NCBI GenBank assembly: GCA_003151615.1
Contig: PLXZ01000004.1
Span: 173,285-237,284, forward strand
Length of the DNA stretch: 64,000 nucleotides
Origin: Candidatus Tayloriibacteriota bacterium
GTDB taxonomy: Bacteria; Patescibacteriota; Minisyncoccia; Phycocordibacterales; PALSA-1337
Direction: 5' to 3'
In this document: piece by piece, positions 1 through 64,000 of the stretch
Numbering within the stretch: position 1 is the stretch's first letter
How the letters are laid out: the number at the start of each line of letters is the position of its first letter
The notes under the pieces: generated by a model
The model's input: only the letters and a program-made list of their open reading frames with translations
The model's database searches: none
What the model was told of the DNA's origin: nothing
Made by a program: the position numbers and the translations under genes

Positions 1-126
1 TTTTTTTGAGGGATTTTTGCATTTCTTTCGATTTCTTTATCAAAATTTTATTACTTATTCATCTTTTCTTCATCTCGCTTCGATATACTTTCCCATTATC
101 AGAATTAATAGTTAATTTAAAAAAAT

Positions 127-639
127 ATGAATATAAAAAATCATACGAATGTTTCCGGTAAAAATAAGCGGGGGTTCACTTTGATAGAAATCCTCGTCGT
201 CATCGGTATCATCGCCGTTTTGGCGGCAGTGGTGTTGGTGGCGATCAATCCCACCCGCCAGTTCAAATTGGCGCGTGATTCGCAGAGGGTCAGCAATGTC
301 GATTCAATCCTTAACGCCATCGACCAGAATATGGCGGAGCATGGCGGCACATTTATGTGCGGTTCGAACCCGACCCAGATTCCGACGGGGCCGGTTGTCA
401 TGGCGAGTGAGGATCTCAATATCCCGAATGGTGGCTTGGATGGCTTTGACATTGGACAATGCGTTGTTCCTGCCTATATTTCGGCACTGCCGTTTGATCC
501 TTTGGGCGGTCCGGCACTGTATGTCAGTCCGCAGCATTACGATACGGGTTACACCATAGCGCAGGATGCCGACGGTCGAATCACCGTGAGTGCGAACAGT
601 GAAGTAAATCTGGGTGTGCCGATATCGGTGACGCGTTGA
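127..639 (+). CDS. Type IV pilin/pseudopilin-like protein with N-terminal prepilin methylation motif
   Basis: N-terminus KRGFTLIEILVVIGIIAVLAAVVL is the class III signal/N-methylation motif (G|FTLIE) followed by a hydrophobic helix. Full-length ORF. Confidence 0.7.
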   Translation: MNIKNHTNVSGKNKRGFTLIEILVVIGIIAVLAAVVLVAINPTRQFKLARDSQRVSNVDSILNAIDQNMAEHGGTFMCGSNPTQIPTGPVVMASEDLNIPNGGLDGFDIGQCVVPAYISALPFDPLGGPALYVSPQHYDTGYTIAQDADGRITVSANSEVNLGVPISVTR

Positions 640-698
640 CGCCGATTGGATTGGGCGAGGTGTTATATAATGTCCGCATCTAGGGTATTATAGAAGCA

Positions 699-1757
699 AT
701 GAAGTTCAGTCCGCCGACACAACATCAAAAAATATATGTGCTTGGGGCATGTGCGGTTCTTCTGGTCGTCAGTGTGTATGTGCTGAAGAACGGGACATTG
801 CATCGTAATAAGATAACATATTCGGGTTCAGGAATCGCTTCTTCGGAAACGGTTCCTGTTGCCGCATCCGGCAGTAAAAATAAACCTCTTGTTCCGCCAA
901 TAAAACCGGCAAAAGTAACTTCCGCAACTTCGACGACTCCGGCAAAGCCCGCTTCTCCTCTCGATACCATTTCGGCCACCGCATATATTGTCGGCAATGC
1001 CGCGACAGGCCAGATTTATCTTTCTAAAAATCCGACTCTCGAAAATGGCCTCGCGTCCATCAGCAAATTATTCACGGCAATTGTCGCGCAAGGAAATATG
1101 GATCCGAATCAAGTGATACAGATAACGCCGGCCATGCTCGCGGTATATCCGAATTCGTACGGAATCCTGCTCGGCGAGAAATTCAGCCTGAGCGACCTTT
1201 TCTATGGAATGCTCTTGCAATCGAACGATAATATCGCGGAGGGAATCGCCATGGCGTACAGTTCGCCGTCGACATATATTTCGACCCCCGCAGGCACAAG
1301 TCCCTCCGAATCGGCTTTCATGGCGAAAATGAATGCATTGTCGGCGTCACTCGGTCTGACGCAGACGCATTTTGAGGACGCATCCGGATTGGCCGACGGC
1401 AATGTCAGCAACGCAAAAGACCTTTTTTCTTTCGGGCAGTATCTGTATAAAAATCAGCAGGCGCTTTTGGGTATCACGGATACATATTCATATTCCGTTG
1501 CAACGACAACCGCTCATCTGGGTCACGATTTTATCAATATAGACCCGTTCGTCGGCGATCCTCATTACATCGGCGGAAAAACAGGCCGCACCGATTTGGC
1601 CGGGGAGGACATGCTCTCGATTTTCGATTACAAAACAACAAGCGGAGCCGATTACCCCCTGGTCATCGTCGTTTTACATTCCGATCTTTCCGAGCGGCAA
1701 AATGACACGTCGCAACTGTACTTGCAGGCGATAAACATTATCAACAAGCAGAATTAG
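699..1757 (+). CDS. D-alanyl-D-alanine carboxypeptidase (peptidase S11, PBP5-like) with N-terminal TM anchor
   Basis: Active-site SxxK (ASISKLF), SxN (QSNDN) and KTG (GGKTGRTD) motifs in canonical order. N-terminal hydrophobic segment. Confidence 0.7.
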   Translation: MKFSPPTQHQKIYVLGACAVLLVVSVYVLKNGTLHRNKITYSGSGIASSETVPVAASGSKNKPLVPPIKPAKVTSATSTTPAKPASPLDTISATAYIVGNAATGQIYLSKNPTLENGLASISKLFTAIVAQGNMDPNQVIQITPAMLAVYPNSYGILLGEKFSLSDLFYGMLLQSNDNIAEGIAMAYSSPSTYISTPAGTSPSESAFMAKMNALSASLGLTQTHFEDASGLADGNVSNAKDLFSFGQYLYKNQQALLGITDTYSYSVATTTAHLGHDFINIDPFVGDPHYIGGKTGRTDLAGEDMLSIFDYKTTSGADYPLVIVVLHSDLSERQNDTSQLYLQAINIINKQN

Positions 1758-1772
1758 AAAATCCAGGGAATT

Positions 1773-1946
1773 CTAAAAGTATCCGTGGCTGACTTTGTAG
1801 CCGATCCATATGCCGGCAAAACCGCCGACGCCGCTTAAAATAATTGAAGACATTGATAAAACGGATGCGCCCCAGAGATCGGGAATGTAGGCTCCGACCG
1901 TGGTGCCGATGGTGAGACATATCCAGATGAAAGATTTTGAGGACAT
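1773..1946 (-). CDS. Small hydrophobic two-TM protein (~57 aa), possibly GlsB/YeaQ/YmgE-like
   Basis: Unlisted short ORF MSSKSFIWICLTIGTTVGAYIPDLWGASVLSMSSIILSGVGGFAGIWIGYKVSHGYF read by eye. Glycine-zipper-like membrane peptide. Coordinates approximate. Confidence 0.3.
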   Translation of the reverse strand: MSSKSFIWICLTIGTTVGAYIPDLWGASVLSMSSIILSGVGGFAGIWIGYKVSHGYF

Positions 1947-1980
1947 GGAATAAGAAATTGTTTTCGGTTATAATGATAGC

Positions 1981-2259
1981 ATGATACAAATATTCGACAA
2001 TGTCCTGAAGCGCGCAAACGTCAAAATTGGCTGGATTGACGGAGCGCATATTCGCGATTATACGGGCAAGGATCTCGGCTATTTCGGTGACAATAAAATT
2101 TGGAATGTTTCGGGCGACAAGATCGCTTTCATAGAAGGGGAATATATTTATTTGACCGGCAGTTCCAACAAAATTCGCCTCGAGGACAAATTGAAGGAAG
2201 TGATTGGTGGAAACGCATCCGACTTGTGCCGCGTCGCCATTACGTTTCTTCTCGGATAA
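1981..2259 (+). CDS. Hypothetical small protein with internal G-x-I/K repeats
   Basis: Clean 92-aa ORF with repeated GWIDGAHIRDYTGKD / GYFGDNKIWNVSGDKIAFIEGEYIYLTG pattern. Preferred over the overlapping 179-aa minus-strand ORF, which has a junk-like composition. Confidence 0.45.
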   Translation: MIQIFDNVLKRANVKIGWIDGAHIRDYTGKDLGYFGDNKIWNVSGDKIAFIEGEYIYLTGSSNKIRLEDKLKEVIGGNASDLCRVAITFLLG

Positions 2260-2276
2260 AAAACACAACAAGCAAA

Positions 2277-2305
2277 ACAAAAGAGCGGCTCACGCCGCTC
2301 TTTGA
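2277..2305. terminator. Bidirectional rho-independent terminator hairpin
   Basis: agagcggctcacgccgctct inverted repeat flanked by A-run (left) and T-run on the minus strand, between convergent genes 1981..2259(+) and 2358..3281(-). Confidence 0.5.
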
Positions 2306-2357
2306 GTTAGATTAGGTTTTGTTTAAGAGCACACTTATGTCGAGTACTCTCGACGCA

Positions 2358-3281
2358 TTAGAAACCGAAGATGTGCGAGAAGAATCCGCCGATTGCCGCG
2401 AATATGCCGTTTCCTCCGGCATGAGGTCGCGTCGACGAAGCGTTTCCTGTACCCGGAGCTTTCTGGTCAATGACCGACGAAGCGGTGATTGAACTTCCGT
2501 TGACTGCACCCTGAACGATTACATTGTCTCCAACAGAGAGGCTCGATACCGTCACGATATTCTGTCCCTCGACGATTTTCGCGTTTGAAGCGTCAACCGT
2601 GTAGGAAACGTTGCTTTTATTCGTGATGGTCAATGAAGAACCGCTGATCGCGCTTATCGTCCCTGCGACGACAGGCTGTCCGTTGCCAGTAATAGGGGAA
2701 GTTGAAGAAGCGTTGCCGTGGTTGAAGCCAGGACCTCTTTGTCCGGTGGTCGTAGAGCCCATGCCCATGTGCATTCCTCCGCCAAATCCGTCACGGATTG
2801 ATGTGGCCGTAACGTTGGTACCGCTCACCGTACCTTGCACCGCAACCAGGTCACCTACGACGATGCTTGAGACACTGCTCGTCGCATTATTTTTGAAAAT
2901 TGTCGCATTCGTCGCGTCTACCATGAAGGTAGTTGTTGCCGTCGCCGAAGTGGACGAACCAAAAGCCGGATGAGCCGCCTGAGTGACCGTCAGGGAGTCG
3001 CCGTTAATTGCCGCTACTTTGCCAATTATCGCGGGACGATCCATCATTTCGTCAGGCCCCATTCCGGGCTTGCCTTCACCTTTATCGTCCTGTCCCATCC
3101 AAACGCCCAATCCCGGGTGTTGTTGACCCTGCGGACCTTGCTCGCCTTGTCCGTTGCCAAAAGAAGCGCTGATATTGGCAGTCGCCGCATTGGCGAAACT
3201 GCCGGAAAGGGGAATCGCCACTGCCAAAGCCGCAAAAACAGCCGTGGCAACGACACTCGAAACATATTTTGTATATTTCAT
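2358..3281 (-). CDS. Secreted repeat protein with DUF5666-like repeated beta domains and a Gly/Pro-rich linker
   Basis: N-terminal signal peptide (MKYTKYVSSVVATAVFAALAVAIPLSGSFANA). Three repeats of the pattern G.V.AI.GDSLTV...VGD.V.VQG.V.G..VTA.SI. Gly-rich central region. Confidence 0.55.
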   Translation of the reverse strand: MKYTKYVSSVVATAVFAALAVAIPLSGSFANAATANISASFGNGQGEQGPQGQQHPGLGVWMGQDDKGEGKPGMGPDEMMDRPAIIGKVAAINGDSLTVTQAAHPAFGSSTSATATTTFMVDATNATIFKNNATSSVSSIVVGDLVAVQGTVSGTNVTATSIRDGFGGGMHMGMGSTTTGQRGPGFNHGNASSTSPITGNGQPVVAGTISAISGSSLTITNKSNVSYTVDASNAKIVEGQNIVTVSSLSVGDNVIVQGAVNGSSITASSVIDQKAPGTGNASSTRPHAGGNGIFAAIGGFFSHIFGF

Positions 3282-3411
3282 TTTATATCTCTATATTGTG
3301 TTATATATTGAACTAATAATGTGGCCGGTCTTATCGTTGGCCTTCTCAATATCTACTACGTCTTCCATCAGAAAATTATTTCACTTGATATTTTTTGTTG
3401 TTTCGGACGAA

Positions 3412-6360
3412 TTATTTGAACCAGCCTCCGATCGTCGAGAATATTGAATTTAGAAATCCGGATCCGCCTTGTGAAGAAAGGGCGTTGCCGACCAGGAGAC
3501 TATTATCCGTCGTAGTCGCTATGGAAGTGGGGGCACTGGAGCTAGAGACGACAGGTACAACTGTTGGCGCGATGGTTGGTGTGGAGGTTGAAACGGTTGT
3601 TCGCACAGTCGGGGCAGTCGCAGGTTTTCGCTGATCGAATCGCGCTTTGTAGGCATTGATGATGACGAGTTCAGCGGGAGTGAGAGTTTTTGAACTGCCG
3701 CAGACAATGGAATTGATTTCCTTCACCGTTGTAATGTATGTCTGGCCGGAACTTTTGTTCAGACCCCATGGACCCATCACATCGCTCATATGGCTTGCCT
3801 GGAAAGCTTTGACGGCGGCTATTGTGTTTGCGTCAAGAACGCCGTTGACCGCCAGATTCGTGTTGGTGTAGAGATTCAAAAACAGTTGAAGTTGGGCGAC
3901 TGCCGCCGGAGAATTTGTGCGGCCCGGAATGACGTAACTTGTTAAAAATGGACATGAGAGAGTGTTTGCAACTGTCGGAGATGTAGTCGATTGCGTCGTC
4001 ATTGTTGATGAGTTGTCGTCATTTGAAGAACTGCCGCCAAATGCAACGCCACCACCACCTCCACCGCTGAAGCTGATGGCATTAGTCGCCGCAGATACAA
4101 TTGCAGGGTCATTCGTTGTCGTTGTGCTTACGTTAATATTGAATGTCGAGGTCGCAGTGTTTCCGGCCGAATCAGATGCGGAACACATGACGGATGTCGT
4201 CGTGCCGATGGTAAAGAGTGAGCCGGAAGTTGGAATACAGCTTATGCTTGTCGTCGCGATTCCGTTAGTAGTCGTCGCCGTGCTTGTTGCGGTGGGCAAC
4301 GTATAGTTGATTGCTATCGAAGGACTGGTTGAAGAAGTAGTTGTAGCAATATCGGATACAGGGCTGATTGTCAGAGGATTCGTCGAGCTACCGTTTGCCG
4401 TGTAGACGAGTAGACATACATATTGTGTCGCTCCTGCGGCGTTGGGAATACTGCAATCACCGCTTGTGGTTAGATCATAACCTGCGAGAATATTTCCGGT
4501 CGCGTTGAACGAATCACCCGCGTTCACTATGAGAGGATCTACATATGAAGTAGTCGTCGAGATAGCAGTCCCTCCATTGATCGAAACGAGAGCGGCGGAA
4601 CCGATCGGAGCATTAGGAATTCCGATAACGAGCTGAGCCGTGCTTGATGCATTCCATATCGCGCTGCCATTGGTCGTATAGTTTAATGAACAATAGTATG
4701 AAGTTCCTCCGACCGCAATCAAATCACAATCGCCGCTTGCGGAAAGGTTGTAACCGGCAACGACAGGTCCTGTGACGCTAAAATGGTCGCCATTATTTAT
4801 CCTGAGAGGATCAACGTATGAAGTAGTCGTGGAAATCGGAGTCGCGCCGTTGATGGAGATAAGCGCGGCAGAGTTGTAGGGAGCATTCGGAATTCCTATC
4901 TGCAGCGTTGCCGTACTCGTCGCGGTCGGTGGAGTCGTTGTTGCTGTGGTGGTTGCGCTTACAATAATTTTGAAGGTTGATGATGTGGCGTTTCCATTTG
5001 AGTCAGACGCGGAACATATGACGGTGGTCGTACCGAGAGCGAAGAGGGAACCGCTCGATGGCACACAATTGATCGTACTCGTAGCGGACGCATCAGTTTC
5101 GGTTATTGCGGGAGTTGAATATTGTACCGCAGTACTGGTGGCGTTGGTTGTTGTTGAGATAGTAGCTGTCGGATGGATTGACAAGGTATTGATCGTCGAA
5201 GTAGAAGTGCTCGTGCCGTTTGCTGCATAGACTACCCAGCATAGATAATCACTTCCGCCTGCGGCAGTCGTATTACAGTCGCCGCTCAAGCTAACAGTAT
5301 ATCCGGTGACCATAGAAGCCGTCACATCAAACGTACTGCCGTTATTAATGATGAATGGCGCGCCGAGATATTCAGTTGACGTGGCGCTGTTGATGCTCAC
5401 ATATGCGTGCGATCCAACGGGAGCGCCTGGAGTATTCAGAGTAAGCTGTGAGGTGCTCGAAGCGGCCGAAGTCGTAGTGGCTGTCGTGCTTGCAAAGGCG
5501 GCTGAGATCGTATTGTTAGCGCCGACATTGCTGAATGTGAATGCGCTTGATGTCCCGACGGAGAGGCCGTCGACGATGACGCTGGCGATATGGAAGCTTG
5601 AGCTTGCAATGATGGCGAATGACTGGTTGCTTCCGTCATTTACGGAGACCGCGCCTGAAGGACTTATCGATCCTCCTGTGCCGGCCGAAGCAGTGATGGT
5701 GTGGACTATTGGTGTTGTTGTAGCCGTGCTCGTAGCCGCCAAAATAGTACCGCTCGAATTGAAGTTCGTATTATAAGTATAGTTGGAAGCATTTGCTCCG
5801 CCAAGAACGATGTCTGTTACGGTAATACCTTTTGGTCCTCCGACACTCGGATCGGTAAATTGAGCATCGGCGCTCGTGACGGCGACATTATCGTTATTGA
5901 ACACCGTGTTTAACCAGTAGTGGCTTATCGTTGCGGTAGTGGTGCCGTCGTAGACCTTATCGGCTCCGTCGCCGTTGATGGAAAGATTTGCTTTGTTGAT
6001 TGCAAATGACTGTACGGCATTGGGTGCCGCGGCGTAGGTTGAGTCACCTGCCTGTTGTGCGCCGATGCTGCATTCACCGGCCGTGTCGAGATGCACGCTT
6101 GTTCCCGAGACCGTACAATTTCCGAAAGATATGAATGAAACCGGCAGGCCGGAGTCAGAACTTGCGGACACATCAAAATCGCTCGCGCCATAGGTCTGAT
6201 CCGCGAGGGGATTGAAGGTTATGGTCTGGGTAGTGGTGCCTGTATCGGCATCAGCAATCGTAGGAATTATAAAAGCGCTTCCCTGAAGGATAATCGCCAA
6301 CGCGACGATTCCCGCGAGAACTTTTGAAACGAAAACGGGTTGGTTGTGTTTTAATATCAT
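3412..6360 (-). CDS. Large cell-surface protein (982 aa) with tandem HYR/Ig-like repeats and a C-terminal PG_binding_1-like domain
   Basis: Signal/TM N-terminus. Repeated C.P.SGSLF..GTT.V.C.A.D..GN...STF.I.V motifs typical of HYR domains. Tandem ~100-aa repeats are also visible at DNA level (4100-5100). C-terminal LxxYxxxxLAVNGVLDANTIAAVKAFQ resembles a peptidoglycan-binding domain. Gly6 run. Confidence 0.65.
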   Translation of the reverse strand: MILKHNQPVFVSKVLAGIVALAIILQGSAFIIPTIADADTGTTTQTITFNPLADQTYGASDFDVSASSDSGLPVSFISFGNCTVSGTSVHLDTAGECSIGAQQAGDSTYAAAPNAVQSFAINKANLSINGDGADKVYDGTTTATISHYWLNTVFNNDNVAVTSADAQFTDPSVGGPKGITVTDIVLGGANASNYTYNTNFNSSGTILAATSTATTTPIVHTITASAGTGGSISPSGAVSVNDGSNQSFAIIASSSFHIASVIVDGLSVGTSSAFTFSNVGANNTISAAFASTTATTTSAASSTSQLTLNTPGAPVGSHAYVSINSATSTEYLGAPFIINNGSTFDVTASMVTGYTVSLSGDCNTTAAGGSDYLCWVVYAANGTSTSTSTINTLSIHPTATISTTTNATSTAVQYSTPAITETDASATSTINCVPSSGSLFALGTTTVICSASDSNGNATSSTFKIIVSATTTATTTPPTATSTATLQIGIPNAPYNSAALISINGATPISTTTSYVDPLRINNGDHFSVTGPVVAGYNLSASGDCDLIAVGGTSYYCSLNYTTNGSAIWNASSTAQLVIGIPNAPIGSAALVSINGGTAISTTTSYVDPLIVNAGDSFNATGNILAGYDLTTSGDCSIPNAAGATQYVCLLVYTANGSSTNPLTISPVSDIATTTSSTSPSIAINYTLPTATSTATTTNGIATTSISCIPTSGSLFTIGTTTSVMCSASDSAGNTATSTFNINVSTTTTNDPAIVSAATNAISFSGGGGGGVAFGGSSSNDDNSSTMTTQSTTSPTVANTLSCPFLTSYVIPGRTNSPAAVAQLQLFLNLYTNTNLAVNGVLDANTIAAVKAFQASHMSDVMGPWGLNKSSGQTYITTVKEINSIVCGSSKTLTPAELVIINAYKARFDQRKPATAPTVRTTVSTSTPTIAPTVVPVVSSSSAPTSIATTTDNSLLVGNALSSQGGSGFLNSIFSTIGGWFK

Positions 6361-6449
6361 ATTAATTATTGTTAATTAAGGCTTATTTAGTAATGGTTAA
6401 CTAAAGCCAAGCATAGTGCTTTCCTATCTTAAGATTGTGTAGGACAATC

Positions 6450-7205
6450 TCAGGACTTTTTCAAATAGTGCGGATTGATTTTGACGGATTGCGTCGTCAG
6501 AATAAAAAAGTTTTTGATTCCCGTCTCGATGGCGATGTTTTTCCTGATCGCGTCGGCGACATTGTAGAGTTTTTTCCAGTCAAACCGTCCTTGCATGTCC
6601 ATCTGTTCGGAGATCTCGGAAAGCTGCCAGTCTTTTTCCGTGCAGTCAAAATCCTTGAAAATAATGTCGAGCACATAATATTGCTTGCTGAATTTTTTGA
6701 TTTTTATCTCGGCCGCGCCGACGAGAAGCAGCCCGCTGTCAGGATCGAATGAGGCATTGCAGACTTTTCCTCCGCGCATCGGTTGCTCGGATTCTCGCTT
6801 CATGAGGATTTTATTGAGATGCTCCAATTCGTCGACATTCGTGTGGTACGGCGAAACGTCAACCCACGAGCCGATGATTTCGACGGGTTTCTTTTTGGAA
6901 TCTTTGATAAGAGTCGCGCAATCCTTGATATGGTGATAAGTTCCGTCACTATGAAGCCAGCGATAGGTGATATCTATAGAATAGACCTTTCCGTTTTCAA
7001 GCTCTTCCAGTTTTTCGAGCGTCTGCTGGGCGTCGTCGGGGTGAAGACGTTTCATCCAAAATACGCGGTCATATTTAAAATCAGTACGGTCAAACCCGGT
7101 ATTTTTTTTGAAATTATGATCCAGCCAAAAAGTGTTCCAAAGTTGGGTCTTCGGATCGTATTTTTTCTTATACAAAACCGCCGGCATTTTTGTTTCCATT
7201 TGCAT
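6450..7205 (-). CDS. PAS domain-containing protein
   Basis: ITYRWLHSDGTYHHIKDCATLIKDSKKKPVEIIGSWVDVS matches the PAS/PAC core (Y/FR..h.DG....h...). Confidence 0.5.
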   Translation of the reverse strand: MQMETKMPAVLYKKKYDPKTQLWNTFWLDHNFKKNTGFDRTDFKYDRVFWMKRLHPDDAQQTLEKLEELENGKVYSIDITYRWLHSDGTYHHIKDCATLIKDSKKKPVEIIGSWVDVSPYHTNVDELEHLNKILMKRESEQPMRGGKVCNASFDPDSGLLLVGAAEIKIKKFSKQYYVLDIIFKDFDCTEKDWQLSEISEQMDMQGRFDWKKLYNVADAIRKNIAIETGIKNFFILTTQSVKINPHYLKKS

Positions 7206-7451
7206 GTGGTATTACTTGACACTTTAAATCTTGTCAGTGATGACGTGTCGGATCGGCAAGCATTACTGTCATAAACGAAGTCCTGAAATGATTTTGAAGT
7301 TCGAGCGTCTCCATTGAGCACGGGGAAAAACCCCGAAATTAATTAATATAATAAAAACAAAAATGATAACTATTAAAAACGACGAAAAGGAAAACGAAGA
7401 CGATCAGGAGGATGAAGTTGAAGAGCACAATTGGGTTGCCATTTAACAGTA

Positions 7452-7670
7452 CTATTTACTGAAGAGTCTTGAAAACTTTAGTTTCAGGACGGCAAAGAGA
7501 TAGACGATCTCAAGGATGCCCGCCGTGTTCACGATAAGGAGTATGACAAACCACCATGCTTGACCGCGTCGTCCAGAATGCCACAATGCGAGTCCTTTCC
7601 AAAAAATGCTCCAGAGCACAACCAGAAACAGCAATGAGCCATATCCGTGCGTTAGATTTAAATTGATCAT
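7452..7670 (-). CDS. Small two-TM membrane protein (PLD-N-terminal-like, W-rich)
   Basis: 72 aa with two hydrophobic helices and a W...W......W motif followed by GILEIVYLF. Confidence 0.4.
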   Translation of the reverse strand: MINLNLTHGYGSLLFLVVLWSIFWKGLALWHSGRRGQAWWFVILLIVNTAGILEIVYLFAVLKLKFSRLFSK

Positions 7671-7676
7671 ATATTT

Positions 7677-7912
7677 CTAGTATCCGCTGCCGGTCGTGCT
7701 GCCGTTTGCGGGAATTATCGGCGTGCTGATATTGACCGTCGTTGCGCCGCTCGGTGCAGTTTGACTTGTCGACGGGGAACCATGCCAATAATAGCGGGTG
7801 CCGAAAACCAACAATGCTATGACGATGAGTGCCCCGAGAATAATGCCGACAAGAACGCCTGCTGATGAATCTTCAACGGGAACCGTTGGGGGTGTGTTAA
7901 TTATGGTTGTCA
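7677..7912 (-). CDS. Small membrane protein with Ser/Thr-rich extracellular tail
   Basis: The 150-aa ORF's upstream part looks like junk. The internal start MTTIINTPPTVPVEDSSAGVLVGIILGALIVIALLVFG gives a single-TM protein. Confidence 0.35.
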
Positions 7913-8077
7913 TAAATGTATAATGTGTTATTAAAATAATGCCTTTCATCAGTGGAGACGGACAAGAGAGGGTGTGGTTACAGCTATTTTTTATTACAAA
8001 AAGATATGAAGAAATAAAAAAGGCCGGGACAATGTGCGTCCCGGCCTCGCGAATGATGAGGTGAACTCCAAAGAAAG

Positions 8078-8500
8078 TTATTTTTTCGGCAAAAGGCCTT
8101 CGGGGGGAACGGGAGGAGCGTAGTGCCATGAAATAATGTCGTTTCCGTAGAGCGTTACCGACAGAAGTCCCGTGGCGATTGCAATGTCACGCACTCCGAT
8201 GGAGTCGAGGCCTACTGACGCGACGATGCCGCACATATGCAAAAAGAGAAGTGCCGCGACGGGTCGGACCCAGATTCCGAAAACCAGAAGCAAAGCCATG
8301 AGTACTTCAAAAATGCCATTGCACGTCACGAGCGTCAGGGAGGACAAACCCGTTACGTGAACGGCGATGGTGGGGATGTAAGATATCCATGCGCCCGGGT
8401 CGAGTATCTGCGACGCGCCGAACCATACGAATACTCCGGAAAGGCCGAGACGCAGAACGATTGGTGCGAAAAAGGGAAGTTGTTTCATATTTTTATTCAT
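8078..8500 (-). CDS. DoxX family membrane protein
   Basis: APIVLRLGLSGVFVWFGASQILDP... four-TM architecture and the DoxX signature (lLRl.lG..f...G..Kl.dp). Confidence 0.6.
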   Translation of the reverse strand: MNKNMKQLPFFAPIVLRLGLSGVFVWFGASQILDPGAWISYIPTIAVHVTGLSSLTLVTCNGIFEVLMALLLVFGIWVRPVAALLFLHMCGIVASVGLDSIGVRDIAIATGLLSVTLYGNDIISWHYAPPVPPEGLLPKK

Positions 8501-8508
8501 TGCATTAT

Positions 8509-8904
8509 TTACTGAACAAGTGTGCCGATTTTAAAAGTGGCAAGTTCCGCGGCCGGCCGGGCTTGTCCGCCGTGCTGGCCGTTGAATGCCGCTGATCCGT
8601 CCGTGCCGCACAGGCTTAGTATCGCTTGCGGACCGCCGGGATGCTCGTTGATCCATGATGTCACGTCATAAACGTCGCCGTTGATCGCCGTCCAGCAGCT
8701 CGCGCCGTTGTTGTGTTGGGCAACTTGAGCGAGGGTGTAGGTGTCGGGGCCTTGAGTCGTCGAAGTGGAAATCGCGGTTGATGTTGAAGTGGTTGTCGTG
8801 GCCGGCCGGGCCGTTGATGGTCCGTTCTGCACAATTGCCGTAATGCCAGCCGTGGCAACGACGAGAATTCCGAGAGTCAGCGCCAGTTTTTTATTGGTTG
8901 TCAT
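8509..8904 (-). CDS. Cytochrome b5-like heme-binding domain protein with N-terminal TM and Thr/Ser-rich linker
   Basis: YTLAQVAQHNNGASCWTAINGDVYDVTSWINEHPGGPQAILSLCGTDGSAAF contains the HPGG heme-ligand motif and the fold pattern of cyt-b5/steroid-binding domains. Confidence 0.6.
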   Translation of the reverse strand: MTTNKKLALTLGILVVATAGITAIVQNGPSTARPATTTTSTSTAISTSTTQGPDTYTLAQVAQHNNGASCWTAINGDVYDVTSWINEHPGGPQAILSLCGTDGSAAFNGQHGGQARPAAELATFKIGTLVQ

Positions 8905-9222
8905 GGGGTTTGTTACATCAAAGTATGTAACTTTATTTCCGTTGAATCCTACTTGAACGCAAACGATAGAAGCACGATGGTCAAAGCGTTAAGAACCACC
9001 AATGCCAAAACCATTTGCCATTTTACCGGAAATGGATTCTGTAAAATATAGACTGTATAGATTATTGCAACGATCGCCGCACCAATGAAGTTTCCTTTTA
9101 TCATGTTCTCATTATATCACATCAAGTCCTATCTTGCTTCTTATGTTGAACGAAGTTAAAACCAATTTACGCAAATAAAAAAGGGCAAGGACTTTCATCC
9201 TTGCCCTCTTGAAAACGCAAAT

Positions 9223-10050
9223 TCAAACTTCAGTTTTCTTGTATTTGTTGATGATGAGGACTTTTGACGTGCACGTCTCGGGGTTAATCAATTTGACCGC
9301 CAACGAAACACGGTTTTCTTCGTTGAGCGCAAACCAGTATGCCGTTTTGATTTCCTCGATGTCGCCTTGAAGCGGGACAAGGATCGGTTCACCGATAAAC
9401 GACGGCAGGGGATTGCCGTCTCCGGTGTAGGTTGTAACCATGCGGCCAAAACCTGCAGGAATGTCTTCATAGCTGTAAAACAGCCGTTCGCAACTCTCGT
9501 CAGCGTTTGATTTGCGAAGGACTGACATATGGAAACCGGGCTTTTTCCCTGCCTCGGCCGTAATAATTGCACTGATCCGAGGGGTGTAATTTGGTTTGTC
9601 GGGCTCGTATATATGGGTCGAAAGACCCTGGGCAAAACGCGAGAAGTTATCGTGCCCATTTATTTCGGCAATGATCTGGTCAGTCTGTTTGCCGTTGCTC
9701 ACCACATGCTGTCCGAAAATATAATCCATGGCATTGTAGATGATGAGACTCGTGTCTCCGGCTTTCGCGGGGTCTGCCGGTTCGGTGAAGATTCTTGGTC
9801 CCACGGCGCTGAAAATACGATTTCGGCTGTTCGCGCTTCTTCCCATTATCCAGTAAATCTGAACCAAATTTCCAGACTCGTCCCGGCCGATGACGATTCC
9901 GCGTCCCGGATACGGGTTTTCAAAGAGCCGCTTCAGATTTTTCGCGGCTTCCGTCGATTGATCAATTTCCATAATTTCCTCCATTTTCAACGATCGCGCC
10001 ACTGGTTGCTCGGTATATTGAGCGGGTTTATCGCGGATGCAGTGACACAT
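9223..10050 (-). CDS. purO: IMP cyclohydrolase, archaeal type (PurO)
   Basis: YPGRGIVIGRDESGNLVQIYWIMGRSANSRNR, HVVSNGKQTDQI and NYTPRISAIIT align with conserved blocks of Methanocaldococcus PurO (YLGRILAVGR..., VVSNGSHTD, NTPRIAAAI). True start may be an internal Met (9984 or 9972). Confidence 0.6.
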   Translation of the reverse strand: MCHCIRDKPAQYTEQPVARSLKMEEIMEIDQSTEAAKNLKRLFENPYPGRGIVIGRDESGNLVQIYWIMGRSANSRNRIFSAVGPRIFTEPADPAKAGDTSLIIYNAMDYIFGQHVVSNGKQTDQIIAEINGHDNFSRFAQGLSTHIYEPDKPNYTPRISAIITAEAGKKPGFHMSVLRKSNADESCERLFYSYEDIPAGFGRMVTTYTGDGNPLPSFIGEPILVPLQGDIEEIKTAYWFALNEENRVSLAVKLINPETCTSKVLIINKYKKTEV

Positions 10051-10068
10051 CCTTACTTGCTATATCAA

Positions 10069-10100
10069 AATCTATTCTTTTTCAGGGAAAAGTCAATAAG
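10069..10100 (-). promoter_or_regulatory. Sigma70-like promoter TTGACT-N17-TAGATT with TTCC-N8-GAA inverted repeat in the spacer (family D, copy 1)
   Basis: Reverse complement reads cttaTTGACTtttccctgaaaaagaaTAGATT, ~20 nt upstream of the purO ORF. The same element recurs at 12361 and 15420. Confidence 0.5.
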
Positions 10101-10167
10101 GGCCATTGACAACATTAGATAAATACTTTATCTTGCCAACAGATAAACAAAAATTTACGAGGTATTT

Positions 10168-10701
10168 ATGATCACTAAATTCGATGCAGCTCTCATTCAG
10201 TTTTTTGAAAAAATTGCACACGCGTTCCAAAGACTCACCGGAAAGAACAACTTCTGGCTGGGTTGGGCGATGTTTTGGATAGATGTCGTTTACGTCCTGG
10301 TCGGTCGTTATATCGGAAGGACGAAAGATAATAGTGAAATAATTTTTATGGAGATGTCCTTCTATGTTGTGGTTTACATTATCATTCAGATTTTGATCAC
10401 CAGGATACTTCAGAATTTGACATTTATATCAAATTCACGCGTCCGGTCGCGTAATCCGTTGGAGTGGCTCTTGATTGGCAAGTTGTTGAGAATGATTTGC
10501 TGGTTTTCCTTTCTGAAATCCTTGATGTCTAACTGCTTTGGATCAGGATCTTGGGTTAATACGGGGGATGATTTTTGCAATTTGGTCATGTGGTATTTCT
10601 TCTCGTGCACGCCGCTTCCACCCGGGGAGAACAAATTGTCCCGGTTGTTTGATTCGATGCGGTCTCTTTTCACCCGCAGGCATGCCGCCGTCGGCGCCTA
10701 A
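10168..10701 (+). CDS. Hypothetical membrane protein
   Basis: 177-aa ORF with several hydrophobic helices. No recognisable motif. Confidence 0.4.
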   Translation: MITKFDAALIQFFEKIAHAFQRLTGKNNFWLGWAMFWIDVVYVLVGRYIGRTKDNSEIIFMEMSFYVVVYIIIQILITRILQNLTFISNSRVRSRNPLEWLLIGKLLRMICWFSFLKSLMSNCFGSGSWVNTGDDFCNLVMWYFFSCTPLPPGENKLSRLFDSMRSLFTRRHAAVGA

Positions 10702-10719
10702 AATCAGTTCTTGAAATTC

Positions 10720-10750
10720 AAGGCACTACGTTACGTAGTGCCTTTTTATT
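10720..10750 (+). terminator. Rho-independent terminator
   Basis: aaggcactacgt/tacgtagtgcctt perfect palindrome followed by TTTTTATT, just after the 10168..10701 stop. Confidence 0.6.
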
Positions 10751-10820
10751 GACAACTTTCCATTAGGCGGTACTGTAAAGGAAGTTTTGAACCACACATC
10801 TTGAACCTCACAATTAAATT

Positions 10821-11750
10821 ATGAAACACATTCTGCGTTCACAACAGTTCGACAGGCCTGCCTTGGAAAAACTGTTTTCGGCGACCGATGAGCTGAGCGC
10901 CCTCTATGAAACTCCCGCTGGCAAGCGCGATATACGGAAACTCTGCGAAGGGAAGCTGTTGTTTGCCGTTTTCTACGAGCCTTCCACGCGAACCCGTTTT
11001 TCCTTTTGTTCGGCCGCGCAACATCTTGGCATGATGACTCTGCAAACCGAAAATGCCAAGGAATTTTCCTCGGCCATAAAAGGCGAGACTCTTGAAGACA
11101 GCATAAACGCCCTATGCCAGTATGATCCGGACATCATTGTCTTGCGTCATCATGAAACGGGAGGTGCCGATCGCGCCGCGGCCGTTGTTGACCGTTTCGA
11201 TCATAATGTTTCCATCATCAATGCCGGCGACGGCAAAGGCCAGCATCCGACCCAGGCGCTTCTTGATCTCTATACTATCAAGCGCGAGCTCGGCCGGATT
11301 GACGACATTACCGTGACCGTCACCGGCGATTTGGCCAACGGACGGACTGTCAAATCCCTCGTCTATCTGCTCGCAAAATTCAAAGGCGTCAAATTTGTCT
11401 TTCTCTCGCCGGAGAATTTAAAAATGGAGGAGGGAATTATCGGACACCTTCGCGAGCATGAAGTTCCGTTTCGGGAAGCGCGCAACCTCGAAGACGCCCT
11501 GACCGATACCGACGTCGCCTACTGGACCCGTATACAGACCGAACGCGGCAGTTCCAATACGACGCTTGATCTCACGCTCGGCGTGCCGCAGATGAAATTC
11601 ATGAAGGAAGGTTCAATTGTCCTTCACCCGCTTCCAAGGGTCAACGAAATCGCCAAGGAAGTTGACGGCGACAAACGTGCGGCCTATTTTCGGCAAGTCC
11701 GAAACGGCATGCTCATCCGCATGTCGCTTCTGCGGGAACTGTGCGGATAA
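10821..11750 (+). CDS. pyrB: Aspartate carbamoyltransferase catalytic subunit
   Basis: STRTR carbamoyl-phosphate motif, HPTQ, and HPLPRVNEI (ATCase-type HPLPR.DEI) motifs. 309 aa. Confidence 0.85.
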   Translation: MKHILRSQQFDRPALEKLFSATDELSALYETPAGKRDIRKLCEGKLLFAVFYEPSTRTRFSFCSAAQHLGMMTLQTENAKEFSSAIKGETLEDSINALCQYDPDIIVLRHHETGGADRAAAVVDRFDHNVSIINAGDGKGQHPTQALLDLYTIKRELGRIDDITVTVTGDLANGRTVKSLVYLLAKFKGVKFVFLSPENLKMEEGIIGHLREHEVPFREARNLEDALTDTDVAYWTRIQTERGSSNTTLDLTLGVPQMKFMKEGSIVLHPLPRVNEIAKEVDGDKRAAYFRQVRNGMLIRMSLLRELCG

Positions 11751-11765
11751 ATAACCAATCAATCG

Positions 11766-11803
11766 AATCCGGTCGGCATTGCAACCCGACCGGATTTTTT
11801 TAT
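11766..11803 (+). terminator. Rho-independent terminator after pyrB
   Basis: aatccggtcgg...ccgaccggatt stem followed by T7 run. Confidence 0.6.
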
Positions 11804-11827
11804 TAATTTTTACGGTGGTGGGGAATA

Positions 11828-11856
11828 TAAAAAGAGACGAACCGAAGTTCGTCTCG
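11828..11856 (-). terminator. Family-T terminator hairpin (gagacgaaccgaagttcgtctc + A-run on plus = T-run on minus), copy 1
   Basis: Perfect hairpin with loop aaccgaagtt. Near-identical copies at 13206, 14094, 15470, all downstream of minus-strand genes. Confidence 0.6.
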
Positions 11857-11885
11857 TGTAAAATTAAAATATCTTAAAAATGTAA

Positions 11886-12305
11886 TCAATGTGCCGCGGG
11901 TAGCGGTGCACCTTGTTCATCAACGAGGATATGATCCTCCGGAGTCCAGGCTGGTAAAGCCACAACAAGCACTTCGGCTGGAGCACCAACTCCCTCAGCC
12001 CAGTGAGGGGTGAAGGGAACAATTTGATTTATTCCATCTCCGGCCTTGTAGCGGTATGCGGCGCCGGATTTTCCCTGGTAAATGTCCAATTCGCCATTTA
12101 TGACGCAATATATTTCACGGGTGTGCATGTGCACATGAGCCTTCGATTTTCCGATCAATGCCACCGCCGTGCTCCAGCGTCCGTCGGGATCCTTTTCAAG
12201 TTCGCAAACGATTTCTTCGGGATGTTCACGGTTGGGCAGGTAGAAGATTTTTTTGCCGGTGTTGCGACGTTCAAATGCCGCAATCATTTCTTGGGGTATT
12301 TCCAT
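11886..12305 (-). CDS. Cupin domain protein
   Basis: HVHMHTREIYCVINGELDIYQG...AYRYKAGDGINQIVPFTPH matches the two conserved cupin motifs (G.H.H...E..y...G and G....p.g..H). Confidence 0.55.
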   Translation of the reverse strand: MEIPQEMIAAFERRNTGKKIFYLPNREHPEEIVCELEKDPDGRWSTAVALIGKSKAHVHMHTREIYCVINGELDIYQGKSGAAYRYKAGDGINQIVPFTPHWAEGVGAPAEVLVVALPAWTPEDHILVDEQGAPLPAAH

Positions 12306-12360
12306 ACGATGTTCTTTCTTTGTTGTGAACCGCTACGAGCAGTTCGATTTGCTGTCTTAG

Positions 12361-12391
12361 AATCTATTCCTTTTATGGGAAATGTCAATGA
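12361..12391 (-). promoter_or_regulatory. Family-D promoter copy 2 (TTGACA-N17-TAGATT with TTCC-N7-GGAA spacer repeat) upstream of cupin gene
   Basis: Reverse complement reads tcaTTGACAtttcccataaaaggaaTAGATT, ~50 nt upstream of the 12305 start codon. Confidence 0.5.
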
Positions 12392-12455
12392 GGGAAAATA
12401 AAAAACGCCGTACCCGAAGGTCGTGCGTTATTGTAATCAGACTAGCGGTATTTTT

Positions 12456-13013
12456 TTACTGGGCGTCCTTATAGGCGCATTCATTAGTGCAATAAACCGC
12501 GACTTGATTTGGGGGAATGGGTTTACCGCAACCTTCTCTTTCGCACTTGCGGCCCATGGGATGTGTATTTGGGGCGAACCATCCTCTGTTCTCGCACGCG
12601 GAGCACCCATGGCCGCCGCAATTGTCGCATTGGACAGAATCGGTGGGATAATTTTTATCCTTGGGAATATCCATAATGTTTCGTTCAACCACTGCTTGTT
12701 CGCTTGCCTGGCACTCTTCCACATGACGTTTGTAAGCGCGATGATGAATGTTTTTACCACACTTGGGACAGACATTGCAACATGGTGCAAAGTGCATCGT
12801 GTGACTTCCAGGTTCATGGCATGGACAATGACAGATGTCAGGGTCGGAACAACAATCATTGACAAGAGAGGGCGGTTTCATTTTTGGTTTTGCCCGGAAT
12901 TCTGCGTTGACTGCTTCCGAGGATTTTTTCCACGTCTTCGGGTCACCCAAGCCCTTAAAGGCTTCTTTGCGGGAGATGGGCCGACCACCCAGAGGAGTTT
13001 TTGGTGTGCTCAT
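12456..13013 (-). CDS. Cysteine-rich hypothetical protein (multiple CxxC/CxC pairs, probable Zn-binding)
   Basis: 185-aa ORF with >20 Cys in paired motifs (CHCPCH, CNVCPKCG, CDNCGGHGCSAC, CEREGCGK). Chosen over the overlapping ORFs 12423..13103(+) and 12437..12865(-) for protein-like composition. Ambiguous. Confidence 0.4.
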   Translation of the reverse strand: MSTPKTPLGGRPISRKEAFKGLGDPKTWKKSSEAVNAEFRAKPKMKPPSLVNDCCSDPDICHCPCHEPGSHTMHFAPCCNVCPKCGKNIHHRAYKRHVEECQASEQAVVERNIMDIPKDKNYPTDSVQCDNCGGHGCSACENRGWFAPNTHPMGRKCEREGCGKPIPPNQVAVYCTNECAYKDAQ

Positions 13014-13104
13014 GGTCTTTGTTCTGGTTTCGACTCACTACGAGTAAGTCTGTTCGCTGATTCGCATACTACAACTTATCTACTCAATAGTCAATTTTTA
13101 TAAA

Positions 13105-13197
13105 TTAATTTCGATCCCTGTTCGGGTATCCCAAAACCACCTTGATATACAATGCTGAAAAAGTGCTCCGCATGTTGAACGAAGTCAGAGCCTGTAT
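13105..13197. repeat. Composite repeat: family B (tRNA-3'-end-like TTCGATCCCTGTTCGGGTATC...) fused to family C (GCTCCGCATGTTGAACGAAGTCAGAGCCTG)
   Basis: Family B recurs at 18031 and 18942. Family C recurs at 14058 and 28421, the latter being the 3' end of the serine recombinase ORF. Confidence 0.6.
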
Positions 13198-13205
13198 TTA
13201 GATAA

Positions 13206-13235
13206 TAAAAAAGAGGCGAACCGAAGTTCGCCTCA
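13206..13235 (-). terminator. Family-T terminator hairpin copy 2 (gaggcgaaccgaagttcgcctc)
   Basis: Same loop as copy 1 with compensatory stem changes. Downstream of 13252..13626(-). Confidence 0.55.
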
Positions 13236-13251
13236 TTGAATGTTAATGTTG

Positions 13252-13626
13252 TCAGTGAGCAAGGTCAGGCCGACCGATGGGAAGAAACGCACTCCCACCG
13301 AGGATCCGGAGCCATAGGTCGGACTTAAGCGGTCCGATCCATCCCTCCGGAATCACACCGTCTGCGATGATGTCCGCCGATATTGCCTTGGCCAACTCGG
13401 CACGTGCTTCCTGGCGGCATCCGTCTTTGCCCGGCCCGGTATCAATTTCGATGCTGATGATCGAGTAGTTCACGTCGAGCGGTCCGACGTCGTGGACACG
13501 AAGCAGGACGTCTTCCATGTTCATCTTCAGATGAGTGGCGACTGCCTTGTGGGCGCTGTCGCGGATTTTTACCACCGCAGCATTGTCAGCACGACTGCGA
13601 TCTCGCCATATGGTTACGAGGGGCAT
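13252..13626 (-). CDS. Tautomerase-superfamily-like protein (Met-Pro1 N-terminus), paralog 1
   Basis: Starts MPLVTIW... (Pro1 after the initiator Met is the catalytic hallmark of 4-OT/MIF tautomerases). AGGAG RBS 6 nt upstream of this Met. The 150-aa listed ORF extends upstream without an RBS. 92% identical paralog at 15515..15889. Confidence 0.45.
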   Translation of the reverse strand: MPLVTIWRDRSRADNAAVVKIRDSAHKAVATHLKMNMEDVLLRVHDVGPLDVNYSIISIEIDTGPGKDGCRQEARAELAKAISADIIADGVIPEGWIGPLKSDLWLRILGGSAFLPIGRPDLAH

Positions 13627-13657
13627 TTTGGTCTCCTTTCTTTTGGTTGCTGGTTGA

Positions 13658-13897
13658 TTAACTTTTGGTTGACTGTGCTTTTTTGTAAGCTTCGTCATCC
13701 GCAACGGTTTCCTTGATGCCGGCAGTAAGGATGTTTAATCCCATAAGTGTCAGGATTAATCCAGACGTAGTGACTGCTTTGAATAAAACGACTATGTTTC
13801 CTGGGTTTGCTGCGTATTGGGCAATATAGGGTGCCGCAACTCCTAAGCAGTATGATCCGATGATCATCAGTGCTCCGACAACTGTTTTAATTTTCAT
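13658..13897 (-). CDS. Small two-TM membrane protein
   Basis: 79-aa ORF with two hydrophobic helices and a charged C-terminus. Confidence 0.4.
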   Translation of the reverse strand: MKIKTVVGALMIIGSYCLGVAAPYIAQYAANPGNIVVLFKAVTTSGLILTLMGLNILTAGIKETVADDEAYKKAQSTKS

Positions 13898-13937
13898 ATT
13901 TCGATTTATTTTATTGGTTGAGTTTGTTGTAATCTCT

Positions 13938-13989
13938 AGTTAGCCGTTTCCCATAAGACACTTAAATGTCCTCTGGGAAACGGCTAACA
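13938..13989. repeat. Perfect 15-bp inverted repeat hairpin (agttagccgtttccca ...20 nt... tgggaaacggctaac)
   Basis: Read directly. Lies upstream of the 13897 start codon, not in terminator position. Confidence 0.5.
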
Positions 13990-14002
13990 CCAATAGATAT
14001 GT

Positions 14003-14087
14003 CAAAAAACTACTACCATATAATAGTAGCATAATATATAGAATATGTCAAACGTTAGCTCCGTATGCTGAACGAAGTTAGAACCTG
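14003..14087. repeat. Composite repeat: family E (CAAAAAACTACTACC...ATATGTCAAAC) + family C copy 2
   Basis: Family E recurs at 16301..16372. Family C copy 2 (gctccgtatgctgaacgaagttagaacctg) is 25/30 identical to copy 1. Confidence 0.55.
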
Positions 14088-14093
14088 TTTGAA

Positions 14094-14121
14094 ATAAAAA
14101 AGACGAACCGAAGTTCGTCTC
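14094..14121 (-). terminator. Family-T terminator hairpin copy 3 (agacgaaccgaagttcgtct)
   Basis: Identical to copy 1. Downstream of 14141..14821(-). Confidence 0.55.
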
Positions 14122-14140
14122 GTGTAAAGTAATTTACGTT

Positions 14141-14821
14141 TTAACTCACTTCTGGCCATTGTTCGATAAGGGCTTCCAAAAGTTGTTCCATTTCCCACCG
14201 GCCTCCACAGTGAGGGGTAATGATCAATGAATCCAGCACGTTTTGCTCGTTTTTTCTGGATGCTAGCGTATCAAGTTTTCTCTGTTTGTCACAATCACAG
14301 GTGACCCCCACGATGAACGCACGGGGAACATCCTGTCGAAATTGCTGTAGGAATTTCAGGCAGGCATCAAATGCACTGAGGCCCATGTATGACACCAAGA
14401 GAATATTTGTATCTGTGTCAATGTTTCGCGCGATTTTATTTTCAACTTGTGCTTGGGCTTGAGCACCGATTGTTTCTTCGCGCTCAAGATACGTGGCCAT
14501 CATTTCCATGTCTGCGCGAGCCATCGCCGTGGCGCCGAATAAGAGATCAAACGGCGGTCGGTCGTCATGCCGTCCATGTGACAGGGTGATTTGCAGACCC
14601 TGTTTCCCGGGAGTAGCAAGCAGTCCATCTTCATAACTGCCGATGCCGTTGTAGCTCACAAAGATTGCACGCAGTGTTTTTTTATTGCGAATCACATTTG
14701 GCAAGATGTCGCTAATAAATTGGTCAGTGTTTTTTTGTTGGATTAAGGATGTGGTCGGCACGCTGTACCTCCGTAGTTGTTGGTTTTTGTTTAAGGGAGA
14801 AGTAAAATACTTCTCTGACAA
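14141..14821 (-). CDS. Hypothetical protein
   Basis: 226-aa ORF, protein-like composition, no motif recognised. Confidence 0.45.
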   Translation of the reverse strand: MSEKYFTSPLNKNQQLRRYSVPTTSLIQQKNTDQFISDILPNVIRNKKTLRAIFVSYNGIGSYEDGLLATPGKQGLQITLSHGRHDDRPPFDLLFGATAMARADMEMMATYLEREETIGAQAQAQVENKIARNIDTDTNILLVSYMGLSAFDACLKFLQQFRQDVPRAFIVGVTCDCDKQRKLDTLASRKNEQNVLDSLIITPHCGGRWEMEQLLEALIEQWPEVS

Positions 14822-14865
14822 TTTGAGTAAAGACTACAATATATGTTTTACTTTGTAAATAGGTG

Positions 14866-14968
14866 GCTCCCCGAACATGAGATTGTTATAACTATATTTT
14901 CCGACTTTGATTACATGAATCGGTTGTACGGACAGCTGTTGTTTATGAAGGCGATGGGGAAATAAAAA
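14866..14968. repeat. Family A repeat copy 1 (GCTCCCCGAACATGAGATTGTTATAAC...CAGCTGTTGTTTATGAAGGCGATGGGGAAATAAAAA)
   Basis: ~100-bp element, ~85% identical copies at 17208..17310 and 18089..18179, truncated copy at 18997..19020. Confidence 0.6.
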
Positions 14969-15013
14969 TCTCCCCGTAGCTTTCGCTCGTAGGAGAGTTG
15001 TGTTAAAAACAGC

Positions 15014-15361
15014 TTATTTTTTTACGGAAGTGAAAGGTTTCTTATCGGTTGAACCGTTAAGATAATCTATCCACGCGCATTGCCGAAAATAAGTTGAACG
15101 GGCATACATCGTAATGAGTTCCTCGCGCTCGACCGGCGTTTTGGCTTCGTCCAGTTTCTGTCTGGCTTCTGGCGAGAGCGATTCATTATTCATGTGATCT
15201 CGCTCTTCGTCCGTCAACATTGTTAGTCTGCGTTCAAAGTTGAGCCGGTGGAGCAGGTCATCAATACTTTCAATGCGTTCGTCTTTTTTCAATGTGTCAA
15301 GAAATGCGAGCAGCACTTCTTCAGTTTTTTGAAACTCTGCAGTTTTTGTCGGTTCACTCAT
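15014..15361 (-). CDS. Hypothetical acidic protein
   Basis: 115-aa ORF preceded by the family-D promoter. Confidence 0.45.
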   Translation of the reverse strand: MSEPTKTAEFQKTEEVLLAFLDTLKKDERIESIDDLLHRLNFERRLTMLTDEERDHMNNESLSPEARQKLDEAKTPVEREELITMYARSTYFRQCAWIDYLNGSTDKKPFTSVKK

Positions 15362-15419
15362 AAAGGTATCTTTCTTCGAAGTGCCGTTTATGGATTTTTG
15401 GCACGGTTTCCTATCCCAA

Positions 15420-15450
15420 AATCTATTCCTTTTACGGAAAATGTCAATGA
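15420..15450 (-). promoter_or_regulatory. Family-D promoter copy 3 (TTGACA-N17-TAGATT, TTCC-N7-GGAA spacer repeat)
   Basis: Reverse complement reads tcaTTGACAttttccgtaaaaggaaTAGATT, ~55 nt upstream of the 15361 start. Confidence 0.5.
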
Positions 15451-15469
15451 ATACTCATAAATGAGTATA

Positions 15470-15499
15470 AAAAAAGGGGCGAACCGAAGTTCGCCCCAT
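15470..15499 (-). terminator. Family-T terminator hairpin copy 4 (ggggcgaaccgaagttcgcccc)
   Basis: Same loop with compensatory stem. Downstream of 15515..15889(-). Confidence 0.55.
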
Positions 15500-15514
15500 T
15501 GAGTGTTGATATTG

Positions 15515-15889
15515 TCAGTGAGCAAGGTCAGGCCGACCGATGGGAAGAAACGCACTCCCACCGAGAATTCGGAGCCACAGGTCGGACTTAAGCGGTCCGA
15601 TCCATTCCTCCGGAATCACGCCATCGGCGACGATGTCCGCCGATATTGCTTTGGCCAACTCGGCGCGTGCTTCCTGGCGGCATCCGTCTTTGCCCGGGCT
15701 GGTGTCAATCTCGATGCTGATGATCGAGTAGTTAACATCTAGCGGGCCGACGTCGTGGACACGAAGCAGGACGTCGTCCATGTTCATTTTCAGGTGAGTG
15801 GCGACTGCCTTGTGGGCGCTGTCGCGGATTTTTACCACCGCAGCATCGTCAGCACGACTGCGATCTCGCCATATGGTTACGAGGGGCAT
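15515..15889 (-). CDS. Tautomerase-superfamily-like protein, paralog 2
   Basis: MPLVTIWRDRSRADDAAVV..., 124 aa, differs from paralog 1 at ~9 residues. Flanking DNA is also duplicated. Confidence 0.45.
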   Translation of the reverse strand: MPLVTIWRDRSRADDAAVVKIRDSAHKAVATHLKMNMDDVLLRVHDVGPLDVNYSIISIEIDTSPGKDGCRQEARAELAKAISADIVADGVIPEEWIGPLKSDLWLRILGGSAFLPIGRPDLAH

Positions 15890-15929
15890 TTTGGTCTCCT
15901 TTCTTTTGGGTTGTTGGTTGAAGCTTCGT

Positions 15930-16199
15930 CTAATTCAGCAGGGTAATTATACAATCGCCATTTATCATGACGATATTTCCAGTTTTGTCGTCCTGGAAAT
16001 AGTATCCGTTGCTTTGGCTTTCGTTTTCAATCTTGCCCGAGGTGGTCCACTGACCGATGAGTTTGCCTCCTGAATAGAGTTCAACTTTATGTTTTTTGCC
16101 CCAAGCTGAGAAGGCCGCTCGGTTTGCGTTTGAGCAACCGGATAGCATACCCAAACTTAACCCGGCAACCAGTATCATCAGACTAATTTTAAGTTTCAT
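15930..16199 (-). CDS. Lipoprotein
   Basis: Internal start MKLKISLMILVAGLSLGMLSGC gives a signal peptide with lipobox L-S-G-C. Confidence 0.45.
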   Translation of the reverse strand: MKLKISLMILVAGLSLGMLSGCSNANRAAFSAWGKKHKVELYSGGKLIGQWTTSGKIENESQSNGYYFQDDKTGNIVMINGDCIITLLN

Positions 16200-16300
16200 T
16201 TTTTTCCTATTTTTGTAGTTGGTGTGCAAACCAAACTTGGCTGCATCTTTCAAGGCTCGAATAAGCCCTCAAAGACGCAGCCAATTTAATAGGGGAATTT

Positions 16301-16372
16301 CAAAAAACTATTACGTAACTATGATAGCATAAGATATAGTATATGTCAAACACGAGCTTCCCGAACGGGAAT
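16301..16372. repeat. Family E repeat copy 2 followed by GCTTCCCGAACGGG (degenerate GCTCC-core site)
   Basis: caaaaaactattacgtaactatgatagcataagatatagtatatgtcaaac parallels 14003-14057. Confidence 0.5.
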
Positions 16373-16449
16373 AAAAAAGGCCGCGCACTTAAGATGGCAC
16401 GGCCTTGGATATTTTGATTGAGGTTGTTTGACCCGCCTTGAGAAGATTG

Positions 16450-17112
16450 TTAATGGCAACCACCACTGTAGTGATAGACAGCTGCCTTTTCCCCCAACTG
16501 TTCTTGAATGTTACGATCCTCACAGATTGCAATGTCAACAATTTTGCCTTCGTAATGCGCTTTACGATACTCGTTGGCAGGCACGACTTGATATTTATTC
16601 CAAACAATCATTACAAGGTCTGCATTGCCGGTGTATTTATCTTTTTTGCCGAGCCATAGGACCTGATTGAATCCGAGTTTGTTAACCCCCTTTTTTGAAA
16701 GACTATTCTTTTTTGTCATAGTCTTTAGAATCTCTGCGGCAGGTATTTCCTCAGGAAAAAACAAATCCGTCGGGACTGCATTGTCTGGGAGTCGATCCAA
16801 GGTTTTTCCGACAGAAAATTTTTTTTCGCTCGGAACAATCGCATATAGCACAGGAGAGAATGGACTGTCACCATTGTAATCCTCAGGTCGTGACAATGCT
16901 AAGGTTGAATGACCTGCCGCGGGGCCAGTATGATGAATGTTTATCCCGTCGATCACCAGACCGCCGGAAGGTAGTATGAGTCGTTTCACTGGTCCAGATT
17001 GATATGATTTCCGCCAAGATTCAGGGCTTTTAGTTTCGTTTTTCATAAATTCTTTCGAAGTTCTTTGTTTCAAACCCCTAATTAGGTGGTTCAGATTTAC
17101 TGATGTGAACAC
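16450..17112 (-). CDS. Hypothetical protein
   Basis: 220-aa ORF. No motif recognised. Confidence 0.4.
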   Translation of the reverse strand: MFTSVNLNHLIRGLKQRTSKEFMKNETKSPESWRKSYQSGPVKRLILPSGGLVIDGINIHHTGPAAGHSTLALSRPEDYNGDSPFSPVLYAIVPSEKKFSVGKTLDRLPDNAVPTDLFFPEEIPAAEILKTMTKKNSLSKKGVNKLGFNQVLWLGKKDKYTGNADLVMIVWNKYQVVPANEYRKAHYEGKIVDIAICEDRNIQEQLGEKAAVYHYSGGCH

Positions 17113-17207
17113 TACAATATAAATATTAAAGAGTCAATAATTCGTAATGGTTCGAATCCCATTCTGGGTACGAAAAAAGACCCATATAAATGGTTCTTTT
17201 TTCACAT

Positions 17208-17310
17208 GCTCCCCGAACATGAGACTATTATAACCATATTTTCAGACTTAGATTACATGAGTCGGTTGTATAGTCAGCTGTTGTTTATGAAAGCGATGGG
17301 GAAATAAAAA
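17208..17310. repeat. Family A repeat copy 2
   Basis: gctccccgaacatgagactattataaccatattttcagacttagattacatgagtcgg... Preceded at 17140-17168 by a tRNA-3'-end-like fragment ggttcgaatcccattctgggta. Confidence 0.55.
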
Positions 17311-17358
17311 ACCGCCCAACAAAGTGCCGTTGGGTCGGCTTTTGAATATGGACGGGGT

Positions 17359-17598
17359 TTAACTACGCTCGATGACTTTAGCGGTAACGACTGATGTAGG
17401 AGGTCTTTCAAAAACTGAATCAGGCACTTCAAACTCTACCGTCACGACCGCTCGATCTTTGGGTTGAGACAGGTAGCCTTCACCGTAATGTTCTTGATTA
17501 TGTTCTTCAGATTGTTTCAACAACTCATCAATCCATTGTGAAGCCGCAATAGCCTTGTTGTAACCCTTTGAAACTTCGATATGCGCTGTAACTTTCAT
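17359..17598 (-). CDS. Hypothetical small protein
   Basis: 79-aa ORF. Confidence 0.4.
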   Translation of the reverse strand: MKVTAHIEVSKGYNKAIAASQWIDELLKQSEEHNQEHYGEGYLSQPKDRAVVTVEFEVPDSVFERPPTSVVTAKVIERS

Positions 17599-17638
17599 TG
17601 ATAGTATCCTTTCTTTTTGTTTCTAGTTTAAATACTGG

Positions 17639-17971
17639 TTAGCAACAACCGCCACCGCCTGAGCAATGGCCTCCAGTTGCCCGAATGTATCGGCGAAGCG
17701 AGTCAGTGTCATAATCCTCACCGCCGATTGCTCCTGCATATACTTGTATTTTAGCATCAGGGGCTTGCAGATGTTGGACGCTGTGTTTGTAGGGTGTCTG
17801 CTTTATAAGCGACTTCCAGTTATCCAAGAGTTTTTCTTTATCATCAGACCATGTGACAAAGTTTATTTCACCCGTCCCGCATTTACAGGAGAGAGAATGT
17901 TGATATCCACGTAGGTAGGCGTTCACCTCTGGACTCCTTCCACAACGGCAGGGAATTGGTGTCATATTCAT
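17639..17971 (-). CDS. Hypothetical Cys-rich protein ending CSGGGGCC
   Basis: 110-aa ORF with CRCG...CKCG and a C-terminal Cys/Gly cluster. Confidence 0.4.
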   Translation of the reverse strand: MNMTPIPCRCGRSPEVNAYLRGYQHSLSCKCGTGEINFVTWSDDKEKLLDNWKSLIKQTPYKHSVQHLQAPDAKIQVYAGAIGGEDYDTDSLRRYIRATGGHCSGGGGCC

Positions 17972-18030
17972 AATTTTGTTTTCAAGTTGTCTGATTCAAA
18001 GATTACCTCTAACTGATTAAAAGTCAATCA

Positions 18031-18179
18031 ATTTCGATCCCTATTCGGGTATCGCAAAACCACGTTGATATACAAGGCTGAAAAAAGTGCTCCCCGAACA
18101 TGAGATTGTTATAACCATATTCTCGGATGTGGATTACATGAATCGACTGTATGGTCAGCTGTTGTTTATGAAGGCGATG
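18031..18179. repeat. Composite repeat: family B copy 2 + family A copy 3
   Basis: atttcgatccctattcgggtatcgcaaaaccacgttgatatacaaggctgaaaaaagtGCTCCccgaacatgagattgttataacc... Confidence 0.55.
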
Positions 18180-18346
18180 TCAGTATGACTTGCAAGGACT
18201 TGCTTTTATACCATATATGTGATATAATTAAGCCAGTAATCCTTAATCGTATGGTTAAGTCGTTTCGGTACCCTTTGGGTATGTGAAATAAGGGGGTATG
18301 TGTTTTCCTCCACTAAGACACAAGTTCATTGGAAAGAAATTAACGT

Positions 18347-18880
18347 ATGTTAAAAGACTACATCATCATCAACGGCCCTCCGAAGTTCGAACTCATGCTC
18401 GCTTTATTCCATACTGCGAATATTGTGTTCAAAACTGAATGCGGTCAGGTCATCACTGTAATGGTAACCCAGGTCAAAAAACTTAACGACGATGGCCACG
18501 ACGCTTGGAATATCAGGGGCTTCATCATTTTGGATGACGGAGACTATCGGAAAGATAGTCACGAATGCAGAGCCATTTTCTCCAGCAAAAACCGTAAAGG
18601 TAAGCTGACAGACCTCGGTCTGAAAAACATGAAGTTCGAGCCTGAATACCTTGAACGTCTGTCTGATGACCAACTTCGGAAGAGGGTCGCTTCTGACCAG
18701 AAAATTGCAGAACATTTCAAGGCTATACTCGATCAATACATGTGCGGACTCAATCCCCGTGATCGGTTGATTGCGGAAGTTATTGCCGCGCAGGAGTTGG
18801 CCTTGGTGACGATGGATATTCAGTCCAAACACAGCAAATATACTAATGACCGTTCACGTAACACTGCGATTGCAGCGTAA
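18347..18880 (+). CDS. Hypothetical protein
   Basis: 177-aa ORF, the only plus-strand gene in the cassette region. Confidence 0.45.
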   Translation: MLKDYIIINGPPKFELMLALFHTANIVFKTECGQVITVMVTQVKKLNDDGHDAWNIRGFIILDDGDYRKDSHECRAIFSSKNRKGKLTDLGLKNMKFEPEYLERLSDDQLRKRVASDQKIAEHFKAILDQYMCGLNPRDRLIAEVIAAQELALVTMDIQSKHSKYTNDRSRNTAIAA

Positions 18881-18896
18881 GTGCGACAGACATTTG

Positions 18897-18937
18897 TAAT
18901 TAAAACGGCGACCAGAAATGGTTGCCGTTTTTTTATT
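18897..18937 (+). terminator. Rho-independent terminator
   Basis: aaaacggcgaccagaaatggttgccgttttttt hairpin + T7. Confidence 0.6.
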
Positions 18938-18941
18938 ACTT

Positions 18942-19020
18942 GAGTTCGATCCCTGCTCGGGTGCTCGAAAACTGTGTTGATACACAAGGTTGAAAAAAGT
19001 GTTCGCCGAACATGAGAGGA
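18942..19020. repeat. Family B copy 3 + truncated family A (gttcgccgaacatgagagg)
   Basis: gagttcgatccctgctcgggtgctcgaaaactgtgttgatacacaaggttgaaaaaagtgttcgccgaacatgag. Confidence 0.5.
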
Positions 19021-19042
19021 AGATACTCTGACGCATTAGCCT

Positions 19043-19626
19043 TTAACCAACTTGTCTGATCCAATCTCGGATAAACATGCCCACTCGTTCAATATCAGTC
19101 GGTGCTAGTTCACCACTATGCATGATAATATTTCTTGATTTTTCCAAAGTTTCAATTATTTGCTTTGCCCACTCCACTTTACCAACGTGCACTTCAAAAA
19201 ATTTCCAATTTTCAGGCTTAGCCATGATAGAGATGAGGTCTCCAAATTCAGTGTAATAAATCATTGAATCACCCCTAGCGGTAAGCCAGCGAACATCTTT
19301 TTCTGACTTTTTTCTATTCTCTGCATTAGTCCTGATTTCTTTCTTTACACATAAATCCCACCAATTTTCACCTTTTTCTTCAAGAAGTTTTTTAGCAATA
19401 AACTCTCTTACTGAATTTTCAAAGGAACAGATAGCAGTATACACAACTGCCATTCGTCTCGATTTTACAACGAATTCCTCGTCCATAAGCGGAAGACCTA
19501 GTCGTTTAGATGTTTCTGCTTCCCATACTTCGGAGAAATCACCCTTTGACTTTCTACCAGCCTTATCTAAAGCCTCTTCGGTTAAAAGCCCCCTAAAGGT
19601 AAAAGAATATAATCGGTTAGAATCCA
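19043..19626 (-). CDS. HEPN-domain protein (C-terminal Rx4H motif)
   Basis: C-terminus ...EKSRNIIMHSGELAPTDIERV carries the R-x4-H HEPN signature. Internal Met MDSNRLY chosen because the upstream partner ORF ends at 19629 (abutting genes). Confidence 0.45.
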
Positions 19627-19628
19627 TA

Positions 19629-20279
19629 TTAAAACAGATGTTTTTTAAGGCTTTTAAATAGTGCGTCGTATACAGCGGCATCCCTTGATTCCGGTAGGTG
19701 AATTTGGATATTGTAATGCAATTCTGTCTTACGTAGTTTCCCACCGACACTATCCTCGTCTGTGTCTTCCTGTGCGGCAGGTGGAGTCTCTTTTGCGGAC
19801 TCAGGCTTTTGATTGTCATTCTTCTCTTTACCGCCCTGAACTTTTTTTGCTGTATTACTCCACTCAGCATAAGCGGCAAGAGTCACGAATGTATTAGCCA
19901 TTAAATGCAAAACCTTATCTGAAATTTTACCTTGAGTTAATGTTCTAAGTTTGTTTTTGACTTCTGACTGCGTAAGTTCGTTTGCCTTTGTGTTAACAGC
20001 GAATAAATCCCCATATGCTACAGTAATCGCATTTGCCAAGACTTGTTTAGATTGAGATTGATCTAAAAAGTTGAAATATATTTCTGTTGGTACAGCATTG
20101 GCATCTAGAAACCCCAATCCTTTAAGTAGTCCTATGTACAGACGGTCATTTGTACTTTTAAACTCAAGACTTTCTAGGAATTTCTGCGTAAAGGTCTCAG
20201 GCGCTTTCGCCGTAATTAGACTGTTAAAAAATGACTCAAGATTTTTTGTCGTAACCAAATATGAGGGTGTAAGTGCCAT
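19629..20279 (-). CDS. Hypothetical protein, upstream partner of the HEPN gene
   Basis: Start at MALTPSYLVTTKNLESFF..., stop abuts the HEPN start. Two-gene operon. Confidence 0.4.
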   Translation of the reverse strand: MALTPSYLVTTKNLESFFNSLITAKAPETFTQKFLESLEFKSTNDRLYIGLLKGLGFLDANAVPTEIYFNFLDQSQSKQVLANAITVAYGDLFAVNTKANELTQSEVKNKLRTLTQGKISDKVLHLMANTFVTLAAYAEWSNTAKKVQGGKEKNDNQKPESAKETPPAAQEDTDEDSVGGKLRKTELHYNIQIHLPESRDAAVYDALFKSLKKHLF

Positions 20280-20724
20280 AAAAGTATTGTTATTTATATA
20301 GCGGAAATATACCATGTACAAATAAAAAAACAATACGGTAAAATTAAGTCAATTTACCTTATTTTTCGCTTCTATCGCTCAAGAATAAATGGTATAATAC
20401 AGGGTAGAAAGTGAACTATCTGTCGATTTTTCCTTAAATGCCGTTTCTGATAAAAATCAAATAGATTCATTATCAAAGTTTGCTAATCAAAAATTAAAAT
20501 CATCATGAAGAAAACAATCATTCTCAATAGAAGTGCTGTAACAGGAAAAATAGTTACAAAGGCGTATGCGAAGAAGCATCCGCGCACTACCGAACGAGAG
20601 GTCTACAAAGTTAAGAAATAAGTACATAAATGATATCGCTGTCGGAAACGGCATTTAGGGAAAAATAACATAAAGACATACTTTCCATTAGGCTTTTGCA
20701 GAGGAATGCCAGCACGAGCGATTT

Positions 20725-21249
20725 CTACGCGTTGAGCGCAGTATTTGCGTAGTAGTTTAAGTCTTCTAGCGTAATACCTGCTCGCCGTATGATTAGATAC
20801 TTGTCCTCTGATGAAAAATAGGTCTTCCGAAGCATTCTTGAAAACGTCCGTGCCTTGTATGTCGGTGCTTCATATTTCAGTCGGCAACAGACACGACAGA
20901 GGGGTGATTCAAGAGTGCTGTATTCGTAGAGGTGCTTTGCTCGTCTTTCACAACCATTGCAGATAAAGTAAAAAATGAAGCCACGCCTTAGGTTTGAGGG
21001 TACGTAGTCCACTTTTTGTTCGTTCCAATATGGAATGCCGTCATTGAAAACAGCTATTGATTTAAATGTCGTATATCGTGGATTGTTCAATAGCCCTTTC
21101 ATATACGAAACTTCGCCCTCATGGTTTGTGTTGAGTATACGACCTTCTTTTTCTCTGATGTTTATTTTGAAGTTTCTTACATAGTCGCCAATAGTGAAGC
21201 GCAGATATCCGCTACTGTTAAATATTTTTTTGTGTTGAGAGATCCTCAT
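20725..21249 (-). CDS. Hypothetical protein with CxxC...CxxCC cluster
   Basis: 174-aa ORF, FICNGCERR...CRVCCRLKY. Confidence 0.4.
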   Translation of the reverse strand: MRISQHKKIFNSSGYLRFTIGDYVRNFKINIREKEGRILNTNHEGEVSYMKGLLNNPRYTTFKSIAVFNDGIPYWNEQKVDYVPSNLRRGFIFYFICNGCERRAKHLYEYSTLESPLCRVCCRLKYEAPTYKARTFSRMLRKTYFSSEDKYLIIRRAGITLEDLNYYANTALNA

Positions 21250-21316
21250 AATCGTTAATGAACGCTAATGAGTTTAATATTATTCGGATCTGATTTTTTA
21301 CACAACCGACAGGAAG

Positions 21317-22060
21317 TTAGTATATGTTTGAAGGAAAAACACCCGTATACTGATTACCAAAATCATCAACGCAAGTAACCTTAAAATCATATAATGAGCC
21401 AGCTATGTCCACACCTTCACCGTTGGGACTGGTTCCAAAAGTGATAGTATGTTTTTCTGTGGCGGTGTTCGCATAGGTAGTTTGGCTATAAGGCACATCT
21501 GCGCTACCACCAGCCCATGTCCATGTGCATGTTGAGGTGTTTCCGCTCGGTATTGATAGAGAAAAGCCATACTGGCCGTTATAAAATTCCGATACTTGTA
21601 CAGTCGTCGCATTAACTTTTGTATTAGGCTGAACGTCAGTAACAGGATTGTCCGTAGCTGTATTTGAATTCGTAATCGGTGACGGAGAATAATTTTCGGA
21701 GTTAACGATAGAAATTGTTAAAACTATAAGGGCAAATACTCCCCAGAAAATGTATACGGGTCTGAATCTATTTTTCTGTCGGACGACTGTAGCATAAGGT
21801 TTTGATGATTGATTGTCATCATCTGTATCGAAATCTTCTTGCTGTGTAGTGTTAAATGTCTGGTCATAGTGTGTTTTGCTTTTTTCATTAGAAAGTACGC
21901 GGTATGCTTCGTTGACCTCTTTGAATCTTTTTTCGTTACCATTATTTGTGTCAGGGTGATATTGGAGCGCGAGTATCCGATAGGCTCTTTTTATATCTTC
22001 AGTGGAAGCGTCACGAGGAATTCCTAGAATTTCGTAGTAGTCTTTTTTCATGGTTTTCAA
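21317..22060 (-). CDS. J-domain (DnaJ-like) membrane protein
   Basis: [33 protein letters not shown] with the HPD tripeptide. Central TM helix ([15 protein letters not shown]). Confidence 0.6.
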
Positions 22061-23058
22061 TTACCGAACATATATGATAATTGGTACTGATCTGCGATTT
22101 CTCCTGCTGAATTGATTTGTCCCAGAATACACCCGTTTGTTAGTGAAACAGCCGTACTACCTTGCATACCGTTTGGTATTGCTATGTTGGTTGAATCATA
22201 ATATCCTGACGCACTTGTGATATTGCCAGTAAGCATTAGACTGGTTGAATTTGGTGGCCAGCCAACAACCACTACGGAATCACCGACTGAGCCGCGTGTT
22301 GAGCAATAGTTTTGTAGATTTGTCGTAAGGGCATGAGTTGCGAGGTAATTATTTGATGTATCAATCATGATTTGTGCAAAATCAATACCCGCATTACTGA
22401 CGAGATTTATTATTTGACTTTGACCGATGTCAGAACCGACGGTAAAGGTTGATAGGCCTCCTCCATAAAGTGAAGCTCCTGCTGGGAAAGAAACAGTACA
22501 CGAGCCAGGCAGTATTTGATAACCAGCATAAGACGTATTTGTTACTGCTCCTAGAACTGTATTTATAAAGTAATTTCCACCTGTATACTGGCCAAGAAGA
22601 CCATTTCCGCTTTCTGAAAAAAGAACGTTGCCATAACGGTTATAGTAATTGCAAGTAAAGAAAGCGAGTTCTGGGGAGAGTTTGGTAGCGAGTATATTCG
22701 CAGAATAATTATTTTGTGGCTGAACAGAATTTGTTGATGGTAGAATTGCGTTTGTTGTATTTTTAGGAGTATTAACTTGACCAGTTAAATCAGCGTTGAT
22801 TGCGGTGCGTGTTAAAGAGCCGACATATCCCGTTGGCGATATACTATTTGCAGACTGGAAATTTTCTACAGCCTGTTGCGTCAATGAGTAGAAATTTCCT
22901 GTTGCCGAGCCTTGAAGGTATCCGTTACTAATCAAAAACTGTTGAAGTTCAGTTACTTGTTCTCCAGTTGAACCATAGCTTAAATTAGAGTTGATTGAGG
23001 CATATGACACAAGAGGAGCGGCGAGAAATATGACTGTTCCTATTATTATTTTTTTCAT
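22057..23058 (-). CDS. Secreted protein with N-terminal peptidoglycan-binding (PG_binding_1-like) domain
   Basis: Signal peptide. [20 protein letters not shown]...[16 protein letters not shown] matches the PG-binding repeat pattern. 4-nt overlap with the upstream J-domain gene. Confidence 0.5.
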
Positions 23059-23060
23059 AT

Positions 23061-23792
23061 TTATTGCGATATATTCATCGTATTAGTAACTGCACCCAAA
23101 GATTGAAGTTGTCCCTCAAGTGCGTTTCGATACGCTGTTATGGTGCTATGAAGCGTTGATGTTGAAGTCGTTGGTTGTAGGCCAGCGGTAGCTGTTACAT
23201 ACCACTCTCCGAGCGTATTAGGAAAAAGAGGCGTGCCGTCTAATCTCATGGAGCTATTGAGAACAGAAAGAAGTGTTGTGGTTCCGGTGAGGCCATTAAC
23301 TGCAGTATTGTTACCATTAAATTGCAGAGGCGCATTGTCTATATCGAAATCAATCTGTGTGAGGGCGGCTAATTCTTCGTTGATGCCCTGAATCTTTGCG
23401 TTATTTGTTGCGCTTGCCGTGGTAGCTGACTGTGTATTCGTGCTAGCGGAGCTTAATTGCCCTTGGCATAAGGCGTACTGCGTTTGCGCCTTTGCAAGCT
23501 GTTGCGTAAGGCTTGTTATGTCCGCTTCTTCCGTCGGATCCTTAACCGTCTGCGTCGTCGTTTTCGTTATGACTGTAGGAGTTTGCGATGTCGTGCTTGC
23601 AAGTTCGACCTGTAGCTGTGATATTTCAGTGTTCTGCTGATTGATTGTTTCGGTAAGGGCCACTGTTTCCGATGATGAAGCGGTTACTGAAACGGAGCTT
23701 TGACTAAACCATGTCGTTGGATTCCACCAAGCGGCGAAAGCGATTGACGGAATGAATGCTAGGCCTATGGGTGCGATAAAATATTTTTTCAT
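23061..23792 (-). CDS. Secreted coiled-coil protein
   Basis: Signal peptide. Heptad-like Q/T/L-rich region. Confidence 0.45.
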   Translation of the reverse strand: MKKYFIAPIGLAFIPSIAFAAWWNPTTWFSQSSVSVTASSSETVALTETINQQNTEISQLQVELASTTSQTPTVITKTTTQTVKDPTEEADITSLTQQLAKAQTQYALCQGQLSSASTNTQSATTASATNNAKIQGINEELAALTQIDFDIDNAPLQFNGNNTAVNGLTGTTTLLSVLNSSMRLDGTPLFPNTLGEWYVTATAGLQPTTSTSTLHSTITAYRNALEGQLQSLGAVTNTMNISQ

Positions 23793-23863
23793 TTGATTTT
23801 TTATTATTAAATTTCAACCGACGTTATCCTTATATTAAATACTACGCTTCAAAAAATAAACCT

Positions 23864-24472
23864 CTACGTCGGCAAGGTCTTGTTTTTTGAAAGCCAATTT
23901 TCCATACGATTTTCAAATGTCATAAGCTCCCACTGGGCTAAACTCGCGTTCTCATTTTTCGCTTTCTTCTTGCAAATATCCATGGCCTTTATGTACTCTT
24001 TTTCTGTAAATTCACCTTTTGTCCATTTTGGGCCTTCCCAAGCAATTTTATTTAGAATAATTGAATCTATCACGCAGTGCAGAGGTTCATCTTTTTTGAA
24101 ATTAAACACCCATAGGTATTTAAGATAGAGATTGAGAAGTTTTTGTACTCTGCCGAAAGTGATTTTGTTGTTATTCAAAATGTCGATATATACCGATTTG
24201 TTTATTTTTTGTTGAAAGTCATTGAGGAGTTCAATATACTCTTCGTCCGTATTAGGAATTTTTTCTGAAAATTTTTCAAGCTGTTCCGATAAATAATCTC
24301 TAAATTTCATCCGCTTATTTGGGTCGGCGTTCAGTTTGTAAGTGGAGTAGCCTCTTATTAACGCCGCTTGGAAAACCAAAGAAGAGATTTCTTTTTTGGC
24401 GAATTCTATTTTTTTGAATTCTATTGATTGCATACAAAAAGCCCACCACAGGTAGAGGCCTAAGCCTCTCAT
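23864..24472 (-). CDS. Hypothetical protein
   Basis: 202-aa ORF, Lys-rich. Confidence 0.4.
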   Translation of the reverse strand: MRGLGLYLWWAFCMQSIEFKKIEFAKKEISSLVFQAALIRGYSTYKLNADPNKRMKFRDYLSEQLEKFSEKIPNTDEEYIELLNDFQQKINKSVYIDILNNNKITFGRVQKLLNLYLKYLWVFNFKKDEPLHCVIDSIILNKIAWEGPKWTKGEFTEKEYIKAMDICKKKAKNENASLAQWELMTFENRMENWLSKNKTLPT

Positions 24473-24752
24473 ATCAGTTTCCCAATATGGCGAGTTAAGC
24501 GACCCTATGATGGGTTTTTTATGCTTAACTCGACTTTCTTCACCATGCCATTGGATTACTCAAATGGTTTAGGCTACTTCTAACATATTCAGTTGTGGCC
24601 TAATCATACAATAAACGCCAATATCTGCAATGGTGATTAAATCAGAGCAAGCGCAGGACAAAGTTCTTTTTGTGAGGTAGTATATTTCTATGCGGACACA
24701 GGTTTACAGCTGTTAGAGCCGAGTTTTAAGCGAAAGAGCCACCTATAAAGAT

Positions 24753-25343
24753 ATGAAAAAGTTATCAAATAAACCCATTTCGGATCCGTCGCACGACACG
24801 GAGAAAAAAGATAACAAAATTGAAGCGGTGGTTTTAATTGCCTACGTACGTGAGACATATGGGGAACCAAGGCTTGCTCTTTATGTATTAAACTCAATTA
24901 TCGGTAAACGTATTAAGAAATTTACTAAAGAGAAGTGGGGTATAGCGAAATTTATCGCAGAAAGAACTTCCTATATTTCTGTCGAAGAAGATTATGATGT
25001 TGATGTTGAAAAAGGGGATTGGGGTCTTCCAGTAATGATGGGCGCGGCACGACCGATAAATGTTGATATTCTAGATAAAAATAATTTATCATTGCTTAGA
25101 CAGGAAGTTAAGACTTTTTTTGACAACATATCAAATTTTGTTTCAAGCACTAATAGACCAAGATGGGTTTGCCAAAAATGTGGCAGATTTTTAGGAAAAG
25201 AACTTTCGTCTGCTAGCGAAGTGAAAAAATTATTGAGGGATTTTAGTATGGGAAAATATCACAAGTGTCGTTCATGTCCAACAAATAATTACTTCACTTT
25301 CAATTCTGACGGTATCGTTTTCCACAGTAAACCGATTGACTAA
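24753..25343 (+). CDS. Hypothetical protein with C-terminal zinc-ribbon (CQKCG...CRSC)
   Basis: 196-aa ORF. Confidence 0.45.
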   Translation: MKKLSNKPISDPSHDTEKKDNKIEAVVLIAYVRETYGEPRLALYVLNSIIGKRIKKFTKEKWGIAKFIAERTSYISVEEDYDVDVEKGDWGLPVMMGAARPINVDILDKNNLSLLRQEVKTFFDNISNFVSSTNRPRWVCQKCGRFLGKELSSASEVKKLLRDFSMGKYHKCRSCPTNNYFTFNSDGIVFHSKPID

Positions 25344-25723
25344 TACGGTATTTCGTGTATAGTAGCACCAGCTCATTAACGTCTGAAATATCTGAAGGCA
25401 CGGGATGTGTCCGTAGGAAATTGTATCTGTTTTGCAGGTAACTCACAGAGGTGGGCTGTAGAAGCCAGAACAATGAATAGCAGTCTTGACGACTGGTGTT
25501 TATTGTTTTGGCTTTTTTCGTTCCAAAAAACGAATTATCAAAAATAAACTACGGACTTTTCTGAGCTTTAACAGCTTTAGAAAACTACAATTACAAAAGA
25601 AGAAAATAACAAGCCCACCCAAGATGCGGCTCGTCAGTTTGCATCTCTGATAGTGGCACTCATTCAGGAAATTAGCTTCAGCGAAAAAATAGAAAAATCG
25701 GACGTTAGAAATTAAAAAATCCC

Positions 25724-26203
25724 ATGAATCCAACAAACATTGAAAGTAAAATAGAACAGCCTCAAAAATCAAAAATTATAAGTTCTCCACAATTATCGAA
25801 TCAAATGCCAGCCATAAAAGAAAGCGACATCGGTTGGCTTGAACACATGGACATTGACGTCATGCACTTCAGCTTTCTCTCGGGCGTCGGAAGCCATTTC
25901 GGACTTAAAACCCTCGACGTCGCGATTATTTGTTGCATTTGGATTTTTTCCAAACGTAAAGGGTTCTGTTACTTGAGTAAGGAGAGAATGGCCGTCTTAG
26001 TCTGCACGAATCCAGTGAGCCTCTATCAGCATCTTGGAAGTCTTAAAAAAAAGCAATATATTGAGCAATCAGAAAAAACAATGGGCAGAGTCACTTTGTT
26101 ACGCCTATCTCCTGAAGTCCAAGATTACGTAAACCGCACAAAATCGGAAATCGACAAACGAAGAGAACGGAACAAAAAATCGAGCAAAAATAATGGGTAC
26201 TAA
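25724..26203 (+). CDS. Hypothetical protein (possible winged-helix DNA-binding, phage-like)
   Basis: 159-aa ORF with a basic C-terminus. Confidence 0.4.
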   Translation: MNPTNIESKIEQPQKSKIISSPQLSNQMPAIKESDIGWLEHMDIDVMHFSFLSGVGSHFGLKTLDVAIICCIWIFSKRKGFCYLSKERMAVLVCTNPVSLYQHLGSLKKKQYIEQSEKTMGRVTLLRLSPEVQDYVNRTKSEIDKRRERNKKSSKNNGY

Positions 26204-26433
26204 AGAATCCGTGGGAGTAATACTAAAGAATCTTTAGACCATAATGAATCCCATATTGAATTAAATAATAATTATTGTATCAACCCTCAAATGCGGATCC
26301 GAATGCGATAAAAATGCTCCCCTAAATGCATGAATTCAATCACGGATCCGTTCCGTCGGTGCGCATAAGTCTGGTTGATTTACCTCTCGACAGTTTATAA
26401 AATAAAAACATCAATATTATCTACTGTAAAGAG

Positions 26434-26622
26434 ATGTATCAAAAACCCATAGCCAAAATCAACGAGATAAAAGCCTTGCTCAAAGCAGGTCAAATCTCAT
26501 TCGATGAGGCCAAGGCGTTAGCGTCTCCGCTCATTAAGGAAATGGAAGCCTCTGCGGAAAAGGTTGCGAAGAAATTTCGCCGACCTGCTCCAAAGTTCAG
26601 CTTCACTGCTTTAATGAGATGA
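26434..26622 (+). CDS. Small hypothetical protein
   Basis: 62 aa, stop overlaps the next start (ATGA). Confidence 0.35.
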   Translation: MYQKPIAKINEIKALLKAGQISFDEAKALASPLIKEMEASAEKVAKKFRRPAPKFSFTALMR

Positions 26623-26822
26623 AAAAATCTATCAAAAAGTACGAAGTCTCATTAACAGAAATTAAGCACGGACATGTCGTCGTCGAAGCTAAAAGCTACG
26701 ACGAGGCTACCCGAATAGCATTACAAAATTACCACCAAGGCGAAGTAACTATGGGCGATACGCCCGACATTGAAACGAAAGCGGTCAAAGAAATACCGCC
26801 CATAGGATTTTTGCCTCACTAA
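26619..26822 (+). CDS. Small hypothetical protein
   Basis: 67 aa, translationally coupled with the upstream gene and immediately upstream of the recombinase. Confidence 0.35.
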   Translation: MKKSIKKYEVSLTEIKHGHVVVEAKSYDEATRIALQNYHQGEVTMGDTPDIETKAVKEIPPIGFLPH

Positions 26823-26837
26823 AAAATATATAAAATT

Positions 26838-28457
26838 ATGAAAAAGAAGCAAGTAAATGAAAAACCATTAGAAGACATAAAATACGCCGCCAGTTATATC
26901 AGAGTGTCGACCCAAGACCAGCTCAACGGGCTTTCAATTGAGGTTCAAGAAAAACTGTGCCAACGAAGAGCCGAAGAAGCAGGGTACAAAGTATCTGAAG
27001 TCCTTGACGACGGAGGTATTAGCGGACACAACGACAATCGCCCAGGATTGCACCGCTTGAAAGAATTGATTACGACAAAAAAGATAACGGCTATAGTCGC
27101 TCTATCGTCCGAACGCCTTTTCCGCAACACCCGCTCGCATCTCGACTTTATGGAGTGCGTCTTTACTTACGGTGTTCATCTCCTTTACGTCAATGGGGCA
27201 ACACCTGAAAACAACGCAAGTTCAAGGATGCAGGACACAGTTCTTGCAAGTATGAATCAGTTTTATAGAGATCAAATATCTGACAAAGTGAAAGGTGTCC
27301 TCTATGAAAAGGCCAAAATGGGCTATTACCCCTCTCGACCTCCAGCAGGATATATGAATGTTCCAAACCCAGACAAGAATGCAGAACGCATGGCGCAAAA
27401 GCTCGTAGTGCCAGACCCAAACACAGCTCCATTCATCAAAGAAATGTTTACGCTCTACGCCACAGGAAATTTCAACGTCTACGACCTTTGCGACATTATG
27501 TACGAAAAGGGCTTGCGAAGCAGAAAGGATGGCAAAATATCGCCAAGTAGACTTCACGATATGCTGAGAAGCCGTTTTTACATCGGTGAGCTTGTATGGG
27601 GGCCAATCAGCAACATAGAGGGGAAACACGAGCCTATCATTGATGAAGCGGCCTTTAATCAAGTGCAAATGATTTTAACAGCACGCAATCACCACGCCTG
27701 TCGGCGGCGGAAATACCAATGGCTTTTAAACGGCTATCTCTACTGCTACAAGCACGACAACCGTTATACGGCCGAATGGCACACAATCGGAAATAGACGC
27801 ATTGCATATTACCATTGCGCCAACAAAAGCGGTTGCGGCAAGTATTCCGAACAAGTAGACCTAGAAGCTAAAGTTGCCGAAAAATTCAAGGACTTGGAGT
27901 TTAGTCCTGCGTTTATTAAAGAGGTGATCGCCGAAGCAAAGGCGACATTCAACGAACAGCGAAAGGGCTACGACAAAAAGAAACAAGGCCTCATCAATCA
28001 GCGTACCGCTTTCGACCGACGGCGCAAGGTTATGGAAGACAAACTTTTCGACGGCGTAATCGGCGATGACGACTTCAAAAAGAACCGAGCCGAAGTTATG
28101 GCTGAAATACAACGGATTGAGGTGAAGCTATCGGACTTGGAAAAAAGCAGGGAGGTCAGAGTTGATGAAGCGGAGCAGATACTTCGTTTTACGAAGAATA
28201 TTTACGACGCATATCAAAAGGCATCGCCAGATCTCAAGCGGCACTATTTAGGCTTCTTTTGGTCACGCTTTGAGGTAAGTGATAAGGTTATAATAACGTC
28301 TACTCCCTCGCTTCTTTTCGCTGAACTTTTGAAGCTAAAACACGCTATTTTTAGAAGGTCAGAAACGCAAAAACACAAAGGACTGAATAGATCTAACAAA
28401 GTTATATTAGGAGGTCTACGGCTCCGCATGTTGAACGAAGTCAGAACCTGCATTTAG
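26838..28457 (+). CDS. Large serine recombinase (resolvase N-domain + recombinase domain + Zn-ribbon + coiled coil)
   Basis: AASYIRVSTQDQ (catalytic Ser), DGGISGHNDNRPGL, recombinase-domain block, C...C.C...CGK zinc ribbon. 539 aa. The last 30 nt equal repeat family C. Confidence 0.8.
   Translation: MKKKQVNEKPLEDIKYAASYIRVSTQDQLNGLSIEVQEKLCQRRAEEAGYKVSEVLDDGGISGHNDNRPGLHRLKELITTKKITAIVALSSERLFRNTRSHLDFMECVFTYGVHLLYVNGATPENNASSRMQDTVLASMNQFYRDQISDKVKGVLYEKAKMGYYPSRPPAGYMNVPNPDKNAERMAQKLVVPDPNTAPFIKEMFTLYATGNFNVYDLCDIMYEKGLRSRKDGKISPSRLHDMLRSRFYIGELVWGPISNIEGKHEPIIDEAAFNQVQMILTARNHHACRRRKYQWLLNGYLYCYKHDNRYTAEWHTIGNRRIAYYHCANKSGCGKYSEQVDLEAKVAEKFKDLEFSPAFIKEVIAEAKATFNEQRKGYDKKKQGLINQRTAFDRRRKVMEDKLFDGVIGDDDFKKNRAEVMAEIQRIEVKLSDLEKSREVRVDEAEQILRFTKNIYDAYQKASPDLKRHYLGFFWSRFEVSDKVIITSTPSLLFAELLKLKHAIFRRSETQKHKGLNRSNKVILGGLRLRMLNEVRTCI
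28421..28450. repeat. Family C repeat copy 3, coincident with the 3' end of the serine recombinase ORF
   Basis: gctccgcatgttgaacgaagtcagaacctg, 28/30 identical to 13166-13195. Confidence 0.6.
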
Positions 28458-28534
28458 ACCTAAGATCAGCTTTCTAGGAGGCCTTTCCACAGATCCGAGT
28501 ACCGCATATTGGTTATCTCTGTTAAAATACTGGT

Positions 28535-29620
28535 ATGAGCAGTAATGCACTACTATCTTTATCAAAGACAAATAAAGTTTCGGAGCAAAATAAATTTGTG
28601 GCAGCTCAACCGATGCCAACAATTGATATTGAAAACAGGCGATATATCGGTAGCAAAGCAAAACTTTTAGATTGGATTTTTGATCACATAAAAAAAGAAT
28701 GCAAAGGAAATAGCTTCGCTGATATTTTTGCCGGTACAGGCGTTGTTTCCGCTAGGGCAGCGAGATCATTCAACAAGATTATCTTGAACGATATTTTGCA
28801 TTCGAACTTTGCTTCATATCAGGGATTTTTTGCGCAGGAAAAATATGATAGGGAAAAAATATTTAATTTTGTAGCACATTACAATTCTCTAGATGCTAAG
28901 GATATCAAGCATACATTTTTTTCAAAAGCATTTGGCGGAAAGTATTTCAATGTACCTGCGGCAAAACTTATAGGATACATTCGCGAAGACTTAAATAAGA
29001 GAAAATCAGAATTAAATAACAAAGAGTATCATATTTTGTTAACATCTTTGCTATATTCAGCTGACAAAATTGCGAATACCGTAGGACATTACGAGGCATA
29101 TTTTAAGAAAAGTATTTCAGATCGTAAATTTATTTTTAGACTAATCGAACCTTTGATCAAAGCGGGTAGAGTTTCTATTCACAGAGAGGACGCCAATGAA
29201 TTGGCAAAGAGCTTGAAAGCTGACATTGTTTACATTGATCCGCCTTATAATTCAAGACAGTATAGTCGCTTCTACCATGTCCTAGAAACACTCGCTCTTT
29301 GGGACAACCCCAAGCTTTTTGGTGTTGCACTTAAGAGGCCAGAGGAGAATATGAGCGAATATTGCAGAAACAATGCGGTCAATGCATTCGCTGATCTAAT
29401 TGGTAAACTAAATGCTAAGTATATTGTTGTTTCCTACAATAATACCTATAACTCAAAAAGCTCATCGTCGAGAAATAAGATCGAGCTTGAAGATATAAAG
29501 AGCATTTTGACCAGTAAGGGTAAGACAAAGATTTTCAAAAAAAGTCACCAATTCTTTAACGCAGGTAAGACAGACTTCAACGATCATCAGGAATGGCTTT
29601 TTATCACGGAAGTATTATGA
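28535..29620 (+). CDS. DNA N6-adenine methyltransferase, D12/Dam class (first of two)
   Basis: RYIGSKAKLLDWI (D12 class motif I) and VYIDPPYNSRQY (DPPY catalytic motif). Confidence 0.75.
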   Translation: MSSNALLSLSKTNKVSEQNKFVAAQPMPTIDIENRRYIGSKAKLLDWIFDHIKKECKGNSFADIFAGTGVVSARAARSFNKIILNDILHSNFASYQGFFAQEKYDREKIFNFVAHYNSLDAKDIKHTFFSKAFGGKYFNVPAAKLIGYIREDLNKRKSELNNKEYHILLTSLLYSADKIANTVGHYEAYFKKSISDRKFIFRLIEPLIKAGRVSIHREDANELAKSLKADIVYIDPPYNSRQYSRFYHVLETLALWDNPKLFGVALKRPEENMSEYCRNNAVNAFADLIGKLNAKYIVVSYNNTYNSKSSSSRNKIELEDIKSILTSKGKTKIFKKSHQFFNAGKTDFNDHQEWLFITEVL

Positions 29621-30525
29621 AATCAGACACATCGATTAAAAGATCACCGTTTTTTTATGTCGGTGATAAGTTCAAACTAATAAAAGAGATAAAGCAATAT
29701 TTTCCAGAGAAAATAGATTCCTTTGCCGAACCTTTTTTGGGTGGAGGGAGTGTTTTTTTAAATGTGGATGCGAAAAAGCATTTTGTTAATGATATTGATA
29801 TTAATGTTATAAATCTTCACAAGTATTTAGCTAACTCCTCAAAAAAAGAAAAGGAGTTCTTCGGAAAAATTAAGAAAATCGTGCAAAGGTATAATCTCTC
29901 CCGATCATTTTTTGAGGACGTAGTCCCTCTTTCTTTGAGAAAAACATGGCTGAAGACATATTATGCCCACTTCAACAGAGACGGCTATAACAAAATGAAG
30001 AGTGAGTACAACAAGGTAAAAAAAGATACTCTAATTTTGTATCTGTTGCTCATATACGGTTTCAATAGGATGCTGAGGTTCAATAAGAAAGGCGAATTTA
30101 ATATTCCTGTTGGAAACGTTGATTTTAATCGGAATGTCGTGAATGCGCTTCATGATTATTTTGAAGCTATGAAAAGCAAAGATGTTGTTTTTTCTAGCAA
30201 GGATTTTAAGAAATTTATTTTAGACCTAAAGCTAAATAAAAATGACTTTGTGTATGTTGATCCACCATATTTAATCTCTGCAAGTGAGTACAACAAGCTT
30301 TGGAATGAAGATTTAGATCGAGAACTAATGAGTACTTTGGATATGTTGGATAAAAAAGACATAAGATTCGCTCTCTCCAATGTCACGGCATACAATGGTA
30401 AAAAGAACGAAAAATTGATATCTTGGATGAGTAAATACAAGGTTCATCCAATAAAGAGTAATTACATCAGCTATCACAACAATAAGAAAAAGCAAATAAA
30501 CGAAGTCCTGATCACAAATTATTAA
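29593..30525 (+). CDS. DNA N6-adenine methyltransferase, D12/Dam class (second)
   Basis: FFYVGDKFKLIKEI... and VYVDPPYLISASEY. Overlaps the first MTase by 28 nt. True start may be M at 29617. Confidence 0.7.
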   Translation: MAFYHGSIMKSDTSIKRSPFFYVGDKFKLIKEIKQYFPEKIDSFAEPFLGGGSVFLNVDAKKHFVNDIDINVINLHKYLANSSKKEKEFFGKIKKIVQRYNLSRSFFEDVVPLSLRKTWLKTYYAHFNRDGYNKMKSEYNKVKKDTLILYLLLIYGFNRMLRFNKKGEFNIPVGNVDFNRNVVNALHDYFEAMKSKDVVFSSKDFKKFILDLKLNKNDFVYVDPPYLISASEYNKLWNEDLDRELMSTLDMLDKKDIRFALSNVTAYNGKKNEKLISWMSKYKVHPIKSNYISYHNNKKKQINEVLITNY

Positions 30526-30526
30526 C

Positions 30527-32128
30527 ATGCCCACCTCACGAAACAACGAATATAAACCATTACTTTTTACGACGACTGTCAGAAATCCAAGTCGCCTAAA
30601 AGCGTTGTTGAGTGTACTTCACAAATTTAATAGCCAAGAGTTAACGAATGATCTCTCTGTGAAGATAATGGGTGAGTTAATTAGGTATGGATTATACAGA
30701 CCAACAAGAGCCGTGTCGTCAGAAATCGAAAAGAAGTGGGGATCAAAAAGAATAACAGATAACTCAACAATCGGTCTTCAGCTCCTTGCAGATGATGAGG
30801 TCGCCACGTTGCTCGACAAGAACCCACAAGCTCATAAAGAGGCAGGTTTTGATCGAGGTTGGCCATCACGATTTGCGACAGTGTTCGATTTAGCTAAGGA
30901 ACTTGGGTTTGTTTTTTATACAGTTGGTGAGAAGATTGAATTTTCCGAGATCGGGTCAAAGCTTGCAAACTCGATTGAAATAAAGATTCAAGAGGATAAT
31001 ATTTTAGTAGAAGATACTCACCCTGAATTTGAGCAGCAAGCTTTTCTGCATGCACTTGCCAAGTATCAAAGAAAAAATCCTTTCGTACGTGTTTTGAACG
31101 ATAATGCCCCGCTTATACTTTTGCTTGAGGTTATTCAGAAGATAAATGCTGACAACAATTTTAATGCATCTGGTATTTCTAAATTGGAGCTCCCGCTTTT
31201 TATTTACTGGAAGAATAATGATTCCGAAGCGCTTTATCAGAGAATAAAGAAGCTTCGTAATGATTTTGGCTATTCACCTACATGGGAAACGATATGTGAT
31301 ATTTGCAGAAACGAAATAATGCAGGGTGAGGACTCCACTAGGAAAGATAAATCAATCATGCTCGAGTATCCCGATGAATATATAAGGAAGATGCGTCTTA
31401 CCGGACTCATCTCTTTGAGAGGTGGTGGTAGATTCGTTGATATAAATAAAAATGAGCAAGAGAAGGTAGATTATATCCTCAAGGTATATTCAACTTATAA
31501 TAAATATCCCACCGAGCGAGAATATTTTAATTATGTCTCTACGATCGACGAGAACCTTGTCACTGTCGGCGCCAAGGCTGTAACGATTGAAGAGAAAGAT
31601 CGTTATCTTGAGAAATGGGTCAATGAATATTCATGGCCCAAAATTCGCGAGGAAATGACGAATCTTGCTGATAAGAAGCTTACCAAAGACGACGTTCTGA
31701 AATATCTTTCGAATCCAATAAGATTGGAGTTTCTTACTGCAATAGCAATAAAATCAAAGTTTCCGAATATTAAGGTCATCGCAAACTATCCCGTAGATGA
31801 CGAGGGTTTGCCTACATCGACAGCAGCCGGAGTCAACGATATGGGCGACATTGAGTGTTACGAAAATCATAATGGTGTTCTCGTTGAGGTGACAATGTCC
31901 GAGGGCCGATCGCAGACTATGATGGAAGTGTGGCCGATCACGCGTCATCTTGAGAAATTCAGCAAGAAGACAGAGGACGCCATGTGTTATTTTGTTGCCC
32001 CAAGCCTGTACACCGATTCAATAAGGCAAATAGACTATTCAAAACAACAGTACAATATTTCGATTGTACCAAAGACAATAAAAGATTTTTTGAATCACCT
32101 AGAAAGTACTCAAACACTCTATGTTTAA
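30527..32128 (+). CDS. Putative restriction endonuclease, large (533 aa), likely Type IIS (AlwI/MlyI/PleI-family-like) partner of the two MTases
   Basis: Start 2 nt after the second MTase stop. The two-Dam-like-MTase-plus-large-REase arrangement is characteristic of Type IIS systems. C-terminal D..E.YE...VLVEVT resembles a PD-(D/E)xK core. Family assignment is inference. Confidence 0.45.
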   Translation: MPTSRNNEYKPLLFTTTVRNPSRLKALLSVLHKFNSQELTNDLSVKIMGELIRYGLYRPTRAVSSEIEKKWGSKRITDNSTIGLQLLADDEVATLLDKNPQAHKEAGFDRGWPSRFATVFDLAKELGFVFYTVGEKIEFSEIGSKLANSIEIKIQEDNILVEDTHPEFEQQAFLHALAKYQRKNPFVRVLNDNAPLILLLEVIQKINADNNFNASGISKLELPLFIYWKNNDSEALYQRIKKLRNDFGYSPTWETICDICRNEIMQGEDSTRKDKSIMLEYPDEYIRKMRLTGLISLRGGGRFVDINKNEQEKVDYILKVYSTYNKYPTEREYFNYVSTIDENLVTVGAKAVTIEEKDRYLEKWVNEYSWPKIREEMTNLADKKLTKDDVLKYLSNPIRLEFLTAIAIKSKFPNIKVIANYPVDDEGLPTSTAAGVNDMGDIECYENHNGVLVEVTMSEGRSQTMMEVWPITRHLEKFSKKTEDAMCYFVAPSLYTDSIRQIDYSKQQYNISIVPKTIKDFLNHLESTQTLYV

Positions 32129-32207
32129 TCATAAACTCGGATGCTACTTAATTTTATTGACCACATAAACAGGAAGTTCTTGAGCTGGAAGGTATAATAA
32201 TAAAAAA

Positions 32208-32654
32208 ATGACAAAAGCCGCAGACATGCTCGCAAATATGATGAAAGACCAAAACATCCAACCGCTTACACCGGCAATCATTCCTGTAGTTAAGAGTGCG
32301 ATTATTCCGACACAACCGCCAAAGAAGAAAAGAGGACGCCCAACAGCAATTACCCCAGACGTTTGTCGGAAAATAGAGGAGGTAGCAGCACTCGGCGGAA
32401 CTATCGAAGAAATGGCTATATATGGGGATATTCACAGAGATACGCTCTATGCTTACCTCAAACAAAATCCGGAGTTTTCCGACAGAATAGGAGCATTGCG
32501 TCAGAGACCCATTCTCAAGGCTCGTATTACTGTAATAAACAGCTTAAGTGAGCCACATCATGCCCAGTGGTATCTTGAACGCAAGGCACGCAAGGAATTT
32601 TCGCTGAAAGGAGAGGAGGATCCCACGATAAGGGTATTACAAATAGATATTTAA
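32208..32654 (+). CDS. Phage-like HTH protein (terminase small-subunit/homeodomain-like N-terminus)
   Basis: KKKRGRPTAITPDVCRKIEEVAALGGTIEEMAIYGDIHRDTLYAYLKQNPEFSDRI is the classic phage TerS/helix-turn-helix pattern. Confidence 0.4.
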   Translation: MTKAADMLANMMKDQNIQPLTPAIIPVVKSAIIPTQPPKKKRGRPTAITPDVCRKIEEVAALGGTIEEMAIYGDIHRDTLYAYLKQNPEFSDRIGALRQRPILKARITVINSLSEPHHAQWYLERKARKEFSLKGEEDPTIRVLQIDI

Positions 32655-32697
32655 AAAAGAGCTGAACAAATGCAGGACTATATGATATCCTTAGCGC

Positions 32698-33108
32698 ATG
32701 ATAAAAACTGAAAGCGCCGGCGGTGTCGTAAAAAACAAGGAAGGAAAAATCCTAGTTGTCAGCCAAAGGGGGACTTCATGGTCTTTGCCCAAAGGTCATA
32801 TAGAGCCGGGAGAAAATGCTCGAGAGGCTTCAAAAAGAGAAATTGAGGAAGAATCGGGGTTAACGAATATCACTTTCATCAAAGAACTGGGTACCTACTC
32901 CAGATTTAAAATAGCGAAGGACGGGGGTGAAGATACTTCTGAAAAAAAGACGTTGCATATCTTTCTGTATGAGACGGATCAAGATAAACTCAAACCAATT
33001 GATCCTGATAACCCTGAAGCTCGCTGGGTTGAACCAAATAAGGTTGCCGATTTACTGACACATCCGAAAGACAAAGAGTTTTTTATAAAGATTTTACCGA
33101 CCATATGA
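32698..33108 (+). CDS. NUDIX hydrolase
   Basis: Nudix box GHIEPGENAREASKREIEEESG (Gx5Ex7REUxEExGU). Confidence 0.7.
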   Translation: MIKTESAGGVVKNKEGKILVVSQRGTSWSLPKGHIEPGENAREASKREIEEESGLTNITFIKELGTYSRFKIAKDGGEDTSEKKTLHIFLYETDQDKLKPIDPDNPEARWVEPNKVADLLTHPKDKEFFIKILPTI

Positions 33109-33413
33109 ACAAAAAAGTCATAGTCTATGTTCCACTCTCCCACGCTGACAAGGTTCGTGAAGCTATTGCTCAAGTTGGTGGTGGAAGACTTGGTAAATAT
33201 ACCCACTGTTCATTTTCAACGAAAGGAATAGGGCGATTTAGACCCGAAAAAGGTGCGAATCCCCACATCGGTAAAGTAGGGATAATAGAAAGCGTTGAGG
33301 AAGAAAGGATCGAGGTAACATGTGTCGCTAACATTATCAATGCCGTCATTGCAGCTATCAAAAAAGTTCATCCATATGAAGAGATTCCAATTGACGTATA
33401 TAATTTAGAATAA
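33105..33413 (+). CDS. Small hypothetical protein (PII/CutA-like fold suspected)
   Basis: 102 aa. C-terminal HPYEEIPIDVY resembles the CutA/PII-like motif. Weak. Confidence 0.35.
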   Translation: MNKKVIVYVPLSHADKVREAIAQVGGGRLGKYTHCSFSTKGIGRFRPEKGANPHIGKVGIIESVEEERIEVTCVANIINAVIAAIKKVHPYEEIPIDVYNLE

Positions 33414-33628
33414 TTATGTCAGAAACCATTTTTATGACAAATGAAGAGTTGATAGAAAAATATAAAAGTCTACACCGAGAAAAAACAGGTATGGAATTGT
33501 CAGACGAGGAGGCTTTTTCTCAGGCCATGAATCTTGTTGCGTTAGTTAAAGATGTCTATAAACCCATTCCTTCCAATTTTATGAATCTATAAAAAATCTA
33601 ATCCTTTTTTTTGAAAAGTACGAAACAG

Positions 33629-33934
33629 CTAAGGTCTTTGAAACCACGCCACTATCCATCCGATTATGAAACCGATAAGTCCGTAGCAAGCTAAGGTAAT
33701 CCCATACACTGTGCCTGGTTTGTTAAAATCGAAACCTCCTTCGGGTGGCGAATTGTGCCCTGCCCAAGCTAGTCCTGCAATTATCATTATTACAGAAAAG
33801 AAAATAATCCATTTGCCAGTTTTTCGAACAGGGGAGCCGTGTACGGTTATGTGCTTCGTTCCTCCAATGCCAAACCAAGCAACGATAACTGCGACGATAA
33901 TACCCCCTGTGACCGTGATCAATAACTGAGTCAT
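33629..33934 (-). CDS. Hypothetical three-TM membrane protein
   Basis: 101-aa ORF, hydrophobic helices. Confidence 0.4.
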   Translation of the reverse strand: MTQLLITVTGGIIVAVIVAWFGIGGTKHITVHGSPVRKTGKWIIFFSVIMIIAGLAWAGHNSPPEGGFDFNKPGTVYGITLACYGLIGFIIGWIVAWFQRP

Positions 33935-34047
33935 AATAAACTACTCTATTCCTTAATATCAGCAAAGTAAAGTAGGTTACCCGCGTGATAAGTGTTTTCT
34001 CAACTCATCAATAAAATAACGCATTTCCTGACCTCCAAAAGCGCTAA

Positions 34048-37000
34048 ATGTCCATAAATGTTAAAATAGCTTTTCTCATGAACGACGAAACGCCCAATGC
34101 AATACCACCAGATAAATTTAAGTTTGACGATCCCCGTCAGAATACAATTTTCGATTACCTGAAAAGACTGGTCGGTGAGGGTGCGGCATCTTTCTATAAA
34201 GATGCTTGCCGTCACATGGTGACAAAGCCTCCTTTTGAGACTACGACGCATATCATTAGCCATCTTTTGCGCGAAGTCGAAAGCGCCCTTCGAGCCGTAC
34301 TCGAAGGGATAACTGAGCCAGCCCCTACCGGAGAAGGTAGGCACAAAAAGCAGATACAAATAATCCTGAAAGCCCTTGATATTCCTGAAAATGAACTGGT
34401 TGGTAGGGCTTGGTTGGAGTTGCCGGGAGATAACGGTTTCCAAGACACGGCTCACAGAAATAATCTTGATGCCGCGCGTCCAATGGACAACGATTTCAAG
34501 ACCAGATGGGATAATTTCAATTTGATTCTGCTATCCGTCCTAGGAAAATTCGAGACTCAATATACGAAAGTTTTTGTGACACTCAATGAGCTTGCGAAAA
34601 AGACAATGCCCGTGCAAGCAGACGTCAATACTTTAAAATTGCACATCCCAAATAATCGAGCGGCTCACGAACATTTTTTCAAAAAGATAGATTCACCCCT
34701 GTGGTTACCATTACTTAATGACGCGGGATTTTTTGCATCACCGCCCGCGCCCGAAAAAGATATAGAGAATAACAGTGTCCGCTACCCAGCTTGGCCGGTG
34801 CTTATCTATCTCGGAAAAGTCGCCACGGCATCACCAGATTTGGTGACTCAGATTCTGTCAGGTATTCCAGAAACAGAAAATGGTACTGTGAAAGCTGGGT
34901 TGATCGAGATAACGACCCTTTTGCCAAAAGAAAAGAAACTGGAGCTGATTCTGTGTGTAAAAAAATGGATGAATGCTGACAATCAATTCTTCAGCTCAAT
35001 AAAATCCATCGAACTCATAAAATCATTAGCAACTGATAAGGAGATAGATTCAGCCTTTACGTTGTCACGTGAGCTCCTGGAGTTTATTCCTGATCCTACA
35101 GTTCCCAAACCGATCGAGGGAACTGACTGGATACCTTCACGTGAGCCAAGGACAATTATAGATAAATGGCAGTACGCAAGGTTTCTACAAGATGATTTTC
35201 CGGCCATTGCACAGCAAGATCCTTTAAAGGCTCTTGGGCTTCTTTGTGACATGCTTACACGGTTCTACGATCTGAGCCATACCGGAAAGGCGGAGGAACC
35301 TCTTGAGGATTACTCTTACATCAGCCGACCGTTGATTGAGACATCGGATCATCTCCATCGCGATGATATCGATGATTCTTTGATGGAAGCGATACTGAGC
35401 GTATCAATCAATGGGATCAAAGAGGACTCTGCTTTTCTGGAAAAAAGTATCTCCAAACTGAAAAAACAAAAGTGGCCTGTGTTCACTCGCATTATCCTGT
35501 ACCTCTTGAGCAAGCATCCGATCATAAATCCGGACCTCACGATTAACTATGTATTAACTACTGAGTTTTTGGATAATCAAAACTATGGCCATGAGTACCC
35601 CTTACTGCTGAATAATGGCTTCAATTTACTTAGTTCTGAGCAGAAGAAAGTGATATTTGACCTGATTGAAAAAGCAGAGCTGATAAAAGAGCGCATTGAA
35701 ACGCGACCGGACCCAGTATCTGCGGAAAACGCAGACAAGATAGTGAAGGGCTGGCAACGTGACAAACTATCAATCATCGCAACTCATCTTGAGGGTGATC
35801 GAAAGAAGGGTTATGAAACACTGGTCGCTGATATGGGCAAAGCAGAGGATGAAGAAGTTCGACACAAGCGTTCGGGAGTTTTCGTTGGACCTGTAAGTGA
35901 TGTGGATGCTGAACGGATAAGCAAGATGACTCTTAATGAATTTATTGGGCTTCTGAAAACATGGCAACCAAAGAAGGGTGATTTCGGTTTCGGTCCCAGC
36001 AAGGAAGGACTTGGACGGGAGATCAGTGCCGCAGTCAAAAAAGAACCTGCTCAATTTTCCACTTACGCTATATCTCTCGTCGGTTTTGATCCAACATACG
36101 TCCGTAATTATCTTCAGGCATTTTCTGAAATCACACAGAATAATATTCTGTTCGAATGGAAAGCGATAGTCGATCTGGGCGTGTGGATATCAGAGCAACC
36201 TCGTGAGATTCCAGGAAGAATAGTTGGCCACGTATTCGACGAGGATGTTGATTGGGGTTGGACGAGGAGAGCTCTGATAACTTTGATTTCAAATGGCCTG
36301 AACAATAACTCGATTCCGTATGAGCTACACGAAAAAGTGTGGAAAATTATTGAAATCCTTACCGACGATCCTAATCCGACGTCGGAGCAAGAGCTGACCA
36401 GAGAAGGAACACTGACAGAAGATGCCTATGGACTCACGATCAATACCGTCCGTGGTGAGGCAATGACCGCTGTCGTTGAGTACGGATTATGGATCACTCG
36501 GTTGATAGATAAGTTGCCTGAAAACAAGAAGCCGACTCTAAAAGGGTTTGCCCTCCTGCCAAAGATCCAGTCCATTCTCGAAAAGCATTTAACAAACGAT
36601 CCGTCCATAGCTGTCCGCGCCGTATATGGACGCTATTTCCCATGGATTCTATACCTAGGAAACGATTGGACTCTCGCACACGTCAAAGATATTTTCCCGC
36701 CTGGTGGATTTAATACCCCTCTGTATGACGCGGCATGGGAAACGTATGTCACCTATGTCTCCGTCTACAATGATGTATTCGAGGTCCTCCGCGATCAATA
36801 CATGGAAGCGGTAAAAAACATCGGGACAGCAACAAAAAAGAAAAGCCATATAGATAGGGACAATAGTCTTGTTGGGCACCTCATGACCATGTTCTGGAGG
36901 GGTAAATTGGCCATCGGGGACATTCTATTTACCACCTTCTGGAAAACAGCGGATGCTGATACGAGAGGTCATGCAATGGATTTCATCGGTCGCAGTCTAC

Positions 37001-37494
37001 ACAACATGACAGAGCCACTAGAACCTGAGGAAACTGGACTATTGAAATCTCTTTGGAAATATAGAATCGAGGAAGCGGAAGCGGCGCAAGACAGAACGTC
37101 TTATCAAAAAGAGATGGACGCTTTTGGATGGTGGTTCGAAAGTGGAAAGTTTGATGAAGATTGGGCGATCAAAGAGTTTCTGAGGAGTCTCGATATAGCT
37201 AAAGGTATGAGATCAGATTACTTCGTCATCGACCGCTTGGTCATTCTGGTTGAGAGCAGACCGCTGGAGGCTCTTCAGATTCTCGAAAAGTTAATCCAGT
37301 CCGACAGACCCCAGTGGTTTATATTCGGAAATGAAAGCGATATCAGAACGATATTCACTCGAGCTCTTCATTCTCCCGAGGCAACAGCACAGAAAATGGC
37401 AACGGACCTGATCAACAGACTCGTCGCCAAGGGTTATAGTTCTTATAGTGATTTACTGTTACCTCCTCCAATTAGCCAGATTGTTATGGACTAA
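34048..37494 (+). CDS. Large hypothetical protein (1148 aa), mostly alpha-helical/W-rich, no recognised catalytic motif
   Basis: Single uninterrupted ORF. Composition suggests helical repeats. Sits between the R-M/NUDIX genes and a convergent hypothetical gene. Confidence 0.55.
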   Translation: MSINVKIAFLMNDETPNAIPPDKFKFDDPRQNTIFDYLKRLVGEGAASFYKDACRHMVTKPPFETTTHIISHLLREVESALRAVLEGITEPAPTGEGRHKKQIQIILKALDIPENELVGRAWLELPGDNGFQDTAHRNNLDAARPMDNDFKTRWDNFNLILLSVLGKFETQYTKVFVTLNELAKKTMPVQADVNTLKLHIPNNRAAHEHFFKKIDSPLWLPLLNDAGFFASPPAPEKDIENNSVRYPAWPVLIYLGKVATASPDLVTQILSGIPETENGTVKAGLIEITTLLPKEKKLELILCVKKWMNADNQFFSSIKSIELIKSLATDKEIDSAFTLSRELLEFIPDPTVPKPIEGTDWIPSREPRTIIDKWQYARFLQDDFPAIAQQDPLKALGLLCDMLTRFYDLSHTGKAEEPLEDYSYISRPLIETSDHLHRDDIDDSLMEAILSVSINGIKEDSAFLEKSISKLKKQKWPVFTRIILYLLSKHPIINPDLTINYVLTTEFLDNQNYGHEYPLLLNNGFNLLSSEQKKVIFDLIEKAELIKERIETRPDPVSAENADKIVKGWQRDKLSIIATHLEGDRKKGYETLVADMGKAEDEEVRHKRSGVFVGPVSDVDAERISKMTLNEFIGLLKTWQPKKGDFGFGPSKEGLGREISAAVKKEPAQFSTYAISLVGFDPTYVRNYLQAFSEITQNNILFEWKAIVDLGVWISEQPREIPGRIVGHVFDEDVDWGWTRRALITLISNGLNNNSIPYELHEKVWKIIEILTDDPNPTSEQELTREGTLTEDAYGLTINTVRGEAMTAVVEYGLWITRLIDKLPENKKPTLKGFALLPKIQSILEKHLTNDPSIAVRAVYGRYFPWILYLGNDWTLAHVKDIFPPGGFNTPLYDAAWETYVTYVSVYNDVFEVLRDQYMEAVKNIGTATKKKSHIDRDNSLVGHLMTMFWRGKLAIGDILFTTFWKTADADTRGHAMDFIGRSLHNMTEPLEPEETGLLKSLWKYRIEEAEAAQDRTSYQKEMDAFGWWFESGKFDEDWAIKEFLRSLDIAKGMRSDYFVIDRLVILVESRPLEALQILEKLIQSDRPQWFIFGNESDIRTIFTRALHSPEATAQKMATDLINRLVAKGYSSYSDLLLPPPISQIVMD

Positions 37495-38308
37495 TTCCTA
37501 CGGATATATCAGTGATCAGTTTATTCTTGAAGTTAGAGAAGCAGTTGAAAAAGTGCGATGCAGTAAGGAAATATAGAGTAAAGTAGGCTTTCGTCTGACT
37601 GGCGGGCATGTTATCAATAAAATCAAAATTGCTATAATTCAGCCGTAACCGCATTTGATAAAAAAAGTCGAAAATTGAAACCGTCAGCGACTGTTTAAAG
37701 CTTTCCACCCGTTGTCGATTTCTGATTGTCCTTACTTCTGTGATGCCATGGGACAATTTCCAACTAGCAATCTTCTCGTTGGCAACCTTCTTCATTATCA
37801 ATTTGTAAACTACATCGTCCTCGGTGTTTCCTCTCAAGTTTGCGCCGGAGGTACTCCGAAAATTAAGGATAGACTTATCGAATACTTGATTAAAGAGAGG
37901 TTGGCTAAATTGAAGCGATCCGCTTGATAGTAATCCAGTGAAATGTTTTACGCAGTCTACGTGTTTTGCTCTGAGCTGCGATGTCTTGCCTGTCATGAGA
38001 CAGTCAATGACGCATAGCAGGTGATAGGCAAGGTAATAGGATTTGATAGGCAACCACAAAACGGCTGCGGTCGAGTATTCTTCATCCATTTGTACGATAC
38101 CACACTCGTCGTCGATTGATTTTTTCGTCAGCTCAATTAAACGTACCTTGTCTCTGATTGCAGGAAGCTCTGTTGGTGTGAGTAGTGCATTTGATGTAGA
38201 TGAAATTGATACGCCACGTGCAAGTTTTGCGAGGAGGGATATATATTTCAGATGCGTAGAAAAGTCCGGTCTGTTTAAGGGGGAGAATGGAGATTGTGTG
38301 AATAGCAT
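37484..38308 (-). CDS. Hypothetical protein
   Basis: 274-aa ORF convergent with, and overlapping by 11 nt, the 1148-aa gene. Confidence 0.4.
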   Translation of the reverse strand: MLFTQSPFSPLNRPDFSTHLKYISLLAKLARGVSISSTSNALLTPTELPAIRDKVRLIELTKKSIDDECGIVQMDEEYSTAAVLWLPIKSYYLAYHLLCVIDCLMTGKTSQLRAKHVDCVKHFTGLLSSGSLQFSQPLFNQVFDKSILNFRSTSGANLRGNTEDDVVYKLIMKKVANEKIASWKLSHGITEVRTIRNRQRVESFKQSLTVSIFDFFYQMRLRLNYSNFDFIDNMPASQTKAYFTLYFLTASHFFNCFSNFKNKLITDISVGISP

Positions 38309-38615
38309 ATACCCACTTTATTCCTCGTTAAGAAGAAAGTAAAGAAAGAAAGCGAGTAACAATACACTCTTTTGAGTGTATGTGGACTGATTTCAAATAG
38401 ATGGTATCATGTTGGTTACAATTGAATATTAAAGTAGCCTAAACCCTCGAGTAATCGGTGGCATGGTGAAAAGTCCCGTCGGAGCCAAAGAACCCATCAT
38501 ATGGGGTCGCTCTGACGGGCCGTATCGGGAAACTGATATGAGCAACTTCGGTTGCTACCCATGTGGTGGGCTTTTTGCTACCACTCATGGAATATTTACG
38601 CCCTAAAATATTCGC

Positions 38616-39614
38616 ATGAAAATCCTAATTACGTTCGCACTTGGAATCTTTAGCTTTTTCCATCAATCAATAACTCCTACCATTGCCATCTCAACAACCA
38701 CAGAGACGGCGACAACCTCTGTCTTTTCATCAGAAGCTACCACATCAGTGGCAGATTCTAATACTCAAAATGTAAACATATGCGAGAAAGAATATGGCAC
38801 GAATAGTTTAAACTCCGGTGGTGCTCCTGCCTGTGAATGCGCGCATGGATACGCCTGGAATAATGAATATACCAAATGCGTGACGCCAACGGTTGCTTGT
38901 TCAGAAATTAATGCCAATTGGGATGGTAAAATTACCAACAGTGAAGCTGAGTGCAATAGCTGCATGCCTGGATACGTTCCCAATAGTGCCGGGACAGCTT
39001 GCCAAATATCTAACGTATCAAATCCCCCAGAGACTACAACTAATTTAGAACAAGACTGTTTGAATAATGTCATGCAAAACGAGGCGCAAATGCTCCAAAA
39101 ATCTAACGCAGCACAAAAAACGTCAATACTATCAATAAATGACCAGCTCCAATTAAATAACGAGGCCATGTATGAGGAAAATCAGATTATGGCCATAGGA
39201 ATCAACGCATGCAAAGCTATGGCCGGGCAACCGACAACACCAATTCAATCTACTCCTGATCAACAGTACAGCGAGACAAACTCCTCTTACCAGCCAACCA
39301 TTCAAGACACAACAGGTCAAAATAACACTAACATTTATGGGGTGATCTACGCCCTCGACGGATCAACCGTTTCTGGAAATAGTGGAAATTATTCTCGAGT
39401 GGGCGACACGATTTATACCCCCGGGGGTGCAACTTACAGTGTTGTTGGTGACACCATATACGGACCGGGTGGGGTGACCTACAGTTTGGTCGGTAACACA
39501 CTTTATGGTCCCGGCGGTACGACCTACAACCTCACCGGCAATAAGATACAAAGTAGTGACGGTTCATCTGCCTCAAAGGTCGGCGACACCATCTACATCC
39601 AGCCGGGCAATTAA
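38616..39614 (+). CDS. Secreted Cys-rich protein with C-terminal 12-aa tandem repeats (VGDTIYxPGGxTYS)
   Basis: Signal peptide. Six+ repeats of GDTIYTPGGATYSVVGDTIYGPGGVTYSLVGNTLYGPGGTTYNL. Confidence 0.5.
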   Translation: MKILITFALGIFSFFHQSITPTIAISTTTETATTSVFSSEATTSVADSNTQNVNICEKEYGTNSLNSGGAPACECAHGYAWNNEYTKCVTPTVACSEINANWDGKITNSEAECNSCMPGYVPNSAGTACQISNVSNPPETTTNLEQDCLNNVMQNEAQMLQKSNAAQKTSILSINDQLQLNNEAMYEENQIMAIGINACKAMAGQPTTPIQSTPDQQYSETNSSYQPTIQDTTGQNNTNIYGVIYALDGSTVSGNSGNYSRVGDTIYTPGGATYSVVGDTIYGPGGVTYSLVGNTLYGPGGTTYNLTGNKIQSSDGSSASKVGDTIYIQPGN

Positions 39615-39710
39615 ACATATGATCATACTTCTAATCGTACTCCTGATAATTATTGGAATCGCTTGGTATATTCATGTGTTTGTGGACAAGTATAACGAAC
39701 GAGATAGACT

Positions 39711-40439
39711 ATGAAAAACAAGAAAAAAATAATCATATACGGAATCCTACTGGTCATCGCTATCCTAGCCGTCATTGTTCTCAAGTTCTCAGTGCAGGTA
39801 TATGAGCAAGAACAGATTAATACTGCAACCCCCGGCACAGACGATGATATAGATATGTCATGGCTCTATGGCACAGCCACCTCGACCATCCCCGGCATGG
39901 ATGATAGCGACAGTTATGTACTGCTCCAAAGTGACAGCGCCGTCCCTACCTACAAGGATTTCTTAAATAATGATCTTCAAAAAGTATGTCCTTTTTACAA
40001 GCCAGATGGTATTACCTATCGAGACTGTCTTGGTAATCTCTTGGCAGATAGAGAAAAAGCAGTGGAGCAAATGTATAGCGACCTTGTACGTGATACGCAA
40101 ATTGTTAGCAATGAAGCTATGGCGGAGGGACCGATAGGTGGAGGTCTTGTCGCTCGAACAAACGAATACTTTCTCACAAATCTAGCCATGCTCGAAAAAA
40201 CATGGAAACCGTACCGGGATGCACTCTGTAGTGCTGAACTTTCTGATACCTACAGTGGTAGTAATCAGTACGGCTATTTAACAACCTGCCAAATCTACGA
40301 GACTACTGCATACGAAACACGACTTATTGGATTTCGATATGAATATGTTGGTCAAGCTGTAGAGTGGCGCATACAGCAAAATGTTACTCCTAAACTTGAA
40401 ACGTTTAAAGAGTTGATGAGCAGGGAATCTAATCTATAG
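39711..40439 (+). CDS. Membrane-anchored protein with LprI-like (DUF1311) pattern
   Basis: N-terminal TM. C...C...W..YRDALCSAE...SGS....C....T..R.. spacing resembles the lysozyme-inhibitor LprI family. Confidence 0.4.
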   Translation: MKNKKKIIIYGILLVIAILAVIVLKFSVQVYEQEQINTATPGTDDDIDMSWLYGTATSTIPGMDDSDSYVLLQSDSAVPTYKDFLNNDLQKVCPFYKPDGITYRDCLGNLLADREKAVEQMYSDLVRDTQIVSNEAMAEGPIGGGLVARTNEYFLTNLAMLEKTWKPYRDALCSAELSDTYSGSNQYGYLTTCQIYETTAYETRLIGFRYEYVGQAVEWRIQQNVTPKLETFKELMSRESNL

Positions 40440-40534
40440 AAAGCTGTGGGGCTTTGTGTCGATATGGGTGAAAACATTAAACTGTAGCAGCTTAACTTGA
40501 AAAAGAAATATTCTCGGAGCATACTTGTCGTAAC

Positions 40535-41422
40535 ATGAGTGAAAAGAGTGATTCTACAAAAAATACAAGAGTCGTTTCTAAAATATATCAAGAAAACCTA
40601 GGACTCATGATAGCAGTGAGTGACTGGCTTTTTAGACATCACAGAAAAATAGTGACTGATTTCGATGAGAAATATAAGCTTTTTAATTCTGCTGAAATCC
40701 AAAAAGAAAAACCGTTCAAATGGACTCTCGATGAAGATCTGATGTTAGATTCAGGATTTTTAGACAAATATGATGAGGGTACACGATGGAACATGAATTA
40801 TATAAGAGAAAGAATGGCTAAAGATTTCAAAGATAGCATTCTCTCTAAAATAAAACTACCTCTCCATTTTCATTCACATCTTTGGAATCTAATAGCTTAC
40901 GGAGATGTAGGTGCACCAGGAGTTAATTTCTCTATTACTTTCCAGCAAATAGATCCAAAGTCCGATATCCGAAAGGCCACAGTTGGTGGTATGCAGTACG
41001 CCAGTCTTAATGTCTACAAGCCTCTTTCTACAGCAGAAAAGGTATTAGCCGATAAATTACTAAATGGACTCAACTCTATCGCACTTCATAAATCGGTAAG
41101 TGAAAAAAACAATTTTAATAATGTCGTCCTGACCCTCAAGATATTAGACGATACGATAAATCAGGGCCGATCAAAAAGAACGAAGAAATACACTGGCTAC
41201 TTAGCAGCTCTTGCTAAGGCTGTTGATAGAGGCGATCACCCTATTAAGGCACTTAGAAAATTGGAAAAACAACACCCAGATGATGTTGTCATCGAGAAAG
41301 GGACACAGATTACGAGTGACAAGATTTCCAAAAAATTGAGAGTTAGTAGTGGTGAAAATGTAAGGACTATTATCAAAAGACATAAGAAAAAAATGAACTC
41401 ATATTTCGAGAAATTGTTGTGA
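40535..41422 (+). CDS. Hypothetical protein
   Basis: 295-aa ORF, Lys-rich. Confidence 0.45.
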   Translation: MSEKSDSTKNTRVVSKIYQENLGLMIAVSDWLFRHHRKIVTDFDEKYKLFNSAEIQKEKPFKWTLDEDLMLDSGFLDKYDEGTRWNMNYIRERMAKDFKDSILSKIKLPLHFHSHLWNLIAYGDVGAPGVNFSITFQQIDPKSDIRKATVGGMQYASLNVYKPLSTAEKVLADKLLNGLNSIALHKSVSEKNNFNNVVLTLKILDDTINQGRSKRTKKYTGYLAALAKAVDRGDHPIKALRKLEKQHPDDVVIEKGTQITSDKISKKLRVSSGENVRTIIKRHKKKMNSYFEKLL

Positions 41423-42056
41423 CAATTTTCTAGTATAAAACTGTCACGGTAAAAATAAATGTGATGATATCTTGCTGCTAGAGCCTTTATTGGCTCAGAG
41501 TGGCGCTACTAAAACACTAGCCCCTGGCATCACTCCCAGGGGCTTTTGTTATGCATTTAAAAGAGAAAGCAACCCAAAAACTAATGGAAATCATCAGCAA
41601 AGATTATGGTGTTTCCCTTACTCATCAGGAAGCTGAAGAGTTTGGCCTTTCTTTAATACGCATTACAAAAATTGGACAGAATGTTTTTAATCGCAAAGAG
41701 CAAATACCAGCAGACTAGATCTGCCTCTTCAAGCCCTGGGCGAACCTATGTGGGGCTTGTAAAAATAAAACAGACATAGGACTTGATGGATTCCGTGATC
41801 TCGCGGTACAGAGATGGCTTATACGTTCAACGGAAAACCAGCAAGACCTCTGATTACGTTTCGCTAAAAGCATCTGATCGTAATCATGTTCGCTCTCGGT
41901 GGAACCATAGCCGAGTAGACAGCGGATGCGAAGTGCTCTCCGGGCTAAAGCGGATAAAAGAGCATAGCGATATCTCCTTTGTTGGGGGTAGGGGGGCTTT
42001 TGGACACTCTGGGCTTTCCGTTCAACAGATTAATCATTAAACTCGGTTTTATTCAA

Positions 42057-42668
42057 ATGAAAAAATCTTTACCAGAAAATAAGATCGGACAATATACACC
42101 CGAGGATGCTCGCAAGCTCGTCGAGTTTATCTTTCTTGAGAATAGTGATCCGCAGAACATTTACAGTGAGCTTGCTGAAAAAGTAATGCCAAAGTTTATG
42201 AAAGGAACCGATGAGGAGAAAGAGTGGGCGAGACGTCAACTTCTTGGAAGATCCAGTGAAGCTGTTATGACTGTTGGTCTTATAAATCACTATCAGATCA
42301 TTTATACAGCAGAGAAACAGTATGCATCGTTAATTCTGGAGATAACACGAAAAATCGAAAAGGAACATGAATGCACAACAGCAGTCGAGAAGATTTTGGC
42401 TGAGCAAATAGCTATGGCTCACATAAAAATCATTGATTATTCTCGGAGATTTGAAGAATGGTGTAGTAGTCCTCAATCAAGTAAGGTAGAGATAACAAAA
42501 TTTCTAGAGATGCTCGGCCGGCAAATAGACAAAGCAAATCGGCAATTGCATACAGCCATAATCGTATTGAGACAGATCAAGCAGCCGGCGCTATCTGTGA
42601 ATATCAATACAAAGAATATCTTTACTGCACAAAACCAACAAATCAATGATAACTCGCAAAAAACATGA
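42057..42668 (+). CDS. Hypothetical protein
   Basis: Internal Met MKKSLPENKIGQY chosen. The upstream part of the listed ORF has junk composition. Confidence 0.4.
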   Translation: MKKSLPENKIGQYTPEDARKLVEFIFLENSDPQNIYSELAEKVMPKFMKGTDEEKEWARRQLLGRSSEAVMTVGLINHYQIIYTAEKQYASLILEITRKIEKEHECTTAVEKILAEQIAMAHIKIIDYSRRFEEWCSSPQSSKVEITKFLEMLGRQIDKANRQLHTAIIVLRQIKQPALSVNINTKNIFTAQNQQINDNSQKT

Positions 42669-42997
42669 AATCATATAATCCGAATGATTCAGGAAAAAAG
42701 TTTCTGGTTGATGAATGTCAAAAAATAAGTATAACAACCTATATTCGACAAGCTAAAGCAAAGCTCAAGAATGCACTACTCATGAGCACACTTGAGATGG
42801 ATAGCAAGGCCATAGAATTGACCCCCTCAAAGACCTCATTCCATGGCGAAAGATATTGGTTCAAATGCCCTAAATGCAGTAAGCGCGCCGGCACATTATT
42901 CGTACATCCACTGAATCATGAAATTGGATGTAGAAAATGCCTTAACCTTGAGTACAGAAGCAGAAGATATAAAGGCATGATTGAGGAGTCATTTTAA
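42665..42997 (+). CDS. Hypothetical zinc-ribbon protein
   Basis: CPKCSKR...CRKC, 110 aa. Start overlaps the upstream stop (ATGA). Confidence 0.4.
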   Translation: MKSYNPNDSGKKFLVDECQKISITTYIRQAKAKLKNALLMSTLEMDSKAIELTPSKTSFHGERYWFKCPKCSKRAGTLFVHPLNHEIGCRKCLNLEYRSRRYKGMIEESF

Positions 42998-43056
42998 GCC
43001 CGTAGACTTATCTTGTATTAGCGGTATTGTATGTGTTAAGACAACTAACAAAAATA

Positions 43057-44759
43057 AAATGAAAAACGAAGCGCAAATAATAAATTACGATGTGTATCTC
43101 CGTAAATCGAGTGAGGCGGAAGATAAACAGATTCAGTCCATCGATGACCAGAGGCGAGAACTGAATGAATATGCAAATAAGAATAATCTTCACATAGTAG
43201 GTGAGTTTGAGGAATCGCAGAGTGCACATCATCCAGGGCGGCCGATTTTTAACAAAGTCATGAAAAGGATCGAGAAGGGAATATCGACTGGATTACTAGT
43301 TTGGCACGCCAACAGAACCTCGAGAAATCCAGTTGATAGTGGAACAATAATAAACCTTATCGATGAAAAGAAACTGATACATGTTAGGACGCCGTCACAT
43401 ATTTACGGTAATACTTCCACGGAGAAAATGATGCTTGCACTTGAGTGTATGATGGCTAAAAAAGATTCGGACGATAAAAGCGAAGCGGTAAAGAGAGGTC
43501 TACGCGGCAGATATAGAAAGGGACTTCCAAATGGCGTGGCACCTATCGGATTCCTAAATGATATGTCAGTTGAAAAAGGTAATCGGGGATGGCTTGTGGA
43601 CGCCGAAAAGCTCCCTCTTATTGGCCAACTTCTTCAGCTCTGTCTTACCGGAAGATATTCAACCAGAGATCTCCTAAATATCGCAAATGAGGATATGGGA
43701 CTCCGCACCCAACTCCGCAAAAAACAGGGAGGTAAAAAACTTGTGCTCTCATATCTGACAGATGTCATCCTTAAGGGAGAGGTATACGCCGGATTTTTCT
43801 ACACCGCTGATGGTGAGAGACATGATTTGGCTGAAAGCATCCCAAGACTAATTACAGAAGAACAACACTGGCAAATTAGAAAGATATTAGGTGATAGAAA
43901 CAGGCCTCGAGCGTCAAAAAATAAAATGACCTTCGCGTATACGGGACCGACAAAGTGTGGAGGGTGCGAGGGATCAATCACTGCTGAACACAAGTACCAG
44001 CTTATTTGCGCCTGTAAATTAAAGTTTGTTTATCTTAATAAGACACATTGTCCGGGGTGCGGAGTTTCAATAAAAAACATAGAAAAGCCCACCTATCTTC
44101 ATTACATTTATTACCACTGCACTAGGAAGAAAGATTTACTTTGCCGTGAGGGTAGTGTGCAGGAATTATACATAGATAATCATCTAGCAACATACTTCAA
44201 AGAAAATTTCAAAATCTCGAAAGCGCTCCATGAATGGTGTATCGAAAATATCGAAGCCCTTGATGCTGGCGATGCTAAAAACGGATCCGAAAAGAAAATA
44301 TCTTTGGAAGCGACCATCGCTAAAAAGCAAAATGAATACAAAGAGCTTGTTCTCATGAAGACCCGCGGACTTATCAGTGATAGCGATTTTGTAGAGCTTA
44401 AGACGAGCCAAAAAGCCGAAATTGAGGCCTTACAGCGGACTTTGAGCAATACGCCAAATAAGGACCAAACATCAAGCGTTAAAGCGCGTAGAGCCTTTAC
44501 GCTCGCATTAGGAATTGAAGAAGTATTCAAGAACGGAACACCTCAAGAGAAAAAAGAGGTGTTATCAGAGATTGGTTCGAACCTAACTTTAAAAGACAAA
44601 AAGCTCAATGTTTACAACACAGGAATCTATGAACGGATCATAAACGGACTACTTAGGGCGAAAGCAGAAAATCCTCGGTTCGAACCTGAATATATCTTAG
44701 ATACATCAAGTCAGAATAAAGATTTTATGCTCGCACGACCAACTCTGCTCCGGGAGTAG
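43057..44759 (+). CDS. Large serine recombinase (second copy, distinct sequence)
   Basis: YDVYLRKSSEAEDKQIQSIDDQRRELNEY (resolvase catalytic domain with Ser), recombinase domain, CGGCEGS...C zinc ribbon. Stop codon lies inside the 3' end of the adjacent tRNA gene. Confidence 0.75.
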
Positions 44760-45091
44760 GGATCGAACCTACGACCAATCGCTTACATCGCTCCTCTTGT
44801 TGCCAAAAGGGATGGACTATATCATTTCCATACATTGTCAATCTGATTTGACGAATGATTAGGGACGAGGGGCTTCGCGGGCTGTTTTGAAATTTTTGTA
44901 TTTCATAACGCCAGCTACTCTTTAAAAAGATAGTCTCTACACCTTCCCATTTTTTGAATGGGCTCGGCTCGGGATTGCCCGCAGTTTTGTGCTGCGGGTT
45001 TCCCCGATTTCTCCTCGTTATTCGACCAGGCTTTTACCTGGAAGCTGCAAGTTGTTTACAGGCGACTGCTCTACCGCTGAGCTATCCCGGA
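44748..45091 (-). tRNA. tRNA gene (probably tRNA-Asn GUU) interrupted by a group I intron in the anticodon loop
   Basis: 5' exon TCCGGGATAGCTCAGCGGTAGAGCAGTCGCCTGT (acceptor, D-arm GCTC/GAGC, anticodon stem GTCGC). 3' exon TAAGCGATTGGTCGTAGGTTCGATCCCTACTCCCGGAG (anticodon stem GCGAT, T-arm GTAGG-TTCGATC-CCTAC, 7-bp acceptor complement). Exons are separated by ~270 nt. Confidence 0.6.
44786..45057 (-). ncRNA. Group I self-splicing intron within the tRNA
   Basis: P-like ACTGCGGGCAA, Q-like AACCCGCAGC, R-like GTAGAGACTAT and S-like GATATAGTCC elements in order. P1 possible between exon CTGT and GCAG (terminal U.G). Omega-G precedes the 3' exon. Confidence 0.55.
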
Positions 45092-45255
45092 ATGTTTTTG
45101 CTGATGCTTGTGGAAAGAACGGGCGTCGAAAGATATTCGACAAAAAACGACTGCGGTCTATAGTACCCAAATTTACCCTAAAAATCAAACTTGACCCCGC
45201 CGCAAGCCTGGCGCATCCTGAAATTTTTATATATAATGTCTGTATATAATTTCAT

Positions 45256-45633
45256 ATGAACATACAAATAAAAACAAAAGGGGGGATGACGGTGACTGAC
45301 GCGATCAACGATTATGTGAACAAGCGCTGCGAGAGCCTGCAGAAATTCACGGCGAATGATCCGACTGTTTTCGTGGTTGTCGAAATCGGCCGCACAACCG
45401 AACATCACAAGCACGGCGACATATTTCGGGCTGAAATCCATATTACCGGAAAAAATGTCGGTAAAAACGGGGACGTCTATGTCAGCGCCGAGCGCGAGGA
45501 TTTGTACGCGGCCATTGACGCGGTTCGCGACGAGGCGTTGCGCGAGCTTGCATCGGCAAAGTCAAAACGCACGACTCTCGTGCGCCGCGGCGGGGCGAAG
45601 GTTAAAAACATGATCAAGGGTTTTTTTAATTAG
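45256..45633 (+). CDS. hpf: Ribosome hibernation-promoting factor / RaiA (S30Ae family)
   Basis: MNIQIKTKG..VTDAI.DYV..K...L.KF...FVVVEI......HKHGDIFRAEIHI pattern typical of HPF short form. Confidence 0.7.
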   Translation: MNIQIKTKGGMTVTDAINDYVNKRCESLQKFTANDPTVFVVVEIGRTTEHHKHGDIFRAEIHITGKNVGKNGDVYVSAEREDLYAAIDAVRDEALRELASAKSKRTTLVRRGGAKVKNMIKGFFN

Positions 45634-45842
45634 ATTAAGAACTTTAAAAACAAGAACATGAAACAGGGGACAATCAACACATTTATACATCAAAAAGTAA
45701 ATGCGTATTTGTGTTTCGCGCTGTTGGGGCTCATGACTTTTTGGACGGTGCTTTTTTATGCGACGCACAAGGCGACGGTTTTTGCCGATAACTATAATCA
45801 GAGCGCAAACAGTTTGGATTCCGGGTATTAATTTTTGCTAGT

Positions 45843-46712
45843 TTATTGCCGAGTGGCCGGCAAATAAGGTTTCGCGTCCGTTTCGCCTTTTCCTTCGGGA
45901 ATGACTTTTTCTATGATCAGTTTGCCGCTCTCCCAGCGGGCTTCGGTTATTTTAACCCGGATTTTCGCGCCGTTTTTCTCGGCAAAAAAATATGCCGTCG
46001 GCCATTCCCGGTAGGCCTGAATTTTTCGAAAATTGAGATAAGGATCGTCGGCGAAATTTACCAGTCCGTCGTTTTTTAAAATTTTTTTGGTCAGGGTCGC
46101 CGCGGCATGGTCCTGCGGTTTTTCGACTATCCGGCCATCTATCCAACCGGGCAGAGTTTCAGCAAGAAGTTTTCCGCCTTCGCGTGCAATGGTCTCTTCG
46201 AATACTCCGTACGCCGGCCATTCGTCGACGGTTATTTCCTTTTGCACCACAATCGGGCCGTGGTCCATCAGTTCATCGATGCGCATGATGGTGACGCCGG
46301 TTTTTTTTGCGTCGTCAAGCATGGCCGACTGAAGAGGGGATGCGCCTCGATAGAGGGGAAGAAGGGACGGATGAACGTTGAGGGTTTTGTGTTTCGGAAT
46401 ATCCAAAATTGCCTGCGGAATTATTTTTCCGTATGCCGCGACGACAAAAGTTTCGATGTTTCCGCCGGCGTTTTTTGTCGCACACGTTTCCTTCAATTTT
46501 TCCGCAAAATCCGCATCGAGCTTTGCCGGATCAAGTACTGGAATGCCGCGTTTCATTCCCCAGGCTTTAACCGGCGTCGGAGTCAATACCAGCCCGCGAC
46601 CGACTGGTTTGTCGGGAGTGGTGACTATGAGCGACGGCGGCATGCCGGCTTTTTCAAGCTCGTCGAGAACATAGATTGAAAATTGCGCGCTGCCGAAAAA
46701 AGCATAATTCAT
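45843..46712 (-). CDS. fmt: Methionyl-tRNA formyltransferase
   Basis: N-terminal FFGSAQFSIYVLDEL, HPSLLPLYRGASPLQSAML (formyl-transferase SLLP motif). Start taken at MNYAFFG, overlapping the def stop. Confidence 0.8.
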   Translation of the reverse strand: MNYAFFGSAQFSIYVLDELEKAGMPPSLIVTTPDKPVGRGLVLTPTPVKAWGMKRGIPVLDPAKLDADFAEKLKETCATKNAGGNIETFVVAAYGKIIPQAILDIPKHKTLNVHPSLLPLYRGASPLQSAMLDDAKKTGVTIMRIDELMDHGPIVVQKEITVDEWPAYGVFEETIAREGGKLLAETLPGWIDGRIVEKPQDHAAATLTKKILKNDGLVNFADDPYLNFRKIQAYREWPTAYFFAEKNGAKIRVKITEARWESGKLIIEKVIPEGKGETDAKPYLPATRQ

Positions 46713-46713
46713 T

Positions 46714-47283
46714 TTATTTTTCATGCGATTTTTCATTTTGATTCTCGTCTTCCGGCGGCATATCACGGACGTCATGGGCCTTGTCAATGAAGAGAATGCC
46801 GTCGAGATGGTCGGTTTCGTGCTGGAAAACCTGGGCGAGCAGGCCGCTTGCTCCGCGCAGGACGCGCTTGCCGTTTTCGTCATAGCCGCGAATGGTTGTT
46901 TTTTGCGATCGTTTTACCTTTCCGTAAAGCCATCGCACGGACAGGCAACCCTCTTCGACATCGTGTTTTTCGCGCGACAATTTTGTGATTTCAGGATTGA
47001 TGAATACGATGTCGCCTCCGGCGTATTTTTCATCCGCAGCGGAAAGCACCGCGCCCGACACTGCAAAAATACGCAACGGTTGGCCAATCTGGGGAGCCGC
47101 GATGGCCACGCCGTCGCTCTGTCCAGCCAATGCGCTTTTCATGTCCGCGATAATTTTTTTTATTTTCGGCGAAGCGATGTCGGCCACCGGCACGGTCTGG
47201 GCAAGCTCGCGCAGAACAGGGTCGCCGTTCTGGACGATAAGGACTTCGGGGGGTTTTGCTTCTTTTTTTGCAGGCATGATCAC
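46714..47283 (-). CDS. def: Peptide deformylase
   Basis: GVAIAAPQIG, EGCLSV, HETDHLDG motifs (the three Def signature motifs). Confidence 0.85.
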   Translation of the reverse strand: MIMPAKKEAKPPEVLIVQNGDPVLRELAQTVPVADIASPKIKKIIADMKSALAGQSDGVAIAAPQIGQPLRIFAVSGAVLSAADEKYAGGDIVFINPEITKLSREKHDVEEGCLSVRWLYGKVKRSQKTTIRGYDENGKRVLRGASGLLAQVFQHETDHLDGILFIDKAHDVRDMPPEDENQNEKSHEK

Positions 47284-47289
47284 ACTATA

Positions 47290-49365
47290 TTATAGAAGAG
47301 TGTCCGGATCAATGTTGACTGTGACCGACGGAGGCAATGCGCGCAATGCGGCGGACAATTGCGCGTCGGGCCAATTCGGACGGGAAACAGTCGCGGAAAC
47401 GCGGGGAATCCGGATCAGTCCGTGAAGGACGAAATTGCCGCGGACGGTATGGGTGAAAGCCGGAAAAATGTCCACGGCGTAGGGCGCGCCGGTGTGCGAG
47501 GTCGAGATTTCCTCGAGCGTCTTTTTGATTGAAGTCATTTCCGCGACAATTTCGTCCTTTTTTCCTTCAAGCGTCAGCTTGATGAGCGTGCTGAACGGCG
47601 GATAGCTGAACGTCTTGCGTTCGGCCAGCGCCGCGCGGAAAAATTCGTTCAGGTTGCCTTTCATCGCATAGTCGAAAATTGCTTCGTCGCCTTTGCGGGT
47701 CTGGATTATGACTTCACTGCGGGCCAGGGCGCGGACGGACAAAAGGACATGCAGAATTTTTTCATGGATGCGAAAATCGGGAATGGAAAGAAGGGAATCG
47801 AGCGACACAATGACGGCATTCTCCACTTTTTCATGAAGATACGACAGCATCATTTCGGTGCCGAGAAGTATCGCGCTGGGCTGCGCGCGAAACGCGGCCA
47901 CGACGGCGTGCGCCTGTTTGTCGTTCGGCGTCGAGTCGGAGTCGATCTGAAACAGCTTCATATCGGGAAATTTGTCGCGGATTTTTTCGGCGACAAGGTC
48001 GATGCCGATGCCCACGGTCGCCAGTTTCCAGCTGCCGCAGTTTTTGCACGTTTCCTCGCTCGGCCGACGAGCGCCGCAGCGGTGACAGAGGAAGAAACTG
48101 CGGGCTTCGGTTGCGGGCGTGCCAGTTTTCCCGGCTTTTCCTGCAGCCGCCGCTTTGGCCGGAGCGCGGTGTAATACGACCGGTTTCGAACATTCGTTGC
48201 AGGTCACGATGGTTTGGCAGTCGGTGCACACGACCGAAGGCGAAACTCCGCGGCGCAAGGCGAACATGATCATGTGTTCATTATTTGCTTTGTTCTTTTT
48301 GATGAGCTCTTCCGCCGCCCCGGAAAATATTTTAAATTGGCCGCCGTTGGTTCCACCCGCGTTTCCGCTCGTTTTCCCCATTTCTTTTTTATGCGTGCGC
48401 ATGTCGACGAGAGTGTCGCGCGACGTGGCGAGCGTGCGGAATTTGAAGGGCGCGCCGGCAATGATTTCGTCTTCCGACTGGCGCCAGAGCGTTTCGACTG
48501 ACAAAAACATGTCGCCAAAAAACAGCGGGATGTTGCGTTCTTTTGCGTAGGTTTCAGCGACGCGCCGGATGTCAGCAAACGGACGGCGGAGTTGCTTCCA
48601 GCCGCGGCTGTTTTCCTTTTCGACAATGATGACGCCGATGTCCCTGCGCGGAATTGAAAGAAACGATCCGGTGGCCACCACAACGACGGGATGTTCCTCT
48701 TCCACGATTTTATTCCAGCTGTCGACGAGTCTTTTTTTGGAAAGGCCGGAATGGAGAATGTGCGCGTAGCCCTCGATGCCTTTTTCGATCAGTTCATAGG
48801 CGTGTTCAGCTTCCTCGGCGCTCGGCACCAGAAACAGGACTGATGATTTTCGGGCGAATTCCTGGCGGATCAGTCCGCGATAGCTGCCGTATCGTTCCTC
48901 GTCGTCGCCCTGAATGGCATGAACCTCGAAAAAGTTTTTCCGGTTTTTTGTCGCATCTTTTTCCTTGGCGGGCATGTCCGGCAAGACCAGTGTCGAAGTG
49001 GGCTCGGTCTTCAATTCCGACGATTTCGCCAGGATAATTTCCGGGACAAGCGCCGCGAGGGTGCTGCCGACGGTCGCGGCATAATATTCGGCGGTCTGCC
49101 GCGCGGTCGCCATGAATTCCTTCGTGAAAAACGGCCGGGCTTTTTTCGCTGATTCCGCCGGAATTTTTTTAAGCGAAAACGAAGCCTGCCTGAGGTCGCT
49201 TTTCAATTCTACCGCTTCGCGAACGGCAACAACCACGCCCTGAATGATTTTTTTGCGAACCGGCACGTCGATGACCGCGCCCAGCGCTATCGGCGCAGGA
49301 CAAAAATACGAGAGCGTTTCGGCTCCGGTTCCTCGCGCGATAGGGATGACTTCGATGATATACAT
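47290..49365 (-). CDS. priA: Primosomal protein N' (PriA) with degenerate ATPase motifs
   Basis: Overall PriA architecture with CxxC...CxxC...CxxC...CxxC zinc-binding domain (CTDCQTIVTCNECS...CHRCG...CKNCGS). Walker A replaced by HAIQGDDEERYGSY and DEEH box by VEKEN. def-fmt-priA synteny. Confidence 0.65.
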   Translation of the reverse strand: MYIIEVIPIARGTGAETLSYFCPAPIALGAVIDVPVRKKIIQGVVVAVREAVELKSDLRQASFSLKKIPAESAKKARPFFTKEFMATARQTAEYYAATVGSTLAALVPEIILAKSSELKTEPTSTLVLPDMPAKEKDATKNRKNFFEVHAIQGDDEERYGSYRGLIRQEFARKSSVLFLVPSAEEAEHAYELIEKGIEGYAHILHSGLSKKRLVDSWNKIVEEEHPVVVVATGSFLSIPRRDIGVIIVEKENSRGWKQLRRPFADIRRVAETYAKERNIPLFFGDMFLSVETLWRQSEDEIIAGAPFKFRTLATSRDTLVDMRTHKKEMGKTSGNAGGTNGGQFKIFSGAAEELIKKNKANNEHMIMFALRRGVSPSVVCTDCQTIVTCNECSKPVVLHRAPAKAAAAGKAGKTGTPATEARSFFLCHRCGARRPSEETCKNCGSWKLATVGIGIDLVAEKIRDKFPDMKLFQIDSDSTPNDKQAHAVVAAFRAQPSAILLGTEMMLSYLHEKVENAVIVSLDSLLSIPDFRIHEKILHVLLSVRALARSEVIIQTRKGDEAIFDYAMKGNLNEFFRAALAERKTFSYPPFSTLIKLTLEGKKDEIVAEMTSIKKTLEEISTSHTGAPYAVDIFPAFTHTVRGNFVLHGLIRIPRVSATVSRPNWPDAQLSAALRALPPSVTVNIDPDTLL

Positions 49366-49459
49366 ATATATGTGTGAATGCGCCCTGCTTCAAGCCGTCG
49401 CGCCGTTACATATACATTACAGGAAATGGAGGGTTTTACAAATGGTATAATAATTTCCG

Positions 49460-52400
49460 ATGCCATCGATTGAATCAGTGCCGGAAAGTCAGATCAAGCA
49501 CGTTGAGAAGGTGCCCGATTTTGACGCGCTTCAAACCGAAAAGGAAAAATTGTTTCGTGAGGCCGAAGAGGAGTCGATGCAATTTTCTGAAGATGAAAAA
49601 ATGGACGCTGTTTCCACGGTTTCTAATTATTCCGTAAAAGATGGATTTGAGCTTGCCCGAAGGCTTGGTTTGGATGGCAATCGTACGTTCCATGCCATGA
49701 CCTATGGAACCGTGGTCTATAAAAATAAGCCATTTTTTACGGCTTTCGATAATTATCTTGCCGCAAACGAAGGATATGCCGATAACAGCAATCATGAGAA
49801 ATCTGTCATGAGTGATGGGGTTGGGAGAATTCAGCGTGGGCTCGACAGCCAACTCGATGACGTCAAATTGTATATTGATCATTCAAAGAGACAGACTGGT
49901 TCACTCGGACCGAAAATCGATGAATATTACTCACATTTCATCCGCAATCGTCGCGTAAAAAGTCCCGAATTGCCGAACGACGGTCGCACACAAATCGAAC
50001 GGGTCGCCGAAGAGCATCTTCTGAGCGCGCAGGCGATACTCGAAGAAAGTTACTACACTGGGCCGGTGAGGGAATTTTTAGGTCTCGATGAAAAAGTTCT
50101 TGGTTGGGAAGAAAATGGAATACATGAAGGATATGGAGATAAAGGCGCGCAATTCAAACGAGATCTTCAGGTTGATGATTTATGGAAATTGAGAGGAAAT
50201 GTCATAGACAGACAATCGCTGGATGCCCTTTTCGAAACTAAAATAATGGGTGGATTGGACAAGAACGACCCGCGGCTTGAAAGTGTTTTAAAAAATGCCC
50301 GATACGCTCCTTCAAAAGTGGTCTTTGAAGAGCGCAAGCGTGGTGCCGAAAAGGGCTTGATAAAGCAAATTGAAGATTCCATGGTTGCACGCGGATTTAA
50401 AAAGGATGATTTTGAAATTACCTTGAATCAAGAAAAAGGGGAATATGAAGTGGTGAAGAAGGAAAAAGAGCAAGAGGAGGAAACAATAGAAGAAGTAGAG
50501 AACAAAGAAAATATGAAGCTGGTAAAAGAAATACCACGCGATATTAGTCTCAGTAAAGTAGATGCGAATTATCAAACTTACAGGACAATGGAAGACGAGG
50601 AAGATCCTCGATTCAATCAATTTCGTATAGATCAAGGTTCTTTTGGAGATTCCGGAGTGATCATGATTGATGGCGAACTGCATACACTATATAAGAGCCA
50701 TTACCTGTCTTCATTTTTCGTACGACCCGATGGGTCAAAATCCCGTATGTATTATCATGCTCATTCACCCCGCGAGGTTAATGGTAAGCTCGGATTTGAT
50801 TTTGCTCCAGATGCAACAATGCAGTCGTATCGAATGATGTTTGATAGTGAAGTTTTCGGAGATAAATATTGGCAACCTCGAGGTTATGATGCCGTCGAAC
50901 ATGAAGGCAAGCTATTTTACGTTGCGGAAGAAAAGGCAAGTGATTCAAGTCATAGTCATGCCTTGTTTAAGGGCGCATCTTGTTTGCGTGATTTTGGTCC
51001 GGGAGTGGCGATAGATGATTTTTTTGTTGGTCAGAAGGATATAGCTTGTGTTACTCGATCGTTAAGTGATAATAAGAAGAGAGAGGTTCAATTTATTACT
51101 CATAATGAGAAACTCGGACCTTATGACAACATAGAACTTTGTAAAAATTCAAAGGATGAATTGATTTTCTATGCCAAGAAAGGTGACGAACATTTTGTAT
51201 ACGTGGATGGAGTTGATGAGAAGATCGAATACAGTGGAGGTGCTATAAGTCAGATCTTATTGTGTAACGAGGAAATTTATTTACTTTGTAATGATGCTGA
51301 GAATGAAGAATTGGGTACTTCTGAATCATACCTTGGTGCAGGCATACATTTGGTAAAAGGGAAAAATTCCATATCTAATTTTATGGAAATTAATGGTGGT
51401 ATCTTTTATCTAAGATATTTTAAGGGGCGCGGTTTCCATGGGTATCCCGATAAAGTGAAGCAGTTTAGTTGGCAAAAAAACGGCGATGATCGTAGTTCAG
51501 ATTATTACCTAAAGAAAATAAATCTAACGGGAGTATATAACCAAGCTGTTGGTTTTCATGATACGTTATTTATTACTGACGATAAGAAAATTTTATCTCT
51601 CAAATATGGCGAAGAAAAATTTAAAGAAGTAACTTTTGACGGATACGTTAGACTGTCTCAGTCAGGCGGAAAGCTTTTTATACTTGAATCTTTGGAGGAT
51701 AAGGAGCGTGTTTGGGAATATTCTGAGGCAGGCGAAATTGAATTAAAAGAAAACGAAAAGCGTGATCTCGACCTCGCAAATGCTGTCGCCAAAGAAGACC
51801 TTGACACGATAAAAGAGTATTTTGCAAAATATTATCCGGAAGAGGCGGAAAAATCTCCGGCGGAACAGATTAAAGCAGGTTTGAAAGGAATGTTGGAACA
51901 GTCGGGCCGTTTTGTATCCGCAGTCAATCAAACGATCAAAGAAATGCCTGAATTGTTCATGGATACGTTTCGAGCGAAGGATGACAAGCCGACGGAGTAT
52001 CTCATGACCCAAATGTTCAATTATATGTTTCCGGAAACGCGGGCGAACAAGGAAAAAGCCCTGAAACAGGAAAACAAGAACAATCCGAATCGCCCGAATA
52101 TTTTTGGCGGAAGTAGAAAAGACGCCGCAGTTAATTATGATCCGGGTGTCGACCGCTTGGCTTCGGTTGATGAATCGGGTTATTACGAGATGATTAATGC
52201 GAACCGGGAAGTGCTGAAACTGCGCGAGCCATTGCCGGATTCGACTTTTATCGTCAGCGGCATATTCGGCAATCATACTGAAGGCGGCTGGGCTAAAGTC
52301 AACGTACCTATTTCACAGGAAATACAGGAACCGGCAAAAGAGACAACGTTTGAATTTGTCGATGAAAAATCAAGCCAGACCATCAATCTCCCGAGAATTG

Positions 52401-53635
52401 CCGGTTCTAAAATTATCACCGAACGTTTGAAAGGCGTGAATGCCAAGGATGCCGAAGTTCCGGTCAAGGTCATCGAGGAAAACAACCTTGGCGAAGTGCG
52501 CGTCGATAAGGGCAAAGATGCAAGACGCCTGGCATATTCGCAGTCGTTCAGTGAGGTGCCAAAAACAATGGCGGAAATTACCGAGAAAGATTATGAAAAA
52601 TTCAAAAAAGATTTTGAACGGAGTTTTGGCGACGTCATGACAAAGCCGATCGGTGACCTGGGCGACGAGCTTGACGTATTTGTCCGTGGTTTGAGGGATA
52701 AAAGCCCCCGCGAACAGGTGATAGCAATTCAGGAATTTTGCTATGAGTATGGATATTATAATGTTGATAAGCAAGTTCGTGACACTGACAGTTTCGAGGA
52801 ACGCTTGAGCATCATGGAGGGACGCATGGAGGAACTCAAAGAAAAAGATCCGAAACTTGCGCGTAAACTTTATGCCGGTATCTGCACTGACTTTGCCACA
52901 TTGACGACTGCGCTTTTGCGTAAGGCGGGTTTTGTTTCGGGTATTTCAACCGGCTATGTGCCTGAATCGGGAAGTACTGTTATTAAAAGCGACCGCGCGC
53001 ATGCCGTTTCATATGTTCTTTGGCCAAATCCCGAAAACAAGGACCGGAAACCCGATATGATTATTGTGGACGGTACACCGTCATCCATGACGCCCAAAAT
53101 AGTCGAACAGGAAAAAATTGCAAAAGAAGTTCATGGTGAGTCGGGCATCAATGCCGAAAAAGAAATGGCGGAACTGGAACGAATTTTGAAGACTATGGAC
53201 AGCGAGACGATTAAAAAAATGGAAAATGGCGTCCTAGAAAAAACATTGAATCAAATTCTGTACGGAGTGAAGCAGTCGCATGTTGATGTCATGGAGCGCG
53301 TTTTGAATGCTTCGCGATACGCAGGTTTTGATATCATTGAGATGACCAGAGGGAACGTCCAGGACCAAATTGAATTTAGGAAGTTCCTTGAAGAGGAAAT
53401 CTACAAGGAAAAAGGCGCCACCCATGAAAACAGGGAACGACGCGGCGAGGAGCTCTTTGAACTTATGCTCGACTTCACTAAAAGGTTTGAAAAAGACAAA
53501 GACGTGAAAAATAAAGCGGAAGTATTTGATATTTTGGAGAAAGTCTTTGATGTATCGGAGAAATATCTTGATCCTATCGAAGCGAGGAGTGCGGCTGCAA
53601 TCGTGACTTATTTGAGGGCGAAGAAAATGAGATAA
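49460..53635 (+). CDS. Giant protein (1391 aa) with C-terminal transglutaminase-like cysteine-protease domain
   Basis: LYAGICTDFATLTTALLRKAGF (Cys), AHAVSYV (His), IIVDGTP (Asp) in transglutaminase-core spacing. Long acidic/coiled N-terminal region. Confidence 0.55.
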   Translation: MPSIESVPESQIKHVEKVPDFDALQTEKEKLFREAEEESMQFSEDEKMDAVSTVSNYSVKDGFELARRLGLDGNRTFHAMTYGTVVYKNKPFFTAFDNYLAANEGYADNSNHEKSVMSDGVGRIQRGLDSQLDDVKLYIDHSKRQTGSLGPKIDEYYSHFIRNRRVKSPELPNDGRTQIERVAEEHLLSAQAILEESYYTGPVREFLGLDEKVLGWEENGIHEGYGDKGAQFKRDLQVDDLWKLRGNVIDRQSLDALFETKIMGGLDKNDPRLESVLKNARYAPSKVVFEERKRGAEKGLIKQIEDSMVARGFKKDDFEITLNQEKGEYEVVKKEKEQEEETIEEVENKENMKLVKEIPRDISLSKVDANYQTYRTMEDEEDPRFNQFRIDQGSFGDSGVIMIDGELHTLYKSHYLSSFFVRPDGSKSRMYYHAHSPREVNGKLGFDFAPDATMQSYRMMFDSEVFGDKYWQPRGYDAVEHEGKLFYVAEEKASDSSHSHALFKGASCLRDFGPGVAIDDFFVGQKDIACVTRSLSDNKKREVQFITHNEKLGPYDNIELCKNSKDELIFYAKKGDEHFVYVDGVDEKIEYSGGAISQILLCNEEIYLLCNDAENEELGTSESYLGAGIHLVKGKNSISNFMEINGGIFYLRYFKGRGFHGYPDKVKQFSWQKNGDDRSSDYYLKKINLTGVYNQAVGFHDTLFITDDKKILSLKYGEEKFKEVTFDGYVRLSQSGGKLFILESLEDKERVWEYSEAGEIELKENEKRDLDLANAVAKEDLDTIKEYFAKYYPEEAEKSPAEQIKAGLKGMLEQSGRFVSAVNQTIKEMPELFMDTFRAKDDKPTEYLMTQMFNYMFPETRANKEKALKQENKNNPNRPNIFGGSRKDAAVNYDPGVDRLASVDESGYYEMINANREVLKLREPLPDSTFIVSGIFGNHTEGGWAKVNVPISQEIQEPAKETTFEFVDEKSSQTINLPRIAGSKIITERLKGVNAKDAEVPVKVIEENNLGEVRVDKGKDARRLAYSQSFSEVPKTMAEITEKDYEKFKKDFERSFGDVMTKPIGDLGDELDVFVRGLRDKSPREQVIAIQEFCYEYGYYNVDKQVRDTDSFEERLSIMEGRMEELKEKDPKLARKLYAGICTDFATLTTALLRKAGFVSGISTGYVPESGSTVIKSDRAHAVSYVLWPNPENKDRKPDMIIVDGTPSSMTPKIVEQEKIAKEVHGESGINAEKEMAELERILKTMDSETIKKMENGVLEKTLNQILYGVKQSHVDVMERVLNASRYAGFDIIEMTRGNVQDQIEFRKFLEEEIYKEKGATHENRERRGEELFELMLDFTKRFEKDKDVKNKAEVFDILEKVFDVSEKYLDPIEARSAAAIVTYLRAKKMR

Positions 53636-53736
53636 TAAAAAGGTCCTACAAATTCCACTCGATTTTACAAATGGCGAGAAGACTTGTCCAAAGTTTTATT
53701 TTTGATTATTTATAATAAATGAAATTATAAGGTATA

Positions 53737-54786
53737 GTGTATGAATCTATGGAAAACATGCCCGAATTTAGAATGGTCGGCACCGATGACAAGGAAGCCA
53801 AGGCTGAAGCCAAGAAAGAGTCCGAAGATTATTTGGAGCGTCATGTAAGCTCGCTTTCCCCGGAAGAAAGGCAATTTTTTGAGAAATATGAAATTCCAAA
53901 AACGGAAGAGCAGAAATCCCTCATAGATTTTGCCAATGAGGAAACCAACAGATTACGCCAGGAAGGCGGATTGCCGCCCTATGTCGTGCCGACTGAAAAT
54001 TATCATATTCTCCCCACTGAAAAATATCGTGAAATGAACGGGCATGAAACCTCCGGGATAACAAGCTATATGAGCCAATCAGTCTGTTTCGATGCCGAAA
54101 AATTAGGTAAAAACATTCTTATGTTCGGTTCCACGGCTTTCCATGAGACTTTGCACCTCAAGGGACACACCTCGTTTGAAGTTGAAATCGAAGAAGATCC
54201 AAAGGAAAAAACGGAACATAGAATGAAATCAAATTATCGTGTGGGAGTTTCCGTAATTTCGTCCCAAAAAAAGATTCGCGATGAAGGGGAACAGCACCGT
54301 CATTTCAATGGTCTCAATGAGGCGATCATCGCGACTGAAGAAAAGAAATTACTTCCGAAACTTCTGGAACGTCCCGAAATTAAGAGTCGAGAGGAACTGC
54401 CGACATCTATTGAAAGAACGGCTATTCTTGAAAAATTTTGCGAGGCGGAAAAAATCTCCGTGGAGGAAATAATGGATTTTAAAATAGATGAAGAGGAAAA
54501 AGTCAGAAGCTATGTCGTTTTCCCTTATCTCCCCCAAAGAAAGGTTCTTTTGTATGTTTGCGCGGAAATCGCAAAGGATTTTCCGGAACAATATGGCGAT
54601 GCAGAGGCTGTGCGCAAAGAATTTACCAAAGCCCATTTTACCGGCCGGCTTTTGCCGCTGGCCCGTCTTACGGAAAGTGCGTTTGGAAAAGGAAGTTTTC
54701 GCATCCTTGGCGATATTGGAATTGATGAAAATAGTGGAATGTTGGGGTTAGAGGCGATGCAAAAGCTGAGAAATAAAAAATCTTAG
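53737..54786 (+). CDS. Hypothetical protein with HExxH zinc-metallopeptidase-like motif
   Basis: MFGSTAFHETLHLKGH. Immediately downstream of the transglutaminase giant gene. Confidence 0.4.
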   Translation: MYESMENMPEFRMVGTDDKEAKAEAKKESEDYLERHVSSLSPEERQFFEKYEIPKTEEQKSLIDFANEETNRLRQEGGLPPYVVPTENYHILPTEKYREMNGHETSGITSYMSQSVCFDAEKLGKNILMFGSTAFHETLHLKGHTSFEVEIEEDPKEKTEHRMKSNYRVGVSVISSQKKIRDEGEQHRHFNGLNEAIIATEEKKLLPKLLERPEIKSREELPTSIERTAILEKFCEAEKISVEEIMDFKIDEEEKVRSYVVFPYLPQRKVLLYVCAEIAKDFPEQYGDAEAVRKEFTKAHFTGRLLPLARLTESAFGKGSFRILGDIGIDENSGMLGLEAMQKLRNKKS

Positions 54787-54833
54787 TCTTTAGCCGTACT
54801 GTTCAGTGTCGTCTTTTCATTTTCGTAATGAGT

Positions 54834-56444
54834 TTACAAATCCCTGAACGTCTCTATTTTCGCGCCAATTTTATTGAGGCGTTCGGCAAGATCTTCGTAG
54901 CCGCGGTTGATGTTGTAGACGTTGCGCAAAACGGAAACGCCTTCGGCGGCGAGCATGGCGATCAGGATGATGACGGATGGGCGGAGGGCAGGAGGGCAGA
55001 CAACTTCGGTCGCCTTTAATTTCGTGGGGCCGGTGACATAAAAACGGTGCGGATCGGCGAGGATGGTTTCGGCGCGGAGTTTGTCCAGTTCCTTGTAATA
55101 AATAGCGCGCTCTTCGTAGGTCCAGTCGTGGATAAAGGTCTGACCTTCGGCCTGTGTTCCGATGACGGCGAAAAAAGGAAGATTGTCCATATTAATGCCG
55201 GGATATGGTTGCGCGTGAATTTTTTCTTCGAGCGCGACAAGTTTCGACGGTTTTGTGCGGATGTCGACGAGATTTGTTTCCCCATTTTCAGCCTTGTATC
55301 GCTTGACGATGGAATATTTGAAGCCCATTTTTTCGAGTTTCAAAAGTTCAAGTTCCAGAAAATCAATCGGACAGCGCTCGACGGTGATTTCCGATTTCGT
55401 GACGATGGCTGCGGCGAGGAGTGACATGGCTTCAATAGGATCCTCGGACAGGAAATATTCGACTGGCATGTTTATATCCGCGACGCCGTGGACCGTTAGT
55501 CGTGATGTTCCGATACCTTCGATTTTGACGCCGAGCTTTTGTAAGTAAAAACAAACGTCCTGTACCTGATAATTGGCAGATGCGAATTTTATCACCGTTG
55601 TTCCGGGTACGCCCGCTGCGGCAATGAGAACCGTTTCGGTGACGGTGTCGCCGGCTTCATAGAGGATGATTTCGTTTGGTCGCGAATCGCCGAAAATTTT
55701 CCCGAACGCATTTGCGCGGGAAGTTGATCTCGAGACTTCGTAATATTTCGAAGTCGTTTCAATGCCGATGCCGAGCTTTTCCAGTGCATAGAAGTAAGGC
55801 TTTACCGTCCGCGAACCGAGACGGCAACCGCCAGCCTGCGGAAATTTGAATGAATTGAGCTGATGGACAAGTCCGCCGATCATGATGATGCAACTTCGCG
55901 TTTTAGCCGCGGATTCATAATTGATTTTGTTGAGAGTGAATTTTGCAGGAGGTTTAATTTCGAGGTCAAAACGGTCCTTGCCCGCGCCGCTTTTGTCGGT
56001 GCTTTCTTTCCATGAAATTTTAACGCCGATAGATTCGAGAACTTCGATGAGGCGGTTTACTTCTTCGATTCGCGGCACATTTCGCACGGTCGTCACTCCT
56101 TTGTTCAAAAGGGAAGCGCAGAGAATACCGACGGCACCGTTTTTAGAGGTGCGCACCGCGATTCTGCCGGAAAGCTTCCGTCCGCCGGTGATTCTGAAAT
56201 TGACCGTGCCTCCGCGCGCGATCGAAACAATCTCATGATCGAGGGCCGCGCTGATTTTCGATAGTGTTTCCGTCGACAGGTTCTGCTCGCCCTTTTCGAT
56301 GCGCGCCACGACCGACTGCGTCGTGCCGATTTTTTTCGCCAACGCCTCCTGGCTCATGCCGCGGTCCTCCCGCAGCCGCGTGATCAGATTGCCGATGTGA
56401 GTCAGTGCCTTGTCTGCGGTATGCGCGGTGTCTGTCATGTTCAT
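54834..56444 (-). CDS. murA: UDP-N-acetylglucosamine 1-carboxyvinyltransferase fused to an N-terminal XRE-type HTH domain
   Basis: HTH: LITRLREDRGMSQEALAKKIGTTQSVVARIEKGEQNLSTETL. MurA/EPSP-synthase fold blocks follow (RITGGRKLSGRIAVRTSKNGAVGILCASLL..., C-terminal LRPSVIILIAMLAAEGVSVLRNVYNINRGYE). Start may be 56528. Confidence 0.65.
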   Translation of the reverse strand: MNMTDTAHTADKALTHIGNLITRLREDRGMSQEALAKKIGTTQSVVARIEKGEQNLSTETLSKISAALDHEIVSIARGGTVNFRITGGRKLSGRIAVRTSKNGAVGILCASLLNKGVTTVRNVPRIEEVNRLIEVLESIGVKISWKESTDKSGAGKDRFDLEIKPPAKFTLNKINYESAAKTRSCIIMIGGLVHQLNSFKFPQAGGCRLGSRTVKPYFYALEKLGIGIETTSKYYEVSRSTSRANAFGKIFGDSRPNEIILYEAGDTVTETVLIAAAGVPGTTVIKFASANYQVQDVCFYLQKLGVKIEGIGTSRLTVHGVADINMPVEYFLSEDPIEAMSLLAAAIVTKSEITVERCPIDFLELELLKLEKMGFKYSIVKRYKAENGETNLVDIRTKPSKLVALEEKIHAQPYPGINMDNLPFFAVIGTQAEGQTFIHDWTYEERAIYYKELDKLRAETILADPHRFYVTGPTKLKATEVVCPPALRPSVIILIAMLAAEGVSVLRNVYNINRGYEDLAERLNKIGAKIETFRDL

Positions 56445-56591
56445 GTTGGATAATATAGCATATACGCTATATATGTAAAATTTCAAAATTGTGGATAACT
56501 GGCGGTGGAATCTCTCAATAGGCGGCATTTTTTATTCTTTCTTTAGAACATTTTGAATGTTTCTCTATCGCCGCTTTGCTATGGTTGGCGG

Positions 56592-57005
56592 ATGAAACGA
56601 AAAAGTGAATTAAAACAAATTAACTCTCTGATTGCCTATTATTTTGGCCTTCCGAAAGGCCATCGTATTTCGCATCCAAACATAAAAATGTTTATAGATG
56701 ATGCCGTTCGCATCTCCCGACGGGCGATCAAGCATATTGTCGAGGAAAGAAGAGACGATACATACACCATTGCCCAAATACAGGGTATGTTTACAAAAAT
56801 TTTAGAGACAGTTCACAATCCCGATTTTTCAATCTCCAACAACAATAAAAAATATCCCGGCAGTTTTATGACGGTAAAATCATATCAAAAATTAAATAAT
56901 ATGCTCGTGGTCGTTCAAAACAAGAACTCTTCCGGAGTCGCAATCATTACGGTCTTTTTCAGACAATACCGGCATTACAAAAAAATGAAAGCTAAATCTC
57001 AATAA
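56592..57005 (+). CDS. Hypothetical protein
   Basis: ORF 56553..57005. Internal Met MKRKSELKQ preferred. Confidence 0.35.
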   Translation: MKRKSELKQINSLIAYYFGLPKGHRISHPNIKMFIDDAVRISRRAIKHIVEERRDDTYTIAQIQGMFTKILETVHNPDFSISNNNKKYPGSFMTVKSYQKLNNMLVVVQNKNSSGVAIITVFFRQYRHYKKMKAKSQ

Positions 57006-57213
57006 TCTGTTTCTGGAAGGTCGGCATCCCGTTTCCAGGTATCCTTCATCTATCATCTACCGAAGTAGAAGTCCGCAGTAGTCGCCTTTCTGCTGTCAGA
57101 AACAGGTTATTAGTATCTAGCTTTTCAAGCCTCACTGGGTTTAAGTATAAAGGAGAATTTTCGAAAGTCAAGAAATTGTTGAGCATACGCTTTTTATTTG
57201 TTACACTTTTGCC

Positions 57214-57601
57214 ATGAATCCGGAATTTCCAAAAGAAAGCATGTTCGGCGATGCGCATACACTTACGATGGGAGGCGTTGAGTATGATGTCTACAAATTA
57301 ATTGATATTGCCAAACACATGGAAACTGTAGAAATCAAAGTGGCCGATATTAAAAATCAGGTGTTGGAAGAACAATGTTGGACTGACAGCGATGCAAATA
57401 AATTTTCCCGAATGGATTGACCACATCAACAAAACAAAAAATGCCGACTATAGTTATCCGATTCTCATGCTCAAAAATGAAGTAATTGACGGAATGCATC
57501 GACTCATTAAGGCGATTACGGACAAGGTTGATACTATACTCGCAAAAGTCATGGACGAACTGCCGAAAGAGGTGATTTATATTTCGAAAAAGCAGGGGTG
57601 A
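57214..57601 (+). pseudogene. Possible frameshifted gene (two overlapping ORFs 57214..57420 and 57392..57601) encoding a ParB/Srx-like DGxHR protein
   Basis: The two ORFs overlap by 29 nt in different frames. The second contains IDGMHRLIKA, reminiscent of the ParB-like nuclease motif. Could be a frameshift, a sequencing error or genuine overlap. Confidence 0.3.
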
Positions 57602-57615
57602 AAAAACTCTTTAAA

Positions 57616-57716
57616 CATCACCATCGTGCAAATGCGAATGCGAAAATTCGAACCTAGGTTTTAAGCCATATTTTGGAAATCAAAATACACTTTTTCGCAT
57701 TTGCACGATGGTGATG
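57616..57716. repeat. Perfect 23-bp inverted repeat (catcaccatcgtgcaaatgcgaa ... ttcgcatttgcacgatggtgatg) with ~55-nt loop
   Basis: Read directly. Lies between the frameshifted gene and mreB. Confidence 0.6.
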
Positions 57717-57793
57717 TATTTTACATGTGGTTTTGTCCAGCTTCTCACGCCCAAGATCCATAAAACATTGTAAAAAGGCCGAATCTGAGTATA

Positions 57794-58819
57794 ATGGCTT
57801 TACTTATGAGCATTTTCTCGCCAAAACTCGGCATCGACCTCGGCACCGCGAATACGCTGGTGTTTCTTCCAGGTAAGGGAATTGTGCTCAATGAACCCTC
57901 TGTTGTCGCTGTTTCGGAACAGGACAAAAAAGTTCTCGCGGTTGGAAATGAAGCGAAAGCCATGATTGGCCGAACGCCGGATTCAATCATTGCGTACCGT
58001 CCAATGAAGGACGGCGTCATCGCGGATTATCGCGTGACCGAGGCCATGCTCCGCTACTTCATCAACAAAGCCCTCGGCAAATGGAATATTTTCAAACCGG
58101 AAGTAATGGTGTCGGTTCCGGCCGGAATTACTTCAACGGAACGCCGCGCGGTCATCGAGGCGACAATCAAAGCCGGCGCGAAAAATGCGTACGTCGTGAA
58201 GGAACCGATCCTCGCCGCCATCGGCGCGGGCATTCCGATTCAGGAAGCGAAGGGCCACATGGTTGTTGACATCGGCGGAGGCACGACCGACGTCGCTGTT
58301 ATTTCTCTCGGCGGCATTGTGTCATCGACTTCCGTAAAATGCGCCGGGAATAAAATCGACGCGTCGATTGCCGACTATATAAAGAAAACTTTTAATCTCG
58401 CAATCGGAGACAAAACGGCCGAAGACATTAAAATCCAAATTGGTTCGGCTATCCCTCTCGAAGAAGAACTTTCAATGATTGTGAAAGGCCGCGATTTCAT
58501 TACAGGTCTGCCGCGTTCAACAGAAATAAAAACAAATGAAATTGTGAAAGCCGTCAGTCGTGATCTCCGTGACATGATTAAAGCCATGAAGGACGTGTTG
58601 CAGGAAACACCGCCGGAATTGGCTGCGGACATCATCGACCAGGGAATCATCATGACCGGTGGCACGTCAATGCTCCGAAATCTTCCGGAACTCGTTCTCC
58701 GTCGCACCGGAGTGAAGGCCGTTTTGGCCGAAGACGCTTTATTCTGCGTGGCGAAGGGAACGGGGATTGCCCTTGAACACCTCGATACCTATAAAAAATC
58801 CATAATTACAAAGCGTTAA
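57794..58819 (+). CDS. mreB: Rod shape-determining protein MreB (actin-like ATPase)
   Basis: LGIDLGTANTLVF, DIGGGTTDVAVISLGGIV, actin-fold phosphate and adenosine motifs. Confidence 0.85.
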   Translation: MALLMSIFSPKLGIDLGTANTLVFLPGKGIVLNEPSVVAVSEQDKKVLAVGNEAKAMIGRTPDSIIAYRPMKDGVIADYRVTEAMLRYFINKALGKWNIFKPEVMVSVPAGITSTERRAVIEATIKAGAKNAYVVKEPILAAIGAGIPIQEAKGHMVVDIGGGTTDVAVISLGGIVSSTSVKCAGNKIDASIADYIKKTFNLAIGDKTAEDIKIQIGSAIPLEEELSMIVKGRDFITGLPRSTEIKTNEIVKAVSRDLRDMIKAMKDVLQETPPELAADIIDQGIIMTGGTSMLRNLPELVLRRTGVKAVLAEDALFCVAKGTGIALEHLDTYKKSIITKR

Positions 58820-58879
58820 TTTGCATTAGTTATCAACAGACGGTTGAGCGGGATTTTGCACATTTGCTATAATTTCCGC

Positions 58880-59125
58880 ATGAATCCGGCACATAAACAC
58901 AAGACGATAGTTTACATAATTCTAGGCATTATCATAGTCGTTCTTCTCGGTGCATACATATATACGGTTCTCGAGAACAGCATGTCGAATCAGCAATCCG
59001 CGGTTTCGTCTCAGACGGCTGCCCAGATCACGGCCCAGAGGCAAGCCGCGCTGGAACCGTTCACGCCAACGCGCTTTACCGCCGCGGAAATAAAGGCACA
59101 GCAGGCAATGCTGATAAAGCATTAA
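58880..59125 (+). CDS. Small single-TM membrane protein
   Basis: Internal Met MNPAHKHKTIVYIILGIIIVVLLGAYIY. Confidence 0.35.
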   Translation: MNPAHKHKTIVYIILGIIIVVLLGAYIYTVLENSMSNQQSAVSSQTAAQITAQRQAALEPFTPTRFTAAEIKAQQAMLIKH

Positions 59126-59153
59126 TTACGTCAATTATTTTTTTAAATATCAT

Positions 59154-59792
59154 ATGAAAAAAAATATCATAAATTCAACAAAGACTCTCGTGCTTGCCGT
59201 TATCCTCGCCACCGGAGTCAGCTACCTCTTCGCATGGACTGGACCGACAGCAACACCTCCAGGCAACAACACAGCAGCGCCACTCTCCGTCGCAACTTCT
59301 TCACAAACCAAGATGGGCCCGCTTATTCTCAACTACGCAAACCTAGTCACTCCAGGTCTCGAAGTTCTCGGCGGAATTCAAATCGTTGACGGTACGCAGG
59401 GCGTGGGCAAAGTGCTCCGTTCCGATGCCAACGGCGTTTCAAGCTGGGTTGCGACGAGTTCACTCGGTATTTCAGGAGGAAGCTCGGGTGTTTCTCAGAT
59501 AACTGCCGGTACCCGAGTTACCGTTACCCCTTCAGGGGGCACTGGAAATGTGACAGTCAACAGCTCTGCGACAGGAACAATCGGTGGAGGATGCTATGAA
59601 ACCTCTTCAGACCAAACTATTGATACTAATCCGCCTGCCCGTGGATGGGGAAACGGAACCCCGACTGGCGCAACTACGCAATATGCCGGCTGCAGCTGTT
59701 CTGCTGGTTATACTTCGCAGATGGTATATGGTCAGGCCAATAACGGCATCAGCGCCAGTGGAAATTACGCTTTCCTCTGTGTTGCGAATTAA
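59154..59792 (+). CDS. Secreted hypothetical protein
   Basis: Signal peptide/TM, Gly/Thr-rich, C-terminal Cys pairs. Confidence 0.45.
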   Translation: MKKNIINSTKTLVLAVILATGVSYLFAWTGPTATPPGNNTAAPLSVATSSQTKMGPLILNYANLVTPGLEVLGGIQIVDGTQGVGKVLRSDANGVSSWVATSSLGISGGSSGVSQITAGTRVTVTPSGGTGNVTVNSSATGTIGGGCYETSSDQTIDTNPPARGWGNGTPTGATTQYAGCSCSAGYTSQMVYGQANNGISASGNYAFLCVAN

Positions 59793-59814
59793 ATAAGCAG
59801 TTCATAAGACAATT

Positions 59815-60525
59815 ATGGCGACGCAACAGAGCATAAAAAACCACCATGCGTACGCTATTGAAGGCGGCGCGGGAAAGGTTTCAGTACTCAAAAAAAACAT
59901 CGCGGATATTTTTGGATTTTCAATCTTGCCGTCCAATCCTGATTTTTTTCACGAGAAATTCGAGACTTTGACGATCGAAGACAGCCGCAGAATCCGTGAA
60001 ATTCATTCAAGCAAGGCTTTTTCGGCAGACAGCCCGAGAATTTTTATAATTGAAATGTATGGAGCGACCCGCGAGGCTCAGAACGCTCTTCTGAAAATAA
60101 TCGAGGAACCTCAGCCCGGCAATTATTTTTTCTTTGTCGTTCCGTCGGTCAGCATTCTTTTGCCGACGGTGCTTTCGCGATTGCAGATTATGGATGTCGG
60201 AGGTTTGCCGGCGGTTGAAAACTTCGCAACTGACGCTACCGAAAATCACGCCACTAATTTTATTCGCATGCCGCTCGCGAAGAAAATCGCCTTTGTTGAC
60301 GAGCTCGCCGCATCAATCAGCGACGACAAAGTGCCGAAACACGAAGCGGTCGCTTTTCTCAACGGGCTTGAAAAAACACTTTATGATTCGTGGAAAAAAG
60401 ACCGGACTGCCGGCGTTGTTTCGGCGCGGAAACAATTCGAGACAATCGCCCGCGCCCGGGATTACATCAACGACCGCGCTCCGTCGGTAAAAATGTTGCT
60501 GGAATATGTCGCACTTTCTCTTTGA
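59815..60525 (+). CDS. holB: DNA polymerase III delta-prime-like subunit (AAA+ clamp-loader, degenerate)
   Basis: HAYAIEG, ALLKIIEEPQP (cf. ALLKTLEEPP) and VLSRLQ (cf. IRSRC) blocks. Confidence 0.6.
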   Translation: MATQQSIKNHHAYAIEGGAGKVSVLKKNIADIFGFSILPSNPDFFHEKFETLTIEDSRRIREIHSSKAFSADSPRIFIIEMYGATREAQNALLKIIEEPQPGNYFFFVVPSVSILLPTVLSRLQIMDVGGLPAVENFATDATENHATNFIRMPLAKKIAFVDELAASISDDKVPKHEAVAFLNGLEKTLYDSWKKDRTAGVVSARKQFETIARARDYINDRAPSVKMLLEYVALSL

Positions 60526-60537
60526 TGTCGGAGGATT

Positions 60538-61107
60538 TTGCTGTATAATGACTGCATGACATACGACTTTTCAAAATTTAAAAAACACGTTTCCGCGGGC
60601 GAGGAATGGCTGAAGAAGGAATATTCGAGTTTGCGTACCGGCCAGGCAAACCCGGCCCTCCTGGACTCGGTTAAGGTTGATTCTTACGGCGCTCCCGTCC
60701 CCATTTCTCAGATCGGAAGCATTACGACCGAAGGTGCGCGGACTCTCCGCATTACTCCATGGGACGCGTCGCAGATAAAAGAAATAGAGAAGGCAATCAT
60801 CGTCGCTTCTCTTGGCGTATCTGTTGTAGTGGACGATAAAGGTTTGCGCGTGAATGTGCCTGATTTGACCGCAGAACGCCGCACTCAGATTTTGAAAATT
60901 GCGAAGGAAAAATTGGAGGACGCTCGAAAAACCATGCGCGCCCATCGCGACGACGTCATGAAGGATCTCCAGGCGCAGGAAAAAGGAGGCGGACTCGGAA
61001 AGGATGATGTTTTTCGCCTGAAGGCCGAAGCGCAGAAAATCATCGACGATTCCAATAAAAAGATGGAGGAGATTTACGCGAAGAAGGAAAAGGAGATTCA
61101 AAGCTAA
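60538..61107 (+). CDS. frr: Ribosome recycling factor
   Basis: LRTGQANPALLDSVKVDSYG, RTLRITPWD, AEAQK..D blocks. 189 aa. Confidence 0.85.
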   Translation: MLYNDCMTYDFSKFKKHVSAGEEWLKKEYSSLRTGQANPALLDSVKVDSYGAPVPISQIGSITTEGARTLRITPWDASQIKEIEKAIIVASLGVSVVVDDKGLRVNVPDLTAERRTQILKIAKEKLEDARKTMRAHRDDVMKDLQAQEKGGGLGKDDVFRLKAEAQKIIDDSNKKMEEIYAKKEKEIQS

Positions 61108-61143
61108 TCATTCAGGAGAGCGATAGTCGCAGGAAATTTTTAC

Positions 61144-62244
61144 ATGATCATAATCACCGTTGCCATTTTTCTCATAGTTCTCGGTGTGCTTGTTTTTGTG
61201 CATGAACTGGGGCATTTTCTGATGGCTCGGGCTTTTGGAACACGTGTGGACGAATTCGCAATTGGTTTCGGCCCGAAAATCTGGAGCAGGCTCGGCACGG
61301 AAAAAAACGGCATTCGCATTTTGTATTCATTACGCGCCATTCCATTTGGAGGTTATGTAAAAATCTATGGTGAGAATGGCGAAGACGGCCCTGTGTCCGC
61401 CGATTCATTTGTCAATAAAAATCGCTTCAAACAGGTAGTTGTCCTGGCGGCGGGAATTTTCTTTAATTTTATTTTTGCTTGGTTTGTTATCAGTTTCGTC
61501 TTTATGATTGGTGCACCCGTCTCGCCGGATAGCTACACACAATATGCATCACGTATTCAGAACCAGCACGTCATTGTCGATGATGTTGTCATCGGTTCAC
61601 CTGCGGAGAAGGCAGGATTAAAAGCCGAAACAGTCATCACTTCTGTCGGGCCTGTTGGCGGAAATCAGATCGAACATCCTTCGGTTCAACAAATACAAAA
61701 TACTGTTAACACAGGCGCCGGCAAACCCGTTTTGATAAATGGAATTTCGGTAACCCCAGTGACGGGAATTGTTCCGGGAGCTTCTTCAACCTATGCGATC
61801 GGCATTGATATGGAAGATGCCGGAACGCTTCGACTGCCGCCGCTTAATGCAATCTGGGAAGGCGCCAAGTTCACGGTATTTATAATGCAAGAAACGATAC
61901 AGGGAGTTTGGGGCCTGATCGTCGGATTATTTCATCACGATACAGCGACATTGTCCCAAGTTTCTGGAGTCGTCGGCATTTACGGGTATGTCAGGGATGC
62001 CGTGCAAGTCGGTTTTATACATTTGCTCATGCTCGTCGCTGTTATTTCAGTTAATCTGGGTGTGCTGAACCTAGTTCCGTTTCCAGGTCTCGACGGCAGT
62101 CGCATTTTGGTTGTCGGTATAGAGGCGGTCATCCGTCGTCCACTCAAAGCCAGTGTTATGAGTGTTATTTATACCGGAGGTTTCTGCGCGCTGATACTTT
62201 TGAGTCTATTCATCGCGTACCACGACATTGCGACCAGATTATAG
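61144..62244 (+). CDS. rseP: RIP zinc metalloprotease (site-2 protease) RseP
   Basis: HELGHFLMARAFG (HExxH in TM1), PDZ-like middle, C-terminal LVPFPGLDGSRIL (LDG motif). Confidence 0.8.
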   Translation: MIIITVAIFLIVLGVLVFVHELGHFLMARAFGTRVDEFAIGFGPKIWSRLGTEKNGIRILYSLRAIPFGGYVKIYGENGEDGPVSADSFVNKNRFKQVVVLAAGIFFNFIFAWFVISFVFMIGAPVSPDSYTQYASRIQNQHVIVDDVVIGSPAEKAGLKAETVITSVGPVGGNQIEHPSVQQIQNTVNTGAGKPVLINGISVTPVTGIVPGASSTYAIGIDMEDAGTLRLPPLNAIWEGAKFTVFIMQETIQGVWGLIVGLFHHDTATLSQVSGVVGIYGYVRDAVQVGFIHLLMLVAVISVNLGVLNLVPFPGLDGSRILVVGIEAVIRRPLKASVMSVIYTGGFCALILLSLFIAYHDIATRL

Positions 62245-62276
62245 TATACTTTTCGAATACTCATTTTGAATCACAT

Positions 62277-63554
62277 TTGAATAACAGCCATATGCGCCAA
62301 TCCCAACTTTTCACAAAAACACGCAAAGAAGCCCCAAAAGACGAGGTTTCAAAGAACGCCCAGCTTTTGATTCGTGCCGGATATATTCACAAGGAAATGG
62401 CCGGTGTCTATTCGTTTTTACCGCTCGGTTTGCGCGTGATGGAAAAAATCACCGGAATCATTCGCGAAGAAATGAATGTGGTAGGTGGGCAGGAACTTTC
62501 ATTGACGGCTTTGCAGGATAAATCTCTCTGGGAAAAAACGGATCGATGGGATGATGCAAAGGTAGACAATTGGTTCAAAACAAAATTGAAAAATGGCACG
62601 GAAGTCGGACTCGGCATGACTCATGAGGAACCTCTGACTGCCATCATGGCTGAATATGTTTCTTCATACCGAGATTTGCCGATTGCCGCATATCAATTCC
62701 AGACAAAATTCCGAAACGAGACGCGTGCGAAAAGCGGTATCATGCGCGGCCGCGAATTCTTGATGAAGGATATGTATACTTTTTCTAAGGATGAAAAGGA
62801 ACACGCTGCATATTACGCGAAAATCCACGATGCATACATCAAAATATTCAAACGATTGGGAATCGGCGATACGACACATGCAACATTCGCGGCAGGAGGA
62901 ATCTTCAGCAAATATTCCGAAGAATTTCAGACCGAAAGCGAAGCAGGCGAAGACCTCATTTACGTGGATCCGAAAAGCGGCAAGGCCCTGAATAAAGAAG
63001 TTCTCACTGATGAAGTATTGGCTGATCTTGGTCTTTCTCGAGCTGATCTCGTCGAGAAAAAGTCCATCGAAGTTGGAAATATTTTCAATCTCGGCACGAA
63101 ATTTTCAGAACCTCTTGGCCTGACTTATTTGAATGAAAAGGGCGAGAAACAGCCGGTCATCATGGGATGCTATGGTCTCGGTCCTTCTCGAGCGATGGGG
63201 ACGATTGTTGAAGTTCTTTCCGACGAAAATGGAATTGTCTGGCCGAAATCCGTCGCACCTTTTGCGATTCATCTTGTCGTGTTGCATGACAAAGAGGGAA
63301 AAGACGGAACCGTAGGGAAAGCTGCCGAGGAATTATATTCTGATTTGACAAAACAAGGCTATGAAGTTTTGTTCGACGACCGTGAATTGCGTCCCGGCGA
63401 AAAATTTGCTGACAGCGATTTGATCGGTATACCATTGCGCATCGTTGTGTCTGAAAAAAATCTCGCTGAAGGGAAGTTGGAACTGAAACACCGCGCTTCT
63501 GGAAAAGTGGAGAAAATTACGGAGGCTGAACTTTCGGCAGTTTTGGCGAAATAG
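62277..63554 (+). CDS. proS: Prolyl-tRNA synthetase (short bacterial form without editing insertion)
   Basis: Class II motifs: FRNETRAKSGIMRGREFLMKDMYTF (motif 2), GCYGLGPSRAMG (motif 3), C-terminal anticodon-binding domain. Confidence 0.85.
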   Translation: MNNSHMRQSQLFTKTRKEAPKDEVSKNAQLLIRAGYIHKEMAGVYSFLPLGLRVMEKITGIIREEMNVVGGQELSLTALQDKSLWEKTDRWDDAKVDNWFKTKLKNGTEVGLGMTHEEPLTAIMAEYVSSYRDLPIAAYQFQTKFRNETRAKSGIMRGREFLMKDMYTFSKDEKEHAAYYAKIHDAYIKIFKRLGIGDTTHATFAAGGIFSKYSEEFQTESEAGEDLIYVDPKSGKALNKEVLTDEVLADLGLSRADLVEKKSIEVGNIFNLGTKFSEPLGLTYLNEKGEKQPVIMGCYGLGPSRAMGTIVEVLSDENGIVWPKSVAPFAIHLVVLHDKEGKDGTVGKAAEELYSDLTKQGYEVLFDDRELRPGEKFADSDLIGIPLRIVVSEKNLAEGKLELKHRASGKVEKITEAELSAVLAK

Positions 63555-63563
63555 GTTTTCACA

Positions 63564-64000
63564 ATGAAAACACTTCTTATTGATAACGGATCGACCTTAT
63601 TGACTAAGCTCGAGAAACTTATTCCGGGTGAAAAAATAGTTGCAAGTTTGGAGGATATAAGTTCTTTGTCCGATAACAATTATAATTTAATTGTTCTGTC
63701 CGGAGGGGGCAGATATATAGTTACCGGTAATGAGAATATTTTGAGGCCGGAAATGGGTCTGGTCCAATCAACCCAAGTGCCGATTATTGGTATTTGTTAT
63801 GGATGTGAAGTAATTGTCGATACGTTCGGGGGAACACTTGAAGAAATGCCAAGAAAAGAGAAAGGAATTATTGAGGTGGAAATTATATATCCGGATCCCA
63901 TTTTTGATGGAAAAAATATAGTGCGGGTGTACGAAAGTCACCAGTGGAGAATCAAATCGCTGCCAAAAGATTTTATAGTCTTGGCAAAATCATCTCACGG
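63564..64000 (+). CDS. Class I glutamine amidotransferase domain protein (partial, runs off window)
   Basis: MKTLLIDNGSTLL...LIVLSGGG...VPIIGICYGCEVIV... (Cys in GICYG nucleophile elbow). 3' end not in window. Confidence 0.5.
   Translation, partial: MKTLLIDNGSTLLTKLEKLIPGEKIVASLEDISSLSDNNYNLIVLSGGGRYIVTGNENILRPEMGLVQSTQVPIIGICYGCEVIVDTFGGTLEEMPRKEKGIIEVEIIYPDPIFDGKNIVRVYESHQWRIKSLPKDFIVLAKSSH

Follow-up and report, generated by a model that had tools for sequence, protein, structure and literature searches.

The 64,000-nucleotide stretch of DNA analyzed here (the window) carries on its minus strand a gene for a PurO protein that, to judge from its sequence, is a regular member of an already described bacterial PurO clade. 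In the reading that we favor, and to which we assign a probability of roughly 0.75, the protein would be an IMP cyclohydrolase (EC 3.5.4.10) whose Ntn-hydrolase-like fold has no N-terminal nucleophile, and it would carry out the final reaction of purine nucleotide synthesis, the cyclization of FAICAR to IMP. The FAICAR would be supplied by an AICAR formyltransferase that is encoded separately, elsewhere in the genome. In the same reading the PurO gene would be native and transcribed on its own, the genes of the pathway would be dispersed around the genome, and the nearby pyrB gene would be an incidental neighbor.

A preliminary description, made from the sequence alone, had placed a PurO gene at positions 9223-10050, and a gene is indeed present there. 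The listed open reading frame (ORF) on the minus strand runs uninterrupted over 9223..10050, amounts to 275 aa from its first ATG, and includes in its translation all three of the blocks that had been quoted, namely NPYPGRGIVIGRDESGNLVQIYWIMGRSANSRNR, VVSNGKQTDQI and NYTPRISAII. The exact protein (P0001) is on record in NCBI/ENA, from a metagenomic contig of 562,931 bp, k141_1990104 of ENA record ERZ27254241, with a public gene call that sets the coding sequence at 9223..9984 (minus strand, 253 aa). Direct reading of the 5' sequence pointed to a slightly shorter product. The ATG at 9972, which gives 249 aa, is the probable start, because a Shine-Dalgarno-like GGAGG (9978..9982, minus strand) lies 5 nt upstream of it and because the homologues measure 240-251 aa; no comparably placed ribosome-binding site was seen for the ATGs at 10050 and 9984. 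The product is thus likely to be 249-253 aa long, with its start at 9972 or 9984, and since translation would then not begin at 10050, the 5'-most 66-78 nt of the interval 9223-10050 are probably untranslated. Upstream of the gene, a consensus scan returned a sigma-70-like promoter match (10069..10096, minus strand; TTGACT, a 16-nt spacer and TAGATT, 9/12 matches). It should be noted that this is weak evidence, as the scan of the region gave 5 sites where 3.1 are expected by chance. A terminator scan returned an intrinsic-terminator-like hairpin (9179..9210, minus strand) that begins 13 nt past the stop codon and consists of a 14-bp stem with 6 GC pairs and a T-rich tail. The promoter-like match upstream, combined with the terminator-like hairpin after the stop codon, suggests that PurO forms a monocistronic unit. 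Two further ORFs that overlap the gene (9529-10122 on the plus strand and 9288-9659 on the minus strand) are regarded as shadows of the PurO frame; the antisense one recurs over PurO in 16 related loci.

The assignment to the PurO family was borne out both by profile search and by structure prediction. The protein matches Pfam PF07826 (IMP_cyclohyd) with 155.6 bits against a cutoff of 28.1 (E 1.6e-45) over profile positions 1-189 of 192, so that the profile search proposed in the preliminary description returned a full-length domain match and not an unrelated family. An AlphaFold2 model (pLDDT 84.1, pTM 0.87) had as its top Foldseek matches the PurO structures 1kuu, 2ntm and 2ntk (probability 1.00, target-normalised TM 0.76-0.79), followed by proteasome-type Ntn folds (proteasome subunits) with TM values below 0.42. 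The protein is accordingly predicted by the model to adopt, across its whole length, the Ntn-hydrolase-like alpha-beta-beta-alpha fold of MTH1020/PurO. A sequence search of the PDB retrieved only the PurO of M. thermautotrophicus (2NTK, 1KUU), with E values of about 1e-4 and for the N-terminal half only.

To compare active sites we aligned 256 bacterial and 120 archaeal sequences and considered those columns in which at least 90% of the sequences in both groups have the same residue. The window protein keeps 24 of 24 such positions, which in the 253-aa numbering are Y25, G27, R28, G33, Y44, R49, S50, R54, Y83, N97, G98, T101, E127, D129, T134, P135, R136, I137 and, towards the C-terminus, T185, Y186, G190, P192, F196 and W217. 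These take in every conserved Arg, Glu and Tyr, and it is Arg, Glu and Tyr side chains that have been proposed as the catalytic groups of PurO (PMC6797443). The comparison of substrate contacts is narrower, as it comprises the four residues named by Cruz et al. out of the 13-14 in the M. thermautotrophicus structure: Ser26 is kept (as S50), while Ser24, Asn54 and Tyr56 are replaced by Gly48, Thr78 and Leu80, respectively. The same behavior was described for the bacterial proteins of Cruz et al., in which Ser26 is retained and the positions of Ser24, Asn54 and Tyr56 vary (PMC6486802). For archaeal PurO enzymes, the conversion of FAICAR to IMP has been documented by assay or complementation (PMC6797443), and we infer the same activity for the present protein; in the literature searched we found neither a bacterial PurO that had been tested biochemically nor anything specific on IMP cyclohydrolase or purH in CPR/Patescibacteria.

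The genes that surround PurO in other genomes point to the same function. The neighbors of PurO were clustered for 89 loci, and in 64 of these the gene directly downstream, in the same orientation as PurO, encodes an AICARFT-only protein (390-420 aa, PF01808 197.8 bits). Other recurrent neighbors were purD (17 loci), purN (13), purM (11), purF (10) and guaB (9). Because of this purV/purO arrangement in 64 of the 89 loci, the bacterial PurO clade can be tied firmly to the two final steps of the purine pathway. This is consistent with the published observation that bacterial purO and purV occur together in 19 of 22 genomes, from which work an IMP cyclohydrolase function had been deduced (PMC6486802). 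Among the 34 closest CPR-type loci, purV was present within 10 kb of PurO in none, and no pur gene of any kind lay within 10 kb except a purD in one locus (L010). The sole recurrent partner of PurO in these 34 loci was an ORF on the opposite strand that shadows PurO, and it was rejected as a gene. The exceptional locus comes from a Patescibacteria MAG (JAZKDJ01) and has a complete purD (L010 4384-5754, plus strand) with GARS_N, GARS_A and GARS_C domains at a distance of 4.2 kb from PurO. The closest relatives of this purD, on CPR-type contigs (L171-L174), are themselves solitary and lie beside dnaG and rpoBC or beside unrelated genes; proteins named purD also occur in Saccharimonadales, Berkelbacteria, Sungbacteria, Roizmanbacteria and Kaiserbacteria. 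In CPR-type genomes purine genes thus appear de-clustered and dispersed singly, and a solitary PurO fits this usual layout, since purD is solitary there too. A further link was found on a 2067-bp contig (ENA ERZ1426829), where a single ORF of 333 aa (P0097) combines PurS (45.9 bits) with a PurO (136.7 bits) that is 57% identical to the window protein. This ORF is either a true PurS-PurO fusion or two adjacent genes that are read through.

Closer to the gene itself, neither an AICARFT gene nor any other pur gene was found within the 64 kb of the window or the 10 kb further upstream, which together make up about 74 kb of the 563-kb contig; the upstream 10 kb contain adk, bipA, truB and pilus genes. 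A Pfam search of the window also gave no PurH-type domain, and a homology search seeded with a CPR purD gave no protein from the window's contig among the 120 matches listed. An ORF with a Formyl_trans_N domain (45843-46883) was considered as a candidate purN and set aside as most likely fmt, the gene for Met-tRNA formyltransferase, because it comes after def and priA and shares 58% identity with the gene in the fmt position of the contig of the nearest relative (L007).

This solitary position lies at the root of the strongest alternative, according to which the rest of de novo purine synthesis is missing from the genome and PurO serves in salvage or in another non-canonical role. The enzyme would then use FAICAR or AICAR-derived compounds that a host or the environment provides, or would have a different substrate. 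A salvage role of this kind had been raised in the preliminary description, together with the statement that Patescibacteria usually lack de novo purine synthesis. The latter statement holds for the majority of these bacteria but not for all of them, as a complete de novo purine module was reported for about 32% of 399 groundwater CPR MAGs (PMC11608272). The remaining 68% or so that lack the complete module, the solitary state of PurO, with no conserved neighbor, in the window and in all 34 close CPR-type loci, and the lack of pur genes in the roughly 74 kb that were inspected all speak for an orphan. On the other hand, a solitary PurO is no proof of a missing pathway, because a purD does lie near PurO in L010, the relatives of that purD are just as solitary, proteins named purD occur in several CPR groups, and PurS shares an ORF with PurO in a close relative. 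In addition, the conserved active-site columns are intact, and FAICAR is, to our knowledge, not known as an exchanged metabolite. For a salvage role we found no positive evidence, and on balance we regard this alternative as rather unlikely. It is similarly improbable, if anything a little more so, that PurO is a true orphan across this and similar CPR genomes, with neither an AICAR formyltransferase nor the upstream pur genes. Should that be the case after all, PurO would have been retained for the salvage of externally supplied intermediates of the FAICAR/AICAR type or for another substrate, and would represent a new function of the Ntn-fold PurO scaffold in episymbiotic bacteria. We favor instead an enzyme that completes IMP synthesis, and we infer that the partner formyltransferase and the remaining pathway are encoded elsewhere in the genome.

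A second alternative would be that PurO is a decaying, non-functional remnant that was left behind when the purine pathway was lost during genome reduction. The genome looks like a reduced one of the CPR type and has no partner genes in view, as this alternative would have it. However, the reading frame is intact and of normal length for the family, all residues conserved across the two domains are kept, the structural model is confident, Shine-Dalgarno and terminator-like sites are in place, and orthologues in relatives are 59-62% identical. Decay therefore seems very doubtful to us.

The preliminary description had further called the protein archaeal-type and had considered the PurO family characteristic of archaea. 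Neither statement could be upheld. The NCBIfam equivalog models for PurO were built on archaeal proteins, and the window protein misses the cutoffs of both, with a score of 42.9 against 158.35 for TIGR01922 (purO_arch) and of 51.8 against 150 for NF003167; these models align only with its residues 47-167. Its identity to thousands of bacterial proteins is 45-62%, as opposed to about 23-26% to archaeal PurO, and the corresponding values in a joint alignment are 51-61% and 23-26%. More than 8000 bacterial homologues of about 240-250 aa were retrieved, the best among the matches listed being 50-62% identical over 86-92% of the query, with Staskawiczbacteria, Paceibacterota, Planctomycetota and Rectinemataceae among the named sources. 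An exhaustive search of 50%-identity representatives gave 2334 clusters with E values up to 1e-3. A query with archaeal PurO, for comparison, retrieved 1079 proteins of about 200 aa. When GTDB was scanned with one genome per species, PurO was found in at least 600 species genomes. The best 80 of these loci include MAGs of Patescibacteria, Taylorbacteria and Paceibacterota as well as many Lachnospiraceae and Oscillospiraceae, and also Paenibacillus, Treponema, Myxococcota, Latescibacterota and SAR324. The window protein shares two features with the bacterial members, a helix of about 24 aa at the N-terminus and an insertion of about 37 aa in the C-terminal part.

The comparison with archaeal PurO by phylogeny, which had been proposed earlier, gave the same picture. 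In a neighbor-joining tree (100 bootstraps, the archaeal sample being mostly Methanobacteriales) a long branch parts all bacterial sequences from the archaeal ones. The window protein falls among the bacterial sequences, where it groups with its two closest relatives (P0002 and P0003) at 99% bootstrap and lies loosely near other CPR sequences. Cruz et al. had recognized bacterial PurO as a distinct clade in 2019 (Genome Biol Evol, PMC6486802), their conclusion being that purO is no archaeal signature.

The idea of a recent horizontal transfer found equally little support in the composition and surroundings of the gene. PurO has a GC content of 0.493 and a GC3 of 0.575, which is at the level of the core genes mreB (0.564), rrf (0.574) and fmt (0.562) and unlike that of nearby genes for restriction-modification, recombinase and HEPN proteins (0.34-0.49). 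In the contig of the nearest relative (L007), def, fmt and hpf are located about 2 kb from PurO; in the window the same three genes are about 35 kb away in the same relative orientation. Since PurO lies near def-fmt-hpf in L007 as well, with the orientation alike, it can be placed in the conserved backbone of the lineage, and judged by sequence features the gene is native-looking in this CPR-like lineage. Hence, even though earlier literature held PurO to be an archaeal signature and all solved PurO structures are archaeal, the acquisition of an archaeal-type PurO from archaea by recent transfer can practically be dismissed on account of the scores below both archaeal cutoffs, the low identity to archaeal PurO, the bacterial N-terminal extension and C-terminal insertion, the well-supported position within the bacterial clade, the core-like GC3 and the shared placement relative to def-fmt-hpf.

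The proximity of PurO to pyrB had been taken as another hint of transfer or salvage. The pyrB gene for the catalytic chain of aspartate carbamoyltransferase is located at 10821-11750 on the plus strand (TIGR00670, 284.8 bits against a cutoff of 236.95), and its base composition is native. A functional link with PurO was considered and rejected: none of the related PurO loci that we examined has pyrB, so that the adjacency is without functional signal. The pyrB gene is isolated, without pyrI, pyrC or any further pyr gene in its vicinity, and like others in this genome it is a dispersed gene of nucleotide biosynthesis.

The window as a whole is bacterial and looks CPR-like, the CPR label being based on named relatives and gene content. 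It includes genes for MreB, RRF, PriA, an M50 protease, ProRS, MurA and a type IV pilin, and many ORFs have no Pfam match. Directly downstream of PurO (8078-8904, minus strand) we found a gene pair for a cytochrome b5-like haem-binding protein and a DoxX-family membrane protein. The former is 131 aa long, secreted or membrane-anchored, and has a Thr-rich linker; such a redox-type pair is unexpected for a reduced genome. A MurA-like protein is encoded by a 564-aa ORF (54834-56528, minus strand) with an EPSP_synthase fold at residues 114-551 and a Cro/C1-type HTH at residues 45-97, which is an unusual fusion or possibly the result of a mis-extended start.

A variable region of the window, at about 13000-45200, separates PurO from def-fmt-hpf where only some 2 kb do so in L007, and it is probably inserted. 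Its GC3 of 0.34-0.49 compares with about 0.57 in core genes. It contains two large serine recombinases (26838-28457 and 42981-44759), two D12 adenine methyltransferases with an AlwI-type endonuclease (28535-32128), a Swt1-like HEPN protein (19043-19879), a DnaJ-domain protein and many ORFs without family. The region also has the LOOT RNA motif (RF03000, gathering score 46.4) in two full-length copies of opposite orientation, at 38436-38556 on the plus strand and at 24454-24575 on the minus strand, with 84.3 and 82.4 bits, respectively. ARAGORN in its default mode detected no tRNA in the window, and in its intron-aware mode it detected a tRNA-Asn(GTT) gene (44747-45091, minus strand) whose anticodon loop is split by a group I intron of 272 nt (44793-45067; Rfam RF00028, 52.1 bits). 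The 3' end of this tRNA gene overlaps the end of the serine recombinase ORF 42981-44759, for which reason the tRNA gene may be an integration site.

What follows for PurO is mainly a matter of correct annotation, as the gene is an ordinary one and has little significance beyond this. The present data confirm that PurO is not an archaeal signature, and they extend its bacterial clade into CPR/Patescibacteria. Purine genes in these bacteria appear as dispersed singles and not as operons, which calls for caution with reduced genomes, where an isolated gene does not equal an isolated function. The organism may be one of the minority of CPR bacteria that can make IMP.

Among the known systems for this step, the IMPCH domain of PurH (PurH2/PurJ) shares with PurO the conversion of FAICAR to IMP but has an MGS-like fold that is unrelated to it in structure and sequence, so that the two are analogues and not homologues. 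Archaeal PurO, as known from M. jannaschii and from M. thermautotrophicus (MTH1020; PDB 1KUU, 2NTK, 2NTL and 2NTM), belongs to the same Pfam family and shares with the window protein the predicted Ntn-hydrolase-like fold and the 24 conserved positions with all conserved Arg, Glu and Tyr residues, and the reaction is presumably alike. It differs in that it is only about 200 aa long, starts at the first beta-strand (MYLGR...) and lacks both the helix of 24 aa at the N-terminus and the insertion of about 37 aa in the C-terminal part; in archaea it is often partnered with the formate-dependent PurP. The closest match is the bacterial clade of Cruz et al., whose 2019 survey did not include CPR. Its members, which NCBI names IMP cyclohydrolase in Staskawiczbacteria, Paceibacterota, Planctomycetota and others, agree with the window protein in length (about 240-250 aa), in identity across the whole protein (45-62%), in the N-terminal helix and C-terminal insertion, and, as far as the four named contacts go, in the retention of Ser26 with replacement of Ser24 and Tyr56, and they form one clade with it in the tree. 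The difference lies in the arrangement of the genes: in Firmicutes and many other bacteria purO stands directly upstream of the AICARFT-only purV, often within a pur cluster, whereas the PurO of the window, like that of other CPR-type genomes, is solitary and, by its flanking signals, apparently monocistronic.

Follow-up and report, generated by a model that had tools for sequence, protein, structure and literature searches.

A purO promoter module probably reused before unrelated accessory genes in an uncultured lineage of Patescibacteria

Reuse of promoters upstream of non-homologous genes has been documented (Matus-Garcia, Nijveen and van Passel, 2012; PMC3575422). The putative mobile promoters of that work, for which the cut-off is at least 80% identity over at least 50 nt, are closely similar upstream sequences that stand before non-homologous genes of one genome with no known mobile element attached, and that may bring a leader or regulatory RNA with them (PMC3575422). 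Sedentary chromosomal integron arrays consist of small ORFan genes, read in one direction and set between conserved repeats; within a lineage, the repeats resemble one another more closely than the genes do, and the gene content varies from strain to strain. Phage morons are autonomous one-gene units with a promoter at one end and an intrinsic terminator at the other. Finally, a short inverted repeat between the −35 and −10 hexamers can serve as a spacer operator, either as a repressor dyad or in promoters of the MerR type, which have 19–20-bp spacers and longer dyads. To our knowledge, almost nothing is known about transcription start, or about the uptake and expression of new genes, in the Patescibacteria (CPR), which are uncultured.

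Here we describe a predicted promoter, P1, that occurs three times on the minus strand of a 64,000-nt stretch of a Candidatus Tayloriibacteriota contig (the window). Like putative mobile promoters, P1 is a closely similar upstream sequence that precedes non-homologous genes of one genome with no known mobile element attached, although at about 47 nt and about 73–88% identity among its copies it falls below the cut-off for that class. It differs further in that its copies sit in an array assembled from several further conserved intergenic modules, and in that the P1 family shows concerted evolution over three lineages, a pattern not mentioned in PMC3575422.

Copy 1 (10053..10101, minus strand) lies ahead of purO, with the −35 hexamer TTGACT at 10096–10091, the −10 hexamer TAGATT at 10074–10069 and a predicted start site at about 10061–10063. 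Copy 2 (12345..12393, minus strand), ahead of a cupin gene, and copy 3 (15404..15451, minus strand), ahead of ORF115, carry TTGACA at 12388–12383 and 15447–15442 and TAGATT at 12366–12361 and 15425–15420, respectively, and their start sites are predicted at about 12353–12355 and 15412–15414. The core 28-mers on the minus strand are TTGACTTTTCCCTGAAAAAGAATAGATT (10096–10069), TTGACATTTCCCATAAAAGGAATAGATT (12388–12361) and TTGACATTTTCCGTAAAAGGAATAGATT (15447–15420). The block of similarity (family D5) begins 6 nt upstream of the −35 hexamer and runs through GAyAGsAA by the predicted start site, giving a module that extends from about −41 to +10. A sequence-only reading of this DNA had placed three minus-strand copies at these positions, and they are indeed there, far beyond chance. 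Its hexamers, TTGACA and TAGATT, hold for the −10 of all three copies and for the −35 of copies 2 and 3 but not for that of purO, and the spacer that it gave as 17 nt measures 16 nt in every window copy (17 nt is found in the L004 lineage). Likewise, the distance of about 50 nt to the start codon that it had stated is approached by copies 2 and 3 (55 and 58 nt from the −10 hexamer to the ATG), but not by purO (84–96 nt).

Its assignment of these sites as promoters is well supported, since each window site matches the sigma-70 consensus at 9–10 of 12 positions (TTGAC(A/T), TAGATT), has a 16-nt spacer and is oriented correctly toward the minus-strand ORF downstream; from these features we infer sigma-70-type promoter activity and the start sites given above. 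A strong promoter consensus can of course be matched repeatedly by unrelated sites, whose spacers might resemble one another by chance or base composition; for example, a search for TTGAC-N17-TAGATT by itself that tolerates one mismatch should give about 1.5 matches per shuffled window. However, the degenerate pattern for the full 28-mer has three sites in the window and none in 100 dinucleotide-preserving shuffles. A profile built from nine copies and run over 74 kb, some 13% of the 563-kb contig, scores the three P1 sites at 35–42 bits and the next best site at 8 bits, a gap of 27 bits between the family and the background, and only the three known copies exceed 31 bits in those 74 kb. Homologous copies are, moreover, present in other genomes. 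A chance origin of the three sites is already refuted by these results, and we give it a vanishingly small probability.

The gene behind copy 1, purO (9223..9984, minus strand), encodes an archaeal-type IMP cyclohydrolase (PF07826, E = 1.2e-45) and starts at ATG 9984 or, more probably, at ATG 9972, where GGAGG stands 5 nt ahead. ORF139 (11886..12305, minus strand), behind copy 2, probably encodes a cupin-fold protein, as suggested by weak Cupin_3 and PDB cupin matches and by a cluster-mate named cupin. ORF115 (15014..15361, minus strand), which copy 3 would drive, is an ORFan cassette gene of 115 amino acids. Pfam, PHROGs and PADLOC searches with the cassette proteins returned essentially nothing. 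The proteins encoded by purO, the cupin gene and ORF115 have no mutual similarity, yet their genes share a common 47-nt block upstream.

On balance, we favor the explanation that the purO promoter module was copied before unrelated accessory genes and that the similarity reflects common descent of the block rather than a TTCC/GGAA operator in its spacer, because it includes the 6 nt upstream of the −35 hexamer and the start-site region and not the spacer motif alone. In this model, P1 would comprise a −35 hexamer TTGAC(A/T), a 16-nt spacer in which a pyrimidine-rich part precedes AAAAG, a −10 hexamer TAGATT and a conserved start-site region. Its native role would be that of the purO promoter in a clade of uncultured Patescibacteria, and it would have been copied, by a mechanism that we infer, before unrelated accessory genes of cassette-like arrays. 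The likeness of the copies, spacer included, would then be inherited with the whole block and might be maintained within a genome by gene conversion, selection for promoter function, or a combination of the two. New ORFan genes would thereby be equipped with core-gene transcription signals, at times also with the purO leader and ribosome-binding site, and their expression would follow that of purO, subject to whatever acts on P1. P1 is, in this sense, a further example of known promoter reuse.

The native role is suggested by related lineages. The purO orthologues of the L004 and L007 lineages (PurO 62 and 59% identical, respectively) retain TTGAC[AT]-N16/17-TAGATTTTG together with the purO leader (leader A), and the spacers of the orthologous purO promoters in two related lineages are ttttcaccaaaagtac and tccctctccaaaagtac. 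P1 is thus ancestral at purO in this clade, alongside a conserved 5' leader. The PurO relative P0006 (57% identity) has neither a P1-type promoter nor leader A, and the element is therefore clade-restricted. Additional P1 copies that carry the lineage's own spacer variant are found in L004 (at 5724) and L007 (at 8613). Spacer identity is 0.75–1.00 within a genome versus 0.53–0.76 between genomes, and the spacers of orthologous purO promoters reach 0.56–0.59, paralogues being more alike. The P1 copies thus evolve in concert, with unrelated genes in each genome preceded by that genome's spacer variant.

In the sequence covered, P1 is sparse beyond these loci, although this genome may hold more, dispersed copies. 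Another 34 kb of core genome from the two related lineages contained no copies, a whole MAG of the L004 lineage (ELA755) has only two strict matches, and the window-type 28-mer had no match across GTDB genomes. A looser GTDB scan matched the ELA755 MAG twice. It also picked up orthologous sites in a Krumholzibacteriota MAG and MFD02979, ahead of what is probably a PEP carboxykinase gene; we regard the Krumholzibacteriota site as convergent or due to chance. Four more matches, in unrelated taxa, look like chance. Scans of viral contigs for P1 gave nothing but one chance match within a coding region of a giant-virus MAG.

The sequence-only reading had interpreted an inverted repeat in the spacer, TTCC-N7-GGAA, as a repressor operator that co-regulates the three genes. 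The repeat has that form in copy 2 and in L018, whereas in copy 3 and L002 the arms are 6 nt apart, and in the purO copy the second arm is AGAA (TTCC-N7-AGAA). The purO promoters of L004, L007 and L020 lack TTCC...GGAA. Furthermore, a perfect 4-bp inverted repeat with a 3–9-nt loop occurs in 8–14% of random or shuffled 16-mers. Given arms of 4 bp at chance level, their unequal spacing, the degeneracy at purO and the absence from orthologues, the operator interpretation is not supported. P1 resembles spacer operators in having a short inverted repeat between its hexamers, but differs from MerR-type promoters in its spacer of 16–17 bp and in arms that are short, unequally spaced and without conservation in orthologues.

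The spacer of a sigma-70 promoter is ordinarily unconstrained. Between the cupin promoters of the window and L018, however, 15 of 16 spacer positions are the same (P about 0.01 for at most one difference, by simple arithmetic), while the third codon positions of the gene are 66% identical. The spacer is kept far better than synonymous sites, and therefore some constraint or homogenization acts on it; the agent could be a DNA-binding factor. It is conceivable, albeit on the unlikely side, that a trans-acting regulator (repressor or activator) binds the shared spacer, or that a specialized sigma or RNAP contact is made there, with purO and the accessory genes forming a small regulon and the lineage variants reflecting co-evolution of site and factor. 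Such a role would fit, besides the conservation of the spacer, the features common to every lineage (a tract of pyrimidines followed by AAAAG, nAn and TAGATTTTG), the persistence of the TTCC and GGAA arms within the window lineage while the center varies, and the presence of P1 on a Cys-rich gene family in two lineages, as a conserved regulon predicts. However, in addition to the shortcomings of the repeat itself, the likeness spans the whole 47-nt block, past any plausible operator, no conserved regulator gene is found near the copies in the three lineages, and the known copies are clustered within 1–5 kb rather than dispersed.

Copying of the purO module finds its clearest expression in a sister strain (L002/L024), in which a promoter identical to copy 3 at 40 of 40 positions is followed by a purO-type leader hairpin (18 of 18 positions identical), GGAGGAAATTATGGAAA and an unrelated Cys-rich ORF. 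We take this fusion, which places the promoter, purO leader, ribosome-binding site and ATG on the Cys-rich gene, as direct evidence of copying; it recalls the leader and regulatory RNAs that can travel with putative mobile promoters (PMC3575422). L024 and the window have only P1, P2, D2 and D3 in common, at 84–100% identity, and the genes between them are unrelated; the two sequences agree fully along one stretch of 40 nt and at 73% of positions along 140 nt, compared with 74–83% identity over 47 nt among the P1 copies of the window. The locus is thus evidence for intergenic modules that are conserved across strains while the intervening genes are replaced. It also offers a clear natural case in which unrelated ORFan genes have acquired the promoter, leader and ribosome-binding site of a core gene, and supplies a concrete, phylogenetically supported, predicted Patescibacteria promoter with its leader and terminator signals.

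As an alternative to the operator, the sequence-only reading had proposed that the promoter belongs to a mobile unit together with a terminator of family T, an idea that comes closer to the evidence in that the promoter is found fused elsewhere and the cupin cassette relocates: the L018 cupin orthologue keeps P1 and the T terminator among neighbors that differ from those in the window. The T terminator after the cupin gene (11834..11855, minus strand) consists of GAGACGAACTTCGGTTCGTCTC followed by a T run (family D4). In its strict form, this idea would have a single fixed mobile unit, comparable to a phage moron or a transposable cassette, carry a gene between P1 at one end and the T terminator at the other, and it would agree with the flanking of the cupin gene by both elements in the window and L018 and with the separate promoter and terminator of each array cassette. 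However, only one of the four T copies in the window follows a P1-driven gene; the remaining three (13213–13234, 14100–14121 and 15476–15497) follow ORF124 copy 1, ORF226 and ORF124 copy 2, which have P2- or P3-type promoters. The terminators of purO and ORF115 are not of family T, and in L002 P1 is placed after a non-T terminator. The T terminator therefore is not an obligate partner of P1, and the modules re-assort independently. P1 cassettes share with phage morons the autonomous one-gene organization but have no prophage context and no meaningful PHROGs matches, and none was found in phage or viral collections; BLAST against plasmids and phages gave no match, and no transposase or integrase adjoins the array among the ORFs scanned. 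We therefore consider a fixed unit very unlikely.

The array itself (11800..19040, minus strand) is composed of small ORFan cassettes, each with its own promoter, namely P1, P2 (family D7) or P3 (TTGACT-17-TAGTAT), and its own terminator; conserved junction modules (D2, D3 and D6) lie between one cassette and the next. It is like sedentary integron arrays in its one-directional small ORFan genes between conserved repeats, in the closer resemblance, within a lineage, among its repeats than among its genes, and in its strain-variable gene content, but it differs in having a promoter and terminator per gene and in its 92-nt D2 junction repeat, which has no attC-like hairpin (z about 0). No tyrosine integrase was found among the ORFs scanned (no Phage_integrase match among about 40). 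D2 was considered as an attC site and rejected, its single-stranded folds giving z-scores of −1.1 to +1.35 on either strand. With regard to a tRNA att-site origin of D3, the window contains no tRNA genes. Two serine recombinases, 8–24 kb from the array, are the only recombinases among the approximately 40 ORFs scanned.

A more speculative proposal, which we judge unlikely, is that P1 is a component of an undescribed Patescibacteria cassette-exchange system, in which the modules (P1/P2/P3, the leader hairpins, the T terminator and two repeats, D2 of 92 nt and the tRNA-3'-like D3) would act both as portable expression signals and as sites of homology or recombination. ORFan genes would then be swapped between strains via the modules, without an integron integrase, and the uniformity of each module within a genome would be a by-product of this recombination. 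If the modules also drive exchange, they would represent a new route of accessory-gene turnover in very small genomes; if they do not, the locus is a clean, if ordinary, instance of promoter reuse.

The leaders downstream of P1 have structures of their own. Leader A, the purO 5' UTR (9985..10062, minus strand), is predicted to contain the hairpin GGATGTGTCACTGCATCC at 10052–10035 and a second small hairpin (CGCTC..GAGC), and the hairpin loop, GTCACTG, is complementary to CAGTGGC downstream. Rfam searches of the purO leader and the whole array at permissive thresholds returned nothing credible. A possible leader C, based on a resemblance between the leaders of ORF115 and of the L004 Cys-rich gene, was set aside, the similarity being too weak to claim. 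Leader B, in the 5' UTR of the cupin gene, has a hairpin at 12327..12345 (minus strand; GAACTGC-TCGTA-GCGGTTC), the loop of which recurs on different stems at 13050–13032 and at 8657 in L007.

The sequence-only reading had described three near-identical promoters on the minus strand, and this was borne out when the sites were read, with corrections of detail. The 28-nt P1 promoter sequences lie at 10096-10069 (-) upstream of purO (TTGACTTTTCCCTGAAAAAGAATAGATT), at 12388-12361 (-) upstream of a gene for a probable cupin of 139 amino acids (TTGACATTTCCCATAAAAGGAATAGATT), and at 15447-15420 (-) upstream of a 115-amino acid ORFan, ORF115 (TTGACATTTTCCGTAAAAGGAATAGATT). The copies align over 47 nt with 74–83% identity (repeat finder, family D5); the aligned block opens with CCCT(C/T)A, ahead of the -35, and closes with GAyAGsAA around the predicted start site. 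A degenerate pattern spanning all three matched three times in the window and never in 100 dinucleotide-preserving shuffles; the hexamer pair without the spacer, with ~1.5 matches expected, is not significant alone. The spacer measures 16 nt rather than 17, and the TTCC-N7-GGAA repeat is found as described in copy 2, but reads TTCC-N6-GGAA in copy 3 and TTCC-N7-AGAA at purO. Similarly, the claimed distance of about 50 nt to the start codons is close for the accessory genes (-10-to-ATG gaps of 55 and 58 nt), but not for purO (84–96 nt). The identity of purO is given by PF07826 (E=1.2e-45), and the nearest PurO homologues are only 59–62% identical; TypA, encoded 15 kb left of purO, matches proteins under the names Patescibacteria, Parcubacteria or Candidatus Taylorbacteria at 81–86% identity. 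These values mark the source as an uncultured member of the Patescibacteria (CPR).

For comparison, purO was also read in the nearest relatives, L004 (ELA755 / GCA_964503215 MAG), L007 (GROS21-1 scaffold_62) and L020. All three keep the -35 TTGACA/T, while the -10 is TAGATT in L004 and L007 and TAGTTT in L020. Searched with a loose pattern, these loci yielded second P1 copies at L004 5724-5752, upstream of a Cys-rich/MshEN gene, and at L007 8613-8640, upstream of an unrelated 241-amino acid ORF (ORF241). These extra copies have the spacer variant of their own lineage, the L007 pair being identical and the L004 pair differing at 2 positions. Spacer identity is 0.75–1.00 inside one genome vs. 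0.53–0.76 between genomes, and only 0.56–0.59 for the orthologous purO promoters. That paralogues are more alike than orthologues indicates concerted evolution of the P1 copies.

An nhmmer profile of nine P1 copies, searched against the window, the 10 kb to its left, L004 and L007, scored every known copy at 31–44 bits and all else at ≤8 bits. The profile also had no match near typA in the two related lineages, where 34 kb of core genome was covered, and the strict P1 pattern occurs only twice across the whole ELA755 MAG. P1 is thus not the general promoter of these bacteria. The typA promoter is conserved among the three lineages as well; conservation of orthologous promoters is normal here, and paralogous reuse is the special feature of P1. 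The common typA promoter region (L023 4659-4858; L027 and L028 9829-10000) reads TTGACG...TATGCTTTACTAT and continues into a hairpin, GGCCTCGGCC; hairpins near the 5' end therefore appear to be a general trait of transcripts in this clade. Separately, a Krumholzibacteriota MAG (L010 5583-5614) and the MFD02979 MAG (L012 475-506) have in common a promoter-like site, TTGACAAACTCCCCCAAAAGCAGTAGATTTTG, which is probably convergent or due to chance, given that the P1 profile scores it at 19.5 bits. The L012 site precedes a 551-amino acid ORF that we read by eye as a probable PEP carboxykinase.

A scan of JGI metagenomes matched two contigs, L002 and L003, of a sister-strain locus that is also carried by a 35-kb ENA contig (L024). 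The L002/L024 promoter is identical to window copy 3 (40/40) and is followed by a purO-type leader, comprising the hairpin GGATGTGTCACTGCATCC (18/18 identical), CCGCTC...GAGC, TAGTGAC and GTTGAAATGGAGGAAATTATGGAAA, with the likeness to the purO region ending 4 nt past the ATG. The gene itself encodes an unrelated Cys-rich protein (166/170 aa), which is homologous (40% over 96 aa) to the one encoded downstream of the second P1 copy in L004. The promoter thus acts as a portable unit together with its leader, ribosome-binding site and start codon. Further, L024 and the window have only intergenic modules in common, at 84–100% identity (P1, a D7-type promoter, four copies of the 92-nt D2 repeat, and D3), and the intervening genes are unrelated. 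In a sister sample, a cluster-mate of the cupin protein led to L018, a contig of 934 nt with a cupin gene that has 87% protein and 84% DNA identity to that of the window and retains P1, a leader hairpin and the family-T terminator; its neighbors are a methyltransferase gene before and a junction module unlike that of the window after.

An alternative in the sequence-only reading was a mobile unit of promoter plus family-T terminator. That the promoter is mobile or reused was essentially right, except that the terminator proved independent: only one of the four family-T terminators in the window ends a P1-driven unit (the cupin gene), the others follow ORF124 copy 1, ORF226 and ORF124 copy 2, whose promoters are D7 (TTGACA-17-TAyyAT) and TTTACA/TTGACT-17-TAGTnT, and purO and ORF115 have other terminators, all of which points to P1 and the terminator as separate modules. 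Leaders re-assort as well: a 5' UTR hairpin made of a 7-bp stem and the loop TCGTA follows P1 both at the cupin gene (12327-12345, -) and at the non-homologous ORF241 (L007 8657-8675, +), and follows a non-P1 promoter at ORF185 (13032-13050, -), i.e., three times with two promoter types and three unrelated genes. The three stem sequences differ and pairing is kept. In the L018 cupin leader, the loop is ACGCA.

The proposal that the spacer repeat is a repressor operator is not supported. A perfect 4-bp repeat with a 3–9-nt loop is present in 7.9% of random 16-mers of the window, and one of the same size in 10–14% of shuffles of the three P1 spacers; the arm spacing is inconstant, the repeat is degenerate at purO, and no TTCC...GGAA was found in the purO spacers of L004 (tccctctccaaaagtac), L007 (ttttcaccaaaagtac) or L020 (ccctttatacacgtgg). 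This specific dyad is therefore poor evidence for a regulator. What L004, L007 and window P1 have in common is a pyrimidine-rich stretch, then AAAAG-nAn-TAGATTTTG. A MerR-type spacer operator is ruled out by the 16–17-bp spacer.

Conserved sequence is unusual in a sigma-70 spacer. When the cupin loci of the window and L018 are compared, just 66% of third codon positions in the gene match, while P1 is identical at 28/29 core and 15/16 spacer positions; at 34% divergence per neutral site, the probability of ≤1 difference in 16 is ~0.01 (our own arithmetic). In addition, the L018 terminator stem is kept by a compensatory change (GAGACG/CGTCTC to GGGACG/CGTCCC), and together these comparisons argue that P1 and the terminator are under selection. 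The spacer conservation could stem from RNAP-spacer contacts that set promoter strength, from homogenization among the copies, or from the binding of some factor. That the spacer is a regulator-binding site is what its 15/16 identity against 66% at third positions would favor, but the dyad lends this reading no good evidence, and we consider it rather unlikely.

The closest described phenomenon is that of "putative mobile promoters," in which similar upstream regions, at times with regulatory RNA motifs, precede non-homologous genes; the concept fits, although P1 falls narrowly below the published cut-off of ≥80% over ≥50 nt (PMC3575422). P1 is thus a new example of a known phenomenon, promoter reuse; the lineage and the modular cassette arrays around it add somewhat to its value. 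An integron-like reading was rejected, as the D2 junction repeat lacks an attC-like fold and the ORFs scanned included no tyrosine integrase, and a phage-moron reading fails for lack of a phage signal.

The purO 5' leader (window 9985-10062, -; L004 1766-1839; L007 9908-10000; L020 95-169; L002 2736-2800) is conserved in four lineages, which makes it a candidate for cis-acting RNA regulation of a purine gene. One of its hairpins, GGAT(G/A)n-GTCAC-nATCC, shows a single compensatory change (G-C to A-T); the leader also contains another, small hairpin and, farther downstream, the sequence (A)GTGAC, whose complementarity to the loop of the former would allow a pseudoknot. The sequences are compatible with this structure (94% of cells paired), yet almost invariant, and covariation support is therefore weak. 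The leader had no match in Rfam.

The 92-nt D2 repeat (CCCCATCGCCTTCATAAACAAC...GTTATAACAATCTCATGTTCGGGGAGC) lies at window 14866-14975, 17208-17317 and 18089-18198 (-) and at L024 2629, 3128, 4295 and 6208 (+), always in the orientation of the cassettes and with 84–95% identity between genomes with unrelated cassette genes; it has no stable hairpin or Rfam match and was not found in viral contigs. Repeats resembling tRNA 3' ends (TTCGATCCCTnnTCGGGT, GGTTCGAATCCCATTCTGGGTACG; 13110-13182, 18033-18105 and 18945-19017, +, also about 17150-17190) directly adjoin the -35 TTGACT of a third promoter type and may be att-site remnants; the window has no intact tRNA gene. The second promoter family, TTGACA-17-TAyyAT (13999-14060 and 16297-16358, -), is followed by leader hairpins (13939-13988 and 16234-16287) with perfect stems of 24–25 bp that differ between the two, then by a small membrane protein or lipoprotein ORF and the duplicated 124-amino acid gene ORF124 (13252-13629 and 15515-15889; copies 96% identical), which ends in the T terminator. 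Elsewhere, two inverted LOOT RNA copies (RF03000; 24454-24575, -, and 38436-38556, +; 82–84 bits) flank a low-GC segment with a large serine recombinase (26838-28457), a D12 adenine methyltransferase (28535-29620) and an AlwI-type endonuclease (30527-32128). Just past a second serine recombinase gene (42981-44759) lies a group I intron (RF00028; 44793-45067, -; 52 bits), and an EPSP synthase (54834-56528, -) carries an N-terminal Cro/C1-type HTH domain, an unusual fusion.

Follow-up and report, generated by a model that had tools for sequence, protein, structure and literature searches.

The window analysed here, a stretch of 64,000 nucleotides, contains a tandem array of integrated elements that spans at least 9.1–44.8 kb and adjoins a tRNA-Asn(GTT) gene. 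Very probably, this array is an accretion island that grew through serial site-specific integration, by two families of large serine recombinases (LSRs), at the 3' end of the tRNA gene. The anatomy of the array, homology, a coding signature in its repeats and recurrence in other genomes are the established part of this picture.

An array anchored at an intron-split tRNA gene

All ten GCTCC-core junctions in the 64-kb window lie on the plus strand, the first at 9136 and the last at 44747. The anchor lies 26 kb to the right of positions 12306–19042, where a first-pass annotation had described a cassette-like array of small genes, and is missed by tRNA finders because a group I intron interrupts the gene.

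44747-44751, core GCTCC of junction S10, antisense of the final bases of tRNA-Asn(GTT)
44747..45091, minus strand, tRNA-Asn(GTT), the target; 3' exon to ~44792, 5' exon to ~45091
44793-45067, group I intron inside tRNA-Asn(GTT)

The stop codon of one recombinase, LSR-B, overlaps the tRNA 3' end, whose neighbours are S30AE, fmt and priA. The same tRNA-Asn/S30AE locus holds LSR-B-family elements in loci L148 and L149, and junctions resembling S10, but with an uninterrupted tRNA-Asn, are found in L009, L148 and L149. The distance from pyrB to S30AE is 33.5 kb here; in a relative with a 78%-identical pyrB, S30AE lies 4.8 kb from pyrB with no intervening recombinase, the array being absent.

The two rightmost elements, EY and EZ, are intact, and each ends in an LSR gene, of which the second, LSR-B, had not been reported by the first-pass annotation.

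19001..28420, element EY, 9.4 kb: HEPN_Swt1, DUF5343, DnaJ-domain and PG_binding genes, a small plus-strand core module and LSR-A (26838..28457)
24454-24575, minus strand, LOOT RNA in EY
28421..44746, element EZ, 16.3 kb: two D12 methyltransferases, an AlwI-like endonuclease, NUDIX, a 1148-aa protein and LSR-B (42981..44759)
38436-38556, plus strand, LOOT RNA in EZ

EY is syntenic with elements in L007 and L040. The nearest solved relatives of LSR-A and LSR-B are the TP901-1 and SPbeta integrases, respectively, with both matches restricted to the catalytic domain.

Repeats that reassort at a five-nucleotide core

The repeat families of the first-pass annotation were recovered within a few bases of the positions it had given: A at 14866, 17208, 18089 and in a truncated copy with its core starting at 19001 rather than 18997; B at 13107, 18030 and 18942; C at 13165, 14058 and 28421; and E at 13999 and 16297. 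A fourth C-like copy, at 9136, lies to the left of the region that it covered, and the site near 16358 proves to be an internally deleted A-type tail. In a search of the 64-kb window, which is part of a 563-kb contig, family copies were found on the plus strand in every case and were confined to 9.1–28.5 kb; the 17-mer GCTCCCCGAACATGAGA occurs four times at up to 2 mismatches (0.01 expected by chance), and the 21-mer opening family C four times at up to 3 mismatches (0.00 expected).

Anchored alignment of the copies bore out the proposal of a common GCTCC core, with the variants GCTTC (9136, 16356) and GTTCG (19001), and half-sites swap partners precisely at this core, in the combinations B with C, B with A, E with C, E with A, LSR with C and LSR with tRNA. 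The flanking sequence had been described as one motif or its inverse; this did not hold, as CGAACATG and CATGTTGAACG are two distinct coding tails in the same reading frame with no inversion relation. The first-pass annotation was silent on the coding nature of these right halves, which are detached 3' ends of recombinase genes.

The family A frame is open for 32 codons in all three full copies, with stops in the other two frames. Between the A tails of junctions S4 and S7, eight codons differ synonymously and one non-synonymously, changes falling mostly at third codon positions; the C tail of S3 differs from the 28421 copy at four synonymous and one non-synonymous codons, chiefly at third positions, and C copies in general differ from the tail of the LSR-A gene chiefly in synonymous ways. 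Family A probably consists of the final 32 codons of LSR-A-type genes, severed from the rest and forming the attP arm on the element side, and family C appears to be the corresponding tail of the LSR-B family, an assignment based on one complete element (EZ) and on tail statistics. LSR-B homologs end in ..PTLL, followed by an antisense-tRNA, C-type or A-type tail (C-type in 14/120 and A-type in 1/120 of the homologs listed), and LSR-A homologs have the same three tail classes, which seem to track the recombinase families. No orphan C tail was found in the 10 kb upstream of LSR-B in L149.

These features suggest that in both LSR families attP is contained in the 3'-terminal part of the ORF encoding the recombinase itself. 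The P arm of LSR-A is coding sequence with a GTTATAWWA motif ~20 nt ahead of the core, while the mirror motif, ATTATAAC, is found in its P' arm, which codes for the C-terminal ~32 residues; both motifs are conserved. The attL and attR of a single element have only a 4–7-nt core in common, at the tRNA 3' end. The LSR-A ORF does end with family C (last 12 codons plus stop), as the first-pass annotation had observed, and its view of the repeats as att-like sites stands in so far as they appear to be serine recombinase half-sites. C is probably not native to LSR-A, since the element-side arm of that enzyme would be A and C would belong to the next element; C would be fused to LSR-A only because an LSR-B element inserted beside it.

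Could the repeats instead be intergenic modules (promoters, terminators, REP-like sequences) copied in place by local segmental duplication, with no site-specific recombination? A 300-nt segment is indeed duplicated at 92% identity (13207-13506 and 15470-15769), and the ORFs 13252..13626 and 15515..15889 both fall within it, so that the ORFs of the region, previously described as mutually unrelated, include this related pair. Further repeats in the region, among them families D4, D5 and D7, correspond to terminators and to minus-strand promoters (TTGACA-N16/17-TAnnnT), and the D5 promoter also precedes a housekeeping-type gene at 10053. We nevertheless give this explanation hardly any credence. 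For families A and C it is largely refuted already, as they are recombinase coding tails with substitutions skewed to synonymous; furthermore, copies lie on one strand within 9.1–28.5 kb, halves reassort precisely at a 5-nt core equal to the tRNA 3' end, and the same junction architecture occurs beside LSR elements in dozens of unrelated genomes.

Small-gene units between the junctions

To the left of EY lie seven units of 0.8–4 kb without a recombinase. Each has kept a tail, a left arm and 1–5 genes that come with a promoter and a terminator of their own.

9136..9178, plus strand, S1: degenerate core GCTTC and C-like orphan tail (LLMLNEVKTNLRK, then stop)
13107..13164, plus strand, B-type left arm of S2: tRNA-3'-end-like block TTCGATCCCTGTTCGGGTA, then A-rich spacer
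13165..13201, plus strand, S2: GCTCC core, orphan C tail (LRMLNEVRACI, then stop)
13213-13234, terminator of unit U2
13252..13897, minus strand, U2 cargo: genes of 124 aa and 79 aa
13999..14057, plus strand, E-type left arm of S3: minus-strand promoter TTGACA-N17-TACTAT and short inverted repeat
14023-14051, promoter of U2
14058..14097, plus strand, S3: GCTCC core, orphan C tail (LRMLNEVRTCLK, then stop)
14141..14821, minus strand, unit U3 cargo gene, up to 226 aa
14866..14965, plus strand, S4: GCTCC core, intact orphan A tail (LPEHEIVITIFSDFDYMNRLYGQLLFMKAMGK, then stop)
15014..16199, minus strand, unit U4 cargo: three genes of 115, 124 and 89 aa
16297..16380, plus strand, S5: E-type arm 16297-16355, core variant GCTTC at 16356
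16450..17046, minus strand, unit U5 cargo gene, 198 aa
17148..17207, plus strand, left arm of S6 (x6): GGTTCGAATCCCATTCTGGGTAC, then bidirectional terminator hairpin
17208..17307, plus strand, S6: GCTCC core, intact orphan A tail
17359..17971, minus strand, unit U6 cargo: genes of 79 aa and 110 aa
18030..18188, plus strand, S7: B-type arm 18030-18088, GCTCC at 18089, intact orphan A tail to 18188
18347..18931, plus strand, unit U7 cargo: 177-aa gene plus terminator
18942..19031, plus strand, S8, attL of EY: B-type arm, core variant GTTCG at 19001
28421..28457, plus strand, S9: LSR-A 3' body joined to C tail, GCTCC at 28421-28425

S1, the leftmost junction detected, is a relic past the housekeeping-type pyrB and IMP cyclohydrolase genes on the left side of the array; its tail departs from the C 21-mer at 3 positions, a match expected 0 times by chance. 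The U2 cargo genes matched no family, and the 124-aa gene of U4 is a paralog of 13252..13626. The A tail of S4 is probably the P' arm of an LSR-A-type element, that of S5 is internally deleted (CCGAAC joined to GGGAATAAAAAA), and that of S8 is truncated (FAEHERKIL, then stop). At S9, the attR of EY would coincide with the left end of EZ.

The B and E repeats are best read as left arms, B being tRNA-terminator-like and E a cargo promoter. The B arm of S2 agrees with the arm at 18030 at 54/59 positions and with that at 18942 at 44/59, and is also matched by arms in L065, L063 and L067; the E arm type of S3 borders GCTCC in L056 and L063 too. Arm x6 looks like a bacterial-side (B) arm, agreeing at 47/60 positions with the left arm of attL in L020, whose single element is likewise inserted at an intron-split tRNA-Asn.

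The tRNA-like character of these arms could also be explained by islands of tyrosine integrases, in which such enzymes would have displaced tRNA 3' halves to give the B-type arms, with the serine recombinases playing no part. The B and x6 arms do open with a T-loop/acceptor-like block, GTTCGAWTCC..GGGTA, and in L009 the block equals the 3' end of the local tRNA-Asn over 22 identical nt. Yet the blocks point the opposite way to the target tRNA and lack an accompanying 5' tRNA half, the point of reassortment is the GCTCC core, 35–45 nt from the block, and no tyrosine recombinase was present among the ~60 ORFs scanned in the window, in keeping with the earlier remark that no tyrosine IntI was in view. 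We regard this explanation as highly improbable.

Recurrence in other genomes and the question of cassette capture

Orphan A-type tails also accompany LSRs in other Patescibacteria: 18 of the 43 other loci have one 5–10 kb upstream of the LSR-A-related gene and in its orientation. At 27/43 LSR-A-family genome loci, the LSR ORF overlaps a tRNA gene of the opposite strand (Asn, Lys, His, Phe or Arg) at the tRNA 3' end. L007 displays the tail-fusion arrangement directly. Its element, syntenic with 19043-28457 of the window, has at its left end an A tail in frame with an upstream LSR-B-type gene, and its own LSR-A-type gene reads into an antisense, intron-split tRNA; the A tail immediately ahead of its HEPN_Swt1 gene is full, where that of EY is truncated. 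Arrays of this kind, with the same types of arm, are present in other metagenomes as well, with at least 5 junctions within 5.4 kb in L063 and 3 within 9.5 kb in L065, in both cases without a recombinase, and two orphan tails apiece in L031 and L002; junction types in other arrays include E with A, B with A, LSR 3' end with A, and E with other sequences.

Such dense arrays without a nearby recombinase lend something to the idea of a dedicated cassette-capture platform, a serine-recombinase analogue of the integron, in which a resident LSR would take up and release small cassettes in circular form at the site in its own 3' end and a B or E arm with an A or C tail would correspond to attC. Unit ends are conserved while cargo is unrelated, E and B ends recur across other metagenomes with different partners precisely at the core, and the orphan tails are intact and in frame, so that an LSR placed upstream would regain a full tail. 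We consider such a platform unlikely. A capture site at the LSR 3' end should make the array grow downstream, but the array lies upstream of LSR-A, with 8 kb of the element's own genes between. Each LSR lies at the edge of a mobile element in its own right, of a kind found singly in most genomes, the units carry promoters and terminators themselves, and the anchor is a tRNA gene, not a recombinase. The integron-like platform with a stationary integrase is thus not upheld, and of the two readings offered by the first-pass annotation, repeated tandem insertion by a serine recombinase is favoured, the halves reassorting at GCTCC. Units lacking a recombinase may still act as cassettes.

Discussion

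In the proposed accretion by serial insertion, crossover would occur within a short core matching the last tRNA bases read antisense, GCTCC for tRNA-Asn. Integration would join the recombinase body to a few antisense-tRNA codons, or to the tail of a neighbouring element, while the native recombinase tail would be stranded at the opposite, left-hand end of the element. Newcomers would insert beside the tRNA and displace older elements leftwards; B, x6 and E would be the left arms that adjoined the tRNA when the next element came in, B and x6 resembling a tRNA-terminator-like bacterial arm and E a cargo promoter.

The order of arrival, present activity and the origin of the recombinase-less units are what we infer from this layout. 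There is somewhat better than an even chance that these units are mobilisable in trans or together with a neighbour; that they are remnants of site-specific deletions is a reasonable possibility, though well short of even. Against accretion, the array holds four B-type arms where one bacterial-side arm is expected per chromosome. Canonical serine integrases recombine only attP with attB, and tandem growth would require an enzyme that tolerates varied left arms beside the tRNA.

The array may work much like the composite islands of staphylococcal SCC/SCCmec elements or like tycheposon islands. SCC elements use the LSRs CcrAB or CcrC to enter a conserved gene at one site, located at its 3' end, and successive insertions build up tandem composite islands, with many recombinase-less units (pseudo-SCC) that are still bounded by the repeated site and movable via a neighbour's recombinase. 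The present array appears to share these traits. Its target, in contrast, is a tRNA 3' end rather than rlmH, its repeated sequence is the 3' end of the recombinase gene rather than of the target gene, presumably because attP lies within the recombinase ORF, and two unrelated LSR families use one site in a patescibacterial host. LSR-A and LSR-B are likened to Ccr by island organization, their matches to the solved TP901-1 and SPbeta relatives covering only the catalytic domain. In streptococcal ICE/CIME systems, att-bounded recombinase-less units likewise pile up in tandem beside an autonomous element and can be mobilised in cis, but these are conjugative elements with a tyrosine recombinase and true direct repeats, whereas the recombinases here are serine enzymes and no conjugation genes were seen in the array.

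Tycheposons of Prochlorococcus integrate site-specifically at tRNA genes, newcomers displacing older elements further in and leaving islands of degraded remnants and cargo; 910 of 937 elements carry tyrosine recombinases and a minority LSRs, and unit boundaries are partial tRNA copies (bioRxiv 10.1101/2020.12.28.424599). Anchoring at a tRNA, remnants with cargo and, presumably, displacement by newcomers are common to both. Here, unlike in tycheposons, the boundaries are orphaned recombinase tails with a 5-nt core, as expected when the crossover region of a serine recombinase is very short, and the tRNA is unduplicated at the junctions.

The array is not an integron (IntI, attI, attC), although its short units of unrelated cargo, mostly in one orientation, and its sites with halves from different cassettes are reminiscent of one. 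It lacks IntI, and lacks a stationary integrase next to attI and a Pc promoter; its units have their own promoters and terminators, its anchor is a tRNA gene, and recombination sites take the form of hybrid att junctions in double-stranded DNA instead of folded attC.

An attP inside the recombinase gene recalls the SSV1-type integrases of archaeal viruses, tyrosine recombinases whose attP lies within the integrase gene, so that integration partitions and destroys it. The serine recombinases here would, by contrast, give up only their last ~32 codons, the frame being kept open by a substitute tail. In the literature, we found no paper describing an attP embedded within a serine recombinase's own reading frame. 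Both families would leave a detached gene tail after each insertion because they cut inside the end of their own gene, an unusual behaviour for recombinases.

Repeat families of the array meet at a common core

Direct-repeat analysis recovered the four repeat families where the first-pass annotation had placed them: family A at 14866, 17208 and 18089 (~110 nt, 77–88% identical), family B at about 13110, 18033 and 18945, family C at 13165, 14058 and 28421, and family E at 13999 and 16297. A pattern search added a truncated A copy at 19001 and a C-like copy at 9136. The 17-mer at the start of family A and the 21-mer at the start of family C each occur four times, against 0.01 and 0.00 occurrences expected from shuffled sequences. 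All family copies in the 64-kb window are on the + strand, between 9.1 and 28.5 kb, and in other genomes the family repeats are located at the ends of elements carrying large serine recombinases (LSRs). The shared core that had been proposed was borne out by alignment: anchoring on the common pentamer GCTCC yielded ten junctions (S1–S10), where varied left arms join varied right arms precisely at GCTCC. Such reassortment of halves at a single point is a signature of site-specific recombination.

Table. Junctions anchored on GCTCC (B, x6 and E, left arms; A, orphan LSR-A-type tail; C, orphan LSR-B-type tail)
S1, 9136 (+): left x, right C
S2, 13165 (+): left B, right C
S3, 14058 (+): left E, right C
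S4, 14866 (+): left promoter, right A
S5, 16356 (+): left E, right deleted A
S6, 17208 (+): left x6, right A
S7, 18089 (+): left B, right A
S8, 19001 (+): left B, right truncated A
S9, 28421 (+): left body of LSR-A, right C
S10, 44747 (+): left body of LSR-B, right tRNA

Table. Recombinases, elements and target site in the window
26838..28457: LSR-A, large serine recombinase
42981..44759: LSR-B, second large serine recombinase
19001..28420: EY, element with LSR-A
28421..44746: EZ, element with LSR-B
44747–45091 (−): tRNA-Asn(GTT)
44793–45067: group I intron in the anticodon loop of tRNA-Asn(GTT)
44747–44751: window core, antisense of the tRNA-Asn 3′ end

Families A and C are recombinase tails

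Family C corresponds to the last 12 codons of LSR-A, and the remaining C copies retain the peptide LRMLNEVR, most of their differences falling on third codon positions. In that reading frame, family A encodes an uninterrupted tail of 32 codons (LPEHEIVITIFSDFDYMNRLYGQLLFMKAMGK). Its three full copies share the position of the stop codon, and neither of the alternative frames is open. The A tails of S4 and S7 differ by eight synonymous codons and one non-synonymous codon. The open frame and the synonymous bias suggest that A and C evolved as protein-coding 3′ ends, which argues against simple REP-like elements for these two families.

A predicted attachment site inside the reading frame of the LSR-A family

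LSR-A (539 aa) contains a resolvase-type catalytic domain (PF00239, E=5.6e-26) and a Recombinase domain (PF07508, E=4.2e-15), with PF13408 also present in many of its homologs. These are features of a large serine recombinase, and LSR-A is predicted from its sequence to catalyse recombination between attP, the element-side site, and attB, the bacterial-side site. We found at least 412 homologs, and those with a taxon label belong to Patescibacteria. Their conserved body ends near ..VI(I/L)xxxxL(R/P) and is followed by one of three classes of tail, namely a translation of an antisense tRNA 3′ end (e.g. RGQDSNLRP), a C-type tail or an A-type tail. Among 43 genome loci, 27 have an LSR frame that extends over the 3′ end of a tRNA gene on the other strand (Asn, Lys, His, Phe or Arg, as predicted by ARAGORN), and in several further loci an antisense T-arm is visible in a tRNA that is intron-split or cut by the contig end. 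An orphan A-type tail (PE..IITILSD..YM..LY.KLL.IK) is found on the same strand, 5–10 kb upstream of the LSR, at 18 of the 43 loci, where it marks the opposite end of the element; A-type repeats do accompany large serine recombinases in other Patescibacteria, a comparison that the first-pass annotation had suggested.

In at least ten loci, the attL and attR ends of each integrated element have only a 4–7-nt core in common. This core is GCTCC for tRNA-Asn elements, TGTCC or TGTGC for tRNA-Lys, TGTCCCC for tRNA-Arg and GGGT for tRNA-His, in every case the antisense of the tRNA's last bases, and it sits within an imperfect dyad, with GTTATAWWA ~20 nt to its left mirrored by ATTATAAC ~20 nt to its right. 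Together, the short core, the mirrored motifs and the upstream orphan tail suggest that attP of the LSR-A family consists of the recombinase 3′ end plus its native tail. Integration would then separate the native tail from the LSR-A-type recombinase. This arrangement is displayed directly in L007, one of the loci fetched for comparison, whose element is syntenic with window positions 19043–28457 (LSRs 59% identical): at its left end an A tail is fused in frame to an upstream recombinase of the second family, and at its right end its own LSR runs into an intron-split tRNA.

LSR-B borders the tRNA-Asn gene that anchors the array

LSR-B also has a resolvase-type domain (PF00239, E=2.6e-19) and is a predicted serine integrase, for which attP × attB catalysis would likewise be expected. 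It is 566–592 aa long with Cys clusters visible in the sequence, and PF07508 is detected in some of its homologs only; the combination of PF07508, zinc ribbon and a length above 450 aa, present in LSR-A, is weaker in LSR-B. The bodies of at least 779 LSR-B homologs end in ..FEPE..PTLL|, after which the same three tail classes follow. The C type is the common non-tRNA class (14 of 120 among the LSR-B matches listed, with long forms such as ALLNDFRTFDWAEEYKYP), and the A type occurs once among those 120. The first-pass proposal that family C is the site of the LSR at 26838..28457 had paired it with the wrong enzyme, as C-type tails go with the LSR-B family. No orphan C tail was found upstream of the LSR-B elements in loci L148 and L149.

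The stop codon of LSR-B overlaps GCTCCGGGAGTAGGGATCGAACC, the antisense 3′ exon of the intron-containing tRNA-Asn(GTT). ARAGORN had reported no tRNA in the window because the group I intron splits the gene, and an Rfam match to the intron, together with manual reading, overturned the idea that there is no tRNA target. An intron-split tRNA-Asn target is also seen in L007 and in another locus, L020. As in the 27 of 43 related loci, the element boundary in the window is the tRNA 3′ end. On the far side of the tRNA are S30AE, fmt, priA and EPSP synthase; this neighbourhood recurs in L007, L148 and L149, where LSR-B-family elements are located at tRNA-Asn.

From left to right, the locus comprises presumably older units, S8 (attL of EY), EY from HEPN_Swt1 through LSR-A, S9, EZ from restriction-modification genes through LSR-B, and S10. 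Insertion of EZ between EY and the tRNA would account for the C tail fused to LSR-A, and the reversed order in L007 implies that either LSR family can insert beside the other. The earlier interpretation is partly supported: of its two readings, that of the repeats as serine-recombinase att junctions produced by tandem insertion is the one favoured.

The array is a probable insertion relative to a related genome

In a relative with 78% identical pyrB, the gene table shows 4.8 kb and no recombinase separating pyrB from S30AE-fmt-def-priA, compared with a pyrB–S30AE distance of 33.5 kb in the window. Judged by this comparison of gene positions, the array is a probable insertion relative to that genome. 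In five other relatives, the contigs of which stop before reaching the tRNA, homology ends directly past the pyrB terminator and other genes of defence type follow, including GmrSD in one pair and a methyltransferase with MutH in another. The C-like relic at 9136 lies left of pyrB, so that the left limit of the array is uncertain.

The loss of similarity just downstream of pyrB is seen in L054, L055 and L150–L153 (e.g. L152 10931–11000), and a ATTATTATAAC-like motif resembling the P′ arm of attP occurs past pyrB in L152, L153 and L055; the pyrB terminator itself may be the left arm of a junction. Three of these relatives also carry a ~505-aa serine recombinase beside a REP_ORF2-G2P replication-protein gene, 4–5 kb left of pyrB, a separate small replicon integrated in this neighbourhood.

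Table. The ~505-aa serine recombinase near pyrB
L054, 3987–5495 (−)
L150, 5213–6736 (−)
L152, 4002–5525 (−)

Units without a recombinase have conserved, exchangeable ends

In total, the array holds ten junctions, two LSR-bearing elements and seven units without a recombinase. The seven units lie left of EY, and each is made up of a tail, one to five genes and a left arm. Their genes are mostly on the minus strand with their own sigma-70-like promoter and intrinsic terminator; minus-strand promoters and intrinsic terminators of this kind account for the remaining repeats, making each unit a self-contained transcription unit.

Left arms are of three kinds: B and x6, E and the S4 arm (cargo promoters), and recombinase 3′ ends. 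B and x6 contain a tRNA-3′-like block (GTTCGAWTCC..GGGTA), inverted relative to the target, followed by A-rich sequence and hairpins. Single elements in L009, L020, L027, L031 and L045 have a left flank of this same architecture. The block in L009 and the tRNA-Asn 3′ end of its own genome are identical across 22 nt. These two observations suggest that B/x6 is the bacterial-side arm, namely the terminator region of the tRNA. We also considered that the B arm is a decayed LSR-B 3′ end, as LSR-B encodes RFEP as GGTTCGAACC and ACGTTGATAWACAAG is shared by L040. This was rejected as the main explanation, since the block matches tRNA 3′ ends better (~18/22 for tRNA-Arg in L027, 22/22 for tRNA-Asn in L009) and FEP is also a conserved protein motif.

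A metagenome scan with a 26-mer of the A site retrieved 12 loci. L063 and L065, from bog or peat samples, hold at least five junctions (in 5.4 kb) and three junctions (in 9.5 kb), respectively, both with no recombinase in view. E and B arms in these loci are 62–81% identical to the window copies and abut the core, their partners being A tails or, once, a third kind of right arm. Every E/B arm copy abuts a core, and none was found inside an intact element. Two orphan tails apiece are present in L031 and L002.

A third coding left arm, ending ..PFNL..E.ASRPNW, joins a GCTCC core and an A tail at L063 (oriented 1949), L067 (122) and L022 (1346), and may represent the 3′ terminus of an additional gene family that uses this site.

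The recombinase-less units may be deletion remnants, but their conserved ends, unrelated cargo and swapped partners favour mobilised units. Such units could be mobilised in trans, or could leave with a recombinase-bearing neighbour through excision from an attL upstream. Four bacterial-type arms occur in the one array; an arm mimic carried by the units, able to re-create a functional attB once a unit has inserted, might explain this number.

Cargo genes and a LOOT RNA travel with the elements

Restriction-modification and HEPN modules are among the cargo of the elements, alongside many genes without a known function. Ten unit proteins gave nothing above threshold in Pfam, PADLOC, PHROGs or NCBIfam, and tblastn against all fetched loci returned no homologs of the small-unit genes. 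The ORFs had been described as mutually unrelated, which does not hold for 13252–13626 (−) and 15515–15889 (−), paralogs of 124 aa within a 92% identical 300-nt repeat; their MPLVTIW start, with proline at position 2, is reminiscent of tautomerases. A 47-nt promoter module with conserved spacer, TTGACA-N16-TAGATT, is common to an IMP cyclohydrolase-like gene and two array units (10053–10099, 12345–12391 and 15404–15450), which could reflect either a shared operator or promoter copying. Directly past the junction at 28421, EZ carries a restriction-modification module (28535–32128, +) of two D12-class adenine methyltransferases and an AlwI-like endonuclease.

The HEPN_Swt1 and DUF5343 proteins of EY and L007 are 94% and 85% identical, far above the 59% identity of the LSRs, which suggests that this cargo module was recently exchanged between elements. 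A LOOT RNA (Rfam RF03000) is found in both window elements and in all six LSR-A-family elements checked elsewhere; in LSR-A elements it is always encoded on the strand opposite the recombinase, 1.8–2.7 kb upstream of where that gene starts. The RNA seems to travel as part of these elements.

Table. HEPN_Swt1/DUF5343 pair (left end of EY) and LOOT RNA
HEPN_Swt1/DUF5343: window 19043–20279 (−)
HEPN_Swt1/DUF5343: L007 3321–4554
HEPN_Swt1/DUF5343: L040 1309–2545
LOOT RNA: window 24454–24575 (−)
LOOT RNA: window 38436–38556 (+)
LOOT RNA: L007 7540–7661
LOOT RNA: L009 7518–7634
LOOT RNA: L020 7351–7468
LOOT RNA: L031 7904–8022
LOOT RNA: L039 7454–7568
LOOT RNA: L040 8109–8231

Relation to known systems

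The resemblance to an integron cassette platform did not survive the analysis: the array hangs on a tRNA, not on an integrase, and its units are self-promoted. Consistent with the first-pass annotation, there was no sign of an IntI-type tyrosine recombinase with attI and Pc, as the ORFs scanned across the window gave no Phage_integrase match. Integrons hold mostly promoterless cassettes ending in attC, whereas the units here have their own promoters and terminators, and their junctions are hybrid arms around GCTCC.

In SCC composite islands, serine recombinases use one site at a gene 3′ end and recombinase-less units persist. Our locus shares with SCC the LSR-driven integration at one site, the tandem units, some without a recombinase, and the repeated site boundaries, but its target is tRNA-Asn, not the rlmH gene used by the Ccr-family recombinases of SCC; by analogy, it is a putative functional counterpart of SCC and not a member. 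Tycheposon islands, where serial integration at tRNAs moves older elements inward (bioRxiv 10.1101/2020.12.28.424599), are similar in their working. Unlike in SCC and tycheposons, attP lies within the reading frame of the recombinase, whose conserved tail is detachable, and one site serves two recombinase families that share and exchange tails there. The nearest parallel to an attP in a recombinase gene is the SSV1-type gene split, which involves tyrosine recombinases, not serine recombinases as here. Literature searches yielded no description of these elements, nor of an embedded attP or of tail sharing or exchange, either for serine recombinases or for Patescibacteria. Relatives in IMG/VR reach at most 30% identity, indicating that the elements are not known viruses. 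No excised circular form was found.

Possible functions and significance

With attP in their own frame, the two widespread Patescibacteria serine integrase families could produce their enzyme in two forms. A long form with the conserved ~32-residue tail would be made only upon excision of the element or with a tail-bearing unit downstream of it, and a short form would be made when the element is integrated at the tRNA; toggling between the two might provide built-in directionality or a state switch. Each recombinase-less unit, with a replacement tail on one side and a bacterial-arm mimic on the other, could regenerate a usable attB at every insertion. That the toggling is an enzyme state switch and the recombinase-less units are true serine-recombinase cassettes is a joint reading we put forward tentatively and consider rather unlikely; if true, integrons and SCC would have a convergent counterpart built on serine-recombinase cassettes.

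Patescibacteria genomes are tiny, and to our knowledge few mobile elements and almost no genetic tools have been described for them. Judging from the locus, much of the accessory DNA of Patescibacteria may move through a few tRNA hot spots under the action of two large recombinase families; the locus also gives LOOT RNA, an orphan family, a genomic setting, as an RNA that travels on LSR elements. An integrase C-terminus that varies with integration state is a natural experiment on direction control in serine integrases. Besides the embedded attP, the tail swap and the recurring cassette-like arrays, the system has practical value for a lineage without genetic tools: att sites can be read from sequence, as the recombinase 3′ end, the orphan tail and the tRNA 3′ end, for the design of integration vectors, and new tRNA-specific serine integrases are offered as candidates for testing.

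Follow-up and report, generated by a model that had tools for sequence, protein, structure and literature searches.

In the 64,000-nucleotide stretch of DNA analysed here (the window), from a CPR (Paceibacteria-like) bacterium and part of a 562,931-bp contig, two non-phage defence islands very likely integrated serially and site-specifically, each through its own large serine recombinase (LSR), at the 3' end of a tRNA-Asn(GUU) gene, forming an additive island. This reading rests on domain content, the junctions, the absence of element 2 from a relative, a swapped element order, tRNA adjacency and a spacing rule; the exact crossover dinucleotide, the assignment of domains to motifs and present-day mobility we infer.

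Results

LSR1 (element 1; 26838–28457, plus strand) and LSR2 (element 2; 43059–44759, plus strand) are both full-length ORFs. The resolvase-type catalytic domain (Pfam PF00239) was found in each (5.6e-26 and 2.4e-19, respectively) and the Recombinase domain (PF07508) in LSR1 (4.2e-15), with no match to the latter in LSR2 at E<=0.01. Both match the phage integrase family phrog_95 (PHROGs), LSR2 at 1.3e-45 over residues 4–342. At 22% mutual identity they are the two non-identical large serine recombinases of the initial annotation, whose coordinates hold for LSR1, whereas its LSR2 start, 43057, is out of frame and the ATG lies at 43059. Y20, R22, V23 and S24 are invariant in a 35-sequence alignment, and C288, C303, C327 and C333 are invariant or almost so in the LSR1 family. 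PF13408 is present in many LSR1 homologues, and the LSR2 Cys pattern, read by eye, is CGGC...C.C...CPGC...C. The order of resolvase, recombinase and putative Cys-rich zinc ribbon appears to be shared with phage serine integrases (Listeria A118/LI, Bxb1, phiC31, TP901-1), with a weak sequence match to the TP901-1 catalytic domain, but identity between LSR1 and the integrases in 50,697 phage records is only 22–27%. LSR1 homologues number more than 400, all source-named ones belonging to Patescibacteria lineages. Directly upstream of LSR1 lie two small translationally coupled ORFs of 62 and 67 aa (26434–26822, plus strand) with weak Pfam matches only (SHOCT-like, DpnD/PcfM). They are conserved in the orthologous element alone (80% and 66% identical in L016/L096, position kept) and were not found upstream of more distant LSR1-family members; they are candidate accessory or directionality factors.

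Both elements carry their recombinase at the tRNA-proximal end. Element 1 (9.4 kb; 19005–28420) encodes HEPN_Swt1 (19043–19627) and DUF5343 (19629–20279), a PDC-M34-type pair identified by padloc as PDC-M34A/B, together with an HTH/Rep-like protein (25724–26203), a DnaJ-domain protein, a PG-binding protein and a 196-aa protein. Element 2 (16.3 kb; 28426–44747) encodes a type II R-M system (28535–32128; two D12 methyltransferases and an AlwI-like REase), a TerS-like HTH protein (32208–32654), a NUDIX protein (32698–33108), a Dsr1-like protein (34048–37494) and ORFs without assignment. Family searches recovered all of the R-M, HEPN, NUDIX and TerS-like HTH cargo proposed earlier, and defence systems dominate (padloc). 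Each element also has one LOOT RNA, and both copies belong to Rfam RF03000, matching at full length against a gathering score of 46.4 bits. Copy 1 (24454–24575, minus strand; 82.4 bits) forms the 5' leader of the cargo operon running leftward in element 1, and copy 2 (38436–38556, plus strand; 84.3 bits) that of ORF 38616–39614. A locus with LOOT and an LSR2-like gene (L098) is filed in IMG/VR.

Some of this content would suit degenerate prophages or phage satellites (PICI-like) with serine integrases: the TerS-like HTH protein (phrog_4102, 7e-14), the phrog_95 matches of both recombinases, weak endolysin-family matches of the PG-binding protein (PHROGs) and the IMG/VR filing. Yet a search of 20 element proteins against PHROGs turned up neither capsid nor portal nor large terminase, and no tail gene that convinced. 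A prophage assignment, which calls for a virion structural and packaging set, was rejected, the PHROGs signal consisting of the TerS-like HTH and weak endolysin and tape-measure matches (the last a coiled-coil match of ORF 23061–23792, E=1.7e-5). With cargo dominated by defence systems and LSR1 so distant from any phage-record integrase, a viral origin is unlikely.

The tRNA-Asn(GUU) gene at the right end (44748–45091, minus strand; exon 1 45091–45058, exon 2 44785–44748) is interrupted by 272 nt (45057–44786). ARAGORN called no tRNA in default mode but, once introns were allowed, placed tRNA-Asn(gtt) at 45091..44747 around a 272-nt intron; after splicing, the sequence folds as tRNA-Asn and is again called as such. 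Rfam matched Intron_gpI at 44793–45067 on the minus strand (52.1 bits; gathering score 50). P1 pairs CUGU|AA with UUGCAG, leaving a U.G pair at the 5' splice site, and the 3' splice site follows ...GAUG; these features are those expected of a group I intron in the anticodon loop. The intron-containing tRNA reported at the island's right end is thereby identified by Rfam and ARAGORN. The synteny priA-def-fmt-HPF-tRNA-Asn is conserved in relatives, where tRNA-Asn downstream of fmt/HPF is kept whether LSRs adjoin it or not, with an intron in L003, L005, L006 and L016 and without one in L007, L009 and L011.

Each recombinase gene ends within att-like sequence, as first described. The LSR2 ORF runs 12 nt into the tRNA 3' end, its last codons and stop lying inside the tRNA, and the last 37 nt of LSR1 fall in a 38-nt repeat family ('family C'; 13165–13202, 14058–14095 and 28421–28458). 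In LSR1 the tail ...LRLRMLNEVRTCI, compared across L016, L011 and L007, draws its coding sequence from the R-a arm of element 2. Where the LSR2 3' end (P' arm of element 2) meets the tRNA, the junction core is GCTCCG (44748–44753), complementary to the tRNA 3' terminus ...CGGAGC; where the LSR1 3' end meets the R-a arm, it is GCTCC (28421–28425). In aligned junctions the sequence switches inside GCTCC(G) every time, and GCTCCG is all that three of them (L016, window 28421 and window 44748) have in common. The R-a arm (28426–28458, minus strand; repeat family D6), the putative far (P) arm of element 2, reads GCAGGTTCTGACTTCGTTCAACATGC and then GGAGC on the tRNA strand; L007 has a near-identical arm at 14713–14745. 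The far arm of element 1 (19000–19017, minus strand) is decayed relative to the complete arm in L096 (3198–3300): mutation has turned its core into GTTCG, and the arm retains the inner R-b CCGAACATGAGA but has undergone deletion of the outer GGTTATAAC-type part. Having lost the outer far arm and two core bases, element 1 is probably past excising.

The arms also carry a tRNA T-loop-like motif, GGTTCTGAC in R-a and GGTTATAAC in R-b, against GGTTCGATC in the tRNA. From GGTT to GGAGC the distance is 19 nt in far-end P arms versus 14 nt in the tRNA-Asn T-loop, the 14-nt spacing being the mark of real tRNA-Asn genes; this 5-nt insertion is constant in independent lineages. Across the window and loci L002–L096, the 19-nt spacing occurs 12 times versus 3–8 times for neighbouring spacings, and about 8 of the 12 are identified arms (four in the window, the others in L006, L007 and L020). 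A pattern test gave 4 matches versus 0.08 expected, a post hoc comparison, the spacing rule having been recognised from the same data. TTATAAC stands in the same register in a far arm that L026 has of its own, located 6.8 kb away from the tRNA junction there. attP1, as reconstructed, has GGTTATAAC and an inverted copy centred on GGAGC with outer edges 49 bp apart; the LSR2 P' arm holds the inner inverted repeat only (CGTTCAAC...GTTGGTCG) and no outer GGTT-type motif. In phage serine integrases the outer att motif likewise sits 5 bp farther from the centre in attP than it does in attB, the ZD motif of LI integrase lying at positions 16–24 and 11–19, respectively (PMC3783163), and in silico the arm/tRNA spacing agrees with this published offset. 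The circular junction is predicted to read ...CGACCAACTCT GCTCC GCATGTTGAACG... and the empty site ...GGAGGTCTACG GCTCC GGGAGTAGGGATCG....

Tyrosine integrases are the classic makers of tRNA-gene islands (PMC4383910), and the likeness of the arms to the 3' half of tRNA-Asn could mark them as displaced tRNA fragments of such islands, with the serine recombinases as unrelated cargo. This we consider very improbable: Pfam searches found no tyrosine recombinase among the ORFs at 11.9–44.8 kb, junction identity spans only 5–6 nt where tyrosine systems typically have 15–50 nt, that same constant insertion sets the arms apart from the tRNA, and an LSR ORF invariably extends to the junction. An Islander-type assignment was likewise rejected for the missing tyrosine recombinase, the 5–6-nt core and the lack of any second copy of the tRNA 3' end within 3 mismatches.

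The genome of L016, L096 and L097 carries an element-1 homologue (L096, 3198–11585) directly against the intron-containing tRNA-Asn-HPF-fmt-def-priA block, with identities of 80% (HEPN), 81% (DUF5343), 68% (196-aa protein) and 59% (LSR1). No element 2 lies between its LSR1 homologue and tRNA-Asn. An LSR2-like element sits instead on the far side, in swapped order, and its recombinase gene, which shares 31% identity with LSR2 and 23% with LSR1, terminates at the far arm of the element-1 homologue. The missing intervening element and the swapped order bear out the initial proposal of two elements stacked at one tRNA with tRNA-proximal recombinases. Element genes are 66–81% identical between window and L016/L096, and fmt, def, priA and HPF 56–62%. 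The relatives compared are labelled Paceibacteria, Parcubacteria, Wolfebacteria or Campbellbacteria, and their core proteins are only 48–62% identical, so a truly isogenic empty site is not among them. LSR2 relatives (29–33% identity) adjoin tRNA-Asn in L005, L007 and L096. Among 32 metagenomic LSR homologues scanned, 19 terminate at or within a convergent tRNA (Asn, His, Thr, Ala, Arg, Val or Glu), CPR relatives of LSR1 being among those that end inside one. In the closer CPR relatives GGTTATAATAA is conserved about 10 nt before the tRNA end, whichever the tRNA.

One ancient, now immobile accessory region, with relic or domesticated recombinases (e.g. invertases) and repeats that are regulatory or products of decay, would account for several observations: the decayed far arm and core of element 1, the single context of the exact element proteins in every contig carrying them, with no variant found, and a GC content that climbs gradually away from the tRNA, as expected of old, ameliorating DNA. 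It is nonetheless quite unlikely, given the absence of element 2 beside tRNA-Asn in L016/L096 and the swapped order there, an R-a arm 29/33 nt identical in L007 despite 48% identity in fmt, the full-length LSR ORFs and the recurrent tRNA adjacency across the LSR family.

Outside both elements lies an array of six small modules without recombinase, 0.8–1.5 kb each (13165–19004), bounded by arms of the same kinds. Repeat families D1–D7, a site scan and aligned junctions delimit it: R-b sites (18089–18116, 17208–17235, 14866–14893), a degenerate site (16356–16375) and R-a sites (14058–14095, 13165–13202). On the minus strand a module runs from the core through a promoter or L-a arm, 1–3 ORFs and usually a terminator to a P-type arm; the promoters are of the form TTGACA-N17-TAnnnT, the terminators are hairpins, and no Pfam families were found in the ORFs. 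In module size, ORF number, a recombination-site-like end and a position beside a site-specific recombinase the array resembles integron cassette arrays. Integron itself was rejected, since there is no IntI tyrosine recombinase, attC hairpins are lacking and most modules carry their own promoter and hairpin terminator. Further out, a degenerate R-a-like site, TTGCTTC plus TTATGTTGAACGAAGTTAAA (9135–9160, minus strand; four arm mismatches, core GAAGC), may faintly mark an older outer limit of the additive island.

GC content is 0.399 in element 1 and 0.407 in element 2, about 7 points below the flanks (0.484 at 1–9134, 0.522 at 45092–49365 and 0.449 at 49366–64000). It rises to 0.443 at 13165–19004 and 0.45–0.47 at 12–17 kb, which restricts the AT-richness originally ascribed to the whole island to 17–45 kb. 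The proposed span of about 32 kb (12361–44759) also gives way to 25.7 kb (19005–44747) occupied by the two elements; no boundary feature was found at position 12361, which lies inside a promoter-like repeat (12345–12391).

Discussion

We propose that the islands integrated one after another at the extreme 3' end of tRNA-Asn(GUU). Strand exchange would take place within GGAGC, which comprises the final bases of the acceptor stem, the discriminator and one additional base; because GGAGC is common to both partners, the tRNA would be regenerated. The last codons of each LSR gene would form the P' arm of its element's attP, so that the integrated ORF would read across the crossover into neighbouring DNA, namely the tRNA for LSR2 and the far arm of element 2 for LSR1. 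The P arm would mimic the tRNA T-loop, with its motif set 5 bp farther away from the crossover than the tRNA's own, an attP/attB geometry that the zinc-ribbon domain of serine integrases would read. Element 1 would have arrived first and element 2 next, at the regenerated tRNA, pushing element 1 outward, which would later have shed part of its far arm. As a rule, serine integrases reject attP x attL, so insertion at an occupied site would need relaxed pairing or a P' arm passing as B'.

In staphylococci, the Ccr large serine recombinases of SCC/SCCmec insert at the rlmH/orfX 3' end. That system shares with ours insertion at a conserved gene's 3' end with the gene left functional, tandem arrays built by successive insertion, and recombinase-free units between the same sites. 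Here, in contrast, the target is a tRNA and not a protein-coding gene, each element has one recombinase and no CcrA/CcrB pair, the shared core is 5–6 nt, the recombinase ORF spans attP and the hosts are CPR bacteria. Phage serine integrases differ in that our elements lack virion genes, our attP takes in the integrase gene's 3' end and our attB is a tRNA acceptor plus T-arm. Islander/TIGER islands and Prochlorococcus tycheposons likewise integrate at a tRNA 3' end and regenerate the gene, with the newest element next to the tRNA, older decaying units outward, and defence and niche genes as cargo. Unlike Islander/TIGER islands, those described here use a serine recombinase and show neither a long identity block nor a true displaced tRNA fragment. 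The tycheposon preprint records a large serine recombinase in 27 of 937 elements, without a stated target, and a 2014 survey treats the tRNA-gene end as a target that serine integrases were not known to use.

A broader picture can be sketched tentatively, and with considerable doubt: a CPR clade of tRNA-specific serine integrases with attP-spanning genes, trans-mobilised units and a LOOT leader. A large, mostly CPR serine-integrase clade may have adopted the universally conserved tRNA T-loop GGTTCGAnnC as a zinc-ribbon-read attB motif, with the tRNA acceptor end as its crossover site, which would enable it to switch among tRNA species (Asn, His, Thr and others). As the LSR genes span attP, integration would rewrite the C-terminal tail of the enzyme. 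The islands may also accept recombinase-free units (promoter, one or more ORFs, terminator and arm) mobilised in trans, for instance the DGR-like cassette that occupies the newest, tRNA-proximal slot in L007, and the orphan LOOT RNA may serve as leader to the cargo operon of these elements. If this holds, no serine integrases had been described as tRNA-specific before these, and the trans-mobilised units would be the serine-recombinase analogue of an integron.

Two recombinase elements in tandem beside a tRNA-Asn gene

Pfam and PHROGs agree with the initial annotation that the island carries two different large serine recombinases, which are only 22% identical to each other. LSR1 (26838–28457, plus strand), at the right end of element 1 (19005–28420), has Resolvase and Recombinase domains; LSR2, at the right end of element 2 (28426–44747), has a Resolvase domain and a match to integrase family phrog_95. 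The LSR2 ORF is real, but the start first assigned to it was two bases out of frame, the ATG being at 43059 (43059–44759, plus strand). Each gene was also proposed to overlap an att-like sequence with its 3′ end, and this is the case: the last 12 nt of the LSR2 ORF lie within the 3′ end of the tRNA, and LSR1 ends inside a 38-nt repeat with further copies at 13165 and 14058.

ARAGORN in default mode called no tRNA in the window, since the intron needed explicit handling; with introns allowed it called a tRNA-Asn(gtt) with a 272-nt intron, and it likewise called the spliced sequence (exons 45091–45058 and 44785–44748, minus strand). Rfam places a group I intron at 44793–45067 on the minus strand. 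The window comes from a 562,931-bp metagenome contig (assembly ENA ERZ27254241) whose closest genomes are Paceibacteria/Parcubacteria-type CPR MAGs, and the order priA-def-fmt-HPF-tRNA-Asn is kept in related CPR MAGs. An uninterrupted tRNA, the state initially suggested as worth seeking in relatives, occurs in three of the loci compared (L007, L009, L011), and an intron-containing one in four (L003, L005, L006, L016). The intron is thus a lineage feature, unconnected with the island. The introns of L003 (12650–13045) and L006 (9655–10277) hold an HNH-type homing-endonuclease-like ORF (...CANCHREV...); that of the window holds none.

Proposed attachment sites share a core and differ in their arms

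All repeat-bearing sites were aligned on the tRNA strand. GGAGC, the 3′ terminus of tRNA-Asn, is present in every site, and the flanking sides combine variously. Upstream of it lies the tRNA itself or one of two inferred far (P) arms of attP, R-a (GCAGGTTCTGACTTCGTTCAACATGC; sites 28421, 14058 and 13165, with a degenerate copy at 9135) or R-b (GGTTATAACAATCTCATGTTCGG; sites 18089, 17208 and 14866, with partial copies at 19000 and 16356). Downstream lies an LSR gene tail, a promoter (TTGACA-N17-TAnnnT) or a sequence termed L-a (13110–13164, 17148–17207, 18033–18088 and 18945–18999; a similar fragment is at 10320–10400 of the related locus L006). A search for further copies of the 3′ end of the tRNA found none, and a classical displaced-fragment model was therefore dropped. 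On the plus strand, the L-a arms hold a 3′ fragment of another tRNA (TTCGATCCCTnTTCGGGTATC) that lacks the 5′ half and is the reverse complement on the tRNA strand, 35–55 nt from the junction core; a similar tRNA 3′ fragment lies immediately downstream of tRNA-Asn in L006. Conservation continues for about 85 nt past the 23-nt R-b arm (14866–14975, 17208–17317 and 18089–18198, 77–88% within the window; recognisable at 3198–3300 of L096, part of a related genome's contig), in a stretch that could hold accessory-factor sites.

P-type arms carry GGTT 19 nt before GGAGC, whereas the T-loop GGTT of real tRNA-Asn genes lies 14 nt before it. The 19-nt class recurs in the independent genomes L006, L007 and L020, and the R-a arm of the window matches that of L007 at 29 of 33 nt, though fmt is only 48% identical. 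On the other side of the core, GTTATATTA lies ~10 nt away in the LSR1 tail, and GGTTATAATAA occupies the same distance in CPR relatives of LSR1, whether the tRNA is Asn, His or Thr. Joined, the R-b arm and the LSR1 tail form a 49-bp pseudo-palindrome centred on GGAGC, placing a motif at about positions 16–24 in P arms and 11–19 in the tRNA arm. These are exactly the positions given for the zinc-ribbon motif of LI integrase, 16–24 in attP and 11–19 in attB (PMC3783163). A third complete example is the homologue locus L026, which has a tRNA junction and, 6.8 kb away, a far arm whose TTATAAC keeps this register. The LSR2 site has an inner inverted repeat, CGTTCAAC-12 nt-GTTGGTCG, likewise centred on GGAGC. 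In L005, L007 and L011, searching for direct repeats alone was not enough to show the far ends, and far ends were found with the GGTT-GGAGC spacing pattern; R-b and R-a arm patterns run against viral contigs gave no match, or 15 unrelated matches in coding sequence. The predicted circular junction of element 2 would read ...ATGCTCGCACGACCAACTCT-GCTCC-GCATGTTGAACGAAGTCAGAACC..., and the matching empty site ...AAAGTTATATTAGGAGGTCTACG-GCTCC-GGGAGTAGGGATCGAACC...; from sequence we infer which protein domain would read which motif, as well as the exact crossover dinucleotide.

A related genome carries an element-1 homologue directly at the tRNA

The proposed stacking of two elements at one tRNA was supported by a 58,978-bp soil contig (L016/L096/L097) that carries an LSR1 homologue, 59% identical, and whose fmt, def, priA and HPF are 56–62% identical to those of the window. 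The element-1 backbone is complete there, comprising HEPN (80% identical), DUF5343 (81%), a 196-aa protein (68%), a LOOT RNA, an HTH protein, two small ORFs (80% and 66%) and the recombinase; it abuts the intron-containing tRNA-Asn, and element 2 is absent. Only GCTCCG is common to the junctions of L016 (...GTTATATTATCTCTGACTGG-GCTCCG-GGAGCAGGGATCGAACC), window 28421 (...GTTATATTAGGAGGTCTACG-GCTCCG-CATGTTGAACGAAG) and window 44748 (...CGACCAACTCT-GCTCCG-GGAGTAGGGATCGAACC). A complete R-b arm bounds the L096 element at its far end, and before this arm lies the 3′ end of a further recombinase gene (product 31% identical to LSR2, 23% to LSR1). As read from these sequences, the order of the two element types at this tRNA is reversed between the genomes, an arrangement that demands separate insertion events. 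The window's element 1 is missing ~100 nt, among them the outer half of the R-b arm, and has mutations at two core bases, so that it has probably become immobile. Exact-protein look-ups returned only the source contig and two same-context contigs for LSR1, LSR2 and two module proteins, and no record for HPF; contigs carrying the exact proteins included no excised circles, empty sites or population variants.

Small modules and the extent of the island

The interval 13165–19004 belongs to neither element and consists of six modules of 0.8–1.5 kb, each between R-a or R-b arms. Most contain a promoter, one to three minus-strand ORFs and a hairpin terminator, and no Pfam family was found in module ORFs. 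A 47-nt motif (TTGACA-N17-TAGATT) upstream of minus-strand genes at 10053–10099, 12345–12391 and 15404–15450 (minus strand) has the sequence of a shared strong promoter. Two different modules share a 300-nt segment at 92% identity (13207–13506 and 15470–15769); it takes in a terminator and the greater part of a 124-aa ORF starting MPLVTIW, without a Pfam match, in which Pro follows Met, as in tautomerases. These modules could be what is left of decayed elements, or units that are mobilised in trans. The latter is favoured, not proven, by two recombinase-less units, each between tRNA-Asn and an R-a-type arm: a 0.86-kb unit in L006, and a 3.2-kb unit in L007 (11514–14745) that fills the tRNA-proximal slot, expected to be the newest. 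The L007 unit looks like a DGR, given its RVT_1 reverse transcriptase, bAvd-like protein and 120-nt repeat pair at 78% identity; it adjoins a truncated LSR2-like gene.

The initial annotation placed an AT-rich island at 12361–44759. Low GC holds for 17–45 kb (0.35–0.44) and not for 1–13 kb (0.47–0.50); GC peaks at 0.49–0.55 over 45–50 kb and is 0.40–0.50 further right. Away from the tRNA it increases stepwise (0.41, 0.40, 0.44, 0.47, 0.48). Position 12361 bears no boundary mark and falls inside one copy of the repeated promoter motif. The additive island may extend left of 13165, as hinted by the degenerate R-a site at 9135; the left-flank genes have no counterparts among the relatives' loci compared, so any left edge is provisional. 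On the other side, the core flank of the tRNA is not uniform in composition either: a region of GC 0.40 there shows the window's strongest GC skew (up to 0.26) and holds a 1391-aa ORF (49460–53635) whose transglutaminase-like core lies close to the C-terminus.

Defence cargo and LOOT RNA

Profile searches recovered all of the cargo first proposed: type II R-M parts (two D12 methyltransferases and an AlwI-like endonuclease), NUDIX, HEPN_Swt1 with DUF5343, and a TerS-like HTH. The HEPN/DUF5343 pair matches candidate defence system PDC-M34 (padloc). Gene calls on the source contig place HEPN_Swt1 (19043–19627) beside DUF5343 (19629–20279) with no overlap; the mechanical ORFs 19043–19879 and 19629–20333 reflect an over-extended HEPN_Swt1 gene. 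A 1148-aa protein (34048–37494) matches the C-terminal part of Dsr1 (profile residues 294–1215, 8.8e-38, padloc). It lacks the N-terminal region where Dsr1 carries a SIR2 domain, and a convergent 274-aa ORF (37484–38308) overlaps the end of its gene. PHROGs found no virion genes among the 20 element proteins scanned. The two small ORFs before LSR1 (26434–26822), initially candidate recombination directionality factors, are not conserved upstream of more distant LSR1-family members and therefore offer no family-wide candidate.

Each element in the window contains one LOOT RNA (Rfam RF03000; 24454–24575, minus, and 38436–38556, plus). LOOT also lies 1.8–3.6 kb upstream of the LSR gene in L016 (3513–3634), L017 (2317–2437), L019 (1371–1493) and L029 (2862–2985), and beside an LSR2-like gene in L098 (about 4990–5110), an IMG/VR contig that was retrieved by a pattern built from LOOT. 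A conserved promoter-like ACAACTGAATAT precedes it and the RNA reaches the start codon of variable downstream genes, so LOOT looks like the 5′ leader of the element's cargo operon. Our literature search on LOOT returned only the paper that defined the motif, matched through an author's name in its reference list.

tRNA adjacency across the LSR1 family

Over 400 proteins are homologous to LSR1 at E<1e-20, and the source-named ones are from Patescibacteria lineages. In 19 of the 32 metagenomic homologue loci that we scanned, a convergent tRNA lies at or overlaps the recombinase ORF end, the species being Asn, His, Thr, Ala, Arg, Val or Glu; ARAGORN calls account for 18 of these, and the intron-split tRNA-Asn of L016 is the other. 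At three others (L017, L020, L025) the recombinase ORF reaches its end on a P-type arm, a sign of either a tandem junction or a free attP. In the published work searched we found neither serine integrases that target tRNA genes nor serine-recombinase elements of CPR bacteria; literature coverage was incomplete, and an earlier description is possible.

CPR bacteria have tiny genomes, and to our knowledge little is known of how they gain genes; the window offers one concrete way, in which serine integrases place defence islands one after another at a tRNA gene. Should the att model hold, the 2014 statement that only tyrosine integrases target tRNA genes would need revision, the orphan LOOT RNA would gain its first genomic context, and an integrase family naturally targeting tRNA genes present in every cell would be of interest for genome engineering. 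A simple rule, GGTT 14 versus 19 nt from the tRNA end, would then delimit such elements in thousands of CPR genomes.
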